Assembly: GCA_022360855.1 (NCBI GenBank)
Contig: JAKSBY010000290.1
Coordinates: forward strand, 1 to 43,582
From: Sphingomonadales bacterium
Lineage (GTDB): Bacteria; Pseudomonadota; Alphaproteobacteria; Sphingomonadales; JAKSBY01
Length of the DNA: 43,582 nt
Direction of reading: 5' to 3'
In this document: positions 1 through 43,582 of the stretch, one piece after another
How positions within the stretch are numbered: position 1 is the first letter of the stretch
Layout of the letters: the number at the start of each line of letters is the position of its first letter
Notes under the pieces: generated by a model
Database searches by the model: none
Told to the model about the DNA's origin: nothing
The model's input: the letters and a program-made list of their open reading frames with translations, nothing else
Made by a program: the position numbers and the translations under genes

Positions 1-1554
1 GATCATGGGAAACACCCAGAAGAAGCGGAATTCCTGGTCCGCCGTGCCCCAGCCATAGTGCAGCTCGTCGCTCGGCGAGATATAGCGCGCATTGCTGGCC
101 TTGACGTCGACGCGGTGCATCCAGTGGTGGTTGCTGACAAAGAGGATATTGGGGTTGTCCGGATCGAGCGCGGTATAGCCGTCTTCGGAGCCGATGGTGC
201 GGAATTCATAGGCCGTGCCGTTGCGCCCGCCGCGAGGCCGGCTGGAAACCGTATAGGCCCCCCAATCCTGGACCGTGCCGTAGAGCCAGTAGGGGAAGCG
301 GTTGTCGGTGGCGAGGGTGTAGACCTGCGCGGTCGGTTGGTTGTGGTCCCCCGACCAGGTCACGCCGCCGTTCAGGCTGACCAGCGCGCCGTGGTCCTGG
401 CCGTCGACCAGAATGTCGCTGTTGTCGGGATCGATCCACAGATCGTGATGGTCGCTCTTCAGCCCGTGCATGGCGATATCGCGCATATCCATGAAGCTGG
501 CGCCGCCGTCGTCGCTCCGGAACAGCTCTTCGGCCAGAACGTAGACCCGGTCCGGCAGGCTCGGGTCGCCCTGCATGTGCATATAGTAGTAGGCGCGGGC
601 AAAGAGCCGGATGTCGTCGGTCATGAACTGCCAGTTGTCGCCACCATCGTCGGAGCGGTAAAGGCCCCGTCCCGCATCCGACGAGATCAGGGCATAGACC
701 CGGCCGGTTTGCGCCTCGGTCAGCGCGAGGCCGATCCGCTCGCGCACCTTGGCCTTGGGCAGGCCCGGCGCCTCGGTGATCTCCTCCCAGTTCTCGCCGG
801 CATCCTTTGAACGGTAGATCCGGCTGCCTTCGCCGCCGCTTCGGATGCCCCAGGGAAAGCGCCGGACCTCCCAGGTGGCGGCGTAGAGAAGATGCGGGTT
901 CTTCCGGTCCATGAGCAGGTCGACGACGCCGGAATCCTCGTCCTGAAACAGGATGCGCTGCCAGGTCTCGCCGCCGTCGGTGGTGCGGAAGACGCCGCGT
1001 TCCGGATTGGGCCCGGCGAAATGGCCGAGCGCGGCGACGTAGACGATATCCGGGTCGGTCGGGTGAATGATGATGCGCGGGATTTGCCGCGTTTCCTTGA
1101 GCCCGACATTGGTCCAGCTCTTGCCGCCGTCGGTCGATTTGTAAATGCCGTCGCCATGGGACACGTCCCCCCTGAGCGCATGCTCGCCGGTGCCGACATA
1201 GAGGATGTCCGGATGCGAGCGGGAGATGTCGATGGCGCCGATGGACCCGGTCTTGAAGTAGCCGTCGGAGATATTGAGCCAGTTGTTGCCGGCGTCCGGC
1301 GTCATCCAGACGCCGCCGCCGGTATAGCCCGCATAGAACACGGCCTTGTTGGTCGGATGCCCGACCACGGCGTTGACCCGCCCGCCGATCATCGGCCCGA
1401 CAAAGCGCCACTTCAGGGCGTCGAACGACGTGGCGTCCGATGCCCGCGACGGCATGACCGCCGCGAAGACCAGGAGAGCGGCCGCAACACCGATAAGTAA
1501 AAAAACGCCCAGCCGGGCAAGGGCGTGCGGTTTTGAACGGTTGTCGCGGACCAT
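1..1554 (-). CDS. Secreted BNR/Asp-box (VPS10/sortilin-like) beta-propeller glycosyl-hydrolase-family protein, 5' part only (runs off the window)
   Basis: Absent from the ORF track because there is no stop in the window. Manual translation from ATG 1554 (SD GGAGGT at 1561-1566) gives a signal peptide MVRDNRSKPHALARLGVFLLIGVAAALLVFAAVMPSRA, then WRFVGPMIGGRVNAVVGHP..FYAGYTGGGVW and Asp-box motifs (KSTDGGKSW, RTTDGGETW). The same frame reads QEFRFFWVFPMI at position 1. Confidence 0.88.
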   Translation of the reverse strand, partial: MVRDNRSKPHALARLGVFLLIGVAAALLVFAAVMPSRASDATSFDALKWRFVGPMIGGRVNAVVGHPTNKAVFYAGYTGGGVWMTPDAGNNWLNISDGYFKTGSIGAIDISRSHPDILYVGTGEHALRGDVSHGDGIYKSTDGGKSWTNVGLKETRQIPRIIIHPTDPDIVYVAALGHFAGPNPERGVFRTTDGGETWQRILFQDEDSGVVDLLMDRKNPHLLYAATWEVRRFPWGIRSGGEGSRIYRSKDAGENWEEITEAPGLPKAKVRERIGLALTEAQTGRVYALISSDAGRGLYRSDDGGDNWQFMTDDIRLFARAYYYMHMQGDPSLPDRVYVLAEELFRSDDGGASFMDMRDIAMHGLKSDHHDLWIDPDNSDILVDGQDHGALVSLNGGVTWSGDHNQPTAQVYTLATDNRFPYWLYGTVQDWGAYTVSSRPRGGRNGTAYEFRTIGSEDGYTALDPDNPNILFVSNHHWMHRVDVKASNARYISPSDELHYGWGTADQEFRFFWVFPMI

Positions 1555-1595
1555 GGTGATACCTCCCAGTTCTTCGGGCCTGTTTCCCGGTGCCC

Positions 1596-1627
1596 ATTAA
1601 CACCAAGAATCTGACACGTGTCAAATT
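1596..1627 (-). promoter_or_regulatory. Putative sigma70 promoter of the VPS10-like gene, with a palindromic operator over the -35 box
   Basis: On the minus strand, TTGACA (1624-1619), a 17-bp spacer and GTTAAT (1601-1596). A perfect 12-bp palindrome TGACACGTGTCA lies at 1612-1623, within the near-perfect 20-mer AATCTGACACGTGTCAAATT. Confidence 0.6.
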
Positions 1628-1700
1628 AAAGCGGCGAAGGAGCGTGTCGGCATGCGGGCGGCTGACGTCGGGTCCATTGCCCGCGGATTCCCTAAGCACC

Positions 1701-1739
1701 AAAATAGGGGCTTAGGCACAGCGGGCTAAGCCGCCTTTT
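1701..1739 (-). terminator. Possible intrinsic terminator downstream of the giant RTX gene
   Basis: Inverted repeat GGCTTAG (1709-1715) / CTAAGCC (1726-1732), followed on the minus strand by a short T-rich tail (TATTTT), about 100 bp after the RTX stop codon. Confidence 0.4.
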
Positions 1740-1839
1740 CACGTCCAAAAAATCGGGGGACCGCTGGGGGCCAGCTTAATGAGTTGAGCCGGACGGAAAC
1801 GGGCCGACGGGACCGGCGAATGCCCGCCGCTCTCCGAGT

Positions 1840-4800
1840 CTAGATGCTGCGCTCGACAAGCGGATTGACGGCCGCAAATCTGAAGGTGTTCTCTCCTACA
1901 TCTTGAGATTGGCTCTGGTCCAGATTTGAGGCGGATTGCGGCTCGAATGCCGCCATCGCCTGGATGAACCGCGCAAGTTCGCTCGACTGCATGGCCTCTT
2001 GAACATGGGCGCTCCGAGCTTCTCTGATGTCGATTTCGCTGAGGGCACCAACCGCCGCAAGCCCGGGCGACCTCCAGCCGTGCAACAGGTCGTCGACCAG
2101 TAGCGGCGTGTCAAATCCGAAACTATCCAGGCTTTGCGTTTCGTCGGCGATTGCCGTGGCGGGCTCCGCTGATGATGGGCTGCCGGCGTCCGCGCCGAGT
2201 TCGTTGCGCAAGAAGCGCAAGGCGACGTCGCCGACCTCACCGGTGGTACCGTCTTCGCGGGTGAAGTGGGACGTATTGACGACGACGTTGTCGATGGAGC
2301 CCGTAACGGTTTCGCCGGTCGGGACCGGGGTCAGGTCGATGGACGCGATGCCGCGATCGGCCAGGGATGTGAGCTCATCCGCCTGGCTGACGCCGTCCTG
2401 ATTGGCATCCTGCCAGACCTGAAATTCACCGAAGCGTTCGTCGCCCACGTCGAACACGCCGTCATGGTTGGTATCGAAGGCCGCAATGCCCTCCAGATCG
2501 GTCCTGGCGCCGGGCAGATCGCCGACGAAGGAGATTTCCGAGGCATCGTTGATGACGCCGTCGCCATTACGGTCGAGCGCCAGGAACCCGTCATCCGCGC
2601 CGGCCCAGCCGGTAAAATCGAGATCGCCGTCGCCGTCCATGTCGAAGGCGACGGTCGAGGTCGCCAGCGGGGTCAACTCCACCCCGTCGCCGTCGAGGTC
2701 GATGATCAAAGGAGGAACAAATCCAGTCAGCACAAATAATTCGTTTGTTGCTTCATCGAAATAAAAGCTCTCATGAACTGAAAACGACCAAGGAAACGAA
2801 GAAAATTTAGTCATTCTGAGATACTCAACATCACCAGCAACATTCGTTATACGCCTGGTCCAAGTCGTGGTGCCGCCAAGACCGTTCGGAACAATTTCAC
2901 CAACATAACGATACCCCACAGGCAAGCCATTGGAGCCATTGCCGATGATTGTGCCCGTATTCGGCAGGTTATCCATATCCAACAGAAACTCAAATTCAGG
3001 TACATCGACGACGTTTATGTCGAGTGTGTGTGGTGTCGACGACAATGATGGGTTCCCACCATCCGTTGCCTGAACCGTCAGCGTGTAACTTGTCTGGGTC
3101 TCGTAATCGAGGCCGGTGTTAATTGTAATCTCACCGGTCGAGCTGTTGATGCTAAAGGCGTTACCGTCGTTACCGGACAGGATCGAATAGGTCAGATCAC
3201 CATTCGGCCCTGTGTCGGGGTCTTCTCCATCCACCCTGGCAACAAAGGCGCCGAATTGAGGATTCTCGTCCATGGTTACGGACGTTATCGTGCCGTTGCT
3301 CTGATCCTTGAATCCTAGGATCACAGGCGCGGTATTAACCTCCTCGATCTTGATTTTGACGTCGGCGGTATCCTGCAGATAGCCGGAGAGATGTGAGGCG
3401 CCATTGAAATTGTCGCGCACGACGACTTCGTAATTGTAGAAGCCGCCCGCTGTCGATCCAAAGTCTAGCGCGCCGTTGACCTCGATGAGGCCGGTCGTGG
3501 CGTTGATCTTGAAGCGGCCGTCCGAAGACGTGCCGCTGATGGTGCTGCCATTCCAGAAGTAATAGCGCTTGGTGCCGAGGGTCCCCGTATCGACATCCGT
3601 CGCGGAGATCGAGCCGACGTCGTGTCCGACGCCAACAGAATCCGGAATGCCCGTCGGGCCGCCAAAATTGTAGAGCGTCGCACTCAGAACCGGCGCGTCG
3701 TTGACCTGGTTGACGGTGATGCCGCGCACCGCCGTGGCGGTGGAAAATGCCGAAGTGCCGCCGGTCGCGGTGATGTTGTAGGTGCCGCCGGCGGAGCCGA
3801 CCGACTGGTCCCAGGCACGGAAGGTAATGCCCGAATTGGTGCCGGAGTAGTTGGCGGCGGGAATGAAACGCACCTTGTCGTTGCTGTCCAACAGGCGTGC
3901 GCTGGAAGACGATACGCCGCCGAAATCAACCCAGCCGCTGCCGGCGTTATATTCCCAATGGCCGTTTGTGTTGTCGGCGCCGATAACCGCGATGGCCTTT
4001 TGCGGGGTTCCGTCGACATCGCTCACCGACGAGCTGCCGAGCAACGTCGATACGACGACGCCGCCATTGCCGGTCTCGTCTTCGTTGATGTCGGGAATCT
4101 GGGCGACATTACCGGCACTCAGCACCGGCGCGTCGTTGACGGCGTTGACCTGGACCGATGCGGTATCGGTGGCGGTTGAAAAGGCCGAGCCGCCGCCGCC
4201 CGACGACGCATCGACCCTGGTGCCGGCCGCGCCGGAGGTCTGATCCCAGGCTTTGAAGGTGACGCCGTTGGCAACCGTACCGTTCCAATTGGCGTTCGGC
4301 TTGAAGCGCAGGCTGTCATTGGGGCCGAGCAGCAGGGCGCTGGTCGACGAGACGGTGCCCACGGCGGTCCAGGCGCCGCCGCCGATGCGATACTCCCAGC
4401 TGCCATTGGCGGTGTCGACGGCGACGACGGCGATGGCTTCGGGCTCGGTGCCGCCATCGTCGTAGTCGGGGTCGTCGATGGCGCCGTTGGTCAGCATGGC
4501 GGCGATCGTGGTACCGCCGTTCGACGTGTTGTCCTCGTTGATGGCGCCGAGTGCGTGGCTGATCGCCGTATTCAGAACCGGCGCCTCGTTGGCGTCGGTA
4601 ACCGTCACCGTATAGGTCTGGGTGCTGGTGAACCCGCCGTTATCGGTCACGCGCACCTGGATCTGATGCGACGTGGCCGCCTCGAAATTGATGGCGGCGG
4701 CGTCGTTGACGGAGACGATACCGGTGGCCGCATCGATGCGGAAGCGCCCGCCGGCGTCGTCGACCAGCGTGTAGGTCAGCGTCGCTTCTTCGACCGTTGG

Positions 4801-7800
4801 TGGCGCCCAATAGGTCGTGAAGCCAGCTTCGGTTTCGTCGTAATAGTTGAAGAATCGCGGTGCGATCACATTGTCCGGCAGGCTCGAATCCCAACGGTAG
4901 TTAACGACATTGGCGATCTTTTGCCCCGTCACCGTATCGAATACCCCACCGAACTGGGCGCTGACGTCGTACCCGGTCGTGCTTCCCTGCGGCAGGACGT
5001 AGCCGACGACCTGGTACCAGCGATCGTTCTGCAGGAGGTTCCTCTGGACGTCGTCGCTCCAGGTAATGAAGTAGGGATTGGTGGTGTCGGCCCCCGTGGA
5101 TAGATTCTCTACATAGGCATTCGCGCCCGCCCCCTGATATTGCGCAGGCCCGAAATACAGGTAGTGCTTATTGAGATCGTGCTTCCTGAAATAGATCGTG
5201 TAGCGATAGGCCTTGGTGGGATCGATGGTGATGTCGCTTGTTCTCCAGAAGCCGCCGCCTGACTGGGCCGTGCCGCCGTCCTGGCCCGTCTCCAGCGCAG
5301 TAATCGTCGTGCCGTCCGGGCCAATGACATTGGCCCAACGGATCTCGTTAGTGTTGTTCGGACCCCAACCCGGCAGGGTCGGCGTGCCGGTCGAATACTG
5401 CCAGGCGCTGGTATCGACGAGATTTGTCTCATCGAAGTCCGGGTCCGACGCGGCCACAGTGCCAACATATGTACCGTTGGCAGCGGCTTCCGAGACGGAG
5501 CCGGAGAAGCTGTCCACCGACGGCGGTGCGTTGACCGAGACATTGAGCGTCTCCACGGACGTTGCCGGCGCGCCGCCGGAGGCCTCGGTGGCCCGCGCGG
5601 TGACGGTCAGGTCGAAGTCGGTGCCCGTGTTGTCCGCGACGGGCGTAATTGTCAGGCCCGTGAGGTCGGCGGGGCTGAGGCGCCACAGGCCACCGCCCTG
5701 ATCGACGCCCTTATTGAGCGTGGCGCCGGTCGGCACGCCGGCGATGTCGATTTCAAGCGATTCCGAGCCGTCGGTATCGGCCAAGCTCGACGTGATCGAA
5801 AGCGCGATTGCCGTGCCCTGATTGCCGGCTGCGTCGTTGACGGCGAGATTCGGTGCGTCGGCGACGGCGTCGACGGTGACGGTCAGGGTCAGTGTCGTCT
5901 CGAGGCCGCCGTCGTCGACGATCACATTAAACGTCTCGGACCCGCTGATCTGGGCCAGCGGCGCCAGCGTAATCCGCCGCGTATTGTCGTCCACGAACTC
6001 GCCGTTAATCACCGACGGGAAAAGCGTGCCGCTGGTTTCGGCGCGCACGGTCAGCGAGGCGTCGGGGGTCTTGATCTGGCCAGTGTCGGTGACGTCGAAC
6101 AACAGCTCCAGCGAGCCGTCTTCCGCCACGCGAACGTCCAGCGGATTGATGCCGGGGGTGGTGAGGACGATGCTTGGTGGATCGTTGATGTCCCAGGCCG
6201 TCTCCACCTCGGTGCGAATCGATGCCGGGATCTCGCTGACGCCGGTCGGCATATCGCCGTAGCCCTGCATGATCGAAAGAAGCGCCGGGATGTTGACGTC
6301 GGTCTTCGACTGCATGGAACCGGCGATAAACAGCTCCACCGAATAGTGCTGCTGCATGTTGCCGGCGACATCGAACATATTGAGGATGATGACCGATGAT
6401 GTGGTGTTCAGAACCGACGCCCGCAGCTCCGTGCCGGTGGCGTCATCGCGGGTAAAGGTCTTGGTGACGGGGTCGTAGTTGCCGCGCTCGAACCAGATAT
6501 TCAGATAGGAGATGTTGTCGCCATACGCGACCTGATCGGCGGAGCCGGTCGTATCGTAGTCGTTGATGACGTCTTGGCCGGTATTCAGGCCGGCATGGTA
6601 GGTGTCAGCCCCGGCGCCCCCGACCATGAAGTCGTTGCCTGCTTCGCCGTAAAGGTGATCACCGGCCGTGCCTGCTTCGAGAGTGTCGTCGCCGTCACCG
6701 CCCATCAGCGTATCCGGCGAGGCGCCACCGAACAGGTGGTCGTTGCCGGCCTCGCCATAGATCATGTCGCTGTCGCCCTCGCCATGCAGCGTGTCGTCGC
6801 CGTCGCCGCCATAGAGCGTGTCCTGACCGTCACCGCCGTAGATGGTGTCGTTGCCCGCACCGCCGATCAAGGTGTCGCCGCCGGCGCCGCCGGTGAGCGT
6901 GTCGGCTCCACCGCCGCCGTCCAGGGTTTCGGCTATCGTGCCGCCGGTGAGGCTGTCGGCGCCCGACGTGCCGATTACCTTTTCAATGTTGGCGAATGTG
7001 TCGCCTTGGGCGTCGCCGCCGGTGGCGGTATTGGCGGCCAGATCGACCGTTACCGCCGAGGCGGAAGCCGAGTAGTCCGCGGTGTCGAGTCCGGTGCCGC
7101 CATCCAGGCTATCCGCGCCGGCCCCACCGATGAGAATGTCGTCGCCGGCACCGCCCGCCAACGTATCGTTCTGGCCCTGGCCCATCAGGGTGTCGGCGCC
7201 GTCGCCGCCCTGCAGATTGTCGTCGCCTCCGCCGCCATAGAGAAGGTCGACGCCGGCCCCGCCTTCCAGGACATCGTTGTCGGCGTTGCCATTCAGCGTA
7301 TCGTCGCCCGCCCCGCCGCGGAGCGTATCGGCGCCATCGCCGCCCGACAGATCGTCATTGCCGAAACCGCCCTCCAAGAGGTCGGCGCCGGCCAAGCCCG
7401 ACAGGATATCATTGCCGTCATTGCCGAAGATATGGTCGACGCCCTGTGCGCCGGTCAGCGTATCGTTGCCCGAACCGCCATTAAGCACGTCAATCTCGTC
7501 ATTAATGGTGACGGTGATCGGCTGGTTGAAGACGAATCCGGTGCCGTTGTTGTCGGTGGCCGTGACGGTCAGGGCGATCGATGTATCGCCGGCTTCATAG
7601 TCGAGCGAAGAGCCCGCCTTCAGCTTCAGTACACCGGCCGATACCTCGAAGCGGTTGTCGCCAGAGACGGACCAGACGTGCTGGCCGTAGGCGCTGGTAA
7701 TATCGTCCTCGTCTGTAACCTGGAAGGTCGCCACCGTGCCGCCGCTGGCAAGATGCTCGCCGATAATCAGCGTGTCCGAAGTTGTGATCGCGCTCGGCGC

Positions 7801-10800
7801 CTCGTTGATATCGTTGACCGTGATCGCGTAATTCTGTTCGACCCACGCGCCTGCGACGTCTGTCACGCGAATGATCACCGAATGGCTGTCCGCGATTTCA
7901 TGGTTCAGACTGGCGCCGGCCTTAACCGTCACCTGCCCCGAATTCGGGTCGATTTGGAAAAAGCCGGATGGATCGGATTGCAGCGAGAATGTCAGGGAAT
8001 CGCCAATGTCGGGATCGCTTGCCGTGGCCGTGCCAACGACGGTGCCGGCCGCGGAGTTTTCGTCGACCGCGCCCGAGAAGGCCAGCGATTCCGGCGTATC
8101 GTTGGTATTCGCAACATTGATCGAGAAGGTCGTCGTTGCCGAACTCTTGCCGTCCGAAGCGAAGACTTTCAGGTCGACCGTTCCGACATCGTCGTTAAGC
8201 GGGGTGCCGGAAAAGGTCTGCGTGGCGGTGTTGAACTGCAGCCAGAAATTGACCGGTATCGGCGCGCCGCTTGCGAAAGTCGCCGAATAGCTTAGCGGGT
8301 CGTTCTCCGGATCGCTGAATGTAGCGGCTGGCACCTGGAAGGAAAAAAGGCTGTCTTCGGTCGCAGCCTGGTTGGCGATGGTCTGCGCGACGACCGGGGG
8401 CTCGTTGGTAACGCTCGAAAGCGGATCCCGGGTCTGGTCGGCAAACTGCAGAAACTCGATATTGTCGAGGGTGTCCTCACCATCGTCACCGTCCGTTAAA
8501 TCGGTATCGGCGACCGTGAAGAGGCCCGTGACCTCGTCGATGGAGATCGCATAGCCTGCGAAAAGCCCGTTATAGACCGCGGTGTCGGAACCGTCTCCGC
8601 CGTCAATCGTGTCGTTGCCGCCACGTCCCTCGAGCAGGTTGTCGCCGGTATTGCCGGTAATCGTGTCGTTCTGATCGCTGCCGACCACATTCTCGACGCT
8701 GGTCAACGTATCGGTGCCGCGGCCCATGGCCGTCCCGGCTGTCAGATCGATTGTCCAGGCGACCGCGCTGTTGGAGGCGTCGACGGTATCCGAGCCGGTG
8801 CCGCCATCGATGGAATCGTTTGCTGAAGACGTCTCCTCGAGATCGAAGCGGTCGTCCCCACCGCCGCCGATCAAGGTGTCGGTCCCGTCGCCGCCGATCA
8901 GCTCGTCGGCGCCGTCGCCTCCGGTCAGCGTGTCGTTGCCGCCGAAGCCAAAAATCCGGTGGCCACCGGTCAAGCCGGCGGCAGACAGCTGGTCGTCTCC
9001 CGGCGTGCCGACCAGAATGACCCGATCCTCGTAGAGTTCGTTGACTTGCCAGGATGCGGCAATCGCCGCATCAACCTCGGCCTGGGTCGGTTGCACGGCC
9101 GATACGACCGGGAGTATCCCGAAGGCCACATCGATGTCGAATCGACTCAGGCTGTGGGTCGGCGTTATCACGCGGCGGACACGATTGTCGGCCTCGTCGA
9201 ACCAGCCCGAGACCGTGACGCTGGCGCCGCCGCCGGCCACGTCGATCTTCAGGTCTTGCCCGACCCGGGAGAAGGTCAGGTCTTCAAATGCGACCGAGTT
9301 ATCGAAGACGATATCATCGAGCCCGCCATCGTTGGTGAGGGTGTCGTTGCCCGAGGTCGACGTGAACAGGTAGGTGTCGTCTCCCTTGCCGCCATCTATG
9401 GTGTCATCGCCCGGGCCGCCGTCGAGGATGTCGCCGGCTGCACCGCCTATCAGCTGATCATCGCCGGCTCCACCGACCAACACATCCGGATCACGGTTGG
9501 ACAGCAGGCTCGCCATATGGGTATCGTCCGTTACCCAGCCCGTTGTCGGCAAAGGCGAGCCAAACGCATTGCCCGTCGAGTCCAACGTGAAAAATACACC
9601 TGGCCCAAGGGTCTGCACCAAATCGAAGTCAACCACCCTGCCTTCTGCGGGGTTGGCATCGCCACTAACCTCGGCAGCCGTCAGCGTCCGGTCCCAAATC
9701 TTGGCGCGGTAATACTCGCCGCTGAAGCTCTCAGCAGGATCGTAGCCGCCTCCGTAGCTATCCTGGTCTTGCCCCAAAACCAGTATGGTAGAACCGGACA
9801 GGCTATAACCAGTACGGAAACCGGTCGTTTCGTAAACAAGCTGGCCGTTGTCATAGATTTTCAGATCGCCGGCCGTGTTATCCCAGCTGACGGTCAGTCT
9901 GTGCAGTTCGCCGGCGGTTAACGATACCCCGGTGGAAATTTGAGTGCCACCAATCGTGACATTCAAGTTGTCGGGCTGAGAAATCAGAATCTCGTCCGGA
10001 TTTGAGGGACTCGCCAATGACAGAATGGCCCGGTCACCGCTCATACTGGCCGGCACAATTTCCATCTCAACGGTGAATGCCGCGCTCGGTGAAGCGGGAA
10101 GAGTTAGAGTTTTCAGGCCGGACAAGTTGGACGTACCGTCCATCGCCATGCCGAAAGCCAGCGTCGAGGTTTCCTCGTATTCGGCGATGAGCAGATCGTC
10201 GCCAGCGCCGCCAATGAGCTGATCTGAGCCGATTCCCCCGACCAGCTTATCGTCACCTGCGCCGCCGTCGAGGACGTCGTTCCCGGCCCCGCCTTCGAGC
10301 ACTTCGACGTTGGCAGATGTTCCGCCTTCGCCGCCTGAGATGTTATCGTCGCCCTCACCGCCCAGAAGCGTATCCGTGCCGGCATCGCCGATAAGAACAT
10401 CGTCGCCGAAGCTGCCGGTCAGAGCATCGTCGCCTTTGTTGCCTTTCAGGACGTTGTCGTTGGAGTCGCCCGTAATAGTATCGGCAGAATCGGAGCCCGT
10501 AACATTCTCGATGCCCGAAAGCACATCGCCCGCCGCGTCGCCGCCAGCCTGGGCGCCCGCCGAGCTCAGATTGACCGTAATACCGGAATCCGAGCCATTG
10601 TAGATCGCCGTATCAATGCCCGTGCCGCCGGTCAGCGTGTCGGCGCCTGCTCCGCCCGATAGCTTGTCGTCGCCGTCGCCGCCGTCGAGCGTGTCATCGC
10701 CGGCAAGTCCGGAGAGCGTATCGTCGCCGTCGCCGCCGTTGAGCGTATCGGCCGCCGCGCCGCCGACCAGAAAATCGTCGTTCGCGGTTCCTGCGCCGGA

Positions 10801-13800
10801 AATCTCGAGGTCTGACAAAGTGGCAAAGGTGCCGTCGAAAAATTGCAGGGTTTCGATGGCGTCGTCCGTATTGACCGTGCCGTCGGCATTGAAAAAGTCG
10901 GTGACGGTGATGGTGCCGCCGTTGTTGTCGACTTCGATCAGAAGGTTGTCGGTGCTGGCTGGCTGCGAGAGCGTCAGATCCGACAGGCCGATGCCGTCGC
11001 CGAAGGAAATCGTGTCGTCGCCGCCGGAGCCGCCAAGGTCGGTGATTGTTGTGCCGATCACTGCCTTGCCACTTATCCCTGCCTTGGAAAAGCCAGGCTC
11101 CAGTACTTCTTCCGGCAGATTGATGCCGTTGAGCGTCATTGCCGTCGTCGTCTGCCAGATATAATTGTCGACCACCGTGGCGCGTGTAAACGTGTCGATG
11201 ATGGTCAGCGTATTGAGAAACTGGCCGGGGATGATGCTCTCACTCTCGAATCGGACATCGAATCGGCTCTGGTCGATGTGGCCGGCGGCGTTGATGACGA
11301 CTACGCTTTCGATGGCCTGGTTCTTGTCGACAATGACGTCGGCGCCGTCGCCGCGGTTGAACACGTAGGTATCGTCGCCGAGAGCGCCGTAAATGGTGTC
11401 GTTCCCGGCGCCGCCTTCGAATTCGTTGTCTCCGAAATTACCGTGCAGTGTATCGGCGTGGGCCGAGCCGATAATGCCCTCGACCTCGATGATTGAATCG
11501 CCCGCCGCATCGCCGCCGGAACCTGCCGTACCGTCCAAATCGACGGTGACGGCCGACATCGAGTCGGCGTAGGAAACCATGTCGAAGCCTGCGCCGCCGA
11601 CGATGATGTCGGCCCCGGCGCCGCCCTCCAGCGTGTCGTTACCGGCTCCGCCCAAAAGAACGTCGGCTCCGGCCCCGCCTTTGAGCGTGTCCTGGCCGGA
11701 ATGGCCGCTCAGGATGTCGTCGCCACCAAGACCATCCAGCGTATCGTCACCGCCGTTGCCGGCGAGCCAATCCTTGCCGGCGCCGCCGTTTACGGTGTCA
11801 TCGCCGTCGGTGCCGGTACCCCAGATATCGATCTGGGTTGCGGCCAGCGTGCCCGTGTTGAAAAAGACGAACTCCTCGATGGGGGCGCCCGAGGTATTGG
11901 CCGTTGGCGAGTTGAACCAATGCTTGAGCGTGATGGTGTCGGTGAGACCGGCGAAGGTGACTCCGTCGGCGCCCGACGGCGCGATGCCGAGGACGAGATC
12001 GTCGCCCTGGCGCTCCATATGGATATCGTTGATGTCGATACCGATGCCGAACTCGATCGTATCGTTGCCCGAATCCGCCGTATAGTTGTTGGGGTCTGCC
12101 GGGTTGTGCCGGTAAAGCATGCCGTTGGAGCGGTCGTAGCGCATGCGGCCGAGCCACATGGTGCCGTCGTAGACCACTTCGCCCGACGTCGTCTTGACCT
12201 GGACGCCGTCCAGCATATAGCCGGTCTGGAAGCCCTGGCCCGAGATCCAGACGACATCCCACTCGTTGGTGAGCGCGTCGATGACCGTATCGGCCCCGTC
12301 GCCGCGCTCGAAACGGATCACGTCGTCGCCGGCGCCGGTGGTGATCATGTCGTTGCCGAGCCCGCCGGCCAACAGGTCGTTGCCCGTCTCGCCGGTAAGC
12401 TCGTCGTCGCCGCGGCCGCCGGTGACGGTGTCGTTGCCGGAGCCGCCGGAAACCACGTCCTCGCCATCGGCGCCCAGGACGATGTCATGGCCAAGCCCGC
12501 CCGAGACCAGGTCGTCGCCGGCACTGCCCGATCCGAAATCGTTACCGAGCAGCAGGCTGATTTCGTCGTCGCCGTCGCCGCCGACGATGAAGTCGTTGCC
12601 GACGGTGCCGATCAGGACGTCGTTGCCCGGCGTGCCGACGGTAAAGGAATCGAAATGGCCGATCTGGATTTCCTGCCCGTCGGCGAAGCGCAGTCTCTCG
12701 ATCCGGTTGAAGGGGTCGAACCAGTTGGTGAGCGTTATTTCATCGCCGGTTGTCGCGCCCGTGGAATCGATGATCTGCAAGACAAGGTCGGGCGAGCTCG
12801 CCGCAGGGCGCACAAACTGTATATTCTCCAGACCGATGCCCGGGCCCAGCACCAGCACGTCCTGGCCGCCGGCCGCGTGGCCGTTCTCCACCAAAAGACC
12901 GCCGCCGCGCCAGTTGCGCTCGATAATGCCGCCGTCGACGGCGGTCAGATAGGTGTCGATATCGACCGTCGGGATTTCCGCTTCGGGCGCCGGGCCTTCC
13001 TCGGTGGCCGTGTCCTTGCCGTCGCCTGTGCGCAGGATGTACTGGTCGTCGCCGGCGCCGCCATAGAGCGTGTCGCCGACCGGGTTGCCTTGCGCGTCGA
13101 CGCCGTCCGTGCCGCCGGCGAGTATGTCGCCGCCACCGCCGCCATGGAGCGTGTCGTCGCCGGCGCCGCCTTCCAGCCAGTCGGAGCCGCCGCGGCCCCA
13201 GAGCGTGTCGTCGCCGGCGCCGCCATCGAGATAGTTGCCGTCCGAGGTGCCGTGCAGCTTGTCGGCATGGAGCGTGTCGTCGCCGTCGCCGCCGAAGATC
13301 CAGTCGGCCTTGGCGCCGCCGGTGATGGTGTCGTCGCCGGCATCGCCGTAAAGGTCGTTGCCGAGATCGCCGCCGGTGATCACGTCGTCGCCATCGCCGC
13401 CATGCACCTCGGCCGCCACCTCGACATCGAACGGCAGGGCCGCCACGGTACCCCATCCATAGGTGCCGGTCGTGGGCGGGAAGGAATCGGTGATCGCCAA
13501 ATGCTGACCGGAGACGGATTCGTAAGTGGTGCTGCCGGTACCCTCGTCAAAGGCGAAATCAACCACGAGCGCCGAGGCGAATGCGCCGGACGCGACCTGG
13601 TCGGGCGTCAGGGCCTGATTGTACCACTGGGCCGAGAAGTATTTGCCGGCAAACGACTGGTTGGGATCGAAGGCGCCGCCCTCGACGTCCTGCTCCTGGC
13701 CGATATTGATCGTGCCATTGTTTTGGATCGCGGCTCCCGGGCGATAGACGCCGTCATAGACCAGGACGCCGAAGTCCCAGATCTTCAGATCGCCGGTGGC

Positions 13801-16800
13801 CGAGTCCCACGACGCGACGATCTGGTGGCGCTCGCCGTCGAGAAGATTGTAGGGCACGTTGATGTAGTGCTGGCTGGCATCCGGGCCGATGGCGATGCGG
13901 ATGTGATCGTCCTGCGGGTTGAAATAGGCCTCGTTGCTGGTGTGGCCGTCCAGGGCGTAGCTGAACAGCGAATGCTCGCCGACCAAGCCGTCGTTAAACT
14001 CGAAGTCGAGCGCGAAAGTATACTGTGTCGTCGGCGCGTTGGTGATGTTGTCGAGCTGCACATGCACCTGGCCGTCCATCCGGAGGTAAGTCTCGGTGAG
14101 CGTTGTGCTGAGCGCTTCGCCGTTGATGGTCAGCCCGGTGGCGTCGACGATACGGTCCACGCCGCCCACGACGGACGGGTCGGCCGCGTAAGCCAGCGAG
14201 ATCTCGTCATTGCCGGCGGTCCCCTCGATCAGGTCCTTGGCCGTGGAATCGATGGTATCGCGGACGACCTGGGTCAGCCCGTTCTTGTCGGTAAGGATTA
14301 CCGCCCGCTCGTTGCCGACCCGGGTGAAGGTGGCGGTGGACGCGGCGGCCGCGTCGTTGTCGCCCAGCCAATGTTCGAAGCCGCCATACCAGTCCCCCTC
14401 GTGGCGCTTCAATAGGCCGAGTTCCACGGCGCGCTGCAACGTAATCACCCAGCCGGCGGTAAACGCCGAATCCGGCTCGGCCGCGATCAGTGCGTTGATC
14501 GAGGCGGAATTCTGCAGATAGAGGGCGTAGTCGCTTGCCGTCGTCATGTTGCCGAGCAGCGTCTCCATCTCGAAGCCGCCCGGCCCGCCGGCCATCTCGA
14601 GCGTGTTGTAGAAGGCGCGCTTGGCATAAACGTCGCCGCCGGCGATCTTCATGCTGTCCAGGCCCAAAAAGGCGCCGTAGTTGATCAGGTCGCCTGCCGC
14701 GCCCTCCTGGTCGCCGTCGAAAAGCTTGTCCAGGTCCGATTTGCCGAAGTCTGACGTCACCTCGTCACGATAGGTGAAGTCGGATTTGCGCATGCCAAAG
14801 GCGCCGCCCTGCACGTCAAAACCGTTGAGAAGATCGCCGCCGACGGCCGCCAGAACGCCGTTATAGGCATCCGCCGCCGACTGCGCGAGGCCACGCGCCG
14901 CATCTTCGCTGCCCCCCTTGCGCGCGAACACATTGCCGACGGCAAACTCGCCGGTCACCGGATTCCACATCACCTCCGCCGACGACCGCGGTGTTCCGCC
15001 GAAAGCGGAGCCGATCAGCCCGCCGAGGATCTGGCCGAGGAAAGCGCCAACGAGAATTCCAACCGGGCCGCCAAAGGCGGAAAGCGCAAATGACTGAAAG
15101 AGGGTGGCTGAGCCACCAGCGGCGATTGCGGCTGTGCCTGCCGTGGCGGCGCTGGATATTATGCCCGCGGCAGCGATACTTCCGAGGCTGGATCCGATCG
15201 CGCTGCCGACCTGCCCACCGATCGTGTCGAACGAAATGACCTCCGAGGCCAGCCTGGAGCCAACATAGGACGCGACGATGTTCCCAAATTGGAGATCTCC
15301 AATGTCGGCAAAGATATCAGTGCCGGGTGTGGTTATGTTCGCCAAGATCTGGTCGATGACCGCGCCACCGGTCGAGTTTAGAACCTCCCCGACGACGCCG
15401 TTGATTCCCAACGCGTCGAGAAGCTCGGCGGTCAAGAACGCGGACACCGCGCCGGTGCCCGCCGATTTGAGGTTGTTTAGAAGCTCGACATCAATGTCGC
15501 TAAGCGCCAGTTGAGTGTGCGTTTGGGTGCCGCGGCCTGAGCCAAAGATCTGAATATCGAGCAATTCGCCAAGGTTGTGGGCCAGTGTTGACAAACCGGC
15601 GGTCGCACCGATTTGCGCAAATAGATTGTCTCCGGCCAGCCTTCGGCCGACTGTCGAGCCAATGGCAGAACCGGCCTGATTGAATGTGATTGGTGTGCCT
15701 GAGACGCTGATAGAGGTCTCGTCCGGGCCGCCGGTAGTGGACTTGATTGTTACGGCCAAATCACCGTCATGATGTGTCTCGAAAAAGGTATCGACCGGCC
15801 CTCCCTCAGTCGAAGCTTCCCAGGTTGCCGTCCGCACGACTTCGGCGTCCTCGCCTTCGCCGACGATCGCCTGGAATCCAATCAGATTGCCGTTCGCATC
15901 ATTGATGGAGACGATGCGGCCTTCTTGAGCAGCGAAGGCGCGGAATTTGTCGGATCGCCAAGTGGTTGGTATAAGAGACTGCTCTGCTTCTGGAACCGTC
16001 GCTAGTATGTGGTCCCGCGGTGCGACGCTTGGATACCAACCGGAAAGGTTAGCTTTTGTAAGGTCCGGTAGGCTCTCCGGTATTCCATCTACAGTCTCTC
16101 TGTTGAAAAGAGTGATGGCATCACGTAGGTCTTCCGGCGGCGTTGTCAGATCGACATCGAATTCGATCACAGAACCACCATCCCACATGGCGACGCCGTT
16201 GATATGTGGCACACCGTTTTCGTCGCGGAAGAAGCTGGATGAACGAAGAGCGCCAATCGGCTCCTCATTTTCGCTGAAACCAGGTGTTTCCAGTACAGTT
16301 CTTGCGATCAATGCGCCTGACTGATCGATAGCACTTTCGACAACTTGACTTCCGCCCTGCAGAGAGCTCGATTTTTCTCGTGTAAACGTAGTAGAATCGT
16401 CGAAAATCCAAGAATAAGGGGATACTGGCGTTTGTCCGGTATTGTTCTCAGTTCGATTGAGCGCATCACCAATATTCTTGATCGCGTGTTCGTCTGTGTT
16501 GATGCCCGGAATTAGCAGGCTTGGATTCTCTAGTTCAACTATGCTGGAAAAGCGTGTTATCTCCCCTGGAAGAGACTGAACGCGCGGAACCGGGTCGTTC
16601 GCTCCAACAATCACCGAATGTATCGGAGGCAGCGACCCGCCAACCACATAGTCCTCGATTAAGGCTACGCGAGCGTCAAGTGGCTCAAGCGGATCGCCTA
16701 CCGGATCGAAATTAAACCCAAATGAATTGACTCCTTCAACTCCGGAAACAAGAGCGTTGACATTACGTTCAGGATCAATGGCGAAGTGCGCCAACAAGAA

Positions 16801-17280
16801 CGTACTAAGGTGAAAGCCCCCAGAATGGCCAACGAGTTGTACGGCGGTGAATTCGTTTTGGGTGCCCTGAAGCTGCTGGCTGTCGACCAGATGCTCCGCG
16901 AACGCGACAAAATCATCCGCTTGAAACTTATTGTACCCAAATACATTGGTCGCTATCTGAAACTGGCCTAACTCGTAAAACCCCGTTACGCCAGCCGACG
17001 CCAAGATCATTTGGCCGGTTTGGGTGTCTCTCAAGTAAACACCTTGGTAGCCAGAGTCGGGAACGGCGTTGCCGAAGAACTCCGTGGCTCCCATAACTAC
17101 TTCATAGCGGTCAACAAAAGCGGCTGCTTCGATTTCTGTGAAGCCCGTGTTCGGTAGACTGGTAAGAGCATCGATCTTTTCTGTACGTGTCATGCCACTC
17201 GTCAAATTTGCGTAAGCGGCATTGGAAAGCTCGACGCGACCTATATATGAGGTGCCCAAATCATGAGGCTGTGACATCAC
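1840..17280 (-). CDS. Giant T1SS-secreted RTX protein (5146 aa): lipase-like N-terminus, glycine-zipper region, RTX repeat blocks, 2 pentraxin domains, cadherin/Ig-like repeats, FrpC SPM-like module, C-terminal secretion signal
   Basis: Single open frame with dozens of GGxGxDxLx nonapeptides, no Sec signal peptide, a C-terminal FIQAMAAF-type T1SS signal and adjacent hlyB/hlyD/hlyC. Start is GTG 17280 or ATG 17277, overlapping the upstream stop (GTGATG), with GGAG just upstream. Confidence 0.93.
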   Translation of the reverse strand: MMSQPHDLGTSYIGRVELSNAAYANLTSGMTRTEKIDALTSLPNTGFTEIEAAAFVDRYEVVMGATEFFGNAVPDSGYQGVYLRDTQTGQMILASAGVTGFYELGQFQIATNVFGYNKFQADDFVAFAEHLVDSQQLQGTQNEFTAVQLVGHSGGFHLSTFLLAHFAIDPERNVNALVSGVEGVNSFGFNFDPVGDPLEPLDARVALIEDYVVGGSLPPIHSVIVGANDPVPRVQSLPGEITRFSSIVELENPSLLIPGINTDEHAIKNIGDALNRTENNTGQTPVSPYSWIFDDSTTFTREKSSSLQGGSQVVESAIDQSGALIARTVLETPGFSENEEPIGALRSSSFFRDENGVPHINGVAMWDGGSVIEFDVDLTTPPEDLRDAITLFNRETVDGIPESLPDLTKANLSGWYPSVAPRDHILATVPEAEQSLIPTTWRSDKFRAFAAQEGRIVSINDANGNLIGFQAIVGEGEDAEVVRTATWEASTEGGPVDTFFETHHDGDLAVTIKSTTGGPDETSISVSGTPITFNQAGSAIGSTVGRRLAGDNLFAQIGATAGLSTLAHNLGELLDIQIFGSGRGTQTHTQLALSDIDVELLNNLKSAGTGAVSAFLTAELLDALGINGVVGEVLNSTGGAVIDQILANITTPGTDIFADIGDLQFGNIVASYVGSRLASEVISFDTIGGQVGSAIGSSLGSIAAAGIISSAATAGTAAIAAGGSATLFQSFALSAFGGPVGILVGAFLGQILGGLIGSAFGGTPRSSAEVMWNPVTGEFAVGNVFARKGGSEDAARGLAQSAADAYNGVLAAVGGDLLNGFDVQGGAFGMRKSDFTYRDEVTSDFGKSDLDKLFDGDQEGAAGDLINYGAFLGLDSMKIAGGDVYAKRAFYNTLEMAGGPGGFEMETLLGNMTTASDYALYLQNSASINALIAAEPDSAFTAGWVITLQRAVELGLLKRHEGDWYGGFEHWLGDNDAAAASTATFTRVGNERAVILTDKNGLTQVVRDTIDSTAKDLIEGTAGNDEISLAYAADPSVVGGVDRIVDATGLTINGEALSTTLTETYLRMDGQVHVQLDNITNAPTTQYTFALDFEFNDGLVGEHSLFSYALDGHTSNEAYFNPQDDHIRIAIGPDASQHYINVPYNLLDGERHQIVASWDSATGDLKIWDFGVLVYDGVYRPGAAIQNNGTINIGQEQDVEGGAFDPNQSFAGKYFSAQWYNQALTPDQVASGAFASALVVDFAFDEGTGSTTYESVSGQHLAITDSFPPTTGTYGWGTVAALPFDVEVAAEVHGGDGDDVITGGDLGNDLYGDAGDDTITGGAKADWIFGGDGDDTLHADKLHGTSDGNYLDGGAGDDTLWGRGGSDWLEGGAGDDTLHGGGGGDILAGGTDGVDAQGNPVGDTLYGGAGDDQYILRTGDGKDTATEEGPAPEAEIPTVDIDTYLTAVDGGIIERNWRGGGLLVENGHAAGGQDVLVLGPGIGLENIQFVRPAASSPDLVLQIIDSTGATTGDEITLTNWFDPFNRIERLRFADGQEIQIGHFDSFTVGTPGNDVLIGTVGNDFIVGGDGDDEISLLLGNDFGSGSAGDDLVSGGLGHDIVLGADGEDVVSGGSGNDTVTGGRGDDELTGETGNDLLAGGLGNDMITTGAGDDVIRFERGDGADTVIDALTNEWDVVWISGQGFQTGYMLDGVQVKTTSGEVVYDGTMWLGRMRYDRSNGMLYRHNPADPNNYTADSGNDTIEFGIGIDINDIHMERQGDDLVLGIAPSGADGVTFAGLTDTITLKHWFNSPTANTSGAPIEEFVFFNTGTLAATQIDIWGTGTDGDDTVNGGAGKDWLAGNGGDDTLDGLGGDDILSGHSGQDTLKGGAGADVLLGGAGNDTLEGGAGADIIVGGAGFDMVSYADSMSAVTVDLDGTAGSGGDAAGDSIIEVEGIIGSAHADTLHGNFGDNEFEGGAGNDTIYGALGDDTYVFNRGDGADVIVDKNQAIESVVVINAAGHIDQSRFDVRFESESIIPGQFLNTLTIIDTFTRATVVDNYIWQTTTAMTLNGINLPEEVLEPGFSKAGISGKAVIGTTITDLGGSGGDDTISFGDGIGLSDLTLSQPASTDNLLIEVDNNGGTITVTDFFNADGTVNTDDAIETLQFFDGTFATLSDLEISGAGTANDDFLVGGAAADTLNGGDGDDTLSGLAGDDTLDGGDGDDKLSGGAGADTLTGGTGIDTAIYNGSDSGITVNLSSAGAQAGGDAAGDVLSGIENVTGSDSADTITGDSNDNVLKGNKGDDALTGSFGDDVLIGDAGTDTLLGGEGDDNISGGEGGTSANVEVLEGGAGNDVLDGGAGDDKLVGGIGSDQLIGGAGDDLLIAEYEETSTLAFGMAMDGTSNLSGLKTLTLPASPSAAFTVEMEIVPASMSGDRAILSLASPSNPDEILISQPDNLNVTIGGTQISTGVSLTAGELHRLTVSWDNTAGDLKIYDNGQLVYETTGFRTGYSLSGSTILVLGQDQDSYGGGYDPAESFSGEYYRAKIWDRTLTAAEVSGDANPAEGRVVDFDLVQTLGPGVFFTLDSTGNAFGSPLPTTGWVTDDTHMASLLSNRDPDVLVGGAGDDQLIGGAAGDILDGGPGDDTIDGGKGDDTYLFTSTSGNDTLTNDGGLDDIVFDNSVAFEDLTFSRVGQDLKIDVAGGGASVTVSGWFDEADNRVRRVITPTHSLSRFDIDVAFGILPVVSAVQPTQAEVDAAIAASWQVNELYEDRVILVGTPGDDQLSAAGLTGGHRIFGFGGNDTLTGGDGADELIGGDGTDTLIGGGGDDRFDLEETSSANDSIDGGTGSDTVDASNSAVAWTIDLTAGTAMGRGTDTLTSVENVVGSDQNDTITGNTGDNLLEGRGGNDTIDGGDGSDTAVYNGLFAGYAISIDEVTGLFTVADTDLTDGDDGEDTLDNIEFLQFADQTRDPLSSVTNEPPVVAQTIANQAATEDSLFSFQVPAATFSDPENDPLSYSATFASGAPIPVNFWLQFNTATQTFSGTPLNDDVGTVDLKVFASDGKSSATTTFSINVANTNDTPESLAFSGAVDENSAAGTVVGTATASDPDIGDSLTFSLQSDPSGFFQIDPNSGQVTVKAGASLNHEIADSHSVIIRVTDVAGAWVEQNYAITVNDINEAPSAITTSDTLIIGEHLASGGTVATFQVTDEDDITSAYGQHVWSVSGDNRFEVSAGVLKLKAGSSLDYEAGDTSIALTVTATDNNGTGFVFNQPITVTINDEIDVLNGGSGNDTLTGAQGVDHIFGNDGNDILSGLAGADLLEGGFGNDDLSGGDGADTLRGGAGDDTLNGNADNDVLEGGAGVDLLYGGGGDDNLQGGDGADTLMGQGQNDTLAGGAGDDILIGGAGADSLDGGTGLDTADYSASASAVTVDLAANTATGGDAQGDTFANIEKVIGTSGADSLTGGTIAETLDGGGGADTLTGGAGGDTLIGGAGNDTIYGGDGQDTLYGGDGDDTLHGEGDSDMIYGEAGNDHLFGGASPDTLMGGDGDDTLEAGTAGDHLYGEAGNDFMVGGAGADTYHAGLNTGQDVINDYDTTGSADQVAYGDNISYLNIWFERGNYDPVTKTFTRDDATGTELRASVLNTTSSVIILNMFDVAGNMQQHYSVELFIAGSMQSKTDVNIPALLSIMQGYGDMPTGVSEIPASIRTEVETAWDINDPPSIVLTTPGINPLDVRVAEDGSLELLFDVTDTGQIKTPDASLTVRAETSGTLFPSVINGEFVDDNTRRITLAPLAQISGSETFNVIVDDGGLETTLTLTVTVDAVADAPNLAVNDAAGNQGTAIALSITSSLADTDGSESLEIDIAGVPTGATLNKGVDQGGGLWRLSPADLTGLTITPVADNTGTDFDLTVTARATEASGGAPATSVETLNVSVNAPPSVDSFSGSVSEAAANGTYVGTVAASDPDFDETNLVDTSAWQYSTGTPTLPGWGPNNTNEIRWANVIGPDGTTITALETGQDGGTAQSGGGFWRTSDITIDPTKAYRYTIYFRKHDLNKHYLYFGPAQYQGAGANAYVENLSTGADTTNPYFITWSDDVQRNLLQNDRWYQVVGYVLPQGSTTGYDVSAQFGGVFDTVTGQKIANVVNYRWDSSLPDNVIAPRFFNYYDETEAGFTTYWAPPTVEEATLTYTLVDDAGGRFRIDAATGIVSVNDAAAINFEAATSHQIQVRVTDNGGFTSTQTYTVTVTDANEAPVLNTAISHALGAINEDNTSNGGTTIAAMLTNGAIDDPDYDDGGTEPEAIAVVAVDTANGSWEYRIGGGAWTAVGTVSSTSALLLGPNDSLRFKPNANWNGTVANGVTFKAWDQTSGAAGTRVDASSGGGGSAFSTATDTASVQVNAVNDAPVLSAGNVAQIPDINEDETGNGGVVVSTLLGSSSVSDVDGTPQKAIAVIGADNTNGHWEYNAGSGWVDFGGVSSSSARLLDSNDKVRFIPAANYSGTNSGITFRAWDQSVGSAGGTYNITATGGTSAFSTATAVRGITVNQVNDAPVLSATLYNFGGPTGIPDSVGVGHDVGSISATDVDTGTLGTKRYYFWNGSTISGTSSDGRFKINATTGLIEVNGALDFGSTAGGFYNYEVVVRDNFNGASHLSGYLQDTADVKIKIEEVNTAPVILGFKDQSNGTITSVTMDENPQFGAFVARVDGEDPDTGPNGDLTYSILSGNDGNAFSINSSTGEITINTGLDYETQTSYTLTVQATDGGNPSLSSTPHTLDINVVDVPEFEFLLDMDNLPNTGTIIGNGSNGLPVGYRYVGEIVPNGLGGTTTWTRRITNVAGDVEYLRMTKFSSFPWSFSVHESFYFDEATNELFVLTGFVPPLIIDLDGDGVELTPLATSTVAFDMDGDGDLDFTGWAGADDGFLALDRNGDGVINDASEISFVGDLPGARTDLEGIAAFDTNHDGVFDVGDERFGEFQVWQDANQDGVSQADELTSLADRGIASIDLTPVPTGETVTGSIDNVVVNTSHFTREDGTTGEVGDVALRFLRNELGADAGSPSSAEPATAIADETQSLDSFGFDTPLLVDDLLHGWRSPGLAAVGALSEIDIREARSAHVQEAMQSSELARFIQAMAAFEPQSASNLDQSQSQDVGENTFRFAAVNPLVERSI
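2200..2715 (-). other. FrpC-type self-processing-module (SPM)-like Ca2+-binding domain
   Basis: PLIIDLDGDGVE...FDMDGDG...TGWAGADDGFLALDRNGDGVIND..E...FDTNHDG...FQVWQDANQDGVSQADELTSLADRGIASIDL aligns by eye with the Neisseria FrpC SPM as recalled (DPLALDLDGDGIE...GWVSADDGLLVRDLNGNG...LRVWQDLNQDGISQANEL). Confidence 0.8.
3000..6190 (-). other. C-proximal stalk of cadherin and cadherin-like/Ig-like repeats, including two tandem ~150-aa paralogous repeats at about 3700-4590
   Basis: Repeated NDAP/NEAP linkers and LDYE/INFE and DxDxG motifs. Two copies of INED...AIAV...D..NG.WEY...W...G.VSS.SA.LL..ND..RF.P.AN..G....TF.AWDQ. Confidence 0.75.
7500..8405 (-). other. Dystroglycan-type cadherin-like (He_PIG/CADG) domain followed by two cadherin domains
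   Basis: NEPPVV...ATEDSLFSFQVPAATFSDPENDPLSYSA...WLQFNTATQTFSGTP, then VDENSAAGTVVG...DPD...LNHE and LDYE motifs. Confidence 0.8.
9530..10155 (-). other. Pentraxin/LamG-like domain 2 in the RTX protein
   Basis: HRLTVSWDNTAGDLKIYDNG...LVLGQDQDSYGGGYDPAESFSGEYYRAKIWDRTLT (GQDQD at 9774-9760). Boundaries are approximate. Confidence 0.8.
13490..14090 (-). other. Pentraxin/LamG-like domain 1 in the RTX protein
   Basis: LFSYA...HQIVASWDSATG.LKIW..G...INIGQEQDVEGGAFDPNQSFAG....QWYNQAL matches the pentraxin consensus (GQEQD at 13701-13687). Boundaries are approximate. Confidence 0.8.
14990..15690 (-). other. Hydrophobic Gly/Ala/Ser-rich (glycine-zipper) region resembling the membrane-inserting region of RTX toxins
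   Basis: GSAIGSTVG, GGQVGSAIGSSLGSIAAAG and GGPVGILVGAFLGQILGGLIGSAFGG are repeated GxxxG helices, N-terminal to the RTX repeats as in HlyA/CyaA-type proteins. Confidence 0.7.
16440..17277 (-). other. Alpha/beta-hydrolase (lipase/phospholipase-like) domain at the RTX N-terminus
   Basis: VQLVGHSGG nucleophile elbow (GHSGG at 16830-16816), preceded by GYQGVYLRDTQTGQMILASAG. Candidate acid GANDPVP (16594-16596) and base DEHAI (16486-16488) give a putative triad S153/D229/H265 in ORF-track numbering. Confidence 0.7.
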
Positions 17281-18056
17281 ACTTCTCCGCCAGAGTTAGG
17301 GGTCTCTGTCTGCTCGTTCGGCGCGAATGGTTGGATTAGCCAGTCGTTTGTTAGGCGCCCGTCTTCGTATGCCGATCTGCCGCAACTTTTTACTTCTTGC
17401 AGTTGCACCGGCAGATTACGTGAGAGGATTCCGTTCAGTCCTGTTGGCCAGAGCCTGAACTCATACGATGAGGAAATTGTTCGATCATCTGCCAGGGAAA
17501 AGATTCTGTAGCCAAGCTTCGTGACTCTTAAAAATGGCCTTTGAATAGTTCGAACATTCTCGATAGCGAAAGCCGAACTGAGTTCATAGGAAACTGATTT
17601 TTTAAGGCAATATTCGAAGGCTTTTTCTGGATGCGATTTGAAATCATCAAATGAGTTTCGTATCTCTTTGTCTCTACAGAATTCACTTTCAGCATCAACT
17701 GAACTATATCTGCTAATATAAGCTGTCTTGTTTGACAGCAGGGAATTCAAATACTCGTAATTTCGTTGATCGGGTAGAACCTCTAACGAAAGAACCTCCA
17801 CAAATCTGACAGCCCCTGATGACAAAACAGTCATGCACCGGAACGTGCACTCAGCTGGCAGATAGTCAAAGACAAGAACGGCGTCGGAACTAACGGAATC
17901 ATAGATGCGATCCCCGCTCTCATTTTTGCATTTGTAGTGGTAGTAAATTTGATTATGCGGATAGTCCCAATTTAGAAGCAGGAATAGCAGGAGAAGGTAT
18001 AACCACAGCCTCTTGCGGCTCCGGGCAGGCATTTCTTGTTTGGTAGGTTCCGCCAT
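17277..18056 (-). CDS. Low-GC, Cys-rich, N-terminally membrane-anchored or exported hypothetical protein; candidate immunity protein for the RTX lipase domain
   Basis: 259-aa ORF with a basic N-region followed by LWLYLLLLFLLL, and six cysteines. Its stop overlaps the RTX start. Hand count of 17581-17640 gives 21/60 G+C. Confidence 0.8.
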   Translation of the reverse strand: MAEPTKQEMPARSRKRLWLYLLLLFLLLNWDYPHNQIYYHYKCKNESGDRIYDSVSSDAVLVFDYLPAECTFRCMTVLSSGAVRFVEVLSLEVLPDQRNYEYLNSLLSNKTAYISRYSSVDAESEFCRDKEIRNSFDDFKSHPEKAFEYCLKKSVSYELSSAFAIENVRTIQRPFLRVTKLGYRIFSLADDRTISSSYEFRLWPTGLNGILSRNLPVQLQEVKSCGRSAYEDGRLTNDWLIQPFAPNEQTETPNSGGEV

Positions 18057-18127
18057 CGCCTACCGACGCCACCATTTTTGAGTGGATATCTGCGACGAAG
18101 ATGCTGATAAATCGATGTAGGCGTTAA

Positions 18128-18365
18128 CCCTTGCCCGCCAAAGCGGCGAAGGGTGGGCTCTGTGTCTTTCCCCCATGTTTCCCTCTCGTCCCCCAAATTC
18201 AGCTTCCCCGATCTGGCGCCGAGAGTGCCAGGCGGGTTGGGCCGGTTCGTTACCATGGCGGGTGCTTGGCCCACCAAAGCGGTGGAGTGAAGGTTCGAAC
18301 TTCGGGTATGTCAAAGGGCAATTTTGTGGCTTTTTCGTGCCGGTCGCGGGCCGGTCCGCGACCGG
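18128..18365 (-). promoter_or_regulatory. Leader/promoter region of the immunity-RTX operon, with two related hairpins and a long palindrome
   Basis: Minus-strand TTGACA at 18314-18309 with TTCACT 17 bp downstream. Hairpins on the + strand are CCACC-AAAGC-GGTGG (18271-18285) and CGCC-AAAGC-GGCG (18136-18148). A near-perfect 26-bp palindrome lies at 18340-18365. Confidence 0.5.
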
Positions 18366-18643
18366 GTGTGTTTTCGCTATGGTTGTAAAGGCTTAGGTGC
18401 ATTTTCTTCGCCTCTTTCACGCGCCCGATGTGCGCAATTGTCGCGGATTTTTGAGGGGCGATTTGGCGCGACCGTTCAAGAAGCGGAGCCGGACCTGTGG
18501 CGACTCGGAAGTCCAGGCGTGCAGATTCGCACGCGCCGGACTTGGATCGGGGACGGCCTCGGCCGCCACGCGACGCCTCGGCCGGCATCGGCGACTGACT
18601 ATGGGGACAAAGCGCCGAAAGGTGGCGGCGCGGCCGGGGCCGT

Positions 18644-19258
18644 CTAGGCGTCGACGCCTTTCAGGGTCAGGACGTCGCGTTTGCCGGTTGCCGGGTCGGT
18701 CTTGTGGAAGCGGAAGGTCTGGCCCTTGAAGGCGGTCTGCATGAGGTCGGCCAGCATCGCCTCGACCATTTTGTTGTCGGGCGTGGCGAAGGGGGCGATC
18801 AGGTCCACAAGCCACAGATTCCCTTGGGTTTTTCCCGCCTGCGCGCCGTCCGCGCCGCCATCGCCGCCGCCGAGCGTGTCCTGGAGATGGGCGACCCCGA
18901 GGCCGTCGGCGCGCCATTCGTCGGGCCGCAGGCGCCCGGCGCCGGCGTTCAGCTTGGCCTCCGCTTCGGGGCTGAGCCAGGCCCACAGCGCCAGGCCGAC
19001 CGGCGTCGTCTCGCCGTGGAACACGCGGTACTGCTCCAACAGCAAGGGCGGCATGACCAGCCATTCGAGGTCGGCCAGCGCGAAATGCTTATGGGTCGGC
19101 GATTGGGTAAGAAGCCAGACGATCTCGCCCAGCATATGGCTCACCGTCGGCCGCCTTTTGGCCGCCTCGTCGGTCTTTTTCGGGTCGAAGACCGGCGCGT
19201 CGGCCGCGCCCGATGCCGTGGCACCATCGGCGCCGTTTTGTGCTGTTTCTTTCGCCAT
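18644..19258 (-). CDS. hlyC: RTX toxin-activating lysine acyltransferase (HlyC/CyaC/RtxC family)
   Basis: LGEIVWLLTQSPTHKHF (SPxH catalytic motif), PPLLLEQYRVF, PVGLALWAWLS, DEW...GNLWLVDLIAPF. Confidence 0.92.
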   Translation of the reverse strand: MAKETAQNGADGATASGAADAPVFDPKKTDEAAKRRPTVSHMLGEIVWLLTQSPTHKHFALADLEWLVMPPLLLEQYRVFHGETTPVGLALWAWLSPEAEAKLNAGAGRLRPDEWRADGLGVAHLQDTLGGGDGGADGAQAGKTQGNLWLVDLIAPFATPDNKMVEAMLADLMQTAFKGQTFRFHKTDPATGKRDVLTLKGVDA

Positions 19259-19321
19259 GCCGTGCGACCCCCGTTTGTCGAGCTACCCGTAATTGGTGTG
19301 TGGCGCCCGGCTCGGCGCCGC

Positions 19322-19849
19322 CTAGCGGGCCGCGCCCGGCTCCGAGAACCGCGCCTCGAGGAGCGCGAGCGCCGGACCATAGTCCTGCCGCGCCGCGCGC
19401 TCAAGCCATTTGCGCGCCTTGCGGTCGCTTCGCTTGACCCCGCGGCCCTCCAGATAGAGCCGGCCGAGCGCATATTGCGCGGCGGCCAGCCCGGGGCGGG
19501 CGGGGCCGGTGGTGACCGGGATCACCCGGCCATAGGTCTCGCTGCCGACCGGCGGCGAATAGACATAGGTGGTGCCGCCGACCGTCTCCGCCGCCGCCCG
19601 GTACCAGGCGACGGCGCGGGCCGGGTCGGCGGCGATGCCGTCGCCGGTCTCGTGGGCCCGGGCGAGCTCGTATTGCGCGAGCTTGCTGCCGCCGCAGGCC
19701 TGCGTCTTCAGCTCGGCCAGGGCGCCCTTGTCGCCATGTCCGAGGCAAGCCGCCTGATTGCTCAAGCCCGTTGTACAGGCAGACAGCGCGAGCACGGCAA
19801 ACAGGCAACACACGACCCTGAACCACGAAACCGCATTCCCCGCATTCAT
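19322..19849 (-). CDS. Sel1-repeat lipoprotein
   Basis: Lipobox LALSAC and two Sel1 repeats (AQYELARAHETGDGIAADPARAVAWYRAAA; AQYALGRLYLEGRGVKRSDRKARKWLERAARQ). Starts 2 bp after the hlyD stop. Confidence 0.85.
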   Translation of the reverse strand: MNAGNAVSWFRVVCCLFAVLALSACTTGLSNQAACLGHGDKGALAELKTQACGGSKLAQYELARAHETGDGIAADPARAVAWYRAAAETVGGTTYVYSPPVGSETYGRVIPVTTGPARPGLAAAQYALGRLYLEGRGVKRSDRKARKWLERAARQDYGPALALLEARFSEPGAAR

Positions 19850-19851
19850 GT

Positions 19852-21249
19852 CTAGCGCTCCCTCAAAGACTCGTCCTTGTAGCGCAGCAAGGGCGAGAGG
19901 ATGAACTCGATCAGCCGGCGCTTGCCGGTTTTGATCTCGGCGGTTGCGACCATGCCGGGTGCGATGTTCACGTCCTTGTCGTTGACCGCAATCGTAGAGC
20001 GTTCAAGGCTGACACGCGCCTGGTAGACGAGACCGAGCTTCTCGTCGGCGATGGCGTCCTGCGACAAATCCTCGAGCGTGCCGGGGAGCGTGCCGTATTT
20101 GGTGAAGGGGAAGGCCTCGAGCTTGACCTCCACTTCGTCGCCTATATGGACGAAGCCGATGTCCTTGTTCAGCACCTGTGCCTCGACCACCAAATCGCCC
20201 TCGCCGGGCACGATGACCATCAATGGCTCGGCCGGCTGAACGATGCCGCCGATGGTGTGGATGGCGAGCTGCTGCACGGTACCGTCGACCGGTGCAACGA
20301 GCTGCTGCAGCACATTGCGCTGGGCCGCCTTCGTCAGCTCCTGGGTCTGCGCCATCGCTGCGGTCTCGGCCTCCGCCAGTTCCGACAACGCAGTGCCGCG
20401 GAACTCTTGCGTGGTCTGTTCGCTCTGCTGGTCGATGCCGCTGATCGCGGCCGTCATCCGCACGCGCTGCTCGGTCTGGATTTCGAGCTGCTTTTGACTG
20501 TCGATCAGACGTTCCAGCAATTCGAGATACAGGAGCCGGGGCGACAGGCCCTTTTCGGTCAGCTCCTTGCGCGCCGCCACCTGTTCCTCGATCAGCGGCA
20601 GGGTCTTTTTGAGCCGATCGATTTCCTGGTCGACCGCGGCCAGATCGGCCTCCCGCTCGGCGCGCTGCTGGGCAAGCGAGCCCAGGGCCGCCTCATATTC
20701 GCGGATCTGGCTGTCGATCAGGCGCTCTTCCATGGCGACAATCGCCGGGTCGGCGTCGGCAGGTGGGTCGAATGCGTGGGCGCCGGTCTCGACGTAGGCC
20801 AGCAGTGCATTCGCCCTGGCCGACGTCATCCGCGACATCAGGAGTGCCGCCTCGACCTGCGCGACATCGGCGCCGGAAACGGTGGGGTCGAGCTCGATCA
20901 GCACGTCGCCGGCCGCGACACGTTGTCCATCTGTTACTTTGATTGCGCGAACGACGCCGATCTCCAAAGGCTGGATTATCTTGACCCGCTCTTTCGGGAT
21001 GATGCGACCCTGCGCGGTAGCCACCACGTCGACATGTCCGAAATAGGACCACAACATAGCGGCGACGAAAAACGCTATGATCAGCCACAGCGTCGTTCGG
21101 CCGACGGGCGAGGCCGGCTTTTCCAGAATCTCCAACGCTGCCGGCAGAAAGTCGACTTCTTCATATTTCTTGGCGCTCTTACGGCGCTCGGATTCGAGCC
21201 GCCAGGACTCCCGCCAAACGTCCAGGTGGCTGCGCATGCCCTCAAACAT
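19852..21249 (-). CDS. hlyD: T1SS membrane fusion protein (HlyD family)
   Basis: FLPAALEILEKP, a single TM segment, VKIIQPLEIGVVRAIKVTDGQRV, a coiled coil, KLEAFPFTKYG, AEIKTGKRRLIEFILSPL. The probable start is ATG 21249 overlapping the hlyB stop; the ORF track extends to 21279. Confidence 0.95.
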   Translation of the reverse strand: MFEGMRSHLDVWRESWRLESERRKSAKKYEEVDFLPAALEILEKPASPVGRTTLWLIIAFFVAAMLWSYFGHVDVVATAQGRIIPKERVKIIQPLEIGVVRAIKVTDGQRVAAGDVLIELDPTVSGADVAQVEAALLMSRMTSARANALLAYVETGAHAFDPPADADPAIVAMEERLIDSQIREYEAALGSLAQQRAEREADLAAVDQEIDRLKKTLPLIEEQVAARKELTEKGLSPRLLYLELLERLIDSQKQLEIQTEQRVRMTAAISGIDQQSEQTTQEFRGTALSELAEAETAAMAQTQELTKAAQRNVLQQLVAPVDGTVQQLAIHTIGGIVQPAEPLMVIVPGEGDLVVEAQVLNKDIGFVHIGDEVEVKLEAFPFTKYGTLPGTLEDLSQDAIADEKLGLVYQARVSLERSTIAVNDKDVNIAPGMVATAEIKTGKRRLIEFILSPLLRYKDESLRER

Positions 21250-23404
21250 GAGCCGTCTGCTTTCGCCAAAGCTCTGCATAGCGCCCTTCGGCGGCGATGA
21301 GCTCGTCGTGGGTGCCGTCTTCGGTCAGCATGCCGCGCTCGATCGTCACGATGCGGTGCGCCTGGCGAAGCGCCGACAGCCGGTGCGCGATGATGATCAC
21401 GGTGCGGCCCTGCGCCATCGCCTTCAGATTGTTCTGGATGACCTCCTCGGATTCGGCGTCCAGCGCGCTTGTCGCTTCATCGAAAATCAGGATTCGCGGA
21501 TTGGTGATCAGGGCTCGGGCGATGGCGATACGCTGGCGCTGACCACCGGATAAATTGGCGCCACGCTCGTCGATCTGCGTATCGTATCCTTCTGGCAGTT
21601 GGAGGATAAACTCGTGCGCGCCGGCCAGTTGCGCGGCCGCCATCACCTGCTGCATATCGCGGGTCGGATCGGTCAACGCTATGTTCTCGCGCATCGAGCG
21701 GTTGAACAGGATATTCTCCTGCAGAACTACGCCGACCTGGCGCCGTAGCCACGCAGGATCGACAAGAGCGAGATCGACACCATCGACCAAAACGCGGCCC
21801 GATTCCGGCACATAGAGCCGTTGAACCAGCTTGGCCAATGTCGACTTTCCCGATCCCGAGGGCCCGACGATGCCGAGGATCTGTCCCGGCGGAATCTCAA
21901 GCGACACGCGGCGCAGGACTTCCGGGCCGTCGGTGCTATAGCGAAACGTTACATTGTCAAATTCGATCGCGCCGCCGATCTTGGGGAGGTTGGTGCGGTT
22001 GGGATTGTATTGCGGCTCGGTGGGCGAATTGAGGATGTCGCCCAGTCGCTGCACGGAGATTCGTACCTGCTGAAAATCCTGCCACAGCTGCGCCAGACGC
22101 AATACCGGCTGGCTAACCCGCGACGCCAGCATATTGAAAGCGACAAGCTGGCCAACCGTCAGTTCGCCACTGATGACCAGCTTGGCACCGAAATAGAGAA
22201 TCAGGGCGATCACGACCTTGTTGATGAATTGAACCGATTGAGATCCCACATTGCCCAGCATGTTGGCTCTGAAGCTGGTGCTGACATAGCCGGCGAGTTG
22301 CTGCTCCCAGCGCTGCTGCATCTGCGGCTCAACCGCCATCGCTTTGAGCGTCTCCACGCCCGTTACGCTTTCCACCAGAAACGCCTGGTTCTCGGCGCCG
22401 CGCTGGAATTTCTCATCCAGCCGGGCGCGTAGCGGAGGGGTGATCGCCCAGGAGATCGCAACGTAAAGCGGTAGTGAGATCAATACGATCAGAAGCAACG
22501 TCGGGCTATACAGATACATCACGCCCAAAAAGACGAAGGTGAAGAACAGGTCGATAAAAAGCGTGACCGACGAAGAGGTGAGGAAGTTGCGAATATTCTC
22601 CAGCTCCCGAACCCGGGCAACGGAATCGCCCACCCGGCGGCTTTCGAAGTAGCTCAGCGGAAGCGCCAACAGATGCCGGAAAAGCTTCGCCCCGAGCTCC
22701 ACGTCGACGCGGTTTGTCGTATGCGAGAATACGTAGGTTCTGAGCCCTCCCATCACGACCTCGAACAGAGAAATTGCAATGAGTCCGACAATCATGACAT
22801 CGAGGGTCGTAAGCCCCTGATGCACGAGGACCTTGTCGATCACCACCTGAAAAAACAGCGGTGTCATCAAGGCGAAGAGCTGCAGGAAAAAGGATGCGGC
22901 AAGTACCTCGCCCAGGAGGCCGCGATACTTGACGAGCGCCGGTATGAACCACGTTACGTCGAATTTTCGATCGCCGCCGGCGAGGCGGGAACGCGTTGTC
23001 ACCAATATGACCTGTCCCGTCCACTCGGAGTCGAGCTCCGAGAAAGTCAGTTTTCGCGCTGCGGGTTCGCCGGGGGATTGGATGAGAACGTGGTTGTCGC
23101 CCACCTGACCCAAGATAAAAAACCGCCCGTCGCGCGCCCTGGCGATTGCGGGAAGCGGAAGCTTGCCGAGCCGGTCGGTTCTTGCTCGTGTGATCTTGCT
23201 CCGCGCGCCAAGCTGTTTTGCCAGCCGCATCAGGTCTTCAGGACCGAAAACGGCGTCCCCCTTGCCAAGCTGATGCCTTAGCTGCGCGGGCTCGGCCGGA
23301 ATGCGCAGATATTTGAGAAGGAGCACAAGGCAACTGAGTCCGGAATCCTGCTCCGCTGCGGATTCGTCCCCGGCGTTTGCAGTTCCCCCATCCGACAACG
23401 TCAT
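21242..23404 (-). CDS. hlyB: T1SS ABC transporter (HlyB family, with an N-terminal C39-like domain)
   Basis: Walker A GPSGSGKST, signature LSGGQRQR, Walker B ILIFDEATSALD, FFQVVIDKVLVH. The N-terminal QDSGL has no catalytic Cys, as expected for a C39-like domain. Confidence 0.96.
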   Translation of the reverse strand: MTLSDGGTANAGDESAAEQDSGLSCLVLLLKYLRIPAEPAQLRHQLGKGDAVFGPEDLMRLAKQLGARSKITRARTDRLGKLPLPAIARARDGRFFILGQVGDNHVLIQSPGEPAARKLTFSELDSEWTGQVILVTTRSRLAGGDRKFDVTWFIPALVKYRGLLGEVLAASFFLQLFALMTPLFFQVVIDKVLVHQGLTTLDVMIVGLIAISLFEVVMGGLRTYVFSHTTNRVDVELGAKLFRHLLALPLSYFESRRVGDSVARVRELENIRNFLTSSSVTLFIDLFFTFVFLGVMYLYSPTLLLIVLISLPLYVAISWAITPPLRARLDEKFQRGAENQAFLVESVTGVETLKAMAVEPQMQQRWEQQLAGYVSTSFRANMLGNVGSQSVQFINKVVIALILYFGAKLVISGELTVGQLVAFNMLASRVSQPVLRLAQLWQDFQQVRISVQRLGDILNSPTEPQYNPNRTNLPKIGGAIEFDNVTFRYSTDGPEVLRRVSLEIPPGQILGIVGPSGSGKSTLAKLVQRLYVPESGRVLVDGVDLALVDPAWLRRQVGVVLQENILFNRSMRENIALTDPTRDMQQVMAAAQLAGAHEFILQLPEGYDTQIDERGANLSGGQRQRIAIARALITNPRILIFDEATSALDAESEEVIQNNLKAMAQGRTVIIIAHRLSALRQAHRIVTIERGMLTEDGTHDELIAAEGRYAELWRKQTAHV

Positions 23405-23735
23405 TTTTCGTCACACTACTTGTGGTTACAAGCCCCAAAAACCTACGGTTTAAAATCGCGCGGGCAGCTCCAGGTGGCCAAATTCACCGCGAGCGGGAGA
23501 GAACTCGATTTGGCCAATCTATTCCAGGACAGAAAGCCCTGATAAACTGCCGCACTGAGGCCTATCTAATTGCTCCTGAAGACAACACAAAGGGAAATTT
23601 TTGTCATTCGAGCATGGCTTGACGAGGATCAGACTATTGATAGGGATCTGTATGAGGCCCTTCGATTGCGAATCTTTATTCGCATCCCAGTTGTATCTTC
23701 CGTTGCCGTTTCGGCGCCGAATCCATTTTCTTGTG

Positions 23736-23924
23736 CTACTTCACGATCAGTCTGGTTCCGCGCAGGGCGCCGTGGGATTCCAGGATGGGGTGGGCGACCG
23801 CGGTCAGATGCTCGATGATGTGCTTGAGATCGCGCACAACGTCGAGATGGATGTCGCTGGTCTCAATAGAAGCGGTCATGCTGGCCTGCAGGCGCTCGAC
23901 ATGATTGGCCACGGTCTGGTGCTC
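23736..23924 (-). pseudogene. C-terminal remnant of a Na+/Pi cotransporter (PhoU-like tail)
   Basis: Manual translation: EHQTVANHVERLQASMTASIETSDIHLDVVRDLKHIIEHLTAVAHPILESHGALRGTRLIVK*. H.ERL...SIETS..HLD..RDLK.I..HL..VA.PILE is the typical NptA/YjbB-family C-terminus. There is no start and no TM domains. Confidence 0.7.
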
Positions 23925-23926
23925 GC

Positions 23927-24016
23927 GCCCTCGGCGCGGACTTCGCGGGCGCGCTGGGTCATCGCCTTGGTCTGCGAGGGTCGGACGTTTTGAACGCGTC
24001 TTGAAAAAAGCGTCAT
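23927..24016 (-). pseudogene. N-terminal remnant (30 codons) of a class I PLP-dependent (aspartate-type) aminotransferase
   Basis: MTLFSRRVQNVRPSQTKAMTQRAREVRAEG matches the usual subgroup-Ib start (S.R...V.PS.T.A....A.EL.A.G). Similarity stops abruptly before the expected DVI.L..GEPDF motif. Confidence 0.65.
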
Positions 24017-24218
24017 GGATGATTCTCTTAACAACAGTGCAGAGCGCCGGCGGCCGGACAAGCCGTCGCCATCTCCGCCGAAGCGATGAAAGTGAGTGCT
24101 CAATATGAGCGGCGCGGGATCACGAAAAAAGCCGGAAATGCCGACGGGTATGTGGGAGAAACAGACATATCTCAGCAGCCTGCAATGGCCCGGGCCTTAT
24201 CCGCGCCACAAGCGGCGG

Positions 24219-25124
24219 CTAGCTCGTATCTCTGAGAAGAGAGATGCCCTTCAGGAATGCCTTATCCGCCTCGACCGAGACGGCCTGCACATTTTGTTCG
24301 CCGAGCGCTGCGACGTAGCGGTGGGTCAGCGCTTCGTTGCCGACAAGGATGACATCGTCGACCGTTCCGAGAGCTGCCGTAACGGCCATTATCTCGCGGC
24401 CGATCAGCATGCCCGAAAGGTAGGATGCGCGCGAAAGGCAGTGCAGGTCGTCCAGCAGCACGCTGGCGCGGATGGAGAACAGCTTGTTGAGCAACCCTGC
24501 TTTCGAGCGTCCAGCCTCGGTCCCCTGCATAAAGCTCGTCTGGTCGAACTTTTCGTCCTCGATAAGCGAGGAGATGGAGCTTTCCCTGCGGATCAGCGCG
24601 AAAATCTCCCCGGTCATGAACGTTGTCAGCGAGGCGATGGCGCCTGTTTCGACAATGCACCACTTGCTGTGCGTGCCGGGCAGACAAACAAGGGCCGTAT
24701 CCAGGCCGAGAGCGGCCAGTGCTCCGAAGACCTGCACCTCCTCGCCCCGCATCACGTCCAGACCGCCGAACATGTTGGGGCCGCTGACGCCGGGTACGAT
24801 GCGGATAGTGAGCTCGCCGTCATTGTCGATCGTCACCGGGTTATGCGCCAAGCTATCGGCCGAGACCGGACACGGCATATAGTCCGTCTCCTGCCATCCG
24901 TTGCGGCTCCCGATCATGCCGCTCATGATGATCGGCATGGTCCCATGCTCTGCGAGCCACCGGCCGCAATTGGCTTCGAGGACTTGGAGAAACGACTTGT
25001 TTCCCGTCATCAGGACGCCGTCATCGGTACTGATGCGCGCCAGCGACGTGCCCTCGTCACCTATCAGGAACGCCCGGAAGGCACTGGAACCCCAATCGAT
25101 GGCGATGAAAGAGGCCATCGTCAT
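24219..25124 (-). CDS. dgoK: 2-dehydro-3-deoxygalactonokinase
   Basis: IAIDWGSSAFRA, SGMIGSRNGWQE, DVMRGEEVQ, LPGTHSKW, TFMTGEIF, YLSGMLIGRE. ATG 25124 overlaps the SDR stop (TGATG); the ORF track start at 25313 is too long. Confidence 0.93.
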   Translation of the reverse strand: MTMASFIAIDWGSSAFRAFLIGDEGTSLARISTDDGVLMTGNKSFLQVLEANCGRWLAEHGTMPIIMSGMIGSRNGWQETDYMPCPVSADSLAHNPVTIDNDGELTIRIVPGVSGPNMFGGLDVMRGEEVQVFGALAALGLDTALVCLPGTHSKWCIVETGAIASLTTFMTGEIFALIRRESSISSLIEDEKFDQTSFMQGTEAGRSKAGLLNKLFSIRASVLLDDLHCLSRASYLSGMLIGREIMAVTAALGTVDDVILVGNEALTHRYVAALGEQNVQAVSVEADKAFLKGISLLRDTS

Positions 25125-25885
25125 CAAACCCGGCCGCCGTCGATAATCAGCGACTGCCCGGTGATCATCGACGAAGCGTCTGAGGCAAGGAACAGGGCCG
25201 AATTGGAAACGTCCTCCTCGGTAATTGTCGTTTTGAGACTTTGCTGGGCGAGACATTCCTCGATCGCCTCCGGCGTGGCCCAGAGTTTTTTCTGCCGCTC
25301 GGTCAGGACCCAACCCGGAATCAGCACATTGGCCCGGATACCGAAGGGGCCGAGTTCTCGCGCGAGCGCTTTCGTCAGCCCGACGATGCCTGCTTTGGCG
25401 GTCACGTATGACGCATAGCCGGCCAGGCCCAGGATTGCCGAATTGGATCCCACATTAATGATGCTGCCGGCGTGTTCCTTCATGTCCGGCAGGGCGGCCT
25501 GCACCGTGAAGAAATGAGGGCGAAGATTGGTGTTGAGCGAACTGTCCCACTCGTCGACGCTGAATCCTTCGATTTCGTGCCGGTTATCGCGCGCGGCGTT
25601 GTTGATCAAGATTCGAACCGGTCCGAACTCGCTACGTGTTTTTTCCATCGCGGCCTGTAATGCGGCAATGTCCCGGATATCGCAGCGGACATAAAGCGGG
25701 CGGTGCCCGGCGAGCTTTTCAACGGCATCGCACAACGCTTCGGCCGGCTCCCTCGAAAGCGACACGAAGGCGACCTTTGCGCCCTGCTGGGCAAAGGCGG
25801 AAACAAACGATGCGCCGATGCCCGACCCGCCGCCGGTGATAAAAACCGTCTTGTCCCCGAGGTCATGATACTTGGGATAATGCAT
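25124..25885 (-). CDS. SDR-family aldose 1-dehydrogenase (probable galactose 1-dehydrogenase; Caulobacter XylB-like)
   Basis: TGGGSGIG, NNAARDNRH, catalytic YVTAK, PGWVLTERQ. Substrate is inferred from context. Confidence 0.82.
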   Translation of the reverse strand: MHYPKYHDLGDKTVFITGGGSGIGASFVSAFAQQGAKVAFVSLSREPAEALCDAVEKLAGHRPLYVRCDIRDIAALQAAMEKTRSEFGPVRILINNAARDNRHEIEGFSVDEWDSSLNTNLRPHFFTVQAALPDMKEHAGSIINVGSNSAILGLAGYASYVTAKAGIVGLTKALARELGPFGIRANVLIPGWVLTERQKKLWATPEAIEECLAQQSLKTTITEEDVSNSALFLASDASSMITGQSLIIDGGRV

Positions 25886-25985
25886 GGATGCTGCCCGTCA
25901 TTGGTCTCTCGTCAGCTGCCGGCGGTCGACATAATATTGCATGCATCACTGTGCGCGTGTCTGTCGGTCCGCTATCTTGTATTTT

Positions 25986-26001
25986 AATAATATATATCAT
26001 A
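25986..26001. promoter_or_regulatory. Candidate DgoR-like operator, copy 1
   Basis: AATAAT-ATAT-ATCATA between the divergent SDR and lactonase genes. Confidence 0.55.
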
Positions 26002-26085
26002 ACAATAAACCTCAAAAGTAAAGCGGCGACAACCGCCTTTTTGAGTCCCGTCTTCCGGCTTCGCAACACTGCCCAAGGGGTCGAT

Positions 26086-26982
26086 GTGGTCCAGAATTTC
26101 CGAATGATCGCCGAGATACTGGTGGGCAATCTCTTGGGCGAGGGTGTTCAGTGGCGTCCCGGCGACCGGTCTCTTTGGTGGACCGATATTCTCGATAACA
26201 AAATGTATCGCCTGGAGTGGCGGCAAAGATCGGTGCGCCGGATCGATGTGCCCGAGCCGCTGGGATCGTTCGCATTCACCGCAAAGCCGAACACCGTTGC
26301 CGCCGCGTTTGCGACGGGCTTTGCGCTGTTCGACTATGAGAGCGGCGCCCTCGACTGGATACACAGGCCCGACTTTCTCGAAGGCGAAGGCAGGTTCAAC
26401 GACGGCAGGGCCGACCGGCAGGGGCGGTTCTGGTCGGGAACGATGATGGCCTCGCCGAGCCACAAAAGCCCGGCAGCCGGACGGCTCTTTTGCCTCGATG
26501 CGATAGGCGCGGTCAGCGAACACGAACACAATATCGGCATTTCCAATGGGCTGTGCTGGAGCCCGGACGGCGGCACGCTCTATTTCGCCGATTCCCTGCC
26601 CGGAATCATCTACGCATATGATTTCGACGGAACGACCGGCACGCCCAGAAACCGCCGCGTATTTGCCAAGTCGCCCGCCGGTGGCTCGCCTGACGGCGCC
26701 GCCGTCGATGCCGCCGGCAACGTCTGGAGCGCGCAATGGGGGATCGGCAAAGTGTTAGCTTACAATCCCGCCGGCGAGATCATTGCGGAGGTCCCGGTGC
26801 CGGCCAGCCAGCCGACCTGTGTGGCCTTCGGGGGCGAGGACCTTGATCTTCTGTTTGTTACTTCGGCCAAAGACGGGCTAGATAAGGATACGCTCGAAGG
26901 GGAGCCATCGGCGGGAAACGTCTTCGTTTTCGAGACCGGTACGAAGGGGCTGCCGGAGACTATCTATCGGGGCGCGGCTTAG
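26086..26982 (+). CDS. SMP-30/gluconolactonase-family protein (probable galactonolactonase)
   Basis: LGEGVQW, RFNDGRADRQGRFWSGTM, SNGLCWSPDG, PDGAAVDAAGNVW, PTCVAFGG. Probable start is GTG 26086 after AAGGGG; ATG 26104 is an alternative. Confidence 0.9.
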   Translation: MVQNFRMIAEILVGNLLGEGVQWRPGDRSLWWTDILDNKMYRLEWRQRSVRRIDVPEPLGSFAFTAKPNTVAAAFATGFALFDYESGALDWIHRPDFLEGEGRFNDGRADRQGRFWSGTMMASPSHKSPAAGRLFCLDAIGAVSEHEHNIGISNGLCWSPDGGTLYFADSLPGIIYAYDFDGTTGTPRNRRVFAKSPAGGSPDGAAVDAAGNVWSAQWGIGKVLAYNPAGEIIAEVPVPASQPTCVAFGGEDLDLLFVTSAKDGLDKDTLEGEPSAGNVFVFETGTKGLPETIYRGAA

Positions 26983-27011
26983 GGACTTCGACGAATCAGG
27001 GTGAAGCCGAC

Positions 27012-27728
27012 ATGGCGGTATCGACACAGAGCTTGACGCAGCAGATTGTCAACGAATTGGGACTCGCCATTGTGCGGGGCCAATATGGCGCCGAAAACCC
27101 GTTTCCGATCGAGGCGGCTCTGTGCGAGCAGTTCGGTGTCAGCCGAAGCGTGCTTCGTGAAGCGGTCAAGATGCTGACCTCCAAGGGTCTGCTGCGCGCC
27201 CGGCCCCGTCAGGGGACGTCGGTTCAGCCCGAAGAATCGTGGAATCTGCTTGATCCGGACGTGCTCCGATGGCTGCTCGAGCGGAAGTTCTCGCTCGACC
27301 TGTTGAACGATTTCACCGAGGTGCGGCTGGCCGTGGAACCGCAGGCCGCGGCCTTCGCCGCAGTGCGGGCATCGGATGAGCAAAAAGCCGCGATCGAGCA
27401 TGCGCTGAACCGCATGCGGGCCGCGGAGCAAGGCGACGACGACCCGCTTGTGTCCGACATTGCCTTTCACGTCGCCGTGCTCGAAGCCAGCGGCAATCGG
27501 TTCTTCGGGCAGTTGAAGGATCTGGTCGATACCGCGCTCAGGATCAGCATCCGTCTCACCAACCAATATAAAGGCGTGGCCCTGGCCAATGTCGACGATC
27601 ACGGAAAGGTCTACGACGCAATCAAAGCGGCAGATCCGGAGCGCGCGCGGACTGCCAGCCTCTACCTGGTTAAGGAGGCCAACGAGTTGATCGCACGGGC
27701 CCGCGACAGGATGAAGGGCAAAAAATAA
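27012..27728 (+). CDS. dgoR: GntR/FadR-family transcriptional regulator (DgoR-like)
   Basis: Winged HTH (EAALCEQFGVSRSVLREAVKML..KGL...RPRQGT), WNLLDPDVLRW, and an FCD domain (DIAFH...ASGN). Located inside the dgo cluster. Confidence 0.85.
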   Translation: MAVSTQSLTQQIVNELGLAIVRGQYGAENPFPIEAALCEQFGVSRSVLREAVKMLTSKGLLRARPRQGTSVQPEESWNLLDPDVLRWLLERKFSLDLLNDFTEVRLAVEPQAAAFAAVRASDEQKAAIEHALNRMRAAEQGDDDPLVSDIAFHVAVLEASGNRFFGQLKDLVDTALRISIRLTNQYKGVALANVDDHGKVYDAIKAADPERARTASLYLVKEANELIARARDRMKGKK

Positions 27729-27734
27729 GGCCGG

Positions 27735-29864
27735 TCAGTCGACCCTCGTCAGTTCAAACACCAACGCCGTCTCCGGCATCGTCAGCGGCAACTGCACGCC
27801 CGCCTTCATAAGCCCCTCGCCCGAAATCACCGTCTCGGCCGTCGCTTCGAGCGCGTTCGGCGATCGTGCTTGGAGGCCTTGCGGCCAAATCAGTTCCAGC
27901 TTGTATCGAGATGCCGCATCGAGGCCTTCGAAGCGGAAGGACTCGGATACCGACTCGGCCCTGGTCGCCGTCTGGGCATAGGTGAAAAGCCCTTCGCTTC
28001 GATCCTCGGAGACGATACCGAACGCCAGCGCATGGGGTTTGCTCACCAGGCGAAACAGCCGGCCGCCGTGGATCAGAGCCCTCTTTTGCTTGTACAGGTC
28101 CAAAGCGGCGCGCAGGACATCTTCTTCTTCGCCGGTCAATTCTGCCAGATCGAACTCCATGCCCATATGCCCGAAAAGCGCGGCGGCGGCCCTGAACGCC
28201 ATGGAGTGCTGACGATCCGTCACATGACAGAGGCGGGGGCCGATATGCCCGCCCACCACCTCGGGCGGGAAGAAAAACGAAGCCCCGCGCTGAATCTCCA
28301 GCCGGTCGAGGGCGTCGTTGTTGTCTGACGCCCAAATCCGGTCGGTGTGGGCGAGGATGCCATAGTCGGTACGGGCGCCGCCCGACGCACAGCTCTCGAT
28401 CTCGACCGCCGGGTGCTTTGCGCGAAGCGCGGCAAGCAGGTTGTAGAGCGCACGCACCTGCCGGTGACAGGCGGGCCTGCCGTCGCTGCCGGGCTGATTG
28501 ATGTCCCGGTTCATGTCCCATTTCAGATAGGCGATATCGTTGGCCGTGAGCAGCGTGTCGAAGCACGCAAACAGATGGTCCCAAACCGCCTGCCTGGTAA
28601 GGTCGAGCACTAGCTGATCCCGGAACGGCACCGTATCCGTCGTGGTTGCCGACAATATCCAATCGGGGTGCGCCCGGTAGAGGTCGCTGTCGGGGTTGAC
28701 CATTTCCGGTTCTACCCAAAGCCCAAACTCCATGCCGCAGGCCTTCACGTGATCGATCAGGGGGGTGAGCCCGTCGGGATAGATGCTTTCGTCCGGGAGC
28801 CAATCGCCGAGTCCGGCCCGGTCGTGGCGCCGGCCCTTGAACCAGCCGTCGTCCAGGACAAACCGCTCGGCGCCCACGCGCGCGGCCTTTTCGGCCAACG
28901 CCTTGAGCCGGCCCGGGTCGTGATCGAAATAGACCGCTTCCCAGGTGTTGTAATGAACCGGGCGCGGCTTGTTCCGGGCCGCGTCGCTTAAGAGGTGACT
29001 GCGCACATATCGATGAAAGTTTCTCGAAAGCGCCGAGAATCCGTCCGGCGAGAAGGAGGCGTAGAGGACAGGGCTCCGGTAGGACGCGCCCTTTTCCAGC
29101 ACGATCTCGCCCGGCAGTAATAACTCGCCCATTTGCACCAACGCCCGGCCGTCCCACAGCTTCTCCGCGAGGACCCTGTGGTTGCCACTCCAGCCCAGAT
29201 GGAAGCCGAAGGCGGGGCCGGCGCCTTCCGTCGTATGACTGCAATGCGCGAGCAGCCCCGGAAAACTATCGTGTGACGTGCGGCCGCGCGTGTTTTCCCG
29301 CACATAGGCGCCGGTGAATTGCGCGACGGTTTGGCGCTGGAACTCGCCTGACCAGCGTCCGGCGAATCCGGTGAGCGTATCGGCATGCGCAGGTATCGGC
29401 AGGGTGGCGGCCGCACACCAGTCAAGCGTCAGCGGCGCGTCGCCTTCGTTCGTCACCTTGGTTTCGAGGCTTAGTACATCACTGTCGAAATCGAGCGCGA
29501 CGGTGTGATGCAGAACCACCCAATGTACCGGGTCGACGGACCGTATGGAGAGGCGTTGGGAGCTCGCTTCGAGCACGTCGGCCGACGCCGGATCGAAGTC
29601 CCACGCCGCGCCGTGACGGTGCAGGCGGATGCCCTTCGCGCCTGAAAATCCTGACCCAAAGGTAGGGCAAAGCGTGAGCGGGACTTCGACCGAAGCCGAC
29701 CCCTTCGCGGTCTGGCGGACCGCCAAGGCGGCGATCATCCCGGGCGTCGTATGCCGGAGCCTTTCGCCCCAATAGATGAGGGACGGGGAGCGCCCGCCAA
29801 CATCGGCAATAAGCGTCGTATTCTTACTTTCGAGCACATGCCAGTTTTCAGAAGTCCGTGCCAT
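27735..29864 (-). CDS. Alpha-galactosidase, GH36
   Basis: YNTWEAVYF, FVLDDGWF, FGLWVEPEMV, YLKWDMNR (nucleophile), ESCASGGAR, WASDNND (acid/base). No signal peptide. Probable start is ATG 29864. Confidence 0.93.
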   Translation of the reverse strand: MARTSENWHVLESKNTTLIADVGGRSPSLIYWGERLRHTTPGMIAALAVRQTAKGSASVEVPLTLCPTFGSGFSGAKGIRLHRHGAAWDFDPASADVLEASSQRLSIRSVDPVHWVVLHHTVALDFDSDVLSLETKVTNEGDAPLTLDWCAAATLPIPAHADTLTGFAGRWSGEFQRQTVAQFTGAYVRENTRGRTSHDSFPGLLAHCSHTTEGAGPAFGFHLGWSGNHRVLAEKLWDGRALVQMGELLLPGEIVLEKGASYRSPVLYASFSPDGFSALSRNFHRYVRSHLLSDAARNKPRPVHYNTWEAVYFDHDPGRLKALAEKAARVGAERFVLDDGWFKGRRHDRAGLGDWLPDESIYPDGLTPLIDHVKACGMEFGLWVEPEMVNPDSDLYRAHPDWILSATTTDTVPFRDQLVLDLTRQAVWDHLFACFDTLLTANDIAYLKWDMNRDINQPGSDGRPACHRQVRALYNLLAALRAKHPAVEIESCASGGARTDYGILAHTDRIWASDNNDALDRLEIQRGASFFFPPEVVGGHIGPRLCHVTDRQHSMAFRAAAALFGHMGMEFDLAELTGEEEDVLRAALDLYKQKRALIHGGRLFRLVSKPHALAFGIVSEDRSEGLFTYAQTATRAESVSESFRFEGLDAASRYKLELIWPQGLQARSPNALEATAETVISGEGLMKAGVQLPLTMPETALVFELTRVD

Positions 29865-29955
29865 TTTCTGATCTCGTTCCGGATGACCAACAGACACCCA
29901 GGTCTTGTTCCATAAACCGGTCAGTTATGATACTCGCTTGCACAAAACAAGTATT

Positions 29956-29971
29956 AATCATATAAATATTA
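29956..29971. promoter_or_regulatory. Candidate DgoR-like operator, copy 2
   Basis: AATCAT-ATAA-ATATTA between the divergent GH36 and GH42 genes. Its reverse complement shares TAATATTTATATGAT exactly with 33649-33663. Confidence 0.7.
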
Positions 29972-30015
29972 TTATAAAATTCACCCTGCGGGGTAGGCAA
30001 CGAACAAGAGGCCGA

Positions 30016-31983
30016 ATGCTGGGCGTCTGCTATTACCCGGAGCACTGGCCGGAAGATCTTTGGCAGGCCGACGCCGCCGACATGAAGGCGCTCGGTCTCG
30101 ATTACGTGCGGATCGGCGAATTTGCCTGGTCCCGTGTTGAGCCATTGCGCGGGCAGTTCGACTTCGCCTGGCTGGACAGGGGGATCGAGGTGCTGGCCGA
30201 TGCCGGGCTTGCGATCGTCTTCGGCATACCGACGGCAACGCCTCCGAAATGGCTGATCGACGAATTCCCCGAGATTCTACCCGTCGATCCCGAAACCGGT
30301 CGCGTGCGCGGCTTCGGCTCGCGCCGCCATTATGACTTTTCGAGCGAGACCTATCGCACCGAAGCGCTGCGCATCACCGGCGTGCTGGCGAAGCGGTATG
30401 GCGGGCATGACGCGATCGTCGGCTGGCAGACTGATAACGAGCTCTGTTGTCACGACACAGCGCTTAGCGCATCGCAAAGCGCGCGGGCGGGATTCCGGCT
30501 ATGGTGCGAGAAACGCTATGGCTCGGCCAAGGAGCTGAACGAGGCCTGGGGCAATGTCTTCTGGTCGATGGAGTACGGGTCGTTCGACGAGATCGAATTG
30601 CCGGTCGGGGCTGTCACCGAGACCAACCCGGCACATCGGCTGGCCTATCGCCGTTATGCGTCGGACACGGTGGTCGCTTTCCACGACGCGATGGTGGCAA
30701 CCATCCGCGCCCACGCGCCTGGCAGGTGGATCACCCACAACTTTATTCCGAAAGAAGACCTGGCCGTGGACACCTTCGCGCTTGGCGGGCCGCTCGATTT
30801 CGCCAGCTATGACAACTACCCGCTGGGCCGGGCGGATATTGTCTTTGCAGATGCGCCTGCCGAAGTCATGCGCCGCTACATGCGAACGGGTCACCCGGAC
30901 TTCGGACCGTACTACCTCGACGCGACGCGTAGCTTCTCCAAGGGTGACTTCTGGGTAATGGAACAGCAGCCGGGGCCGGTGAACTGGGCACCGCACAACC
31001 CGCGCCCATTGCCGGGCATGGTGCGTTTCTGGTCGCTCGAAGCCTTCGCCCACGGCGCCGCCTGCGTGAGCTACTTTCGCTGGCGCCAGGCGCCCTTCGC
31101 ACAGGAACAGATGCATGGGGCCCTGCGCCGGCCCGACAACTCCAAGGCCACCGCCTGGGATGAGGTCGCGCAGGTGCGAGGCGAAATCGACGCATTGCAC
31201 GTCATCAGCCACAAAAAACAGATATCGCCGGTCGCCCTCGTCACCGACGTGCAGGCGCTCTGGGTCACCGAAATTCAAAGACAGGGACGAGGCTATGATT
31301 TTGCCAGGTTGGAGTTCGCTTATTATTCGGCGCTGCGTCGGCTGGGCATAGATGTGGACTTTATCTCCGCCAAGGCATCGCTTGACGGATACAAGTTGAT
31401 TGTTGTGCCCTGCCTGCCGATCGTCGATGACGAATTCGTCGCGCGCTGTGAAGCGGAGGGCGGCCATATCATCTTTGGCCCGCGCTCCGGCTCCAAAACC
31501 GGCGAATTCAGTATCCCGCAGACGTTGCCGCCCGGCGCGCTGCAGCGGCTGATCCCGATCAGAATCCTGTCCGTCGAAACGCTGCGGCCCGACTGCGCCG
31601 AAGACCTGCATTGGAACGGTAGGGCCTATGATGCGACGATCTGGTGCGAGGAAATCGATGCCGGCGATGCCGATGTGGTCGCCACATTCGCCACCGGCGC
31701 ACCTGCGGTCGTCCGGTCCGGGACGGTCACCTATATCGGCACGGTGACCGATGACGGCTTCCTGCAAGACTTCTTGCGCGCCGCCTGCGCCGAAGCCGGG
31801 ATCCCGACGCTGGAATTGCCGCAGGACCTGCGCATCTGCCGCCGCGGCGGTCTTGAATTCGCGTTCAACTACGCCGCGGAGCCGCAGACGGTGCCGGCGC
31901 CGGAAGACGCGATTTTTGAACTGGGCGGGCGGGAGCTTGGCCCCCATGATGTCGCGGTTTGGCGTAGGCCCCAAAACCGCTAG
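30016..31983 (+). CDS. Beta-galactosidase, GH42
   Basis: MLGVCYYPEHW, RIGEFAWS, PTATPPKW, WQTDNE (acid/base), WVMEQQPGPVNW (nucleophile), YFRWRQ..FAQEQMH. ATG 30016 follows AAGAGG. Confidence 0.94.
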   Translation: MLGVCYYPEHWPEDLWQADAADMKALGLDYVRIGEFAWSRVEPLRGQFDFAWLDRGIEVLADAGLAIVFGIPTATPPKWLIDEFPEILPVDPETGRVRGFGSRRHYDFSSETYRTEALRITGVLAKRYGGHDAIVGWQTDNELCCHDTALSASQSARAGFRLWCEKRYGSAKELNEAWGNVFWSMEYGSFDEIELPVGAVTETNPAHRLAYRRYASDTVVAFHDAMVATIRAHAPGRWITHNFIPKEDLAVDTFALGGPLDFASYDNYPLGRADIVFADAPAEVMRRYMRTGHPDFGPYYLDATRSFSKGDFWVMEQQPGPVNWAPHNPRPLPGMVRFWSLEAFAHGAACVSYFRWRQAPFAQEQMHGALRRPDNSKATAWDEVAQVRGEIDALHVISHKKQISPVALVTDVQALWVTEIQRQGRGYDFARLEFAYYSALRRLGIDVDFISAKASLDGYKLIVVPCLPIVDDEFVARCEAEGGHIIFGPRSGSKTGEFSIPQTLPPGALQRLIPIRILSVETLRPDCAEDLHWNGRAYDATIWCEEIDAGDADVVATFATGAPAVVRSGTVTYIGTVTDDGFLQDFLRAACAEAGIPTLELPQDLRICRRGGLEFAFNYAAEPQTVPAPEDAIFELGGRELGPHDVAVWRRPQNR

Positions 31984-31999
31984 AATTCGGAGACGCCCA

Positions 32000-33424
32000 A
32001 TGTCCCTACAAACCGTCCAGGTCGCCGTATTTGTACTGTTCACCGCGCTGATTGCGCTGGCGACCTATTTGAAGTGCCGGGGGACACGGGCCGCGGCGGA
32101 CTCCAACAAGGAGTATTTTCTGGCCGGCGGCGGCCTGTCGTGGATGTTTGTCGCCGGTTCGATCACGCTGACCAATCTCAGCACCGATCAGCTCGTCGGC
32201 ATGAACGGCAATCAGATGGCGCTCCTGGCATGGTGGGAGTTCGCCGCTTTCGCCGGGCTCATCATCCTCGCCAAGGTCTTTCTGCCGGTCTATTACCGGA
32301 ACAACTGCACGACCACGACCGAGCTCTTGGAGAAGCGTTACAACGACCCGCATATCCGGGCGACGGTCTCGGTCATGTTCCTGTTGGGCAATATCTTCAT
32401 CTTCCTGCCCGCGATGCTGTATGGCGGCTCGCTTTTCATGAAATCCATGTTCGGCATCGACGCCCCGATCATGCTGCTGGCGACATTGTTCGCCGTGGTG
32501 GGCGCCGCCTACGCCATCTTTGGCGGCCTCCGGGCGGTGGCGGTTTCCGACACCTACAGTGGCATCATACTCTTGAGCATGGGGCTTTTGGTCGTGTTCC
32601 TGGCGGTCGAGGCGATCGACTTCGATTTCAGCGGTATTCCGGCCGAGCGGCTGACGTTGATCGGCAGCGACGACAGCCCGATCCCATGGCACACTTTGCT
32701 GACGGGCATGATCTTCATCCAGATCTTCTACTGGAGCACCAATCAGACGATAACACAGCGCGCCATGGCGTCACCGACGCTGCAGGAAGCGCAGAAGGGC
32801 GTGTTTGCAGCAGCCGGAATACGGCTCTTGATCATACCCGCCATGATCGTGGTGCCGGGGATCGTTTCCTACAAACTATACGGCGACATCGGCGACGCGG
32901 CCTATGGCCGGATCGTCGGCGATGTCTTGCCGGTCTGGTTGTCGGGGGCGTTTGCGGCGGCGATTGCTGCGGCGGTGCTCACCAGCTTCAATAGCGTTCT
33001 CAATTCGTCCACCGCGCTCTACGTTTGCGACATCCACGAGAAGTACATCAACCCCAATCCCAGGGTTAAGGTACTCAGCGGCTGGGTCACCGGGGTCTTC
33101 GTTCTTATTGCCCTCGCTCTTGTGCCGTTCTACGACGGCACCGAGAGCATCATCAATATCGTGCAACAGCTCTACGGCCTGTTGAGCATGCCGATTCTCT
33201 CGACATTCCTGGTCGGCCTCCTATTCAACAATGTCGACGCACGGGCGATGATCCTGGCAATGGTGTCGGGAGCGCTGCTCTATGGGGCCTTCTCCTTCGG
33301 GTGGGAGCCGCTTCACTACATCCACCTGATGTTTACCACGCTGGTCTTCTGCATTGCCGTCGCCCTCGCCACCAACCGGCTGATCTTCGGCCGACGGGCA
33401 TCGCCGGTGGCGATGGGAGCCTGA
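32000..33424 (+). CDS. Sodium:solute symporter (SSS/SLC5, YidK-like sugar transporter)
   Basis: YFLAGGGLSW..VAGSITLTNLSTDQLVG, FGGLRAVAVSD, YWSTNQTITQRAM and many TM helices. ATG 32000 follows GGAG. Confidence 0.92.
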   Translation: MSLQTVQVAVFVLFTALIALATYLKCRGTRAAADSNKEYFLAGGGLSWMFVAGSITLTNLSTDQLVGMNGNQMALLAWWEFAAFAGLIILAKVFLPVYYRNNCTTTTELLEKRYNDPHIRATVSVMFLLGNIFIFLPAMLYGGSLFMKSMFGIDAPIMLLATLFAVVGAAYAIFGGLRAVAVSDTYSGIILLSMGLLVVFLAVEAIDFDFSGIPAERLTLIGSDDSPIPWHTLLTGMIFIQIFYWSTNQTITQRAMASPTLQEAQKGVFAAAGIRLLIIPAMIVVPGIVSYKLYGDIGDAAYGRIVGDVLPVWLSGAFAAAIAAAVLTSFNSVLNSSTALYVCDIHEKYINPNPRVKVLSGWVTGVFVLIALALVPFYDGTESIINIVQQLYGLLSMPILSTFLVGLLFNNVDARAMILAMVSGALLYGAFSFGWEPLHYIHLMFTTLVFCIAVALATNRLIFGRRASPVAMGA

Positions 33425-33579
33425 TCGGCCGACCGACCGGCCAGCCCGCAACAACCGATTCTCCTTCCCGGAGCCCTGATCGTGCCCGCGGTACGGTTGG
33501 GACTCCTGAGGGGTTTCCTAACCAGAAGATGTGGCTTTTTTGCCAATACCCCCTGCGATTCAATAACGCCCTATACCAA

Positions 33580-33595
33580 TAACATATTGATATTA
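33580..33595. promoter_or_regulatory. Candidate DgoR-like operator, copy 3
   Basis: TAACAT-ATTG-ATATTA upstream of the TonB-dependent receptor promoter. Confidence 0.5.
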
Positions 33596-33635
33596 CTTAT
33601 TAAAAAGGCGGGGCTCTCTGAAGCGATGGAGAAGG

Positions 33636-33664
33636 TTGACAATATACGTAATATTTATATGATA
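33636..33664 (+). promoter_or_regulatory. Sigma70 promoter of the TonB-dependent receptor, with operator copy 4 over the -10 box
   Basis: TTGACA at 33636-33641, a 16-bp spacer and TATGAT at 33658-33663. Operator TAATAT-TTAT-ATGATA at 33649-33664. Confidence 0.7.
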
Positions 33665-33697
33665 ATTAGTGGATAAAAAAATAGGGGAGGACAAGAA

Positions 33698-36646
33698 ATG
33701 TCGTACGGTTTTCAAAGGCCGAGTCGGCGGAACGGCCGGTTGGCGCTGCTGGCGTCGGTCGCGGGCCTGGCTGTTTTCGCATCGGGCTCGCCGGTCGTCG
33801 CGCAGGATGATGCCGACGAGGATTTGGGCGAAATCGAGCAGATTTTCGTCACCGGTATTCGGGGCAGCCTGCAACAATCACTCGATGTGAAGCGCGACGC
33901 GCGCCAGATCGTCGACGCGGTTTCAGCCGAGGACGTCGGCAAATTCCCCGACAGTAACGTGGCCGAAGCGCTGCAGCGCATCACCGGCGTTTCAATCGAT
34001 CGCTCGGGCGGCGAGGGTCAGTTCATCACGGTTCGCGGTCTCGGCCCCGAATTCAACGCGGTCCTGCTGAACGGGCGAACCATCGCGACCGACAATGACG
34101 GGCGTGAGTTTTCGTTCGACGTATTGTCCTCCGACATCATTCAGCGGGCTGAGGTTTACAAGAGCGCGACGCCTAACCTGCAGTCCGGCGGCATCGGTTC
34201 GGTCGTCAATATCGTCACCGCGCGGCCCCTGGACCGCCCGGGCACGAGTTTCACGGCGTCGGCGGCGGGCCTCTACGACACGCTGCGCGACAAGTTCAGC
34301 CCCGAAATCACCGGCGTGGCCTCGTGGACCAATGACGACGATACGGTCGGGTTCCTGCTCGGCGCGTCCTACTCGAACCGCAAGAGCCAGGAAGACTCTT
34401 CGTTTACCAATGGTTTTGCCTTGCGCGACGGGGCCGTCAATGCCGGCGATATCGCCGTCAATGCACCGGAAAGCTCGACCGGCCTGGATCCATCGGCGAT
34501 CGGGCCGATTCCCACCTCCCGCGTTCAGCAGCAGGTCGTCCACAGCCGGGATGTTCAGGACCGTGAACGGCTGACCATCAGCGGCGCCGCGCAGTGGCGG
34601 CCGATGGACAATCTGTTGTTCACCGTCGATGGCCTCTATTCCAGATTCGACGTTGAATCGCTTGCCACGCAATTCTCCGGCTTCTTCAGCCCGCCTTTCA
34701 TCAATCCGGTGATCGACGAAAACGGCACCGTCGTCTCGTTCAGCCGGCCTAGCGTCGATTTCCAAAACCGGAATCCGCTCATCGCCGATGTCGTCGGGCT
34801 GTCGCAGAACGACAACGTAATCACGGCCAACAACCGGCTCGCCGAGACTTATGTGATCGGCGGCAATGTCGAATACGACCTCAATGAAAGCGTGTCCGTC
34901 GAGCTGGACGTGTCGAAATCCCGCGCGACACGGGACGGAACGAATCCATTTGTCGTGATCGGCGCGCTTGCGCCCGAGTCGCCCTTGATCGAGATCCCGA
35001 ACGATAACGGCATCTCGACCATCACGAATCTGGTGGGCCTTACCGATCGCTCGATCCAGCGGCTTCACTTCGTCAATGTCGCGCGCGACGAAGTCGAAGA
35101 CGACATTTTCGAGGCCAGTCTCGGCGTCGACTGGGACGTCAATCGCGGCCCGTTGGCGGTCGTCTCGGTCGGCGGGCTTTATACGGATCGGTCGAAAGAG
35201 CAACAGGTCTTCGATAACTTCTCGCCAACCCAGGGCGGCAATATCTTCTGCGCCTATTGCGGCTACAACGTCGCACCGCCGGACACCTCCTTCCTCACCG
35301 AATTTTCGTTCGAGGGATTCCTGAGCGGCGTTCCCGGCGCGGAGACGGTTGCGCCGCAGATCCTTGCCTTCACCTTTGAAGATGCGTTTCGGGTGTTGAA
35401 TGACACGGTGAACATCACCAATCCGGCGCGCCAACCCGGCCTCTCGCCGGAAGAGTTCGCGGCGAATGCGGCAGACCTGATCGCGCGCCGCGACGCGGCG
35501 GGAGACTCGATCTTCGGCTTCTACACACCCGACCTCAATCCGGGCGCGAGTTTCGCCGTCGATGAACAGATCTTCGCGGTCTATCTGAACACCGAGTGGG
35601 AGGGCGATTTCGGCGACCTGCCGTGGAGCGCCAATGTCGGCTTCAGGGTTGCGATCACCGAAACCACCTCGACCGGCGTCGATCAGCCCGTGATCGAATT
35701 CCGCGAAAGCCCGGGCGATACGCAGCTCCTCATCATGTTCGGACCGTCGACGCCCGTCTCGGTCGACAATCGCTATGTCAACTTCATGCCGTCGGTGAAT
35801 TTCAGGGTCGATCCGACCGACAACACGGTGTTGCGTCTCAGCTATACGGAGACGGTAACCCGGCCGACCTTGACGGCGCTGGGCGTCAACAACACATTCG
35901 GCGGCCGTTCGAACGCGCCGGTCAGCGGCGGCGGCAACCCGTTCCTGGAAGCCTTCGAATCCGAGAACTACGACGTGTCCTTCGAGTGGTACTTCGATGA
36001 CGTCGGCTTCTTCGGCATCGCCGGCTTCCATAAGGAGTTCTCCAACTTCCTGGAATCGCAGACGCTGCCGGTGATCCGGCCGATCGTGTTCCCGGCGGGC
36101 AATGTGAGCAACCCGACCGACATGGACGTCACTCGGGACGTCGCCTTCCAGGATACCCGTGACCCCAACGGGGAATCCGGCAGCATCACCGGCGTCGAAG
36201 TGGCGTTCCAGATGGTGTTCGACAGCCTTCCGTCGCCGTGGGACGGGCTCGGCACGCAGATCAATTACACCTATGTGACCAGCAGTATCGATCGGGCCGA
36301 AGGTTCCGGCGCGGCGGACTGCGACTACAACGGTCTGTCGCCGCATTCGTTCAACATCAGCGGCTTTTACGAGAAAGACCGGATTCAGGCGCGCATCGCC
36401 TATAACTATCGCGACGAGTTCCTGTTCCAGTGCTTCTCGAACTTCAGTGAGCCCAGGCAAAGAGAAGCCTTCGGTCAGGTCGATTTCTCGGCCGCATTCG
36501 ATGTCAACGACTGGATCCAGATCTTTGCGGAAGGCGTCAACATTCTGGGGGCGGACACGCGGGACTTCTCGCGCTTTCCGAACCGGTTCCTGACCTATTC
36601 CAACACCGGCTCACGCTATCTGATCGGGGTACGCGGCTCGTTCTAA
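33698..36646 (+). CDS. TonB-dependent receptor (sugar-uptake type)
   Basis: Signal peptide, TonB box IEQIFVTG, plug DAVSAEDVGKFPDSNVAEALQRITGVSI, RGLGPEF, C-terminal F (GVRGSF). Strong SD GGGGAGG. Confidence 0.95.
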   Translation: MSYGFQRPSRRNGRLALLASVAGLAVFASGSPVVAQDDADEDLGEIEQIFVTGIRGSLQQSLDVKRDARQIVDAVSAEDVGKFPDSNVAEALQRITGVSIDRSGGEGQFITVRGLGPEFNAVLLNGRTIATDNDGREFSFDVLSSDIIQRAEVYKSATPNLQSGGIGSVVNIVTARPLDRPGTSFTASAAGLYDTLRDKFSPEITGVASWTNDDDTVGFLLGASYSNRKSQEDSSFTNGFALRDGAVNAGDIAVNAPESSTGLDPSAIGPIPTSRVQQQVVHSRDVQDRERLTISGAAQWRPMDNLLFTVDGLYSRFDVESLATQFSGFFSPPFINPVIDENGTVVSFSRPSVDFQNRNPLIADVVGLSQNDNVITANNRLAETYVIGGNVEYDLNESVSVELDVSKSRATRDGTNPFVVIGALAPESPLIEIPNDNGISTITNLVGLTDRSIQRLHFVNVARDEVEDDIFEASLGVDWDVNRGPLAVVSVGGLYTDRSKEQQVFDNFSPTQGGNIFCAYCGYNVAPPDTSFLTEFSFEGFLSGVPGAETVAPQILAFTFEDAFRVLNDTVNITNPARQPGLSPEEFAANAADLIARRDAAGDSIFGFYTPDLNPGASFAVDEQIFAVYLNTEWEGDFGDLPWSANVGFRVAITETTSTGVDQPVIEFRESPGDTQLLIMFGPSTPVSVDNRYVNFMPSVNFRVDPTDNTVLRLSYTETVTRPTLTALGVNNTFGGRSNAPVSGGGNPFLEAFESENYDVSFEWYFDDVGFFGIAGFHKEFSNFLESQTLPVIRPIVFPAGNVSNPTDMDVTRDVAFQDTRDPNGESGSITGVEVAFQMVFDSLPSPWDGLGTQINYTYVTSSIDRAEGSGAADCDYNGLSPHSFNISGFYEKDRIQARIAYNYRDEFLFQCFSNFSEPRQREAFGQVDFSAAFDVNDWIQIFAEGVNILGADTRDFSRFPNRFLTYSNTGSRYLIGVRGSF

Positions 36647-36691
36647 GAGCTGTTGGACTGTGAGTGGTTTCCTCCCGAGCGTTTCCACTCC

Positions 36692-36727
36692 GGGCGATGC
36701 GGAGCGATCCGCATCGCCCCTGTTTTG
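36692..36727 (+). terminator. Intrinsic terminator after the TonB-dependent receptor
   Basis: Perfect 12-bp stem GGGCGATGCGGA/TCCGCATCGCCC with a GCGA (GNRA) loop, followed by CTGTTTTG. Confidence 0.75.
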
Positions 36728-36764
36728 TCGCGGCATGCGAAGCCGACGGATCGGACACGGGGTC

Positions 36765-37121
36765 ATGACACGAACGCTCCTTCGCAGCTTTACGGGCGCG
36801 CTGATCGTATTGGCGGCGAGCTTTCCGGGCGCAGCTCAGGATGATAGCGACCCGCTTGCGCCGACGGGCCGCTGGTCGGCTTTCGCCGGCGGTGCCGCCG
36901 AGACCCCGCCCATGGGTTGGAATTCGTGGAATGCGTTCCACACCGATGTGGACGAAGAAAAGGTCATGGGCGCCGCGCGGGCCATCGTCGAGACCGGCCT
37001 CGCCGAGCTCGGCTACAGCTATATAAACATCGACGACGGCTGGTGGCTGAAGCGGCGTCAGTCGGACGGCTGTTCGCCGAGCCAGGCGGCCACGGTCTGG
37101 CGCTCTTCCGCACTCATGTGA
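36765..37121 (+). pseudogene. Truncated secreted alpha-galactosidase, GH27 (first ~102 aa only)
   Basis: Signal peptide, then AETPPMGWNSWN...GLAELGYSYINIDDGWW..RR..DG. The frame then runs into the antisense of glpD and stops; the catalytic KxD region is missing. Confidence 0.85.
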
Positions 37122-38575
37122 AGGCCGAGCTTGGAGCGGCGCCGGAGAATGTCCTCGGCGCTCTGTGCCCATTCCTCGCGGCGCAGAAAGTCGATCTCCT
37201 TTTCGTAGAGGCCGGCGCCGAAGTTCTGCCCCATATCGGCGACCGATCGCGCGTCTTCGAGCAACCGGAAGGCCCGGGTGCCGTAAGACCGCGCAATCCG
37301 GTCAAGGGTGGCTGCGCCCAGCCAGGGCGCGGCCTTGTCGAGTTCCGAGATCAATTCCCTCAGCGCCGCCGCCGGATCGTTCCGGCCCGGGAGGTCGCCT
37401 CCGGGGAGGGCGGCGTTTTCGGTCCACTTGCCTCGCGCTAGCTCGAGATAGGGGCCCAGTTTCTCGAGCGCCTCTTCGGCCAGGCGCCGGTAAGTGGTGA
37501 TCTTTCCTCCGAAGACGGTCAACAGCGGCGGCGCACCGTCGGCGGCATCGAGCTCGAGCACGTAGTCGCGCGTCGCCGCGGAGGCATTTTTGGAGCCGTC
37601 GTCATAAAGGGGGCGGACGCCGGAATAGCTCCAGACCACGTCGGTCGGATGGATCGGCTCCCGGAAATACTCCGAAGCGGCGTCGCAGAGATAGCGTATC
37701 TCATCCGCATCGGCGCGCGCGCTGCCGGGATCGGCATCGAAAGGGGTATCGGTGGTGCCGATCAGCGTGAACCTGCCCTCATAGGGAATGGAGAAAACGA
37801 TGCGCCCATCCGCGTTCTGGAAGGTGTAGGCGAGGTCGTGCCCGTAGCGCCGGGGCACTAAGATATGGCTGCCTTTGACGAGGCGGACCGAACTCGCGGT
37901 CTTTCTATCGGTCGTGCAGGCGTTCAGCGTTTTCTCCACCCACGGACCCGCCGCGTTGACCAAGGCCTTCGCCTCCGTCCTCACGACCTCGCCATGCGCG
38001 GCCTTCGTTTCGATATGCCAGGAGCCGCCCTGCCGCTCGGCAGCGAGGAATTTGTGGCGGGTCAAAACCGTAGCTCCCAATTCCGCGGCGCCGAGGGCGT
38101 TCAGCATGACCAAGCGTGCATCATCGACCCAGCAGTCCGAATACTCAAAGCCTTGCTTGAAGATGGGCTGCAGCGGGCTGCCCGCATCGTGGGTTCGTAA
38201 GTCAAGACGTTTGGTCGCGGGTAGCAGTTTGCGCCCGCCGATATGATCGTAGAGGAAGAGCCCGGCGCGCAGGACGAAGGCGGGTCGCAAGCCCTTGTGA
38301 TGCGGCAAAACAAAGCGCAGCGGCTTGATCAGATGCGGGGCAATTTTCCAGAGCCGTTCGCGCTCCCGAAGCGACTCCCGGACGAGGCGAAACTCATAGT
38401 GTTCCAGATAGCGCAGCCCGCCGTGAATCAGTTTCGAGCTTGCCGACGAGGTGGCACTCGCCAGATCGGCTTGCTCCACCAGCATGACCTTCTGGCCGCG
38501 CCCGGCGGCGTCACGGGCGATTCCGGCCCCGTTGATCCCGCCGCCGATGATATAAATGTCTACTTTTGGGCTCAT
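37058..38575 (-). CDS. glpD: FAD-dependent glycerol-3-phosphate dehydrogenase
   Basis: IIGGGINGAGIARDAAGRG, ATSSASSKLIHGGLRYLEHYEFRLV, VDDARLV, LVKGSHI, YSGVRPLYDDG, GGKITTYRRLAE. Probable start is ATG 38575. The EryB paralog cannot be excluded by eye. Confidence 0.88.
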   Translation of the reverse strand: MSPKVDIYIIGGGINGAGIARDAAGRGQKVMLVEQADLASATSSASSKLIHGGLRYLEHYEFRLVRESLRERERLWKIAPHLIKPLRFVLPHHKGLRPAFVLRAGLFLYDHIGGRKLLPATKRLDLRTHDAGSPLQPIFKQGFEYSDCWVDDARLVMLNALGAAELGATVLTRHKFLAAERQGGSWHIETKAAHGEVVRTEAKALVNAAGPWVEKTLNACTTDRKTASSVRLVKGSHILVPRRYGHDLAYTFQNADGRIVFSIPYEGRFTLIGTTDTPFDADPGSARADADEIRYLCDAASEYFREPIHPTDVVWSYSGVRPLYDDGSKNASAATRDYVLELDAADGAPPLLTVFGGKITTYRRLAEEALEKLGPYLELARGKWTENAALPGGDLPGRNDPAAALRELISELDKAAPWLGAATLDRIARSYGTRAFRLLEDARSVADMGQNFGAGLYEKEIDFLRREEWAQSAEDILRRRSKLGLHMSAEERQTVAAWLGEQPSD

Positions 38576-38648
38576 CTGGGCCAAAAATCGTTCTTAAAGC
38601 CTGGCGCAAAAGACGCGCGTGCCAGCATGGAAAATCGTTGTCTTTTAA

Positions 38649-38664
38649 TATCATTTATATGATA
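38649..38664. promoter_or_regulatory. Candidate DgoR-like operator, copy 5 (perfect arms)
   Basis: TATCAT-TTAT-ATGATA between the divergent glpD and dgoA genes. Confidence 0.72.
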
Positions 38665-38718
38665 AAATACAATTGGGAAGATTCGCGATCGCGAGGCTGA
38701 GCGGAGCGGGAGCATTGT

Positions 38719-39342
38719 ATGAGCGGTGGTCAACTGAATGCGGTGCGCATCATCGCCATCCTGCGTGGTCTGAAGCCTGTCGAGGCGCTTGATATCGGTC
38801 ATGCGTTGTTTAGCGTGGGAATCGGAGTGATCGAGGTACCACTTAACTCGCCGAGCCCGTTTCAGTCCATCGCCGCGTTGGCCGAGACCTTTAAGGACCG
38901 GGCTTTGATAGGCGCCGGGACGGTGGTTGATCCCGCGCAGGTCAGTCAGGTCAAGGCGGCCGGCGGGCGGCTGGTCGTTTCTCCCAACTCCGACCCCGCG
39001 GTGATCAAGGCGACCAAAGAAGCCGGTCTGGTCTCGGTGCCGGGCTTTGCCACGCCGACCGAGGCCTTCACCGCCCTTCGGGCCGGCGCCGACGCTCTCA
39101 AGATGTTTCCCGCCGGCAGTCAGGGCCCGGAGGGCCTCAAGGCGCTGATGGCCGTTCTGCCGGCCGACACGCCGGTGTTTGCGGTGGGTGGCGTGGGACC
39201 GGAAAATATGCGCGCTTTCGCCGCCGCCGGCGCCAGCGGATTCGGCCTCGGCACCAGCCTGTACCGGCCGGGTTCGTCGGCTGGCGATGTCGCCAAAAAT
39301 GCGGCCTCGACCGTCGCCGCATGCCAGGACATTTTTGGTTGA
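38719..39342 (+). CDS. dgoA: 2-dehydro-3-deoxy-6-phosphogalactonate aldolase
   Basis: IIAILRG, IEVPLNSPSPF, IGAGTV, VSPN, PGFATPTEAF, ALKMFPA, AVGGV, FGLGTSLY. Confidence 0.92.
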   Translation: MSGGQLNAVRIIAILRGLKPVEALDIGHALFSVGIGVIEVPLNSPSPFQSIAALAETFKDRALIGAGTVVDPAQVSQVKAAGGRLVVSPNSDPAVIKATKEAGLVSVPGFATPTEAFTALRAGADALKMFPAGSQGPEGLKALMAVLPADTPVFAVGGVGPENMRAFAAAGASGFGLGTSLYRPGSSAGDVAKNAASTVAACQDIFG

Positions 39343-39349
39343 AAGTGAC

Positions 39350-41125
39350 ATGATGAAAGACAAAGCAAGCCTGCGCAGCCGTCAGTGGTTCGACGACCCC
39401 GATGATCCGGGAATGACCGCGCTCTATTTGGAACGCTATCTGAATTTCGGCCTGACGCGTGAGGAATTGCAGTCGGGCCGGCCGATCATCGGCATCGCGC
39501 AAACCGGGTCGGATCTTGCGCCGTGCAACCGCCATCACCTCCGCCTTGCGACCCGCGTCGCCGACGGCATTCGTGATGCCGGCGGCATCCCCATCGAATT
39601 CCCCGTGCACCCGGTTCAGGAGACCGGCCGCCGCCCGACCGCGGCGCTCGACCGTAATCTGCAATGCGTGTCGTTAACAGAGGTCCTGCACGGCTATCCG
39701 TTTGACGGGGTGGTGCTGATGACCGGCTGCGACAAGACCACGCCGGCACTGGTCATGGGGGCGGCCAGCGTCAATCTGCCGGCTATCGCGCTCTCCGTGG
39801 GGCCGATGCTTAACGGCAGCTATCTTGGCCGCTGTGTCGGCGCCGGCACGGTCATTTGGGAAGCGCGCCGACAACTTGCCCAGGGCGAAATCGACTACAG
39901 CGAGTTCATGGAGATGGCGGCCGGCTCGGCGCCGTCGGCGGGGCATTGCAATACCATGGGCACGGCGCTCACCATGAATTGCCTTGTGGAGGCGCTCGGC
40001 ATGGCGCTTCCCGGCAGCGCGTCGATCCCCGCGCCCTACCGCGAACGCCAGCAGATGGCCTACGCCACCGGGCGGCGCATCGTCGATATGGTCTGGGAGG
40101 ACCTCAAGCCCTGTGGCATCCTGACCCGCGAGGCGTTCGAGAACGCGATCAGGGTGACGGCCGCCCTAGGCGGTTCCACCAACGCGCCGATCCATATCAA
40201 TGCGATCGCGGCTCATGCCGGCGTTGACGTTTCGATGGCGAATTGGCGTGCGTCGGGCGCCGATATCCCGCAAATCGTGAGCTGCCAGCCCGTTGGCGAG
40301 TATTTATCGGAGGAATTCCACAAGGCGGGTGGTGTGCCGGCGGTCATGGCCGCGCTCGTGGAGGCCGGCTTGCTCAACGCGGGCGCGCTGACCGTCAGCG
40401 GCAGGACCGTCGGGCAGAATCTCGAAGGCGTGTCTTCTCGTGACCACGACGTCATCAGGCCCGTGGACAACCCGGTCAGGCAGCGCGCCGGCTTCGTCGT
40501 CATGACGGGCAACTTTTTCGACAGTGCGATCATGAAGGTCTCCGCGATCGGCGAGGTGTTTCAAAATCGTTATTTCTCGGACAAGGAAAGACCGGGCGTG
40601 TTCGAGGCCAAGGCCGTTATCTTCGAAGGGCCAGAGGACTATCGCGCCCGTATCGAGGAGCCGGCGCTTGGGATCGACGAAAACAGCGTCCTGGTAATGC
40701 GCGGCGTCGGTCCCAAGGGCTATCCGGGCTCGGCGGAGGTGGTGAACATGCAGCCGCCGGCCCGCCTTCTGGCCGCGGGTGTTGCCCAGCTTCCGACCAT
40801 GGGGGACGGCCGGCAAAGCGGCACGTCCGGCGCGCCTTCTATTTTGAACATGACGCCAGAGGCCGCCTCCGGCGGCGGGCTGGCGCTCCTCGAAAACGGC
40901 GACTCGTTGCGCATCGATATTAATGCGGGGCGGGTCGAATTGCTGGTCAGCGATGCGGAGCTCGAAAAGCGCCGCGCGCAGGTCTCCGGTCGGATGCCCG
41001 AACCGCAAACCTGGTGGCAGGCTCGCTATCAGGAAGAGGTCACCGAGCTCAGCGAGGGCGCGACGTTCAGAGAGATGCCGAAATTCTCAGACCTCGCCGC
41101 CAAGCCACCGCGCCATTCGCACTAA
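39350..41125 (+). CDS. IlvD/Edd-family sugar-acid dehydratase (probable galactonate dehydratase)
   Basis: LRSRQWFDDP..P.MTALYLERYLNFG, PCNRHH, TGCDKTTP, GHCNTMGTA, GGSTNAPIH, DGRQSGTS. ATG 39350 follows dgoA by 7 bp. Confidence 0.9.
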   Translation: MMKDKASLRSRQWFDDPDDPGMTALYLERYLNFGLTREELQSGRPIIGIAQTGSDLAPCNRHHLRLATRVADGIRDAGGIPIEFPVHPVQETGRRPTAALDRNLQCVSLTEVLHGYPFDGVVLMTGCDKTTPALVMGAASVNLPAIALSVGPMLNGSYLGRCVGAGTVIWEARRQLAQGEIDYSEFMEMAAGSAPSAGHCNTMGTALTMNCLVEALGMALPGSASIPAPYRERQQMAYATGRRIVDMVWEDLKPCGILTREAFENAIRVTAALGGSTNAPIHINAIAAHAGVDVSMANWRASGADIPQIVSCQPVGEYLSEEFHKAGGVPAVMAALVEAGLLNAGALTVSGRTVGQNLEGVSSRDHDVIRPVDNPVRQRAGFVVMTGNFFDSAIMKVSAIGEVFQNRYFSDKERPGVFEAKAVIFEGPEDYRARIEEPALGIDENSVLVMRGVGPKGYPGSAEVVNMQPPARLLAAGVAQLPTMGDGRQSGTSGAPSILNMTPEAASGGGLALLENGDSLRIDINAGRVELLVSDAELEKRRAQVSGRMPEPQTWWQARYQEEVTELSEGATFREMPKFSDLAAKPPRHSH

Positions 41126-41276
41126 ATACGCAAGCCACGCTGCAAGCGGTCTGACAATTATGGATAATCCGGCTGATTTGACCGCGGGCCCGATGAGTGG
41201 CTGGGGTAATGAGGCCCATTAACCCGTTGAGGTTCCAAGAGAAGTGGTCGAGTACCCTTGGCGATAGCGTAAGATC

Positions 41277-42281
41277 TCAATCGAGAGTCACGCCATGGTT
41301 CGCGAAAAACTCCAGGGCGGCCTTGTGAGTGTACTGGGCTTTCAGACCGGGCCAGGTTGCCATGGCATGCGGCGTTTCGTTCTTTTTCAGACAGCCGAGT
41401 ATGGCCGAAACGGTCTCGTCCGGAGTCGCCTCCCAGGCTGCAAGCGCTTGCCGAAATGACAGCAGATCAACCTCGTTGCCCGGAGTGGGCGAATAGGCTG
41501 ATCTCGCCACCTCGAAGCCATTCGCTTCGTTAAGCTTTTGCACGGCGTCCGATCCGACCGGAATCCAGTGCGCATCCTCGATTTCCAGGAGCGGCGGGAC
41601 CATGGGCCGCGGCCCGTCCGCCGATAGGCTGATGAGATTCCAGGTCGTGGCGTTGACTGTGCCACCGGTGACGGCTGTTGTGAGATCGTTGGGTTTCATA
41701 TCGACGATTTCGACGTCCCCCAATAGGCCCCAGCCGTCTCTAAGCAGAGCTTCGGTATAGACGCGGACGGCGCTCGGCCGTGGCGGGGCGCCGATCCGCT
41801 TGCCCTTGAGGTCGGCGGGCAACCGGATCGTATCGTCGAAAGCCAGTACCCCGAATGCGACGTCATAGAGTGACGCGACGAACTTCAGATCCGTATAGGG
41901 CCTGCCGTAGGAATGCCAGGCCGGCCCCCGGTGATGGATCGCCGGCAGGAAGTCGATCGTTGTGACGATGGGCAGGTGGTATTTTTTGTCGTTGTCCGAG
42001 GCATCGCTGAACTGCGTGATCGACCGCGGCAGGGCCTGTGGGACCACGGTGTTCGGAATGCCGCATCCGCGCAGGGCCTCACCCAACGCCACATTATGGT
42101 CATGCAGCATGATGGAAGGTGGCGCAGGCGAATAGATGGTCAGGGCGGGACCGGCGATCTCCGCCTTCTCATCCGCGCAGGCCACTGCGGACAGCCCTAC
42201 CGCGATCAAAGAAGCGGCCGCCCCGCCCCAGCGAAACAGGCTGTGACAAGGCGGCCATGTGGCCCAAACATCAAAAGCCAT
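41277..42281 (-). CDS. TAXI-type (TRAP) solute-binding-like protein
   Basis: N-terminal hydrophobic segment, DLKFVASLY, DLKGKRIG, ..TGGTVNA and terminal HKAALEFF..HG. ATG 42281 overlaps the receptor stop; the ORF track start at 42578 lies inside the receptor gene. Confidence 0.68.
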   Translation of the reverse strand: MAFDVWATWPPCHSLFRWGGAAASLIAVGLSAVACADEKAEIAGPALTIYSPAPPSIMLHDHNVALGEALRGCGIPNTVVPQALPRSITQFSDASDNDKKYHLPIVTTIDFLPAIHHRGPAWHSYGRPYTDLKFVASLYDVAFGVLAFDDTIRLPADLKGKRIGAPPRPSAVRVYTEALLRDGWGLLGDVEIVDMKPNDLTTAVTGGTVNATTWNLISLSADGPRPMVPPLLEIEDAHWIPVGSDAVQKLNEANGFEVARSAYSPTPGNEVDLLSFRQALAAWEATPDETVSAILGCLKKNETPHAMATWPGLKAQYTHKAALEFFANHGVTLD

Positions 42282-43582
42282 AGTCGAGCTTGATGCCGAA
42301 GGTGCGCGGTTTTGTATAGGCCGTCGTGGCGCTTTGCCCCACGAAACCGGGGCTGATGAAGATGTTGTTTTTCTCGACATTGTCTTCGAGATTGGTGACG
42401 AAGGCGGTAATCGAAAGTCCGATATCGTCCAGGATATAGGTCGCCGTGATATCGGTCTTCGAGTTCGAGCCGACACTGTCGATGACCGGATGATTGTATT
42501 CGCGCAGGAACAGCTCGCTGTGCCAGGCCGTGTTGACCGACAGCACGACACTGCCCGATGATCCGACATCGAAGCCATATTGCAGCCCGGCGTTTATCGT
42601 GTGCCGGGCAACATAGGGGAGCATGTTGCCGCTCAGGTCGGTGCGGCCGAGCCCGCTGGGGTCGCCCGGATTGAACACCGGCATCGGGTCCCGCGGATCG
42701 GTGTTGAAATATTCTTTGAACTCCGCGTCGAGGAACGCATAGGTGAGCGTCAGAAGGACCGACTCAGCCACCTCGAACTGGGTGTCGATTTCGATGCCGT
42801 AGATCCGGGCCCGCGCCGCGTTGGTGGTGAACTGGCCGGGCGCACCGTCGATGAAGGCAAGCGTGGTCAGCTGCAAATCGTCGTAGTCATAGTAGAATGC
42901 ATCGACGTTGATCTGTGCCCGCCCCTCCCATGGGTTGGATTTGATACCGAGCTGATAGGCGATGACGTTTTCTTCGTCATAGGGCGCGCCGTTGGATGTG
43001 ATGTTGAAGCCTCCGGCCTTGTACCCGCTGGACACGTTTGCATAGACGAGCGTGCCGTCCTCAAAGTCGAATTCCAGACCGCCCTTCCAGGTCAGCTTCG
43101 AGAAATCGGTTTCGACGTCGACCAGGTCCGGCCGCGTTGGCAGGCCGAAATTCAAGGCGTTGAACAGGGAGCCGATCTTCTCGTCTTCGGTATAACGAAG
43201 ACCACCGGTGACCCGGAAACGATCGGTCAGCGAATAAGTCGCGGAACCGAAGCCGGCGATGGTGGATGAGTCGCCGAACTCATCGAGCAGGAAGTCGGGC
43301 AGGTTGATCACGCCACCCGGGGTGAGCCCGTTCAGGCGAACCCGGCGAAAGATAAAGGTATCCTCGGAGAAGTAGTAGGCGCCGGCGATCCATTCCAGGC
43401 GGCCACCGTTATTTGACGAGAGCCTGAACTCGAGACTCTGAGCCTCGTTTTCCTGCAGCTTGTTGAAGATGCTGACCTCCACCGGCGATCCGTCGAAGTC
43501 CTGCTGAACGTCGGTATCCTGCCAGAGCCCGCCGGCTTGCAGGAACATATCGACCGGTCCGAAGGACTTCTCCACGCGAAGA
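42271..43582 (-). CDS. TonB-dependent receptor, 3' part (5' end outside the window)
   Basis: WIAGAYYF, GGLRYTEDEK, YANVSSGYKAGGFN, YQLGIKS, NAARARIYGIE, PRTFGIKLDYGF with C-terminal F. Confidence 0.92.
   Translation of the reverse strand, partial: LRVEKSFGPVDMFLQAGGLWQDTDVQQDFDGSPVEVSIFNKLQENEAQSLEFRLSSNNGGRLEWIAGAYYFSEDTFIFRRVRLNGLTPGGVINLPDFLLDEFGDSSTIAGFGSATYSLTDRFRVTGGLRYTEDEKIGSLFNALNFGLPTRPDLVDVETDFSKLTWKGGLEFDFEDGTLVYANVSSGYKAGGFNITSNGAPYDEENVIAYQLGIKSNPWEGRAQINVDAFYYDYDDLQLTTLAFIDGAPGQFTTNAARARIYGIEIDTQFEVAESVLLTLTYAFLDAEFKEYFNTDPRDPMPVFNPGDPSGLGRTDLSGNMLPYVARHTINAGLQYGFDVGSSGSVVLSVNTAWHSELFLREYNHPVIDSVGSNSKTDITATYILDDIGLSITAFVTNLEDNVEKNNIFISPGFVGQSATTAYTKPRTFGIKLDYGF

Follow-up and report, generated by a model that had tools for sequence, protein, structure and literature searches.

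Gene content and integrity of the locus

The locus described here raises the question of whether a giant RTX protein encoded next to T1SS genes and an acyltransferase gene is a polymorphic toxin with a linked immunity gene, as the original prediction proposed, or is better understood as an anti-eukaryotic toxin, an adhesin or a pore former. The window, a 43,582-nucleotide stretch of a Sphingomonadales contig (JAKSBY010000290.1), carries all the genes named in that prediction, which ORF calls and domain matches locate on the minus strand between positions 1840 and 23404: hlyB, hlyD, a Sel1 lipoprotein gene, hlyC, a low-GC ORF of 259 amino acids (ORF259) and a giant ORF of 5146 amino acids with RTX, pentaxin and cadherin domains. 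The hlyB gene (21242-23404) encodes a T1SS ABC permease/ATPase with a Peptidase_C39-like N-terminus (TIGR01846, 1069 bits; PF00664, PF00005, PF03412), and its end is overlapped by hlyD (19852-21279), encoding the T1SS periplasmic adaptor (TIGR01843, E 6e-124). The Sel1-repeat protein (19322-19849; PF08238, E 1e-18) has a lipobox-like N-terminus (LSAC); in many loci a homologue is likewise placed after hlyD and before the variable region, and the gene is a conserved accessory component here. The product of hlyC (18644-19258) is a homologue of toxin-activating lysine acyltransferases (PF02794, E 1.6e-28) that can be aligned to ApxC (4whn) and keeps the SPxH and W-x-x-D-x-IAPF stretches. The GC drop begins in the 587-bp spacer between hlyC and ORF259 (18057-18643), which contains no conserved ORF and in which a search for a sigma-70-like site found none. 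The carrier of the 5146-residue protein is a marine bacterium, and this stretch is contained in coral-reef and marine metagenome runs.

The association of these genes extends to related loci. HlyC was found upstream of the giant gene in 10 of the 20 loci first examined, and all five genomes lacking an upstream copy presented an above-cut-off HlyC on the same contig, at a calculated position just past the end of the giant ORF; HlyC is hence linked to the giant gene, upstream or directly downstream, in the related loci examined. Where 3.5 kb or more of upstream sequence is available (56 loci), hlyB or hlyD lies upstream on the same strand in 42. The premise that acyltransferases do not accompany giant RTX proteins leaves out the MARTX toxins, which come with rtxC (PMC3034196).

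The giant gene (1840-17280, with the ATG at 17277 as its likely start) runs for 5146 codons without an internal stop. The stored gene call for the contig (P0002) begins at amino acid 563, and the lipase-like head is absent from it for this reason. An artefact, with the true start at amino acid 563 and the first 510-562 codons constituting a separate gene or chimeric in-frame DNA, could also be suspected from a Sphingobium plasmid annotation in which the gene start lies inside the module and from the abrupt change in GC at the junction. Against this, besides the uninterrupted ORF, an in-frame N-terminal extension of 150-770 amino acids was detected in 101 of 104 loci examined, including those of single-contig genome assemblies and complete plasmid records, and the full-length form is called in a Roseibium RefSeq annotation. 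Furthermore, the junction between N-terminus and module is bridged (15427-16016) by a contig belonging to another study's run, and a single contig covers 14800-19300. The fusion of head and module is not an assembly artefact, and the artefact reading as a whole, which these data contradict, retains almost no probability.

Architecture of the giant RTX protein

A variable domain at the N-terminus, the putative toxin (aa 1-~300; 16381-17280), is followed by a linker or pre-module region (aa 301-510; 15751-16380) common to only a few homologues; P0010, P0018, P0025 and P0034 can be aligned to the giant protein from residues 325-424 on. The conserved family module (aa 511-1030; 14191-15750) precedes a pentaxin-like domain (aa 1072-1234; 13579-14067; PF00354, E 2.3e-21) and RTX nonapeptide blocks (6601-13401; PF00353, E 3e-85 and 1e-69) with 52 GGxGxD cores between residues 1294 and 3554. 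Among these blocks lie an HCBP_related domain, a second pentaxin (aa ~2375-2539), a He_PIG domain (aa 2961-3057), which precedes the cadherin domains, and cadherin-like domains. The C-terminal half contains five cadherin domains, the best-scoring of them at residues 4667-4757 (3010-3282; PF00028, E 6.8e-58, 5 stretches).

A C-proximal Asp/Gly-rich domain (aa ~4853-5023; 2212-2724) is conserved at 43-63% identity in 42 of the 46 homologues, and may correspond to PF26745, which is database-listed for most homologues and missing from the local Pfam. The C-terminal tail (aa 5024-5146; 1843-2211) matched no model and is presumed to be the T1SS signal region from its position and the linked T1SS; over the last 330 residues, no conservation was found beyond query positions ~207-300. 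The SPM-like module and secretion signal originally placed at this end were not borne out by any model match, and only the conserved C-proximal domain was found.

The 520-residue module opens with a G-x-x-x-G-S-x-L-G-R-x-L-A-G motif and comprises hydrophobic helices, the FGGTPRS and GGDxYxKRA / ELGLxKRHxxDWYGGF stretches, and a conserved K788 within RKGGS (14917-14919). By hydropathy, its Gly-rich segment at residues 608-762 (14995-15459), with a six-glycine period-4 zipper at 737-761, is the strongest and only extended hydrophobic stretch of the giant protein, the cut-off being passed elsewhere by only seven isolated 19-mer windows. The module is 38-53% identical to 46 proteins and to sequences in 20 genomes, 6 plasmids and 80 metagenome loci. 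The family to which the giant protein belongs is alphaproteobacterial, and its members have the module and the C-proximal domain in common. The module did not match Pfam, NCBIfam or PDB entries, and presented no detectable homology to the pore-forming/hydrophobic or acylated segments of RTX cytolysins or to any solved structure. The proposed likeness to CyaA thus stands for the architecture, in which enzyme head, hydrophobic segment, HlyC, RTX and T1SS parallel the description in PMC10392135, but not for sequence homology to the hydrophobic and acylated segments of RTX cytolysins.

Hypervariable N-termini and the lipase-like head

All 46 database homologues align to the giant protein only from residues 325-634 on and carry 0-640 residues of unrelated sequence before that point; the region N-terminal of the module is unrelated between most family members. 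Clustering the N-termini of 95 non-redundant loci gave 44 groups, including 28 singletons, and the N-termini are unrelated in 44 of the 50 locus pairs whose modules share 60% identity or more. Similar N-termini were found in the remaining 6 of these 50 pairs versus 29 of 2285 pairs below 40% module identity, and N-terminal similarity is therefore not fully independent of module relatedness. Similarity sets in 10-28 residues before the GxxLGxxLGxRxAG motif, which defines a sharp junction. The N-terminal region has a lower GC content than the module in 89 of 95 loci, and both abutting ORF and N-terminus lie below hlyB/hlyD in 44 of 44 loci; the low-GC region of the window (0.45-0.52, with surroundings at 0.62-0.68) hence reflects a general trait of the family.

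Domain searches on the 95 N-termini returned PT-HINT (3), Hom_end_hint (4), AHH (2) and Lipase_3 (1), with more than 85 presenting no recognised toxin domain. In one locus (L001) an AHH nuclease N-terminus (E 3.8e-10) adjoins an Imm11 gene (E 2.3e-19), and in another (L082) an AHH-like N-terminus adjoins an Imm11-like ORF; Imm11 is tabulated as an immunity partner of Tox-AHH in PMC3482391. The layout anticipated for the window, a toxin at the N-terminus and its immunity gene upstream, is thus encountered in homologues, where AHH with Imm11, pretoxin-HINT and Lipase_3 occupy the expected positions.

The window head carries a GHSGG nucleophile elbow (aa 151-155; Ser153 at 16822-16824), and H152, S153 and G155 are invariant in a six-sequence alignment, in which the Asp and His of the triad were assigned by eye. 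Its profile matches family-3 lipases and feruloyl esterase A in PDB weakly (E 2.6e-4 to 4e-4), and hhalign pairs it with a Lipase_3-positive N-terminus (97%, E 7e-11). The head matched no Pfam model even at E 0.1, returned a single match among 1.84 billion representatives, and among the 46 homologues is matched by P0009 only (q2-286, 24% identity). The lipase assignment of the original prediction holds at the profile level, which supports a divergent class-3-lipase-like alpha/beta hydrolase.

ORF259 and the co-variation of abutting ORFs

ORF259 (17277-18056, minus strand; GC 0.45) encodes a candidate immunity protein, a role suggested by its position, coupling and composition: its stop codon and the giant ATG overlap as TGATG, with a GGAG upstream. 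The N-terminus contains RSRKR and a hydrophobic run whose 12-13 residues suggest a signal peptide or signal anchor rather than a full membrane helix; the original description as a membrane protein needs this qualification. Two homologues were identified (60% and 47% identity), and six Cys residues are invariant among the three sequences. No family match was obtained with the domain models searched, nor any similarity to the abutting ORFs of four other lipase-type loci (L044, L038, L048 and L060).

In 89 of 101 loci, an ORF on the same strand terminates no more than 100 nt from the giant start. Grouping the 84 non-redundant abutting ORFs gave 74 clusters; five of these ORFs match Imm11. The original prediction expected N-terminus and upstream gene to co-vary while the rest is conserved, and this is what the family presents: in each of the 11 pairs of loci whose abutting ORFs resemble each other (two of these pairs with 100% identical ORFs, probably from the same organism) the N-termini are similar as well, and in no pair is similarity confined to the ORF. 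Shuffles averaged 0.22 such pairs and never exceeded 3, with 0 of 5000 reaching 11. A further 61 pairs combine similar N-termini with abutting ORFs that show no detectable similarity, and co-variation is therefore one-directional at BLAST sensitivity. By a crude rule, a lipobox or N-terminal hydrophobic run is present in 41 of 84 abutting ORFs and in 0 of 84 giant N-termini; the ORFs paired with one toxin type (L042, L043 and L045) have no export signal by this rule and occur in 2-3 tandem copies.

A proposed toxin system and its alternatives

We consider it probable that the locus encodes a T1SS-exported polymorphic toxin built on an RTX chassis, in which the toxin forms the N-terminus and the immunity gene lies upstream. 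The exchangeable toxin would here be a hydrolase with Ser153 as nucleophile, presumably attacking membrane lipids. The glycine-zipper module would act in membrane insertion or in translocation of the head, by analogy with CyaA, and would probably supply the substrate region for the linked HlyC acyltransferase; CdiC, an HlyC homologue, lipidates an antibacterial CdiA (PMC8510554). The Ca2+-binding RTX/pentaxin/cadherin body would reach or bind the target, and HlyB and HlyD would export the protein C-terminus first by means of the tail that follows the conserved C-proximal domain. ORF259, putatively translationally coupled to the toxin gene and provided with an export signal, would be the cognate immunity protein, protecting producer and kin in the periplasm or at the membrane, and toxin/immunity cassettes would be exchanged by recombination at the module start. 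The polarity is opposite to that of CdiA/Rhs systems. A literature search found no description of such an N-terminal-toxin T1SS system, and a giant RTX toxin with swappable heads seems to be an undescribed form of bacterial armament against neighbours.

The same components could serve a CyaA/MARTX-like toxin delivering head enzymes into protists, algae, coral or other host cells, with the upstream ORFs merely shielding the producer before export. The CyaA-like gene and domain order agrees with such a role, as do pentaxin and cadherin domains typical of eukaryotic-surface binding, the susceptibility of eukaryotic membranes to lipases, and the coral-reef and marine runs containing the stretch. 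We nonetheless regard it as unlikely: co-varying self-protection genes, tandem immunity copies and AHH/Imm11 pairs are the signature of interbacterial conflict (PMC3482391), and the export predicted by the crude rule for about half of the abutting ORFs suits defence against an incoming toxin rather than pre-export storage. Eukaryotic and bacterial targets are not mutually exclusive.

T1SS adhesins keep their N-terminus at the producer's surface, and the giant protein resembles them in size and in RTX, cadherin, He_PIG and pentaxin content. The N-terminus of an ordinary adhesin or biofilm protein might then be a variable anchor, retention or enzymatic accessory domain, and the upstream ORF an accessory without relation to it, for instance an anchor or chaperone, which would accord with the absence of a recognisable toxin or immunity domain from most N-termini and abutting ORFs. 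The AHH, pretoxin-HINT and lipase heads with Imm11 neighbours, the diversity of heads beyond a sharp junction, the low-GC cassettes, the linked HlyC and the conserved hydrophobic module with its glycine zipper render this improbable. It is likewise quite improbable that the module itself is the killing part, an acylated pore former with heads that assist in receptor binding or in breaching the cell wall or membrane. No other part is as conserved in the family as the module, which also holds the main hydrophobic segment; HlyC is linked to the gene, and the Caulobacter glycine-zipper bacteriocin Cdz is reportedly T1SS-exported and accompanied by an immunity gene (PMC5380434). Immunity to a conserved pore should, however, be conserved, whereas the abutting ORFs are highly diverse and track the N-terminus instead of the module, and AHH nuclease heads paired with Imm11 would be toxins in their own right.

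Organization of the locus

The minus strand of the window encodes six genes running in the same direction from 23404 to 1840. These comprise an hlyB homolog (21242-23404; TIGR01846, 1069 bits) whose product joins a C39-like N-terminus to ABC membrane and ATPase domains, an hlyD homolog (19852-21279; TIGR01843, E 6e-124), a gene for a Sel1-repeat protein of 175 aa whose N-terminus is lipobox-like (19322-19849), a gene for a 204-aa HlyC-family acyltransferase (18644-19258; PF02794, E 1.6e-28), a 259-aa ORF without any family match (ORF259; 17277-18056) and a giant gene of 5146 codons (1840-17280; PF00353, E 3e-85). No sigma-70-like promoter was detected in the 587-bp spacer between hlyC and ORF259. 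The ORF259 stop codon overlaps the ATG of the giant gene as TGATG, with a GGAG sequence 9-12 nt upstream, indicating translational coupling of the two genes. The GC content falls from 0.62-0.68 to 0.45-0.52 exactly where ORF259 and the initial ~510 codons of the giant gene lie. No gene for a T1SS outer-membrane channel was found in the window, and no RNA dataset containing the stretch is listed among public runs.

The locus lies beside a galactoside-utilization cluster (25124-36646) encoding an SDR protein, a gluconolactonase, a GntR regulator, a GH36 alpha-galactosidase, a GH42 beta-galactosidase, an SSF transporter and a TonB-dependent receptor. The flanking genes have ordinary sugar-utilization and transport functions, and no mobile-element genes were detected among the neighboring ORFs scanned (25124-36646). 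A variant of the locus from a second study presents +1 and -1 indels ten bases apart in the hlyC-ORF259 spacer (18194, 18204), one extra base near the end of hlyC (18639), and substitutions scattered across ORF259 and the start of the giant gene.

The first ~300 residues of the giant protein harbor a nucleophile elbow, GHSGG (Ser153). The strongest hydrophobic stretch of the protein, and its sole extended one, spans residues 608-762 and ends in GPVGILVGAFLGQILGGLIGSAFGG, a six-glycine zipper with a period of four. It is followed by two pentaxin domains, 52 GGxGxD RTX cores (residues 1294-3554), HCBP_related and He_PIG domains, and five cadherin domains. A C-proximal Asp/Gly-rich domain of ~170 aa (residues ~4853-5023; 2212-2724) is common to 42 of 46 homologs and may correspond to PF26745, listed in the protein database for most of them. 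The analysis hence bore out the predicted order of lipase, glycine zipper, RTX/pentaxin region and cadherin stalk, and left the SPM-like module and the secretion signal, as such, unconfirmed.

The stored gene call for the window contig begins at residue 563. The longer, fused form of the giant protein is nonetheless real: its reading frame is free of stops through all 5146 codons, an in-frame N-terminal extension of the same kind is present in 101 of 104 related loci, and RefSeq calls the full-length form in Roseibium. Furthermore, one contig from a public run that may be the source sample covers 14800-19300, and a contig from the second study bridges 15427-16016, across the point where the variable N-terminal region (hereafter, the head) meets the conserved sequence that follows it.

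A conserved module defines a family of giant proteins

That conserved sequence, residues 511-1030 (14191-15750; hereafter, the module), serves to recognize a family of 46 giant proteins of 3096-6215 aa, with named carriers in Sphingosinicella, Allosphingosinicella, Altererythrobacter, Sphingobium, Sphingomonas and Hyphomonadaceae. The module did not match any entry in Pfam, NCBIfam or the PDB sequences. It opens with the motif GxxLGSxLGRxLAG and further conserves FDTIGGQxGSAxGS, a glycine zipper ending in GGLIGSxFGGTPRSGADV, xKGGSKxAA, GNYGMRK, IAGGDxYxKRA and EPDSAFxAGWxITLxRAxELGLxKRHxSDWYGGF.

Genome loci were obtained by searching the genomes of the order, a contig scan with a single module protein having recovered only L001, a locus in a Hyphomicrobiales MAG. 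The module was found in 20 of 400 other genomes of the order (18 of 96 genera), in six of 72,556 plasmid records searched with tblastn (labeled Sphingobium, Roseibium, Martelella, Paracoccus, Sinorhizobium and Dysgonomonadaceae), and in at least 80 metagenome loci in a scan with a nine-sequence module alignment. Many of the metagenome loci are fragments. ORFs in the high-GC DNA were called throughout by a simple longest-ORF rule. The plasmid records of Dysgonomonadaceae bacterium zrk40 (246192 bp) and Martelella lutilitoris (246197 bp) share identical match statistics and the same cold-seep source, and one of the two labels is probably wrong. One contig (L046, G125:C18, 6742-17407) carries two consecutive units of hlyC, variable region and module, with open frames of only 1281 and 1121 aa, which could represent short forms in tandem or broken copies.

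Heads are polymorphic and meet the module at a sharp junction

With the exception of P0009, which presents 24% identity to residues 2-286 of the window protein, all 46 protein homologs align to it only from residues 325-634 onward and are preceded by 0-640 aa of unrelated sequence. Clustering by BLAST thresholds and single linkage grouped the heads (150-770 aa) of 95 non-redundant loci into 44 clusters, 28 of them singletons. Among the 50 locus pairs with module identity of at least 60%, 44 carry unrelated heads; the remaining six compare with 29 similar-headed pairs among 2285 below 40% identity, so that similar heads are somewhat enriched in close pairs. Module relatedness is a poor predictor of the head. 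In close pairs, similarity begins 10-28 residues before the first motif of the module. The boundary between the conserved trafficking part and the hypervariable end is thus sharp and can be compared with the demarcation motifs that mark other polymorphic toxins.

In locus L044 (G109:C2, 13650-16289), an 880-aa ORF upstream of the current putative immunity/toxin pair combines a different N-terminal region with no more than the initial ~200 aa of the module, and looks like an orphan head displaced by cassette replacement.

Genes abutting the head co-vary with it

A same-strand ORF ending within 100 nt of the giant-gene start, and often overlapping it, was identified in 89 of 101 loci. Clustered in the same manner as the heads, 84 non-redundant abutting ORFs yielded 74 clusters. 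Among 3486 locus pairs, the 11 with similar abutting ORFs all have similar heads as well, and no pair shares ORF similarity alone; label shuffles averaged 0.22 with a maximum of 3, and none of 5000 reached 11, a figure that is not a probability because kin share features. The ORFs are identical in two of the 11 pairs, each of which probably derives from one organism. This count was restricted to abutting ORFs with Sel1-like parts masked; a count over all upstream ORFs had returned 104 pairs similar in the ORF only, because the conserved Sel1-like gene swamped it. The predicted co-variation of an upstream immunity gene with the N-terminus is therefore upheld, but 61 pairs with similar heads show no detectable similarity between abutting ORFs, which argues against a strict one-to-one rule. 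Co-similar pairs occur at module identities of only 45-64% (L084/L107, L105/L132, L073/L093, L102/L113, L108/L128, L034/L061 and L057/L062), and both head and ORF differ in more closely related modules (L097/L099, 76%; L037/L038, 69%).

The toxin end is N-terminal and the ORF lies upstream in all 101 loci, in agreement with the inverted polarity originally predicted and unlike the classical layout of a C-terminal toxin followed by a downstream immunity gene. A lipobox or hydrophobic N-terminus was detected in 41 of 84 abutting ORFs and in none of 84 giant N-termini, using a crude rule that misses ORF259 itself (score 1.79, cut-off 2.0). The GC content of head and abutting ORF is below that of hlyB/hlyD in 44 of 44 loci. 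One head type (L042, L043, L045) pairs with signal-less ORFs in one to three tandem copies, and three tandem paralogs of the abutting ORF are present in L045.

The Sel1-repeat lipoprotein gene is also a conserved member of the locus, flanked in many instances by hlyD on one side and by hlyC or the variable cassette on the other, and its product might serve the T1SS or retention as an outer-membrane accessory. In L075, L083, L091 and L123 a Sel1-repeat part is joined to the abutting ORF.

Known toxin and immunity domains in homologous loci

Recognized toxin and immunity domains are present in homologous loci, and the window's own pair does not match any catalogued domain. In L001, the giant protein carries an AHH nuclease domain at residues 33-129 (E 3.8e-10), and the gene directly upstream encodes an Imm11 protein (E 2.3e-19); L082 provides a second AHH/Imm11 pairing. 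Zhang et al. 2012 (PMC3482391) tabulate Imm11 as an immunity partner of Tox-AHH. Pfam searches identified PT-HINT (3), Hom_end_hint (4), AHH (2) and Lipase_3 (1) domains in the 95 heads, and Imm11 (5) and FGE-sulfatase (2) domains in the 84 abutting ORFs. A jackhmmer search from the L001 Imm11 sequence alone did not return other Imm11-like ORFs, and a three-sequence Imm11 HMM matched L082, L038, L084 and L107. In L032 a HINT domain (residues 277-428) lies between an extreme N-terminal domain and the module, and cleavage at the N-terminus of the HINT domain itself would free the head.

In L038, where a lipase-type head is already accompanied by a lipoprotein neighbor, an Imm11 gene (3473-4222, minus strand) lies another gene upstream and is a candidate orphan immunity gene. 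The abutting ORF of L046 (7220-8050), and that of one further locus, encodes a lipoprotein with a formylglycine-generating-enzyme-like (FGE-sulfatase) domain (E 4.9e-42), a candidate for an unusual immunity fold.

The cassette of the window: a lipase-like head and ORF259

The N-terminal 520 aa of the window protein returned one weak match among 1.84 billion representative sequences, and the head sequence alone did not reach any Pfam model, even at E 0.1. The head groups with those of L044, L038, L060/L097 and the protein homolog P0049. In the six-sequence alignment of these heads H152, S153 and G155 are invariant, and candidate triad columns for Asp (GANDP) and His (TDEHAI), identified by eye, are conserved in the five full-length sequences. 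The head profile matches family-3 lipases and feruloyl esterase A (5gw8, E 2.6e-4; 2hl6 and 1usw, 4e-4; 3tgl, 0.0099), with the PDB matches aligned at the nucleophile elbow, and the Lipase_3-positive head of L048 (hhalign probability 97%, E 7e-11). The lipase assignment of the head is thereby supported at the profile level, as a GxSxG elbow in an alpha/beta-hydrolase core homologous to family-3 lipases.

ORF259 has two homologs, with 60% and 47% identity, and presents six invariant cysteines and a basic-then-hydrophobic N-terminus. These features fit a putative exported, disulfide-bonded protein, as would be expected for immunity to a membrane-active lipase. A metagenome scan with the ORF259 alignment did not detect any relative, and ORF259 bears no significant similarity to the abutting ORFs of the lipase-type loci L044, L038, L048 and L060. 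The immunity role proposed for ORF259 therefore rests on its position, coupling and composition, and on the rule seen across the family.

HlyC and candidate acylation sites

The HlyC of the window aligns to ApxC (4whn), with the SPxH and W-x-x-D-x-IAPF stretches retained; we take these stretches to hold the catalytic His and Asp. Residues ~118-146 form a Gly/Asp/Ala-rich insertion of ~30 aa relative to ApxC, between two aligned blocks. Searches with this protein in the first 20 loci placed an HlyC upstream of the giant gene in 10. In each of five genomes in which no upstream copy had been found, the contig with the giant ORF also encodes an HlyC that passes the Pfam cut-off and lies shortly after the 3' end of that ORF, a position derived from coordinates and frame lengths. 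Both gene orders are found on plasmids, with hlyC downstream in Sphingobium sp. TomTYG46 and upstream in Roseibium aggregatum ZYF703. This linkage indicates that HlyC is part of the system. The module residues K788 (in RKGGS) and K887 are candidate acylation sites, and their equal conservation in loci with upstream and downstream hlyC singles out neither lysine. A precedent for acylating an antibacterial filament is CdiC, an HlyC homolog whose lipidation of class IV CdiA helps the effector to engage the outer membrane of the target (PMC8510554).

Comparison with known toxin systems

The locus combines RTX nonapeptide repeats with linked HlyB/HlyD genes and a linked HlyC-family acyltransferase, the features by which RTX cytolysins are recognized. 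The closest likeness among these is to CyaA/CyaC, which likewise arrange an N-terminal enzyme, a linker, a hydrophobic segment, a region served by an HlyC-type acyltransferase, an RTX region and a C-terminal T1SS signal, and whose export genes are also of the HlyB/HlyD type. In contrast, the head, the hydrophobic segment and the putatively acylated segment of the window lack sequence homology to their CyaA counterparts, the giant protein is three times the size of CyaA and adds pentaxin and cadherin domains, and the family head is polymorphic and paired with a neighboring immunity-like gene. Residues 1-1000 did not match Pfam or NCBIfam, and neither these residues nor the module profile matched the PDB at E up to 1, in a set that presumably includes CyaA 751-1706 (7USL). 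Both the CyaA architecture and 7USL are documented in PMC10392135. Of the CyaA-like head initially envisaged, the order of parts stands, whereas homology to RTX cytolysin segments is not borne out by Pfam, NCBIfam or the PDB. Unlike CyaA, the system likely targets bacteria rather than leukocytes.

The CdiA/CdiB/CdiI systems resemble the locus in building a giant filamentous exoprotein from a constant body and a toxin end that can be swapped, and in their sharp demarcation motif, cognate immunity gene abutting the toxin-coding end and low-GC cassettes; class IV CdiA is lipidated by an HlyC homolog, CdiC (PMC8510554). The likeness is one of layout. In the locus, export proceeds through a T1SS instead of two-partner secretion, and RTX and cadherin repeats take the place of FHA. 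The family likewise shares AHH, HINT and Imm11 domains with the polymorphic toxins of Zhang, Aravind and colleagues (2012), along with hypervariable toxin ends, immunity neighbors and tandem or orphan immunity genes. As far as the available text of that survey extends (PMC3482391), the routes it describes are T2SS, T5SS, T6SS, T7SS, PVC and TcdB/TcaC with C-terminal toxins; T1SS is mentioned there solely in connection with the export of RTX toxins, and toxins at the N-terminus are raised solely as a conjecture about PrsW fusions.

MARTX toxins (Vibrio RtxA/RtxC) are also giant (over 3500 aa) and T1SS-exported, carry enzymatic effector domains that vary, and are linked to an HlyC-like rtxC (PMC3034196). 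They differ in that their effectors are internal and freed in the eukaryotic cytosol by a cysteine protease domain, and in lacking immunity genes; Pfam did not match a MARTX-type or autoprocessing cysteine protease domain anywhere in residues 1-5146. Among Alphaproteobacteria, Caulobacter CdzC/CdzD and Rhizobium RzcA are T1SS-dependent antibacterial proteins that share, respectively, the glycine zipper and the giant RTX body (439 kDa), but Cdz proteins are small and lack an enzymatic head. The review PMC3034196 states that the mechanism of RTX bacteriocins is uncharacterized. A link of the family to RzcA, sought by tblastn with the module among 72,556 plasmids, was not found, none of the six records retrieved being from Rhizobium leguminosarum.

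The cassette of the window can also be likened to T6SS Tle/Tli pairs, which couple a GxSxG lipase toxin to an adjacent exported immunity protein and employ a different delivery machine. Tle proteins are GxSxG lipase effectors, and Tli proteins are periplasmic immunity proteins encoded by adjacent genes. Membership among LapA-type T1SS adhesins, in which an N-terminal retention module works with a LapG/LapD release system, is argued against by the enzyme-like, variable N-terminus of the family. Overall, the system is like CyaA in the order of its parts and like CdiA in its evolutionary logic, but is a member of neither family.

Proposed mechanism and implications

To the parts list and comparative pattern documented here, analogy with CyaA and CdiA adds a possible course of action, inferred at every step. 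HlyC would acylate the module in the cytoplasm, and HlyB and HlyD, together with an unlinked outer-membrane channel, would export the giant protein C-terminus first. Ca2+ would then fold the RTX/pentaxin/cadherin body outside the cell, the body would bind a neighboring cell, and the acylated glycine-zipper module would enter the target membrane and pass or present the N-terminal toxin, which in some members would be released after HINT cleavage. The exported immunity protein would protect kin.

The resulting reading is that of a 'reverse CdiA', a widespread alphaproteobacterial weapon in which a T1SS-exported RTX/cadherin filament uses an HlyC-acylated module to carry dozens of interchangeable N-terminal toxins (nucleases, lipases and many new folds), in CyaA-like fashion, across the envelope of rivals, each toxin with its own upstream immunity gene. 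We propose it tentatively, granting it slightly less than an even chance of being correct. Full-text searches of the openly accessible literature, together with the available text of Zhang et al. 2012, turned up no account of polymorphic toxins that use a T1SS/RTX platform and carry the toxin at the N-terminus.

If correct, this reading would add T1SS/RTX to the delivery routes of polymorphic toxins, and upstream immunity would become a new gene-order rule for finding such systems. It would expose over 40 toxin and over 70 immunity families, most without a known domain, and point to dozens of uncharacterized toxin/immunity families in marine and soil Alphaproteobacteria. The action of giant RTX bacteriocins would become a testable question, and stray HlyC-type acyltransferases would acquire a role outside animal pathogens.

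It would also point to an annotation gap, in which toxin heads are often missed by gene callers because of their low GC content. With gene calls that start inside the module, the heads are absent from the protein records of at least two annotations, and the variable part of the family may consequently be under-represented in protein databases. The two head-less calls are those of the window, which omits 15594-17280, and of the Sphingobium plasmid locus L052 (14339-16267), in which the annotated CDS starts 267 nt into the module.

Follow-up and report, generated by a model that had tools for sequence, protein, structure and literature searches.

A low-GC block at the start of a giant RTX gene suggests an exchangeable enzyme and partner cassette carried by a type I-secreted protein

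What kind of unit is the G+C-poor tract that covers the beginning of a giant RTX gene together with the small gene in front of it? The tract lies in a window of 43,582 nucleotides (the whole stretch of DNA that was analysed) from a Sphingomonadales bacterium, contig JAKSBY010000290.1. The original prediction, drawn from the letters of this DNA, described a low-GC cassette spanning both genes and read it as a lipase and its immunity protein. Its hand counts of G+C were all exact: 21/60 at positions 17581-17640 and 26/60 at 16381-16440, and, in the rest of the RTX gene, 42/60 at 2341-2400 and 47/60 at 13141-13200. In 600-nt sliding windows, the GC content was 0.425–0.52 across 16201-18000 as compared with ~0.61 for the entire window. 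A one-segment likelihood fit over the range 10000-22000 confirmed the cassette and placed its best segment at 15880..18119 (minus strand), with a GC content of 0.491 inside and 0.639 outside and a gain of 83 nats in log-likelihood. This segment comprises a 259-aa ORF, a leader of ~60 nt and the first ~467 codons of the giant gene, and it is the lowest of all 2240-nt windows across the 43.6 kb (a mean of 0.612, sd 0.031), the second-lowest non-overlapping one having a GC content of 0.570.

The step in GC3 that the prediction expected inside the giant gene was found in part: the 5′ end is indeed low, but the transition is a ramp rather than a cliff. In-frame GC3 is 0.33–0.56 in the 259-aa ORF, and along the giant gene it climbs gradually from the cassette into the scaffold, from 0.44–0.63 in codons 1-550 through 0.59–0.78 in codons 550-850 to 0.80–0.93 in codons 800-1850. 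A second low-GC3 patch lies at codons ~4650-4850. The 3′ edge of the block (codon ~467) coincides with the onset of homology to other giant RTX proteins: a module HMM match starts at residue 454, and BLASTP homology to family members starts at residues 405-531. Here a conserved Gly-rich hydrophobic module begins, with LamG, RTX and cadherin domains behind it. The 5′ edge is the low-coordinate end of a 587-nt gap between an HlyC gene and the 259-aa ORF (18057..18643, GC 0.62), adjoining the latter, and no sigma-70-like site was found in this gap. An assembly chimera was considered and rejected, as contigs from a run of another study (X4, 95–99% alike) and from another sample (X3) span both block edges and the gene junction.

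The small gene encodes the 259-aa protein P0001 (17277..18056, minus strand, from translation), the proposed cognate inhibitor or immunity partner. As predicted, a GTGATG string is present at its junction with the giant gene (17280-17275). The P0001 stop TGA (17279-17277) and the giant-gene ATG (17277-17275) overlap by 1 nt, a GGAG lies 7 nt upstream of this ATG, and the two genes are translationally coupled. The original prediction also described the upstream protein as Cys-rich and membrane-anchored or exported, and the translation agrees: a short cytoplasmic tail precedes one hydrophobic anchor (residues 17-29), the motif WDYPHNQIYYHYKC and a Cys-rich domain that is predicted to be periplasmic. 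P0001 has only three relatives (99, 60 and 47% identity), across which all six of its cysteines are invariant. P0004 and P0001 are identical at 50/50 of the first 50 residues and at 20-30 per 50 afterwards, a mosaic in which the putative periplasmic part appears to have diversified. P0001 had no match in Pfam (up to E 10), NCBIfam or PDB, the Pfam Inh family of serralysin inhibitors included, and its AlphaFold model was unusable (pLDDT 35). We infer its immunity role from position, export signal and co-variation.

The enzyme side of the cassette is formed by the first 300 residues of the giant protein, counted from the ATG (N-terminal domain; 16378..17277, minus strand), which alignment, Atlas neighbours and a profile match suggest to be a lipase-like Ser hydrolase. 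Its candidate catalytic residues are Ser152 in a GHSGG motif, Asp228 and His264. H151, S152, D228 and H264 are invariant in an alignment (A4) of the window's protein with two distant homologues (29–30% identity), and the first G of the nucleophile elbow occurs in the window's sequence only among these three. Both the GxSxG elbow and the Ser-Asp-His order of class 3 lipases (PF01764) are thus present in the window's domain. Its language-model neighbours in the Atlas were all class-3-lipase-like (Lipase_3, Phospholipase-like, Mbeg1 and cutinase clusters at 0.92–0.93), a result to be read against the ten concordant hits that a third of shuffled proteins also obtained. A weak profile match pointed to feruloyl esterase A (E 0.018). 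No Pfam match was found for residues 1-329, 1-447 or 1-1000 even at E 10, PF01764 Lipase_3 included; NCBIfam gave no match, a single-sequence search gave no PDB match, and the AlphaFold model was unusable (pLDDT 36). The best PDB profile hits were engineered gp41 helix constructs (E 2.5e-7), which we took as spurious. Among shorter proteins, no relative of residues 1-450 was recovered, but neither was a near-identical strain's fragment, so this null is uninformative. Pfam Lipase_3 does match genuinely in the N-terminal domain of a family member, G811 (27.7 bits vs a cut-off of 22). The name lipase stands as far as the GHSGG motif, the invariant triad, the Atlas neighbours and the esterase match carry it, and falls short of a Pfam or NCBIfam match and a usable model; that the domain is a lipase-like Ser-Asp-His hydrolase is moderately supported.

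The chain behind this domain belongs to a protein of 5146 residues with 0 Cys. Residues ~301-447 (15937..16377, minus strand) form a unique Cys-free stretch with no Pfam match, and phmmer recovered no relatives from 1.84 billion representatives; the window lacks a Hint domain here, and some relatives carry one at the same position. The conserved family module follows at residues ~450-1010 (14251..15936, minus strand), where a beta-rich linker leads into a Gly/Ala/Ser-rich hydrophobic region and then into a conserved Lys-bearing segment. Its homology is documented by phmmer matches to P0006-P0010, alignments A2 and A3, a module HMM match at 454-1015 and BLASTP matches to P0020, P0022, P0023 and P0025 that begin at residues 405-531. 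Hydropathy peaks at ~702-762, lysines lie at 788-999, and the module is a candidate membrane-inserting, acylated core; it showed no homology to known RTX toxin domains in Pfam and no PDB chain match. The remainder (1840..14250, minus strand; Pfam HemolysinCabind, Pentaxin, Laminin_G_3, Cadherin and HCBP_related) contains two pentaxin/LamG-like domains, many RTX nonapeptide blocks (HemolysinCabind, E 9.6e-105 and 9.4e-57), cadherin-like repeats and a C-terminal region that would carry the signal for the type I secretion system (T1SS).

A secretion operon on the same minus strand adjoins the cassette. It encodes an HlyC-family RTX-toxin-activating acyltransferase (18644..19258; Pfam PF02794, E 1.6e-28), an HlyD-family membrane fusion protein of a T1SS (19852..21279; Pfam HlyD_3 and HlyD_D23) and a T1SS ABC transporter with an N-terminal C39-like domain (21242..23404; Pfam ABC_membrane, ABC_tran and Peptidase_C39); a Sel1-repeat lipoprotein-like gene lies between HlyD and HlyC (19322..19849; Pfam Sel1, E 1e-18). 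The locus has several features of an HlyC-activated RTX toxin, namely RTX repeats, adjacent ABC and HlyD genes and an HlyC acyltransferase. The original prediction had likened the pair to T6SS Tle-type lipases and their immunity proteins, and this assignment is not supported: the operon is a T1SS, neither protein matched a Tle/Tli sequence family in Pfam or NCBIfam, and no T6SS parts were found among the subset of the window's ORFs that was scanned.

The family was then surveyed in other genomes. The module was found in 21/401 genomes of the order, the window's own included (20/400 others), as well as in 4/401 genomes of a phylum sample and 3/401 of a class sample. In the nearest relative, G001 of the same family, HlyD, Sel1 (over 58 residues), HlyC and the module are 70%, 72%, 68% and 50% identical to those of the window, and in G811 the values for HlyD, HlyC and the module are 61%, 53% and 47%. 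Nothing in G001 or G811 matches P0001 or residues 1-450 of the giant protein. What lies between the conserved flanks of G001 is a different small ORF and a different N-terminal domain, neither related to its counterpart in the window; the domain bears an HExxH motif and a Hint domain. Such replacement of the small ORF and the N-terminal domain with the flanks kept, repeated family-wide, lends good support to the prediction's claim that the pair was recombined in as one unit. Relatives retain the T1SS genes, HlyC and the module, but their N-terminal domains are unrelated, and every such domain comes with an unrelated small upstream ORF of its own.

Twenty-five module-bearing genes with their 5′ end in the retrieved DNA were examined, 24 of them with upstream DNA. 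In 23/24, an ORF of 84-532 aa on the same strand comes first, its end falling anywhere from 104 nt past the chosen start to 42 nt short of it; in the last gene (L064) an ORF lies 26 nt ahead of an N-terminal piece in a different frame, which makes 24/24 if counted. The N-terminus of the upstream ORF is hydrophobic, of the export type, in 20/24, with a lipobox-like pattern in 7, and an export signal is absent from 3-4/24. One upstream ORF encodes an FGE-sulfatase-type protein, which would be an odd candidate for immunity. GC3 of the N-terminal region is below that of the module plus the rest in 22/25 genes (1 equal, 2 higher), and the upstream ORF has the lower GC3 in 18/24 (2 equal, 4 higher); low GC at the cassette is a family trait. 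The N-terminal domains of relatives fall into unrelated groups (lipase-like, HExxH-bearing or without assignment), and most of them, like nearly all partners, have no Pfam family. In some, a Hint domain follows, as in P0009, where it sits between the N-terminal domain and the module; a pretoxin-type Hint in this position was detected in 3/26 N-terminal regions scanned (L012, L019 and L047 only). In one genome (G379) the gene starts within the module, and no variable domain and no small ORF are found nearby. Isolate-grade genomes assembled in 1-10 contigs show the two-part layout as well.

The two parts of the cassette seem to travel together. Upstream ORFs are alike at E<=1e-3 in 5/276 possible pairs, and 4/5 of these join loci with similar N-terminal regions. 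L064, L065 and L066 have a common cassette type, yet by module they rank only 4th-20th for each other; conversely, tandem genes in G866 are each other's best or second-best module and carry different cassettes. These comparisons indicate co-variation between N-terminal domain and upstream ORF that depends little on module similarity. The N-terminal domain of the window's protein has a match in that of the second giant of G866 (E 2e-5), the upstream ORF of which is the top non-self match of the P0001 profile among 1700 ORFs and has several local motifs in common with P0001, although homology between these two partners is not significant (hmmsearch E 0.41; hhalign E 0.026, probability 1.9%). In G1053, the third member of this N-terminal group, the upstream ORF has no detectable likeness to P0001.

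We consider it somewhat more probable than the alternatives taken together (roughly 55%) that the low-GC block is an exchangeable two-part cassette, made of a small exported-protein gene and a variable N-terminal enzyme domain, in a polymorphic toxin/immunity system of reversed polarity. The giant protein would leave the cell C-terminus first through the T1SS, fold on calcium and attach by its LamG and cadherin parts to the surface of a target. Its acylated hydrophobic module would then bring the N-terminal enzyme, putatively a Ser-Asp-His hydrolase of the class-3-lipase kind, to or across the target membrane, a delivery that would follow the logic of CyaA and MARTX toxins. The 259-aa protein, held by its inner-membrane anchor, would expose a disulfide-bonded periplasmic domain that binds the enzyme and neutralises it in the periplasm of producer and kin cells. 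A giant protein with 0 Cys and a partner with six invariant Cys fit a T1SS substrate and a periplasmic protein. The polarity would be reversed, with the toxin at the N-terminus and the immunity gene upstream, and a C-terminal secretion signal would require this. More tentatively, the HlyC-dependent giant RTX proteins of the order might in general be T1SS polymorphic toxins that deliver swappable N-terminal effectors into neighbouring bacteria, in some members with a Hint domain that could cleave the effector off the scaffold, and with upstream immunity genes whose products are mostly periplasmic; the window's block would then be one freshly exchanged lipase and immunity cassette. We hold this wider reading to be rather less likely than not. 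To our knowledge, the HlyC-activated RTX toxins known so far have eukaryotic-cell targets and no immunity genes, which counts against the proposal. Adjacent co-oriented ORFs are, moreover, common in operons anyway, a general point against a special pairing.

An exported partner tightly coupled to the enzyme-bearing end could also be expected if the 259-aa protein served self-protection only, in the manner of a serralysin inhibitor. It would then guard the producer's periplasm against an enzyme that folds early or leaks, as could happen if the N-terminus lingers in the periplasm during or after T1SS export. In that case the giant protein, rather than being an antibacterial weapon, would act as an enzyme-adhesin, surface-bound or secreted, or as a toxin against eukaryotes. 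Cadherin and LamG domains suit an adhesin, the classical targets of HlyC-type toxins are eukaryotic membranes (PMC9558359), and a protease inhibitor gene in the RTX protease operons aprX-inh-aprDEF provides a precedent (PMC3034196). A housekeeping inhibitor, however, is expected to be stable, whereas cassettes that are diverse, co-vary, have a lower GC and move independently of the scaffold show the traits of an arms race between toxin and immunity. Furthermore, a purely periplasmic leak leaves the loci with an upstream ORF devoid of an export signal unexplained, and P0001 itself does not resemble Inh in Pfam. We regard self-protection as unlikely to be the whole explanation.

The same anchor and periplasmic domain, coupled to and co-varying with the N-terminal domain, would also suit a helper: a membrane-anchored foldase, chaperone, or docking or retention factor for the maturation, anchoring or release of that domain. 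Lipase-specific foldases and adhesin retention systems offer the comparison, and giant RTX adhesins do keep their N-terminus at the cell envelope. Yet every domain type would require the separate invention of a helper, also at the loci where the upstream ORF lacks an export signal, and no LapG/LapD-type or foldase family was matched among the window ORFs scanned; a helper role seems to us quite improbable. Very improbable, in our view, is the absence of any functional pairing, in which a foreign or fast-evolving 5′ gene end and a hitch-hiking ORF, or a metagenome mis-join, would have produced the pattern. The genome is indeed an 805-contig assembly with 5.5% contamination, P0001 with its three relatives is nearly an orphan, and the second low-GC3 patch in the giant gene shows general mosaicism. 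Against this stand the independent contigs from another study across both edges and the junction, the reading frame that continues across the edge, the occurrence of the layout in isolate-grade genomes of 1-10 contigs, the 1-nt stop/start overlap and the invariance of six Cys among relatives at 47–60% identity; the assembly-artefact version is largely refuted.

In known polymorphic toxin systems the swappable toxin is C-terminal, and secretion is of type V, VI or VII or by related routes. Because the signal read in type I secretion is C-terminal, any exchangeable toxin would have to occupy the opposite end, and the family described here shows this layout, with the partner gene upstream. If the function of the exchangeable toxin/immunity cassette holds, T1SS and RTX proteins would have to be counted among the carriers of such cassettes, long-unexplained RTX bacteriocins would gain a testable mechanism, and a collection of novel enzyme/inhibitor pairs would be at hand. 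For annotation, the first 300-650 codons of such RTX genes and the preceding gene can be treated as one unit. No description of a T1SS polymorphic toxin system of this layout was found in the literature covered, which left out most subscription journals, and an earlier description is possible.

Several known systems share parts of this arrangement. The family I.3 RTX lipases of Pseudomonas and Serratia likewise combine an N-terminal Ser-hydrolase with RTX repeats, a Cys-free chain and T1SS export, but they have 476-617 residues and need no further gene product, as compared with 5146 residues and a coupled partner here (PMC3034196). Our protein matched no lipase family of Pfam or NCBIfam, nor any PDB chain in a single-sequence search. 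The Inh protein of serralysin-type operons is periplasmic. These RTX protease operons (aprX-inh-aprDEF, PMC3034196) resemble the locus in their N-terminal catalytic domain, T1SS and neighbouring gene for an exported inhibitor; the proteins are of different families, with no Pfam Inh match for P0001, and the pair described here varies from genome to genome. The pairing of a GxSxG hydrolase with a small periplasm-facing protein is also that of T6SS Tle/Tli, from which our locus differs in its T1SS delivery and in the absence of T6SS genes among the window ORFs scanned. Rhizobial RTX bacteriocins (RzcA, 439 kDa) are giant alphaproteobacterial RTX proteins too, with antibacterial activity; compared by description only, they come without a variable N-terminal domain or immunity gene in the relevant part of PMC3034196, where their mechanism "remains to be characterized".

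Bordetella CyaA and the MARTX toxins resemble the locus in architecture, with enzymatic cargo on a hydrophobic, acyltransferase-dependent RTX translocator and a T1SS operon (PMC9558359). In some members a self-cleaving domain lies beside the cargo, a Hint domain here and a cysteine protease domain in MARTX. Neither our cargo nor our module, however, is related in sequence to either toxin, and CyaA and MARTX act on animal cells without a partner or immunity gene, whereas here the cargo is swapped together with a partner gene.

A parallel in organisation is found in the polymorphic toxins (CdiA-CT/CdiI, Rhs, MafB; Zhang et al. 2012, PMC3482391), which unite a conserved delivery scaffold with a hypervariable enzymatic end domain and a small, equally variable gene that directly adjoins and co-varies, in cassettes of lower GC and, in some members, with a pretoxin-type Hint beside the variable domain. 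The family examined here likewise shows a conserved scaffold with a hypervariable terminal domain and an adjacent, co-varying small gene. In its part on secretion routes, PMC3482391 names the type I system only as the route of large RTX toxins and not as a polymorphic-toxin carrier. Unlike the classical arrangement of a C-terminal toxin and a downstream immunity gene, the variable domain is N-terminal here and its partner lies upstream, and the scaffold is a T1SS-exported RTX protein accompanied by an HlyC acyltransferase.

An operon-like row on the minus strand runs from an ABC transporter with a C39-like domain (21242-23404) through an HlyD-family protein (19852-21279), a Sel1-repeat lipoprotein-like gene between HlyD and HlyC (19322-19849) and an HlyC-family RTX acyltransferase (18644-19258) to a 259-aa ORF, P0001 (17277-18056), and the giant gene (1840-17280). 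The latter encodes a cysteine-free protein of 5146 aa that combines RTX repeats with cadherin-like repeats and two pentaxin/LamG-like domains; P0001 has six cysteines. The close junction of these two genes, noted in the original prediction, was confirmed: the P0001 stop codon and an ATG of the giant gene overlap by 1 nt, and a GGAG lies 7 nt 5' of this ATG. No sigma-70-like promoter was found in 17200-19400. The 587-nt gap between the HlyC gene and the P0001 ORF holds an 11-pair GC-rich hairpin (18340-18365), terminator-like on the plus strand only and without a plus-strand gene ending there. Directly 3' of the giant gene, an open-ended minus-strand ORF (1-1554) carries BNR/Asp-box and sortilin-Vps10-type repeats. 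The Sel1 gene was also detected by tblastn in three other genomes (G001, G1062 and G866), and in three other loci the ORF immediately 5' of the giant gene encodes a Sel1-type protein; the Sel1 gene of the window may be a permanent accessory, or may once have served as a partner gene.

The low-GC block reported at the junction of P0001 and the giant gene proved real. All four hand-made G+C counts were reproduced exactly, and GC3 in frame is 0.33-0.56 in P0001 and 0.44-0.63 over giant codons 1-550, from where it climbs via 0.59-0.78 to 0.80-0.93 over codons 800-1850. A one-segment likelihood fit placed the block at 15880-18119, with a GC content of 0.491 against 0.639; it is the lowest 2240-nt window of the 43.6 kb, the second-lowest having 0.570. 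Contigs from run X4, a different study (95-99% alike), span 15427-16016 and 17243-18400, and those from run X3, another sample, span 15766-17039, 17030-17782 and 17820-18214. Both block edges and the gene junction are therefore independently bridged, which excludes an assembly mis-join as the source of the block. In a further run, X5, the flanks are covered and most of the cassette is not, with no contig joining across, a gap that we do not read as absence. Two X5 contigs match only ~50 nt of 17908-17970, the conserved P0001 motif, and diverge from the window on both sides; they probably belong to a diverged relative of the small gene from a similar habitat. A second, shorter low-GC3 patch (2700-3330, giant codons ~4650-4850; 0.45-0.63 against ~0.8 around it) comprises the end of a cadherin-like repeat and ~100 residues absent from the related protein P0025, whose alignment resumes at residue 4853. 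Mosaicism of the giant gene is thus not confined to a single place.

The 3' edge of the block was located by homology as well. A phmmer search with giant residues 1-600 against 1.84 billion representatives returned five matches, all within residues 452-599, and these led to a conserved module of ~500 residues, in which a beta-rich linker is followed by a hydrophobic region rich in Gly, Ala and Ser and by a conserved Lys-bearing segment, with RTX repeats thereafter. The module profile had no match in the PDB. Its HMM match starts at residue 454 of the giant protein, BLASTP homology to four family members starts at residues 405-531, and the low-GC block ends at giant codon ~467. The start of homology coincides with the end of the block, which is thus the portion of the locus that relatives do not share.

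A search of 401 genomes sampled from the order found the module in 21, counting the window's own genome; samples of 401 genomes each from the phylum and, with a single-sequence query, from the class gave 4 and 3, respectively. A word-index search recovered 18 long proteins, with Sphingomonas, Altericroceibacterium and Aurantiacibacter as the named sources. The comparison that follows rests on 25 module-bearing genes with a start inside the fetched 5' DNA; a gene on a contig that ends within it (G788), the second piece of the G889 gene, a gene with its N-terminal part in a different frame from the module (G016) and one that begins inside the module (G379) were left out. The G379 gene, which lacks a variable domain and has no small ORF near it, departs from the pattern. 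At the G016 locus (L057), the N-terminal part, a 495-aa ORF (5607-7094), overlaps the module frame (from 7002) by 92 nt; by eye it has a lipase-like start, it has no Pfam match, and the break may be either a frameshift or a sequencing error. The G234 locus (L012) has a phage-integrase-like gene and an rve-type transposase (1637-4438) just 5' of the small ORF and giant gene, and its GC3 is flat at ~0.5 throughout, as if the entire gene lay on a mobile island. N-terminal GC3 is lower than that of the module and following part, taken as the fetched portion of each gene only, in 22 of the 25 genes (by at least 0.10 in 10), and 18 of 24 upstream ORFs likewise have a lower GC3. Lower GC in the cassette is characteristic of the family.

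All-against-all BLASTP of the 25 N-terminal regions found similarity in 14 of 300 pairs, three of them through a common Hint domain only; as judged by sequence comparison, these regions are a set of unrelated domains. Among 26 N-terminal regions searched with Pfam, three had Hint-type domains, one (G811) had Lipase_3 (27.7 bits against a cut-off of 22), and 21 had nothing. A simple pattern search of the first 400 residues in the 24 genes with upstream DNA gave HExxH in six and HSxG in five. A same-strand ORF of 84-532 aa abuts 23 of these 24 genes, its 3' end lying anywhere from 42 nt ahead of the chosen start to 104 nt within the gene; in the 24th (L064), the small ORF lies 26 nt before an out-of-frame N-terminal piece. 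Of the 24 upstream ORFs, 20 have an N-terminal hydrophobic stretch of the signal-peptide, lipoprotein or anchor kind, and three of the four that lack it form one family. Pfam assigned Sel1/TPR to three upstream ORFs (one above cut-off) and FGE-sulfatase to one, with no match in 18 of 23.

The two parts vary together. Likeness between upstream ORFs was seen in five pairs, four of which link loci that also have similar N-terminal domains. Three loci of one cassette type rank only 4th to 20th for each other by module similarity, and in G866 two tandem module genes (L059, starts 5650 and 8963), nearly each other's best module, nevertheless have different N-terminal domains, each with its own small ORF. 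The co-variation of the cassette is thus not just shared descent of the whole locus. The tandem has the look of alternative cassettes arrayed side by side, or of a copy that was displaced; its first gene is short (an 884-aa open frame), and G882 also has two such genes on one contig (L061). The closest comparison is with G001, the one further genome in the family to which the window belongs. Identity there is 70% for HlyD, 72% for Sel1, 68% for HlyC and 50% for the module. The small ORF of G001, with 194 aa and a single hydrophobic helix, does not resemble P0001, and its N-terminal domain, with HExxH and Hint, does not resemble that of the window. With the flanks kept and both cassette parts swapped in G001, and with co-variation across the family, these data show that the two parts are exchanged together, as one cassette, at a constant position in a conserved T1SS/HlyC/RTX locus, in agreement with the earlier proposal of joint recombination.

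P0001 had no match in Pfam, NCBIfam or the PDB, and an Atlas search gave unnamed clusters only. Three relatives were found among 5.8 billion clusters (99, 60 and 47% identity), and all keep a hydrophobic anchor, the WDYPHNQIYYHYKC motif directly after it and six Cys, upholding the description of the protein as membrane-anchored or exported and Cys-rich. This arrangement fits an inner-membrane anchor with a putative disulfide-bonded periplasmic domain. In the alignment of P0001 with its relatives, P0004 is identical at 50 of 50 positions over residues 1-50 (tail, anchor and motif) and then falls abruptly to 20-30 per 50, so the periplasmic part diversified and the anchor did not; the drop suggests either that recombination took place within the small gene or that its periplasmic part changes fast. 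An AlphaFold2 model from a four-row alignment was unusable (pLDDT 35). P0001 was not found in 40 relatives searched, and neither BLASTP nor hhalign revealed likeness to P0013. The upstream ORF of the related G866 gene was the top non-self match of the P0001 profile among 1700 ORFs, at a non-significant E of 0.41, and has local motifs in common with it; the upstream ORF beside the third related N-terminal domain, in G1053, has no likeness to P0001. A 42-residue match in a Candidimonas record, from a scan of genome contigs, was taken as chance. Two metagenome contigs (L003, 1751-1984; L004, 7648-7881) encode ~630-aa Asp_protease_2/PDZ proteins with WDYPHNQI at the end of the protease domain, which are 35-37% identical to P0001 residues 28-98 and share only the WDYPHNQ motif; because the metagenome scan was seeded on that motif, we regard the likeness as probably chance, or as a common strand motif.

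The N-terminal domain of the window is harder to place. With a cut-off as loose as E 10, residues 1-450 of the giant protein still had no family match in Pfam or NCBIfam; they also matched no PDB chain and, by phmmer, none of the 1.84 billion representatives; a word-index search among proteins below 2830 aa was likewise empty and is uninformative, since it also missed the fragment of a near-identical strain. A class-wide search of 400 genomes with residues 1-449 gave three marginal matches at chance level (E 0.005-0.01), and the N-terminus of G234 showed no likeness. The domain is distantly related by BLASTP to those of the second G866 giant and of G1053, and in the alignment of the three (A4; 29-30% identity) His151, Ser152, Asp228 and His264 are invariant. 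Members of this subfamily turned up only at the heads of giant genes, in 3 of the 351 genomes of the order that were searched, the window's own included; the same search gave one marginal match over 60 positions (E 3.1e-4) in a fourth genome. The A4 profile weakly matched feruloyl esterase A (E 0.018), a class-3-lipase-fold enzyme; engineered gp41 helix constructs, its top PDB matches, were dismissed as artefacts of repeated designed helices. Language-model neighbours (0.92-0.93) were class-3-lipase, phospholipase-like, Mbeg1 and cutinase clusters, a lead rather than a test, and AlphaFold2 on the single sequence of residues 1-459 was unusable (pLDDT 36). The domain is probably a Ser-hydrolase, lipase or phospholipase: the invariant Ser, Asp and His, the lipase-like neighbours and the esterase match speak for the predicted lipase, and the lack of a family match and of a usable fold against it.

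Going by passages on RTX proteins in PMC9558359 and PMC3034196, the Cys-free giant protein would be exported by the T1SS C-terminus first and fold on calcium, and its HlyC-acylated hydrophobic module would insert into the target membrane. The N-terminal enzyme may then be cargo, by analogy with CyaA and MARTX toxins, which the Hint domains of some relatives could, on the same analogy, cut loose. The position, export signals and co-variation of the small protein point to a putative cognate inhibitor sited where the enzyme would do harm; neighbouring co-oriented ORFs are common in any operon. In the window, a putative Ser-hydrolase would be restrained by a membrane-anchored periplasmic protein. 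The targets may be other bacteria, which would make the partner an immunity protein proper, or the partner may only shield the producer; the arms-race style of cassette variation favours bacterial targets. Both functional labels, lipase and immunity, are plausible but unproven.

The tie to T6SS Tle/Tli pairs made in the original prediction is not retained, as no tested feature agrees with it. In the relevant sections of a 2012 survey of polymorphic toxins (PMC3482391), type I secretion is brought up only as the export pathway of RTX toxins, and the literature searched, which misses most subscription journals, yielded no account of T1SS proteins that bear polymorphic cassettes at the N-terminus. 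The cassette layout is a combination of features of several known systems. It shares a variable end domain, a co-varying neighbour and Hint with polymorphic toxin systems, and the acyltransferase, hydrophobic module and T1SS with effector-carrying RTX toxins. The N-terminal Ser-hydrolase, putative here, and the absence of Cys recall RTX lipases, and a periplasmic inhibitor gene in a T1SS operon, likewise putative here, recalls the serralysin-inhibitor pair.
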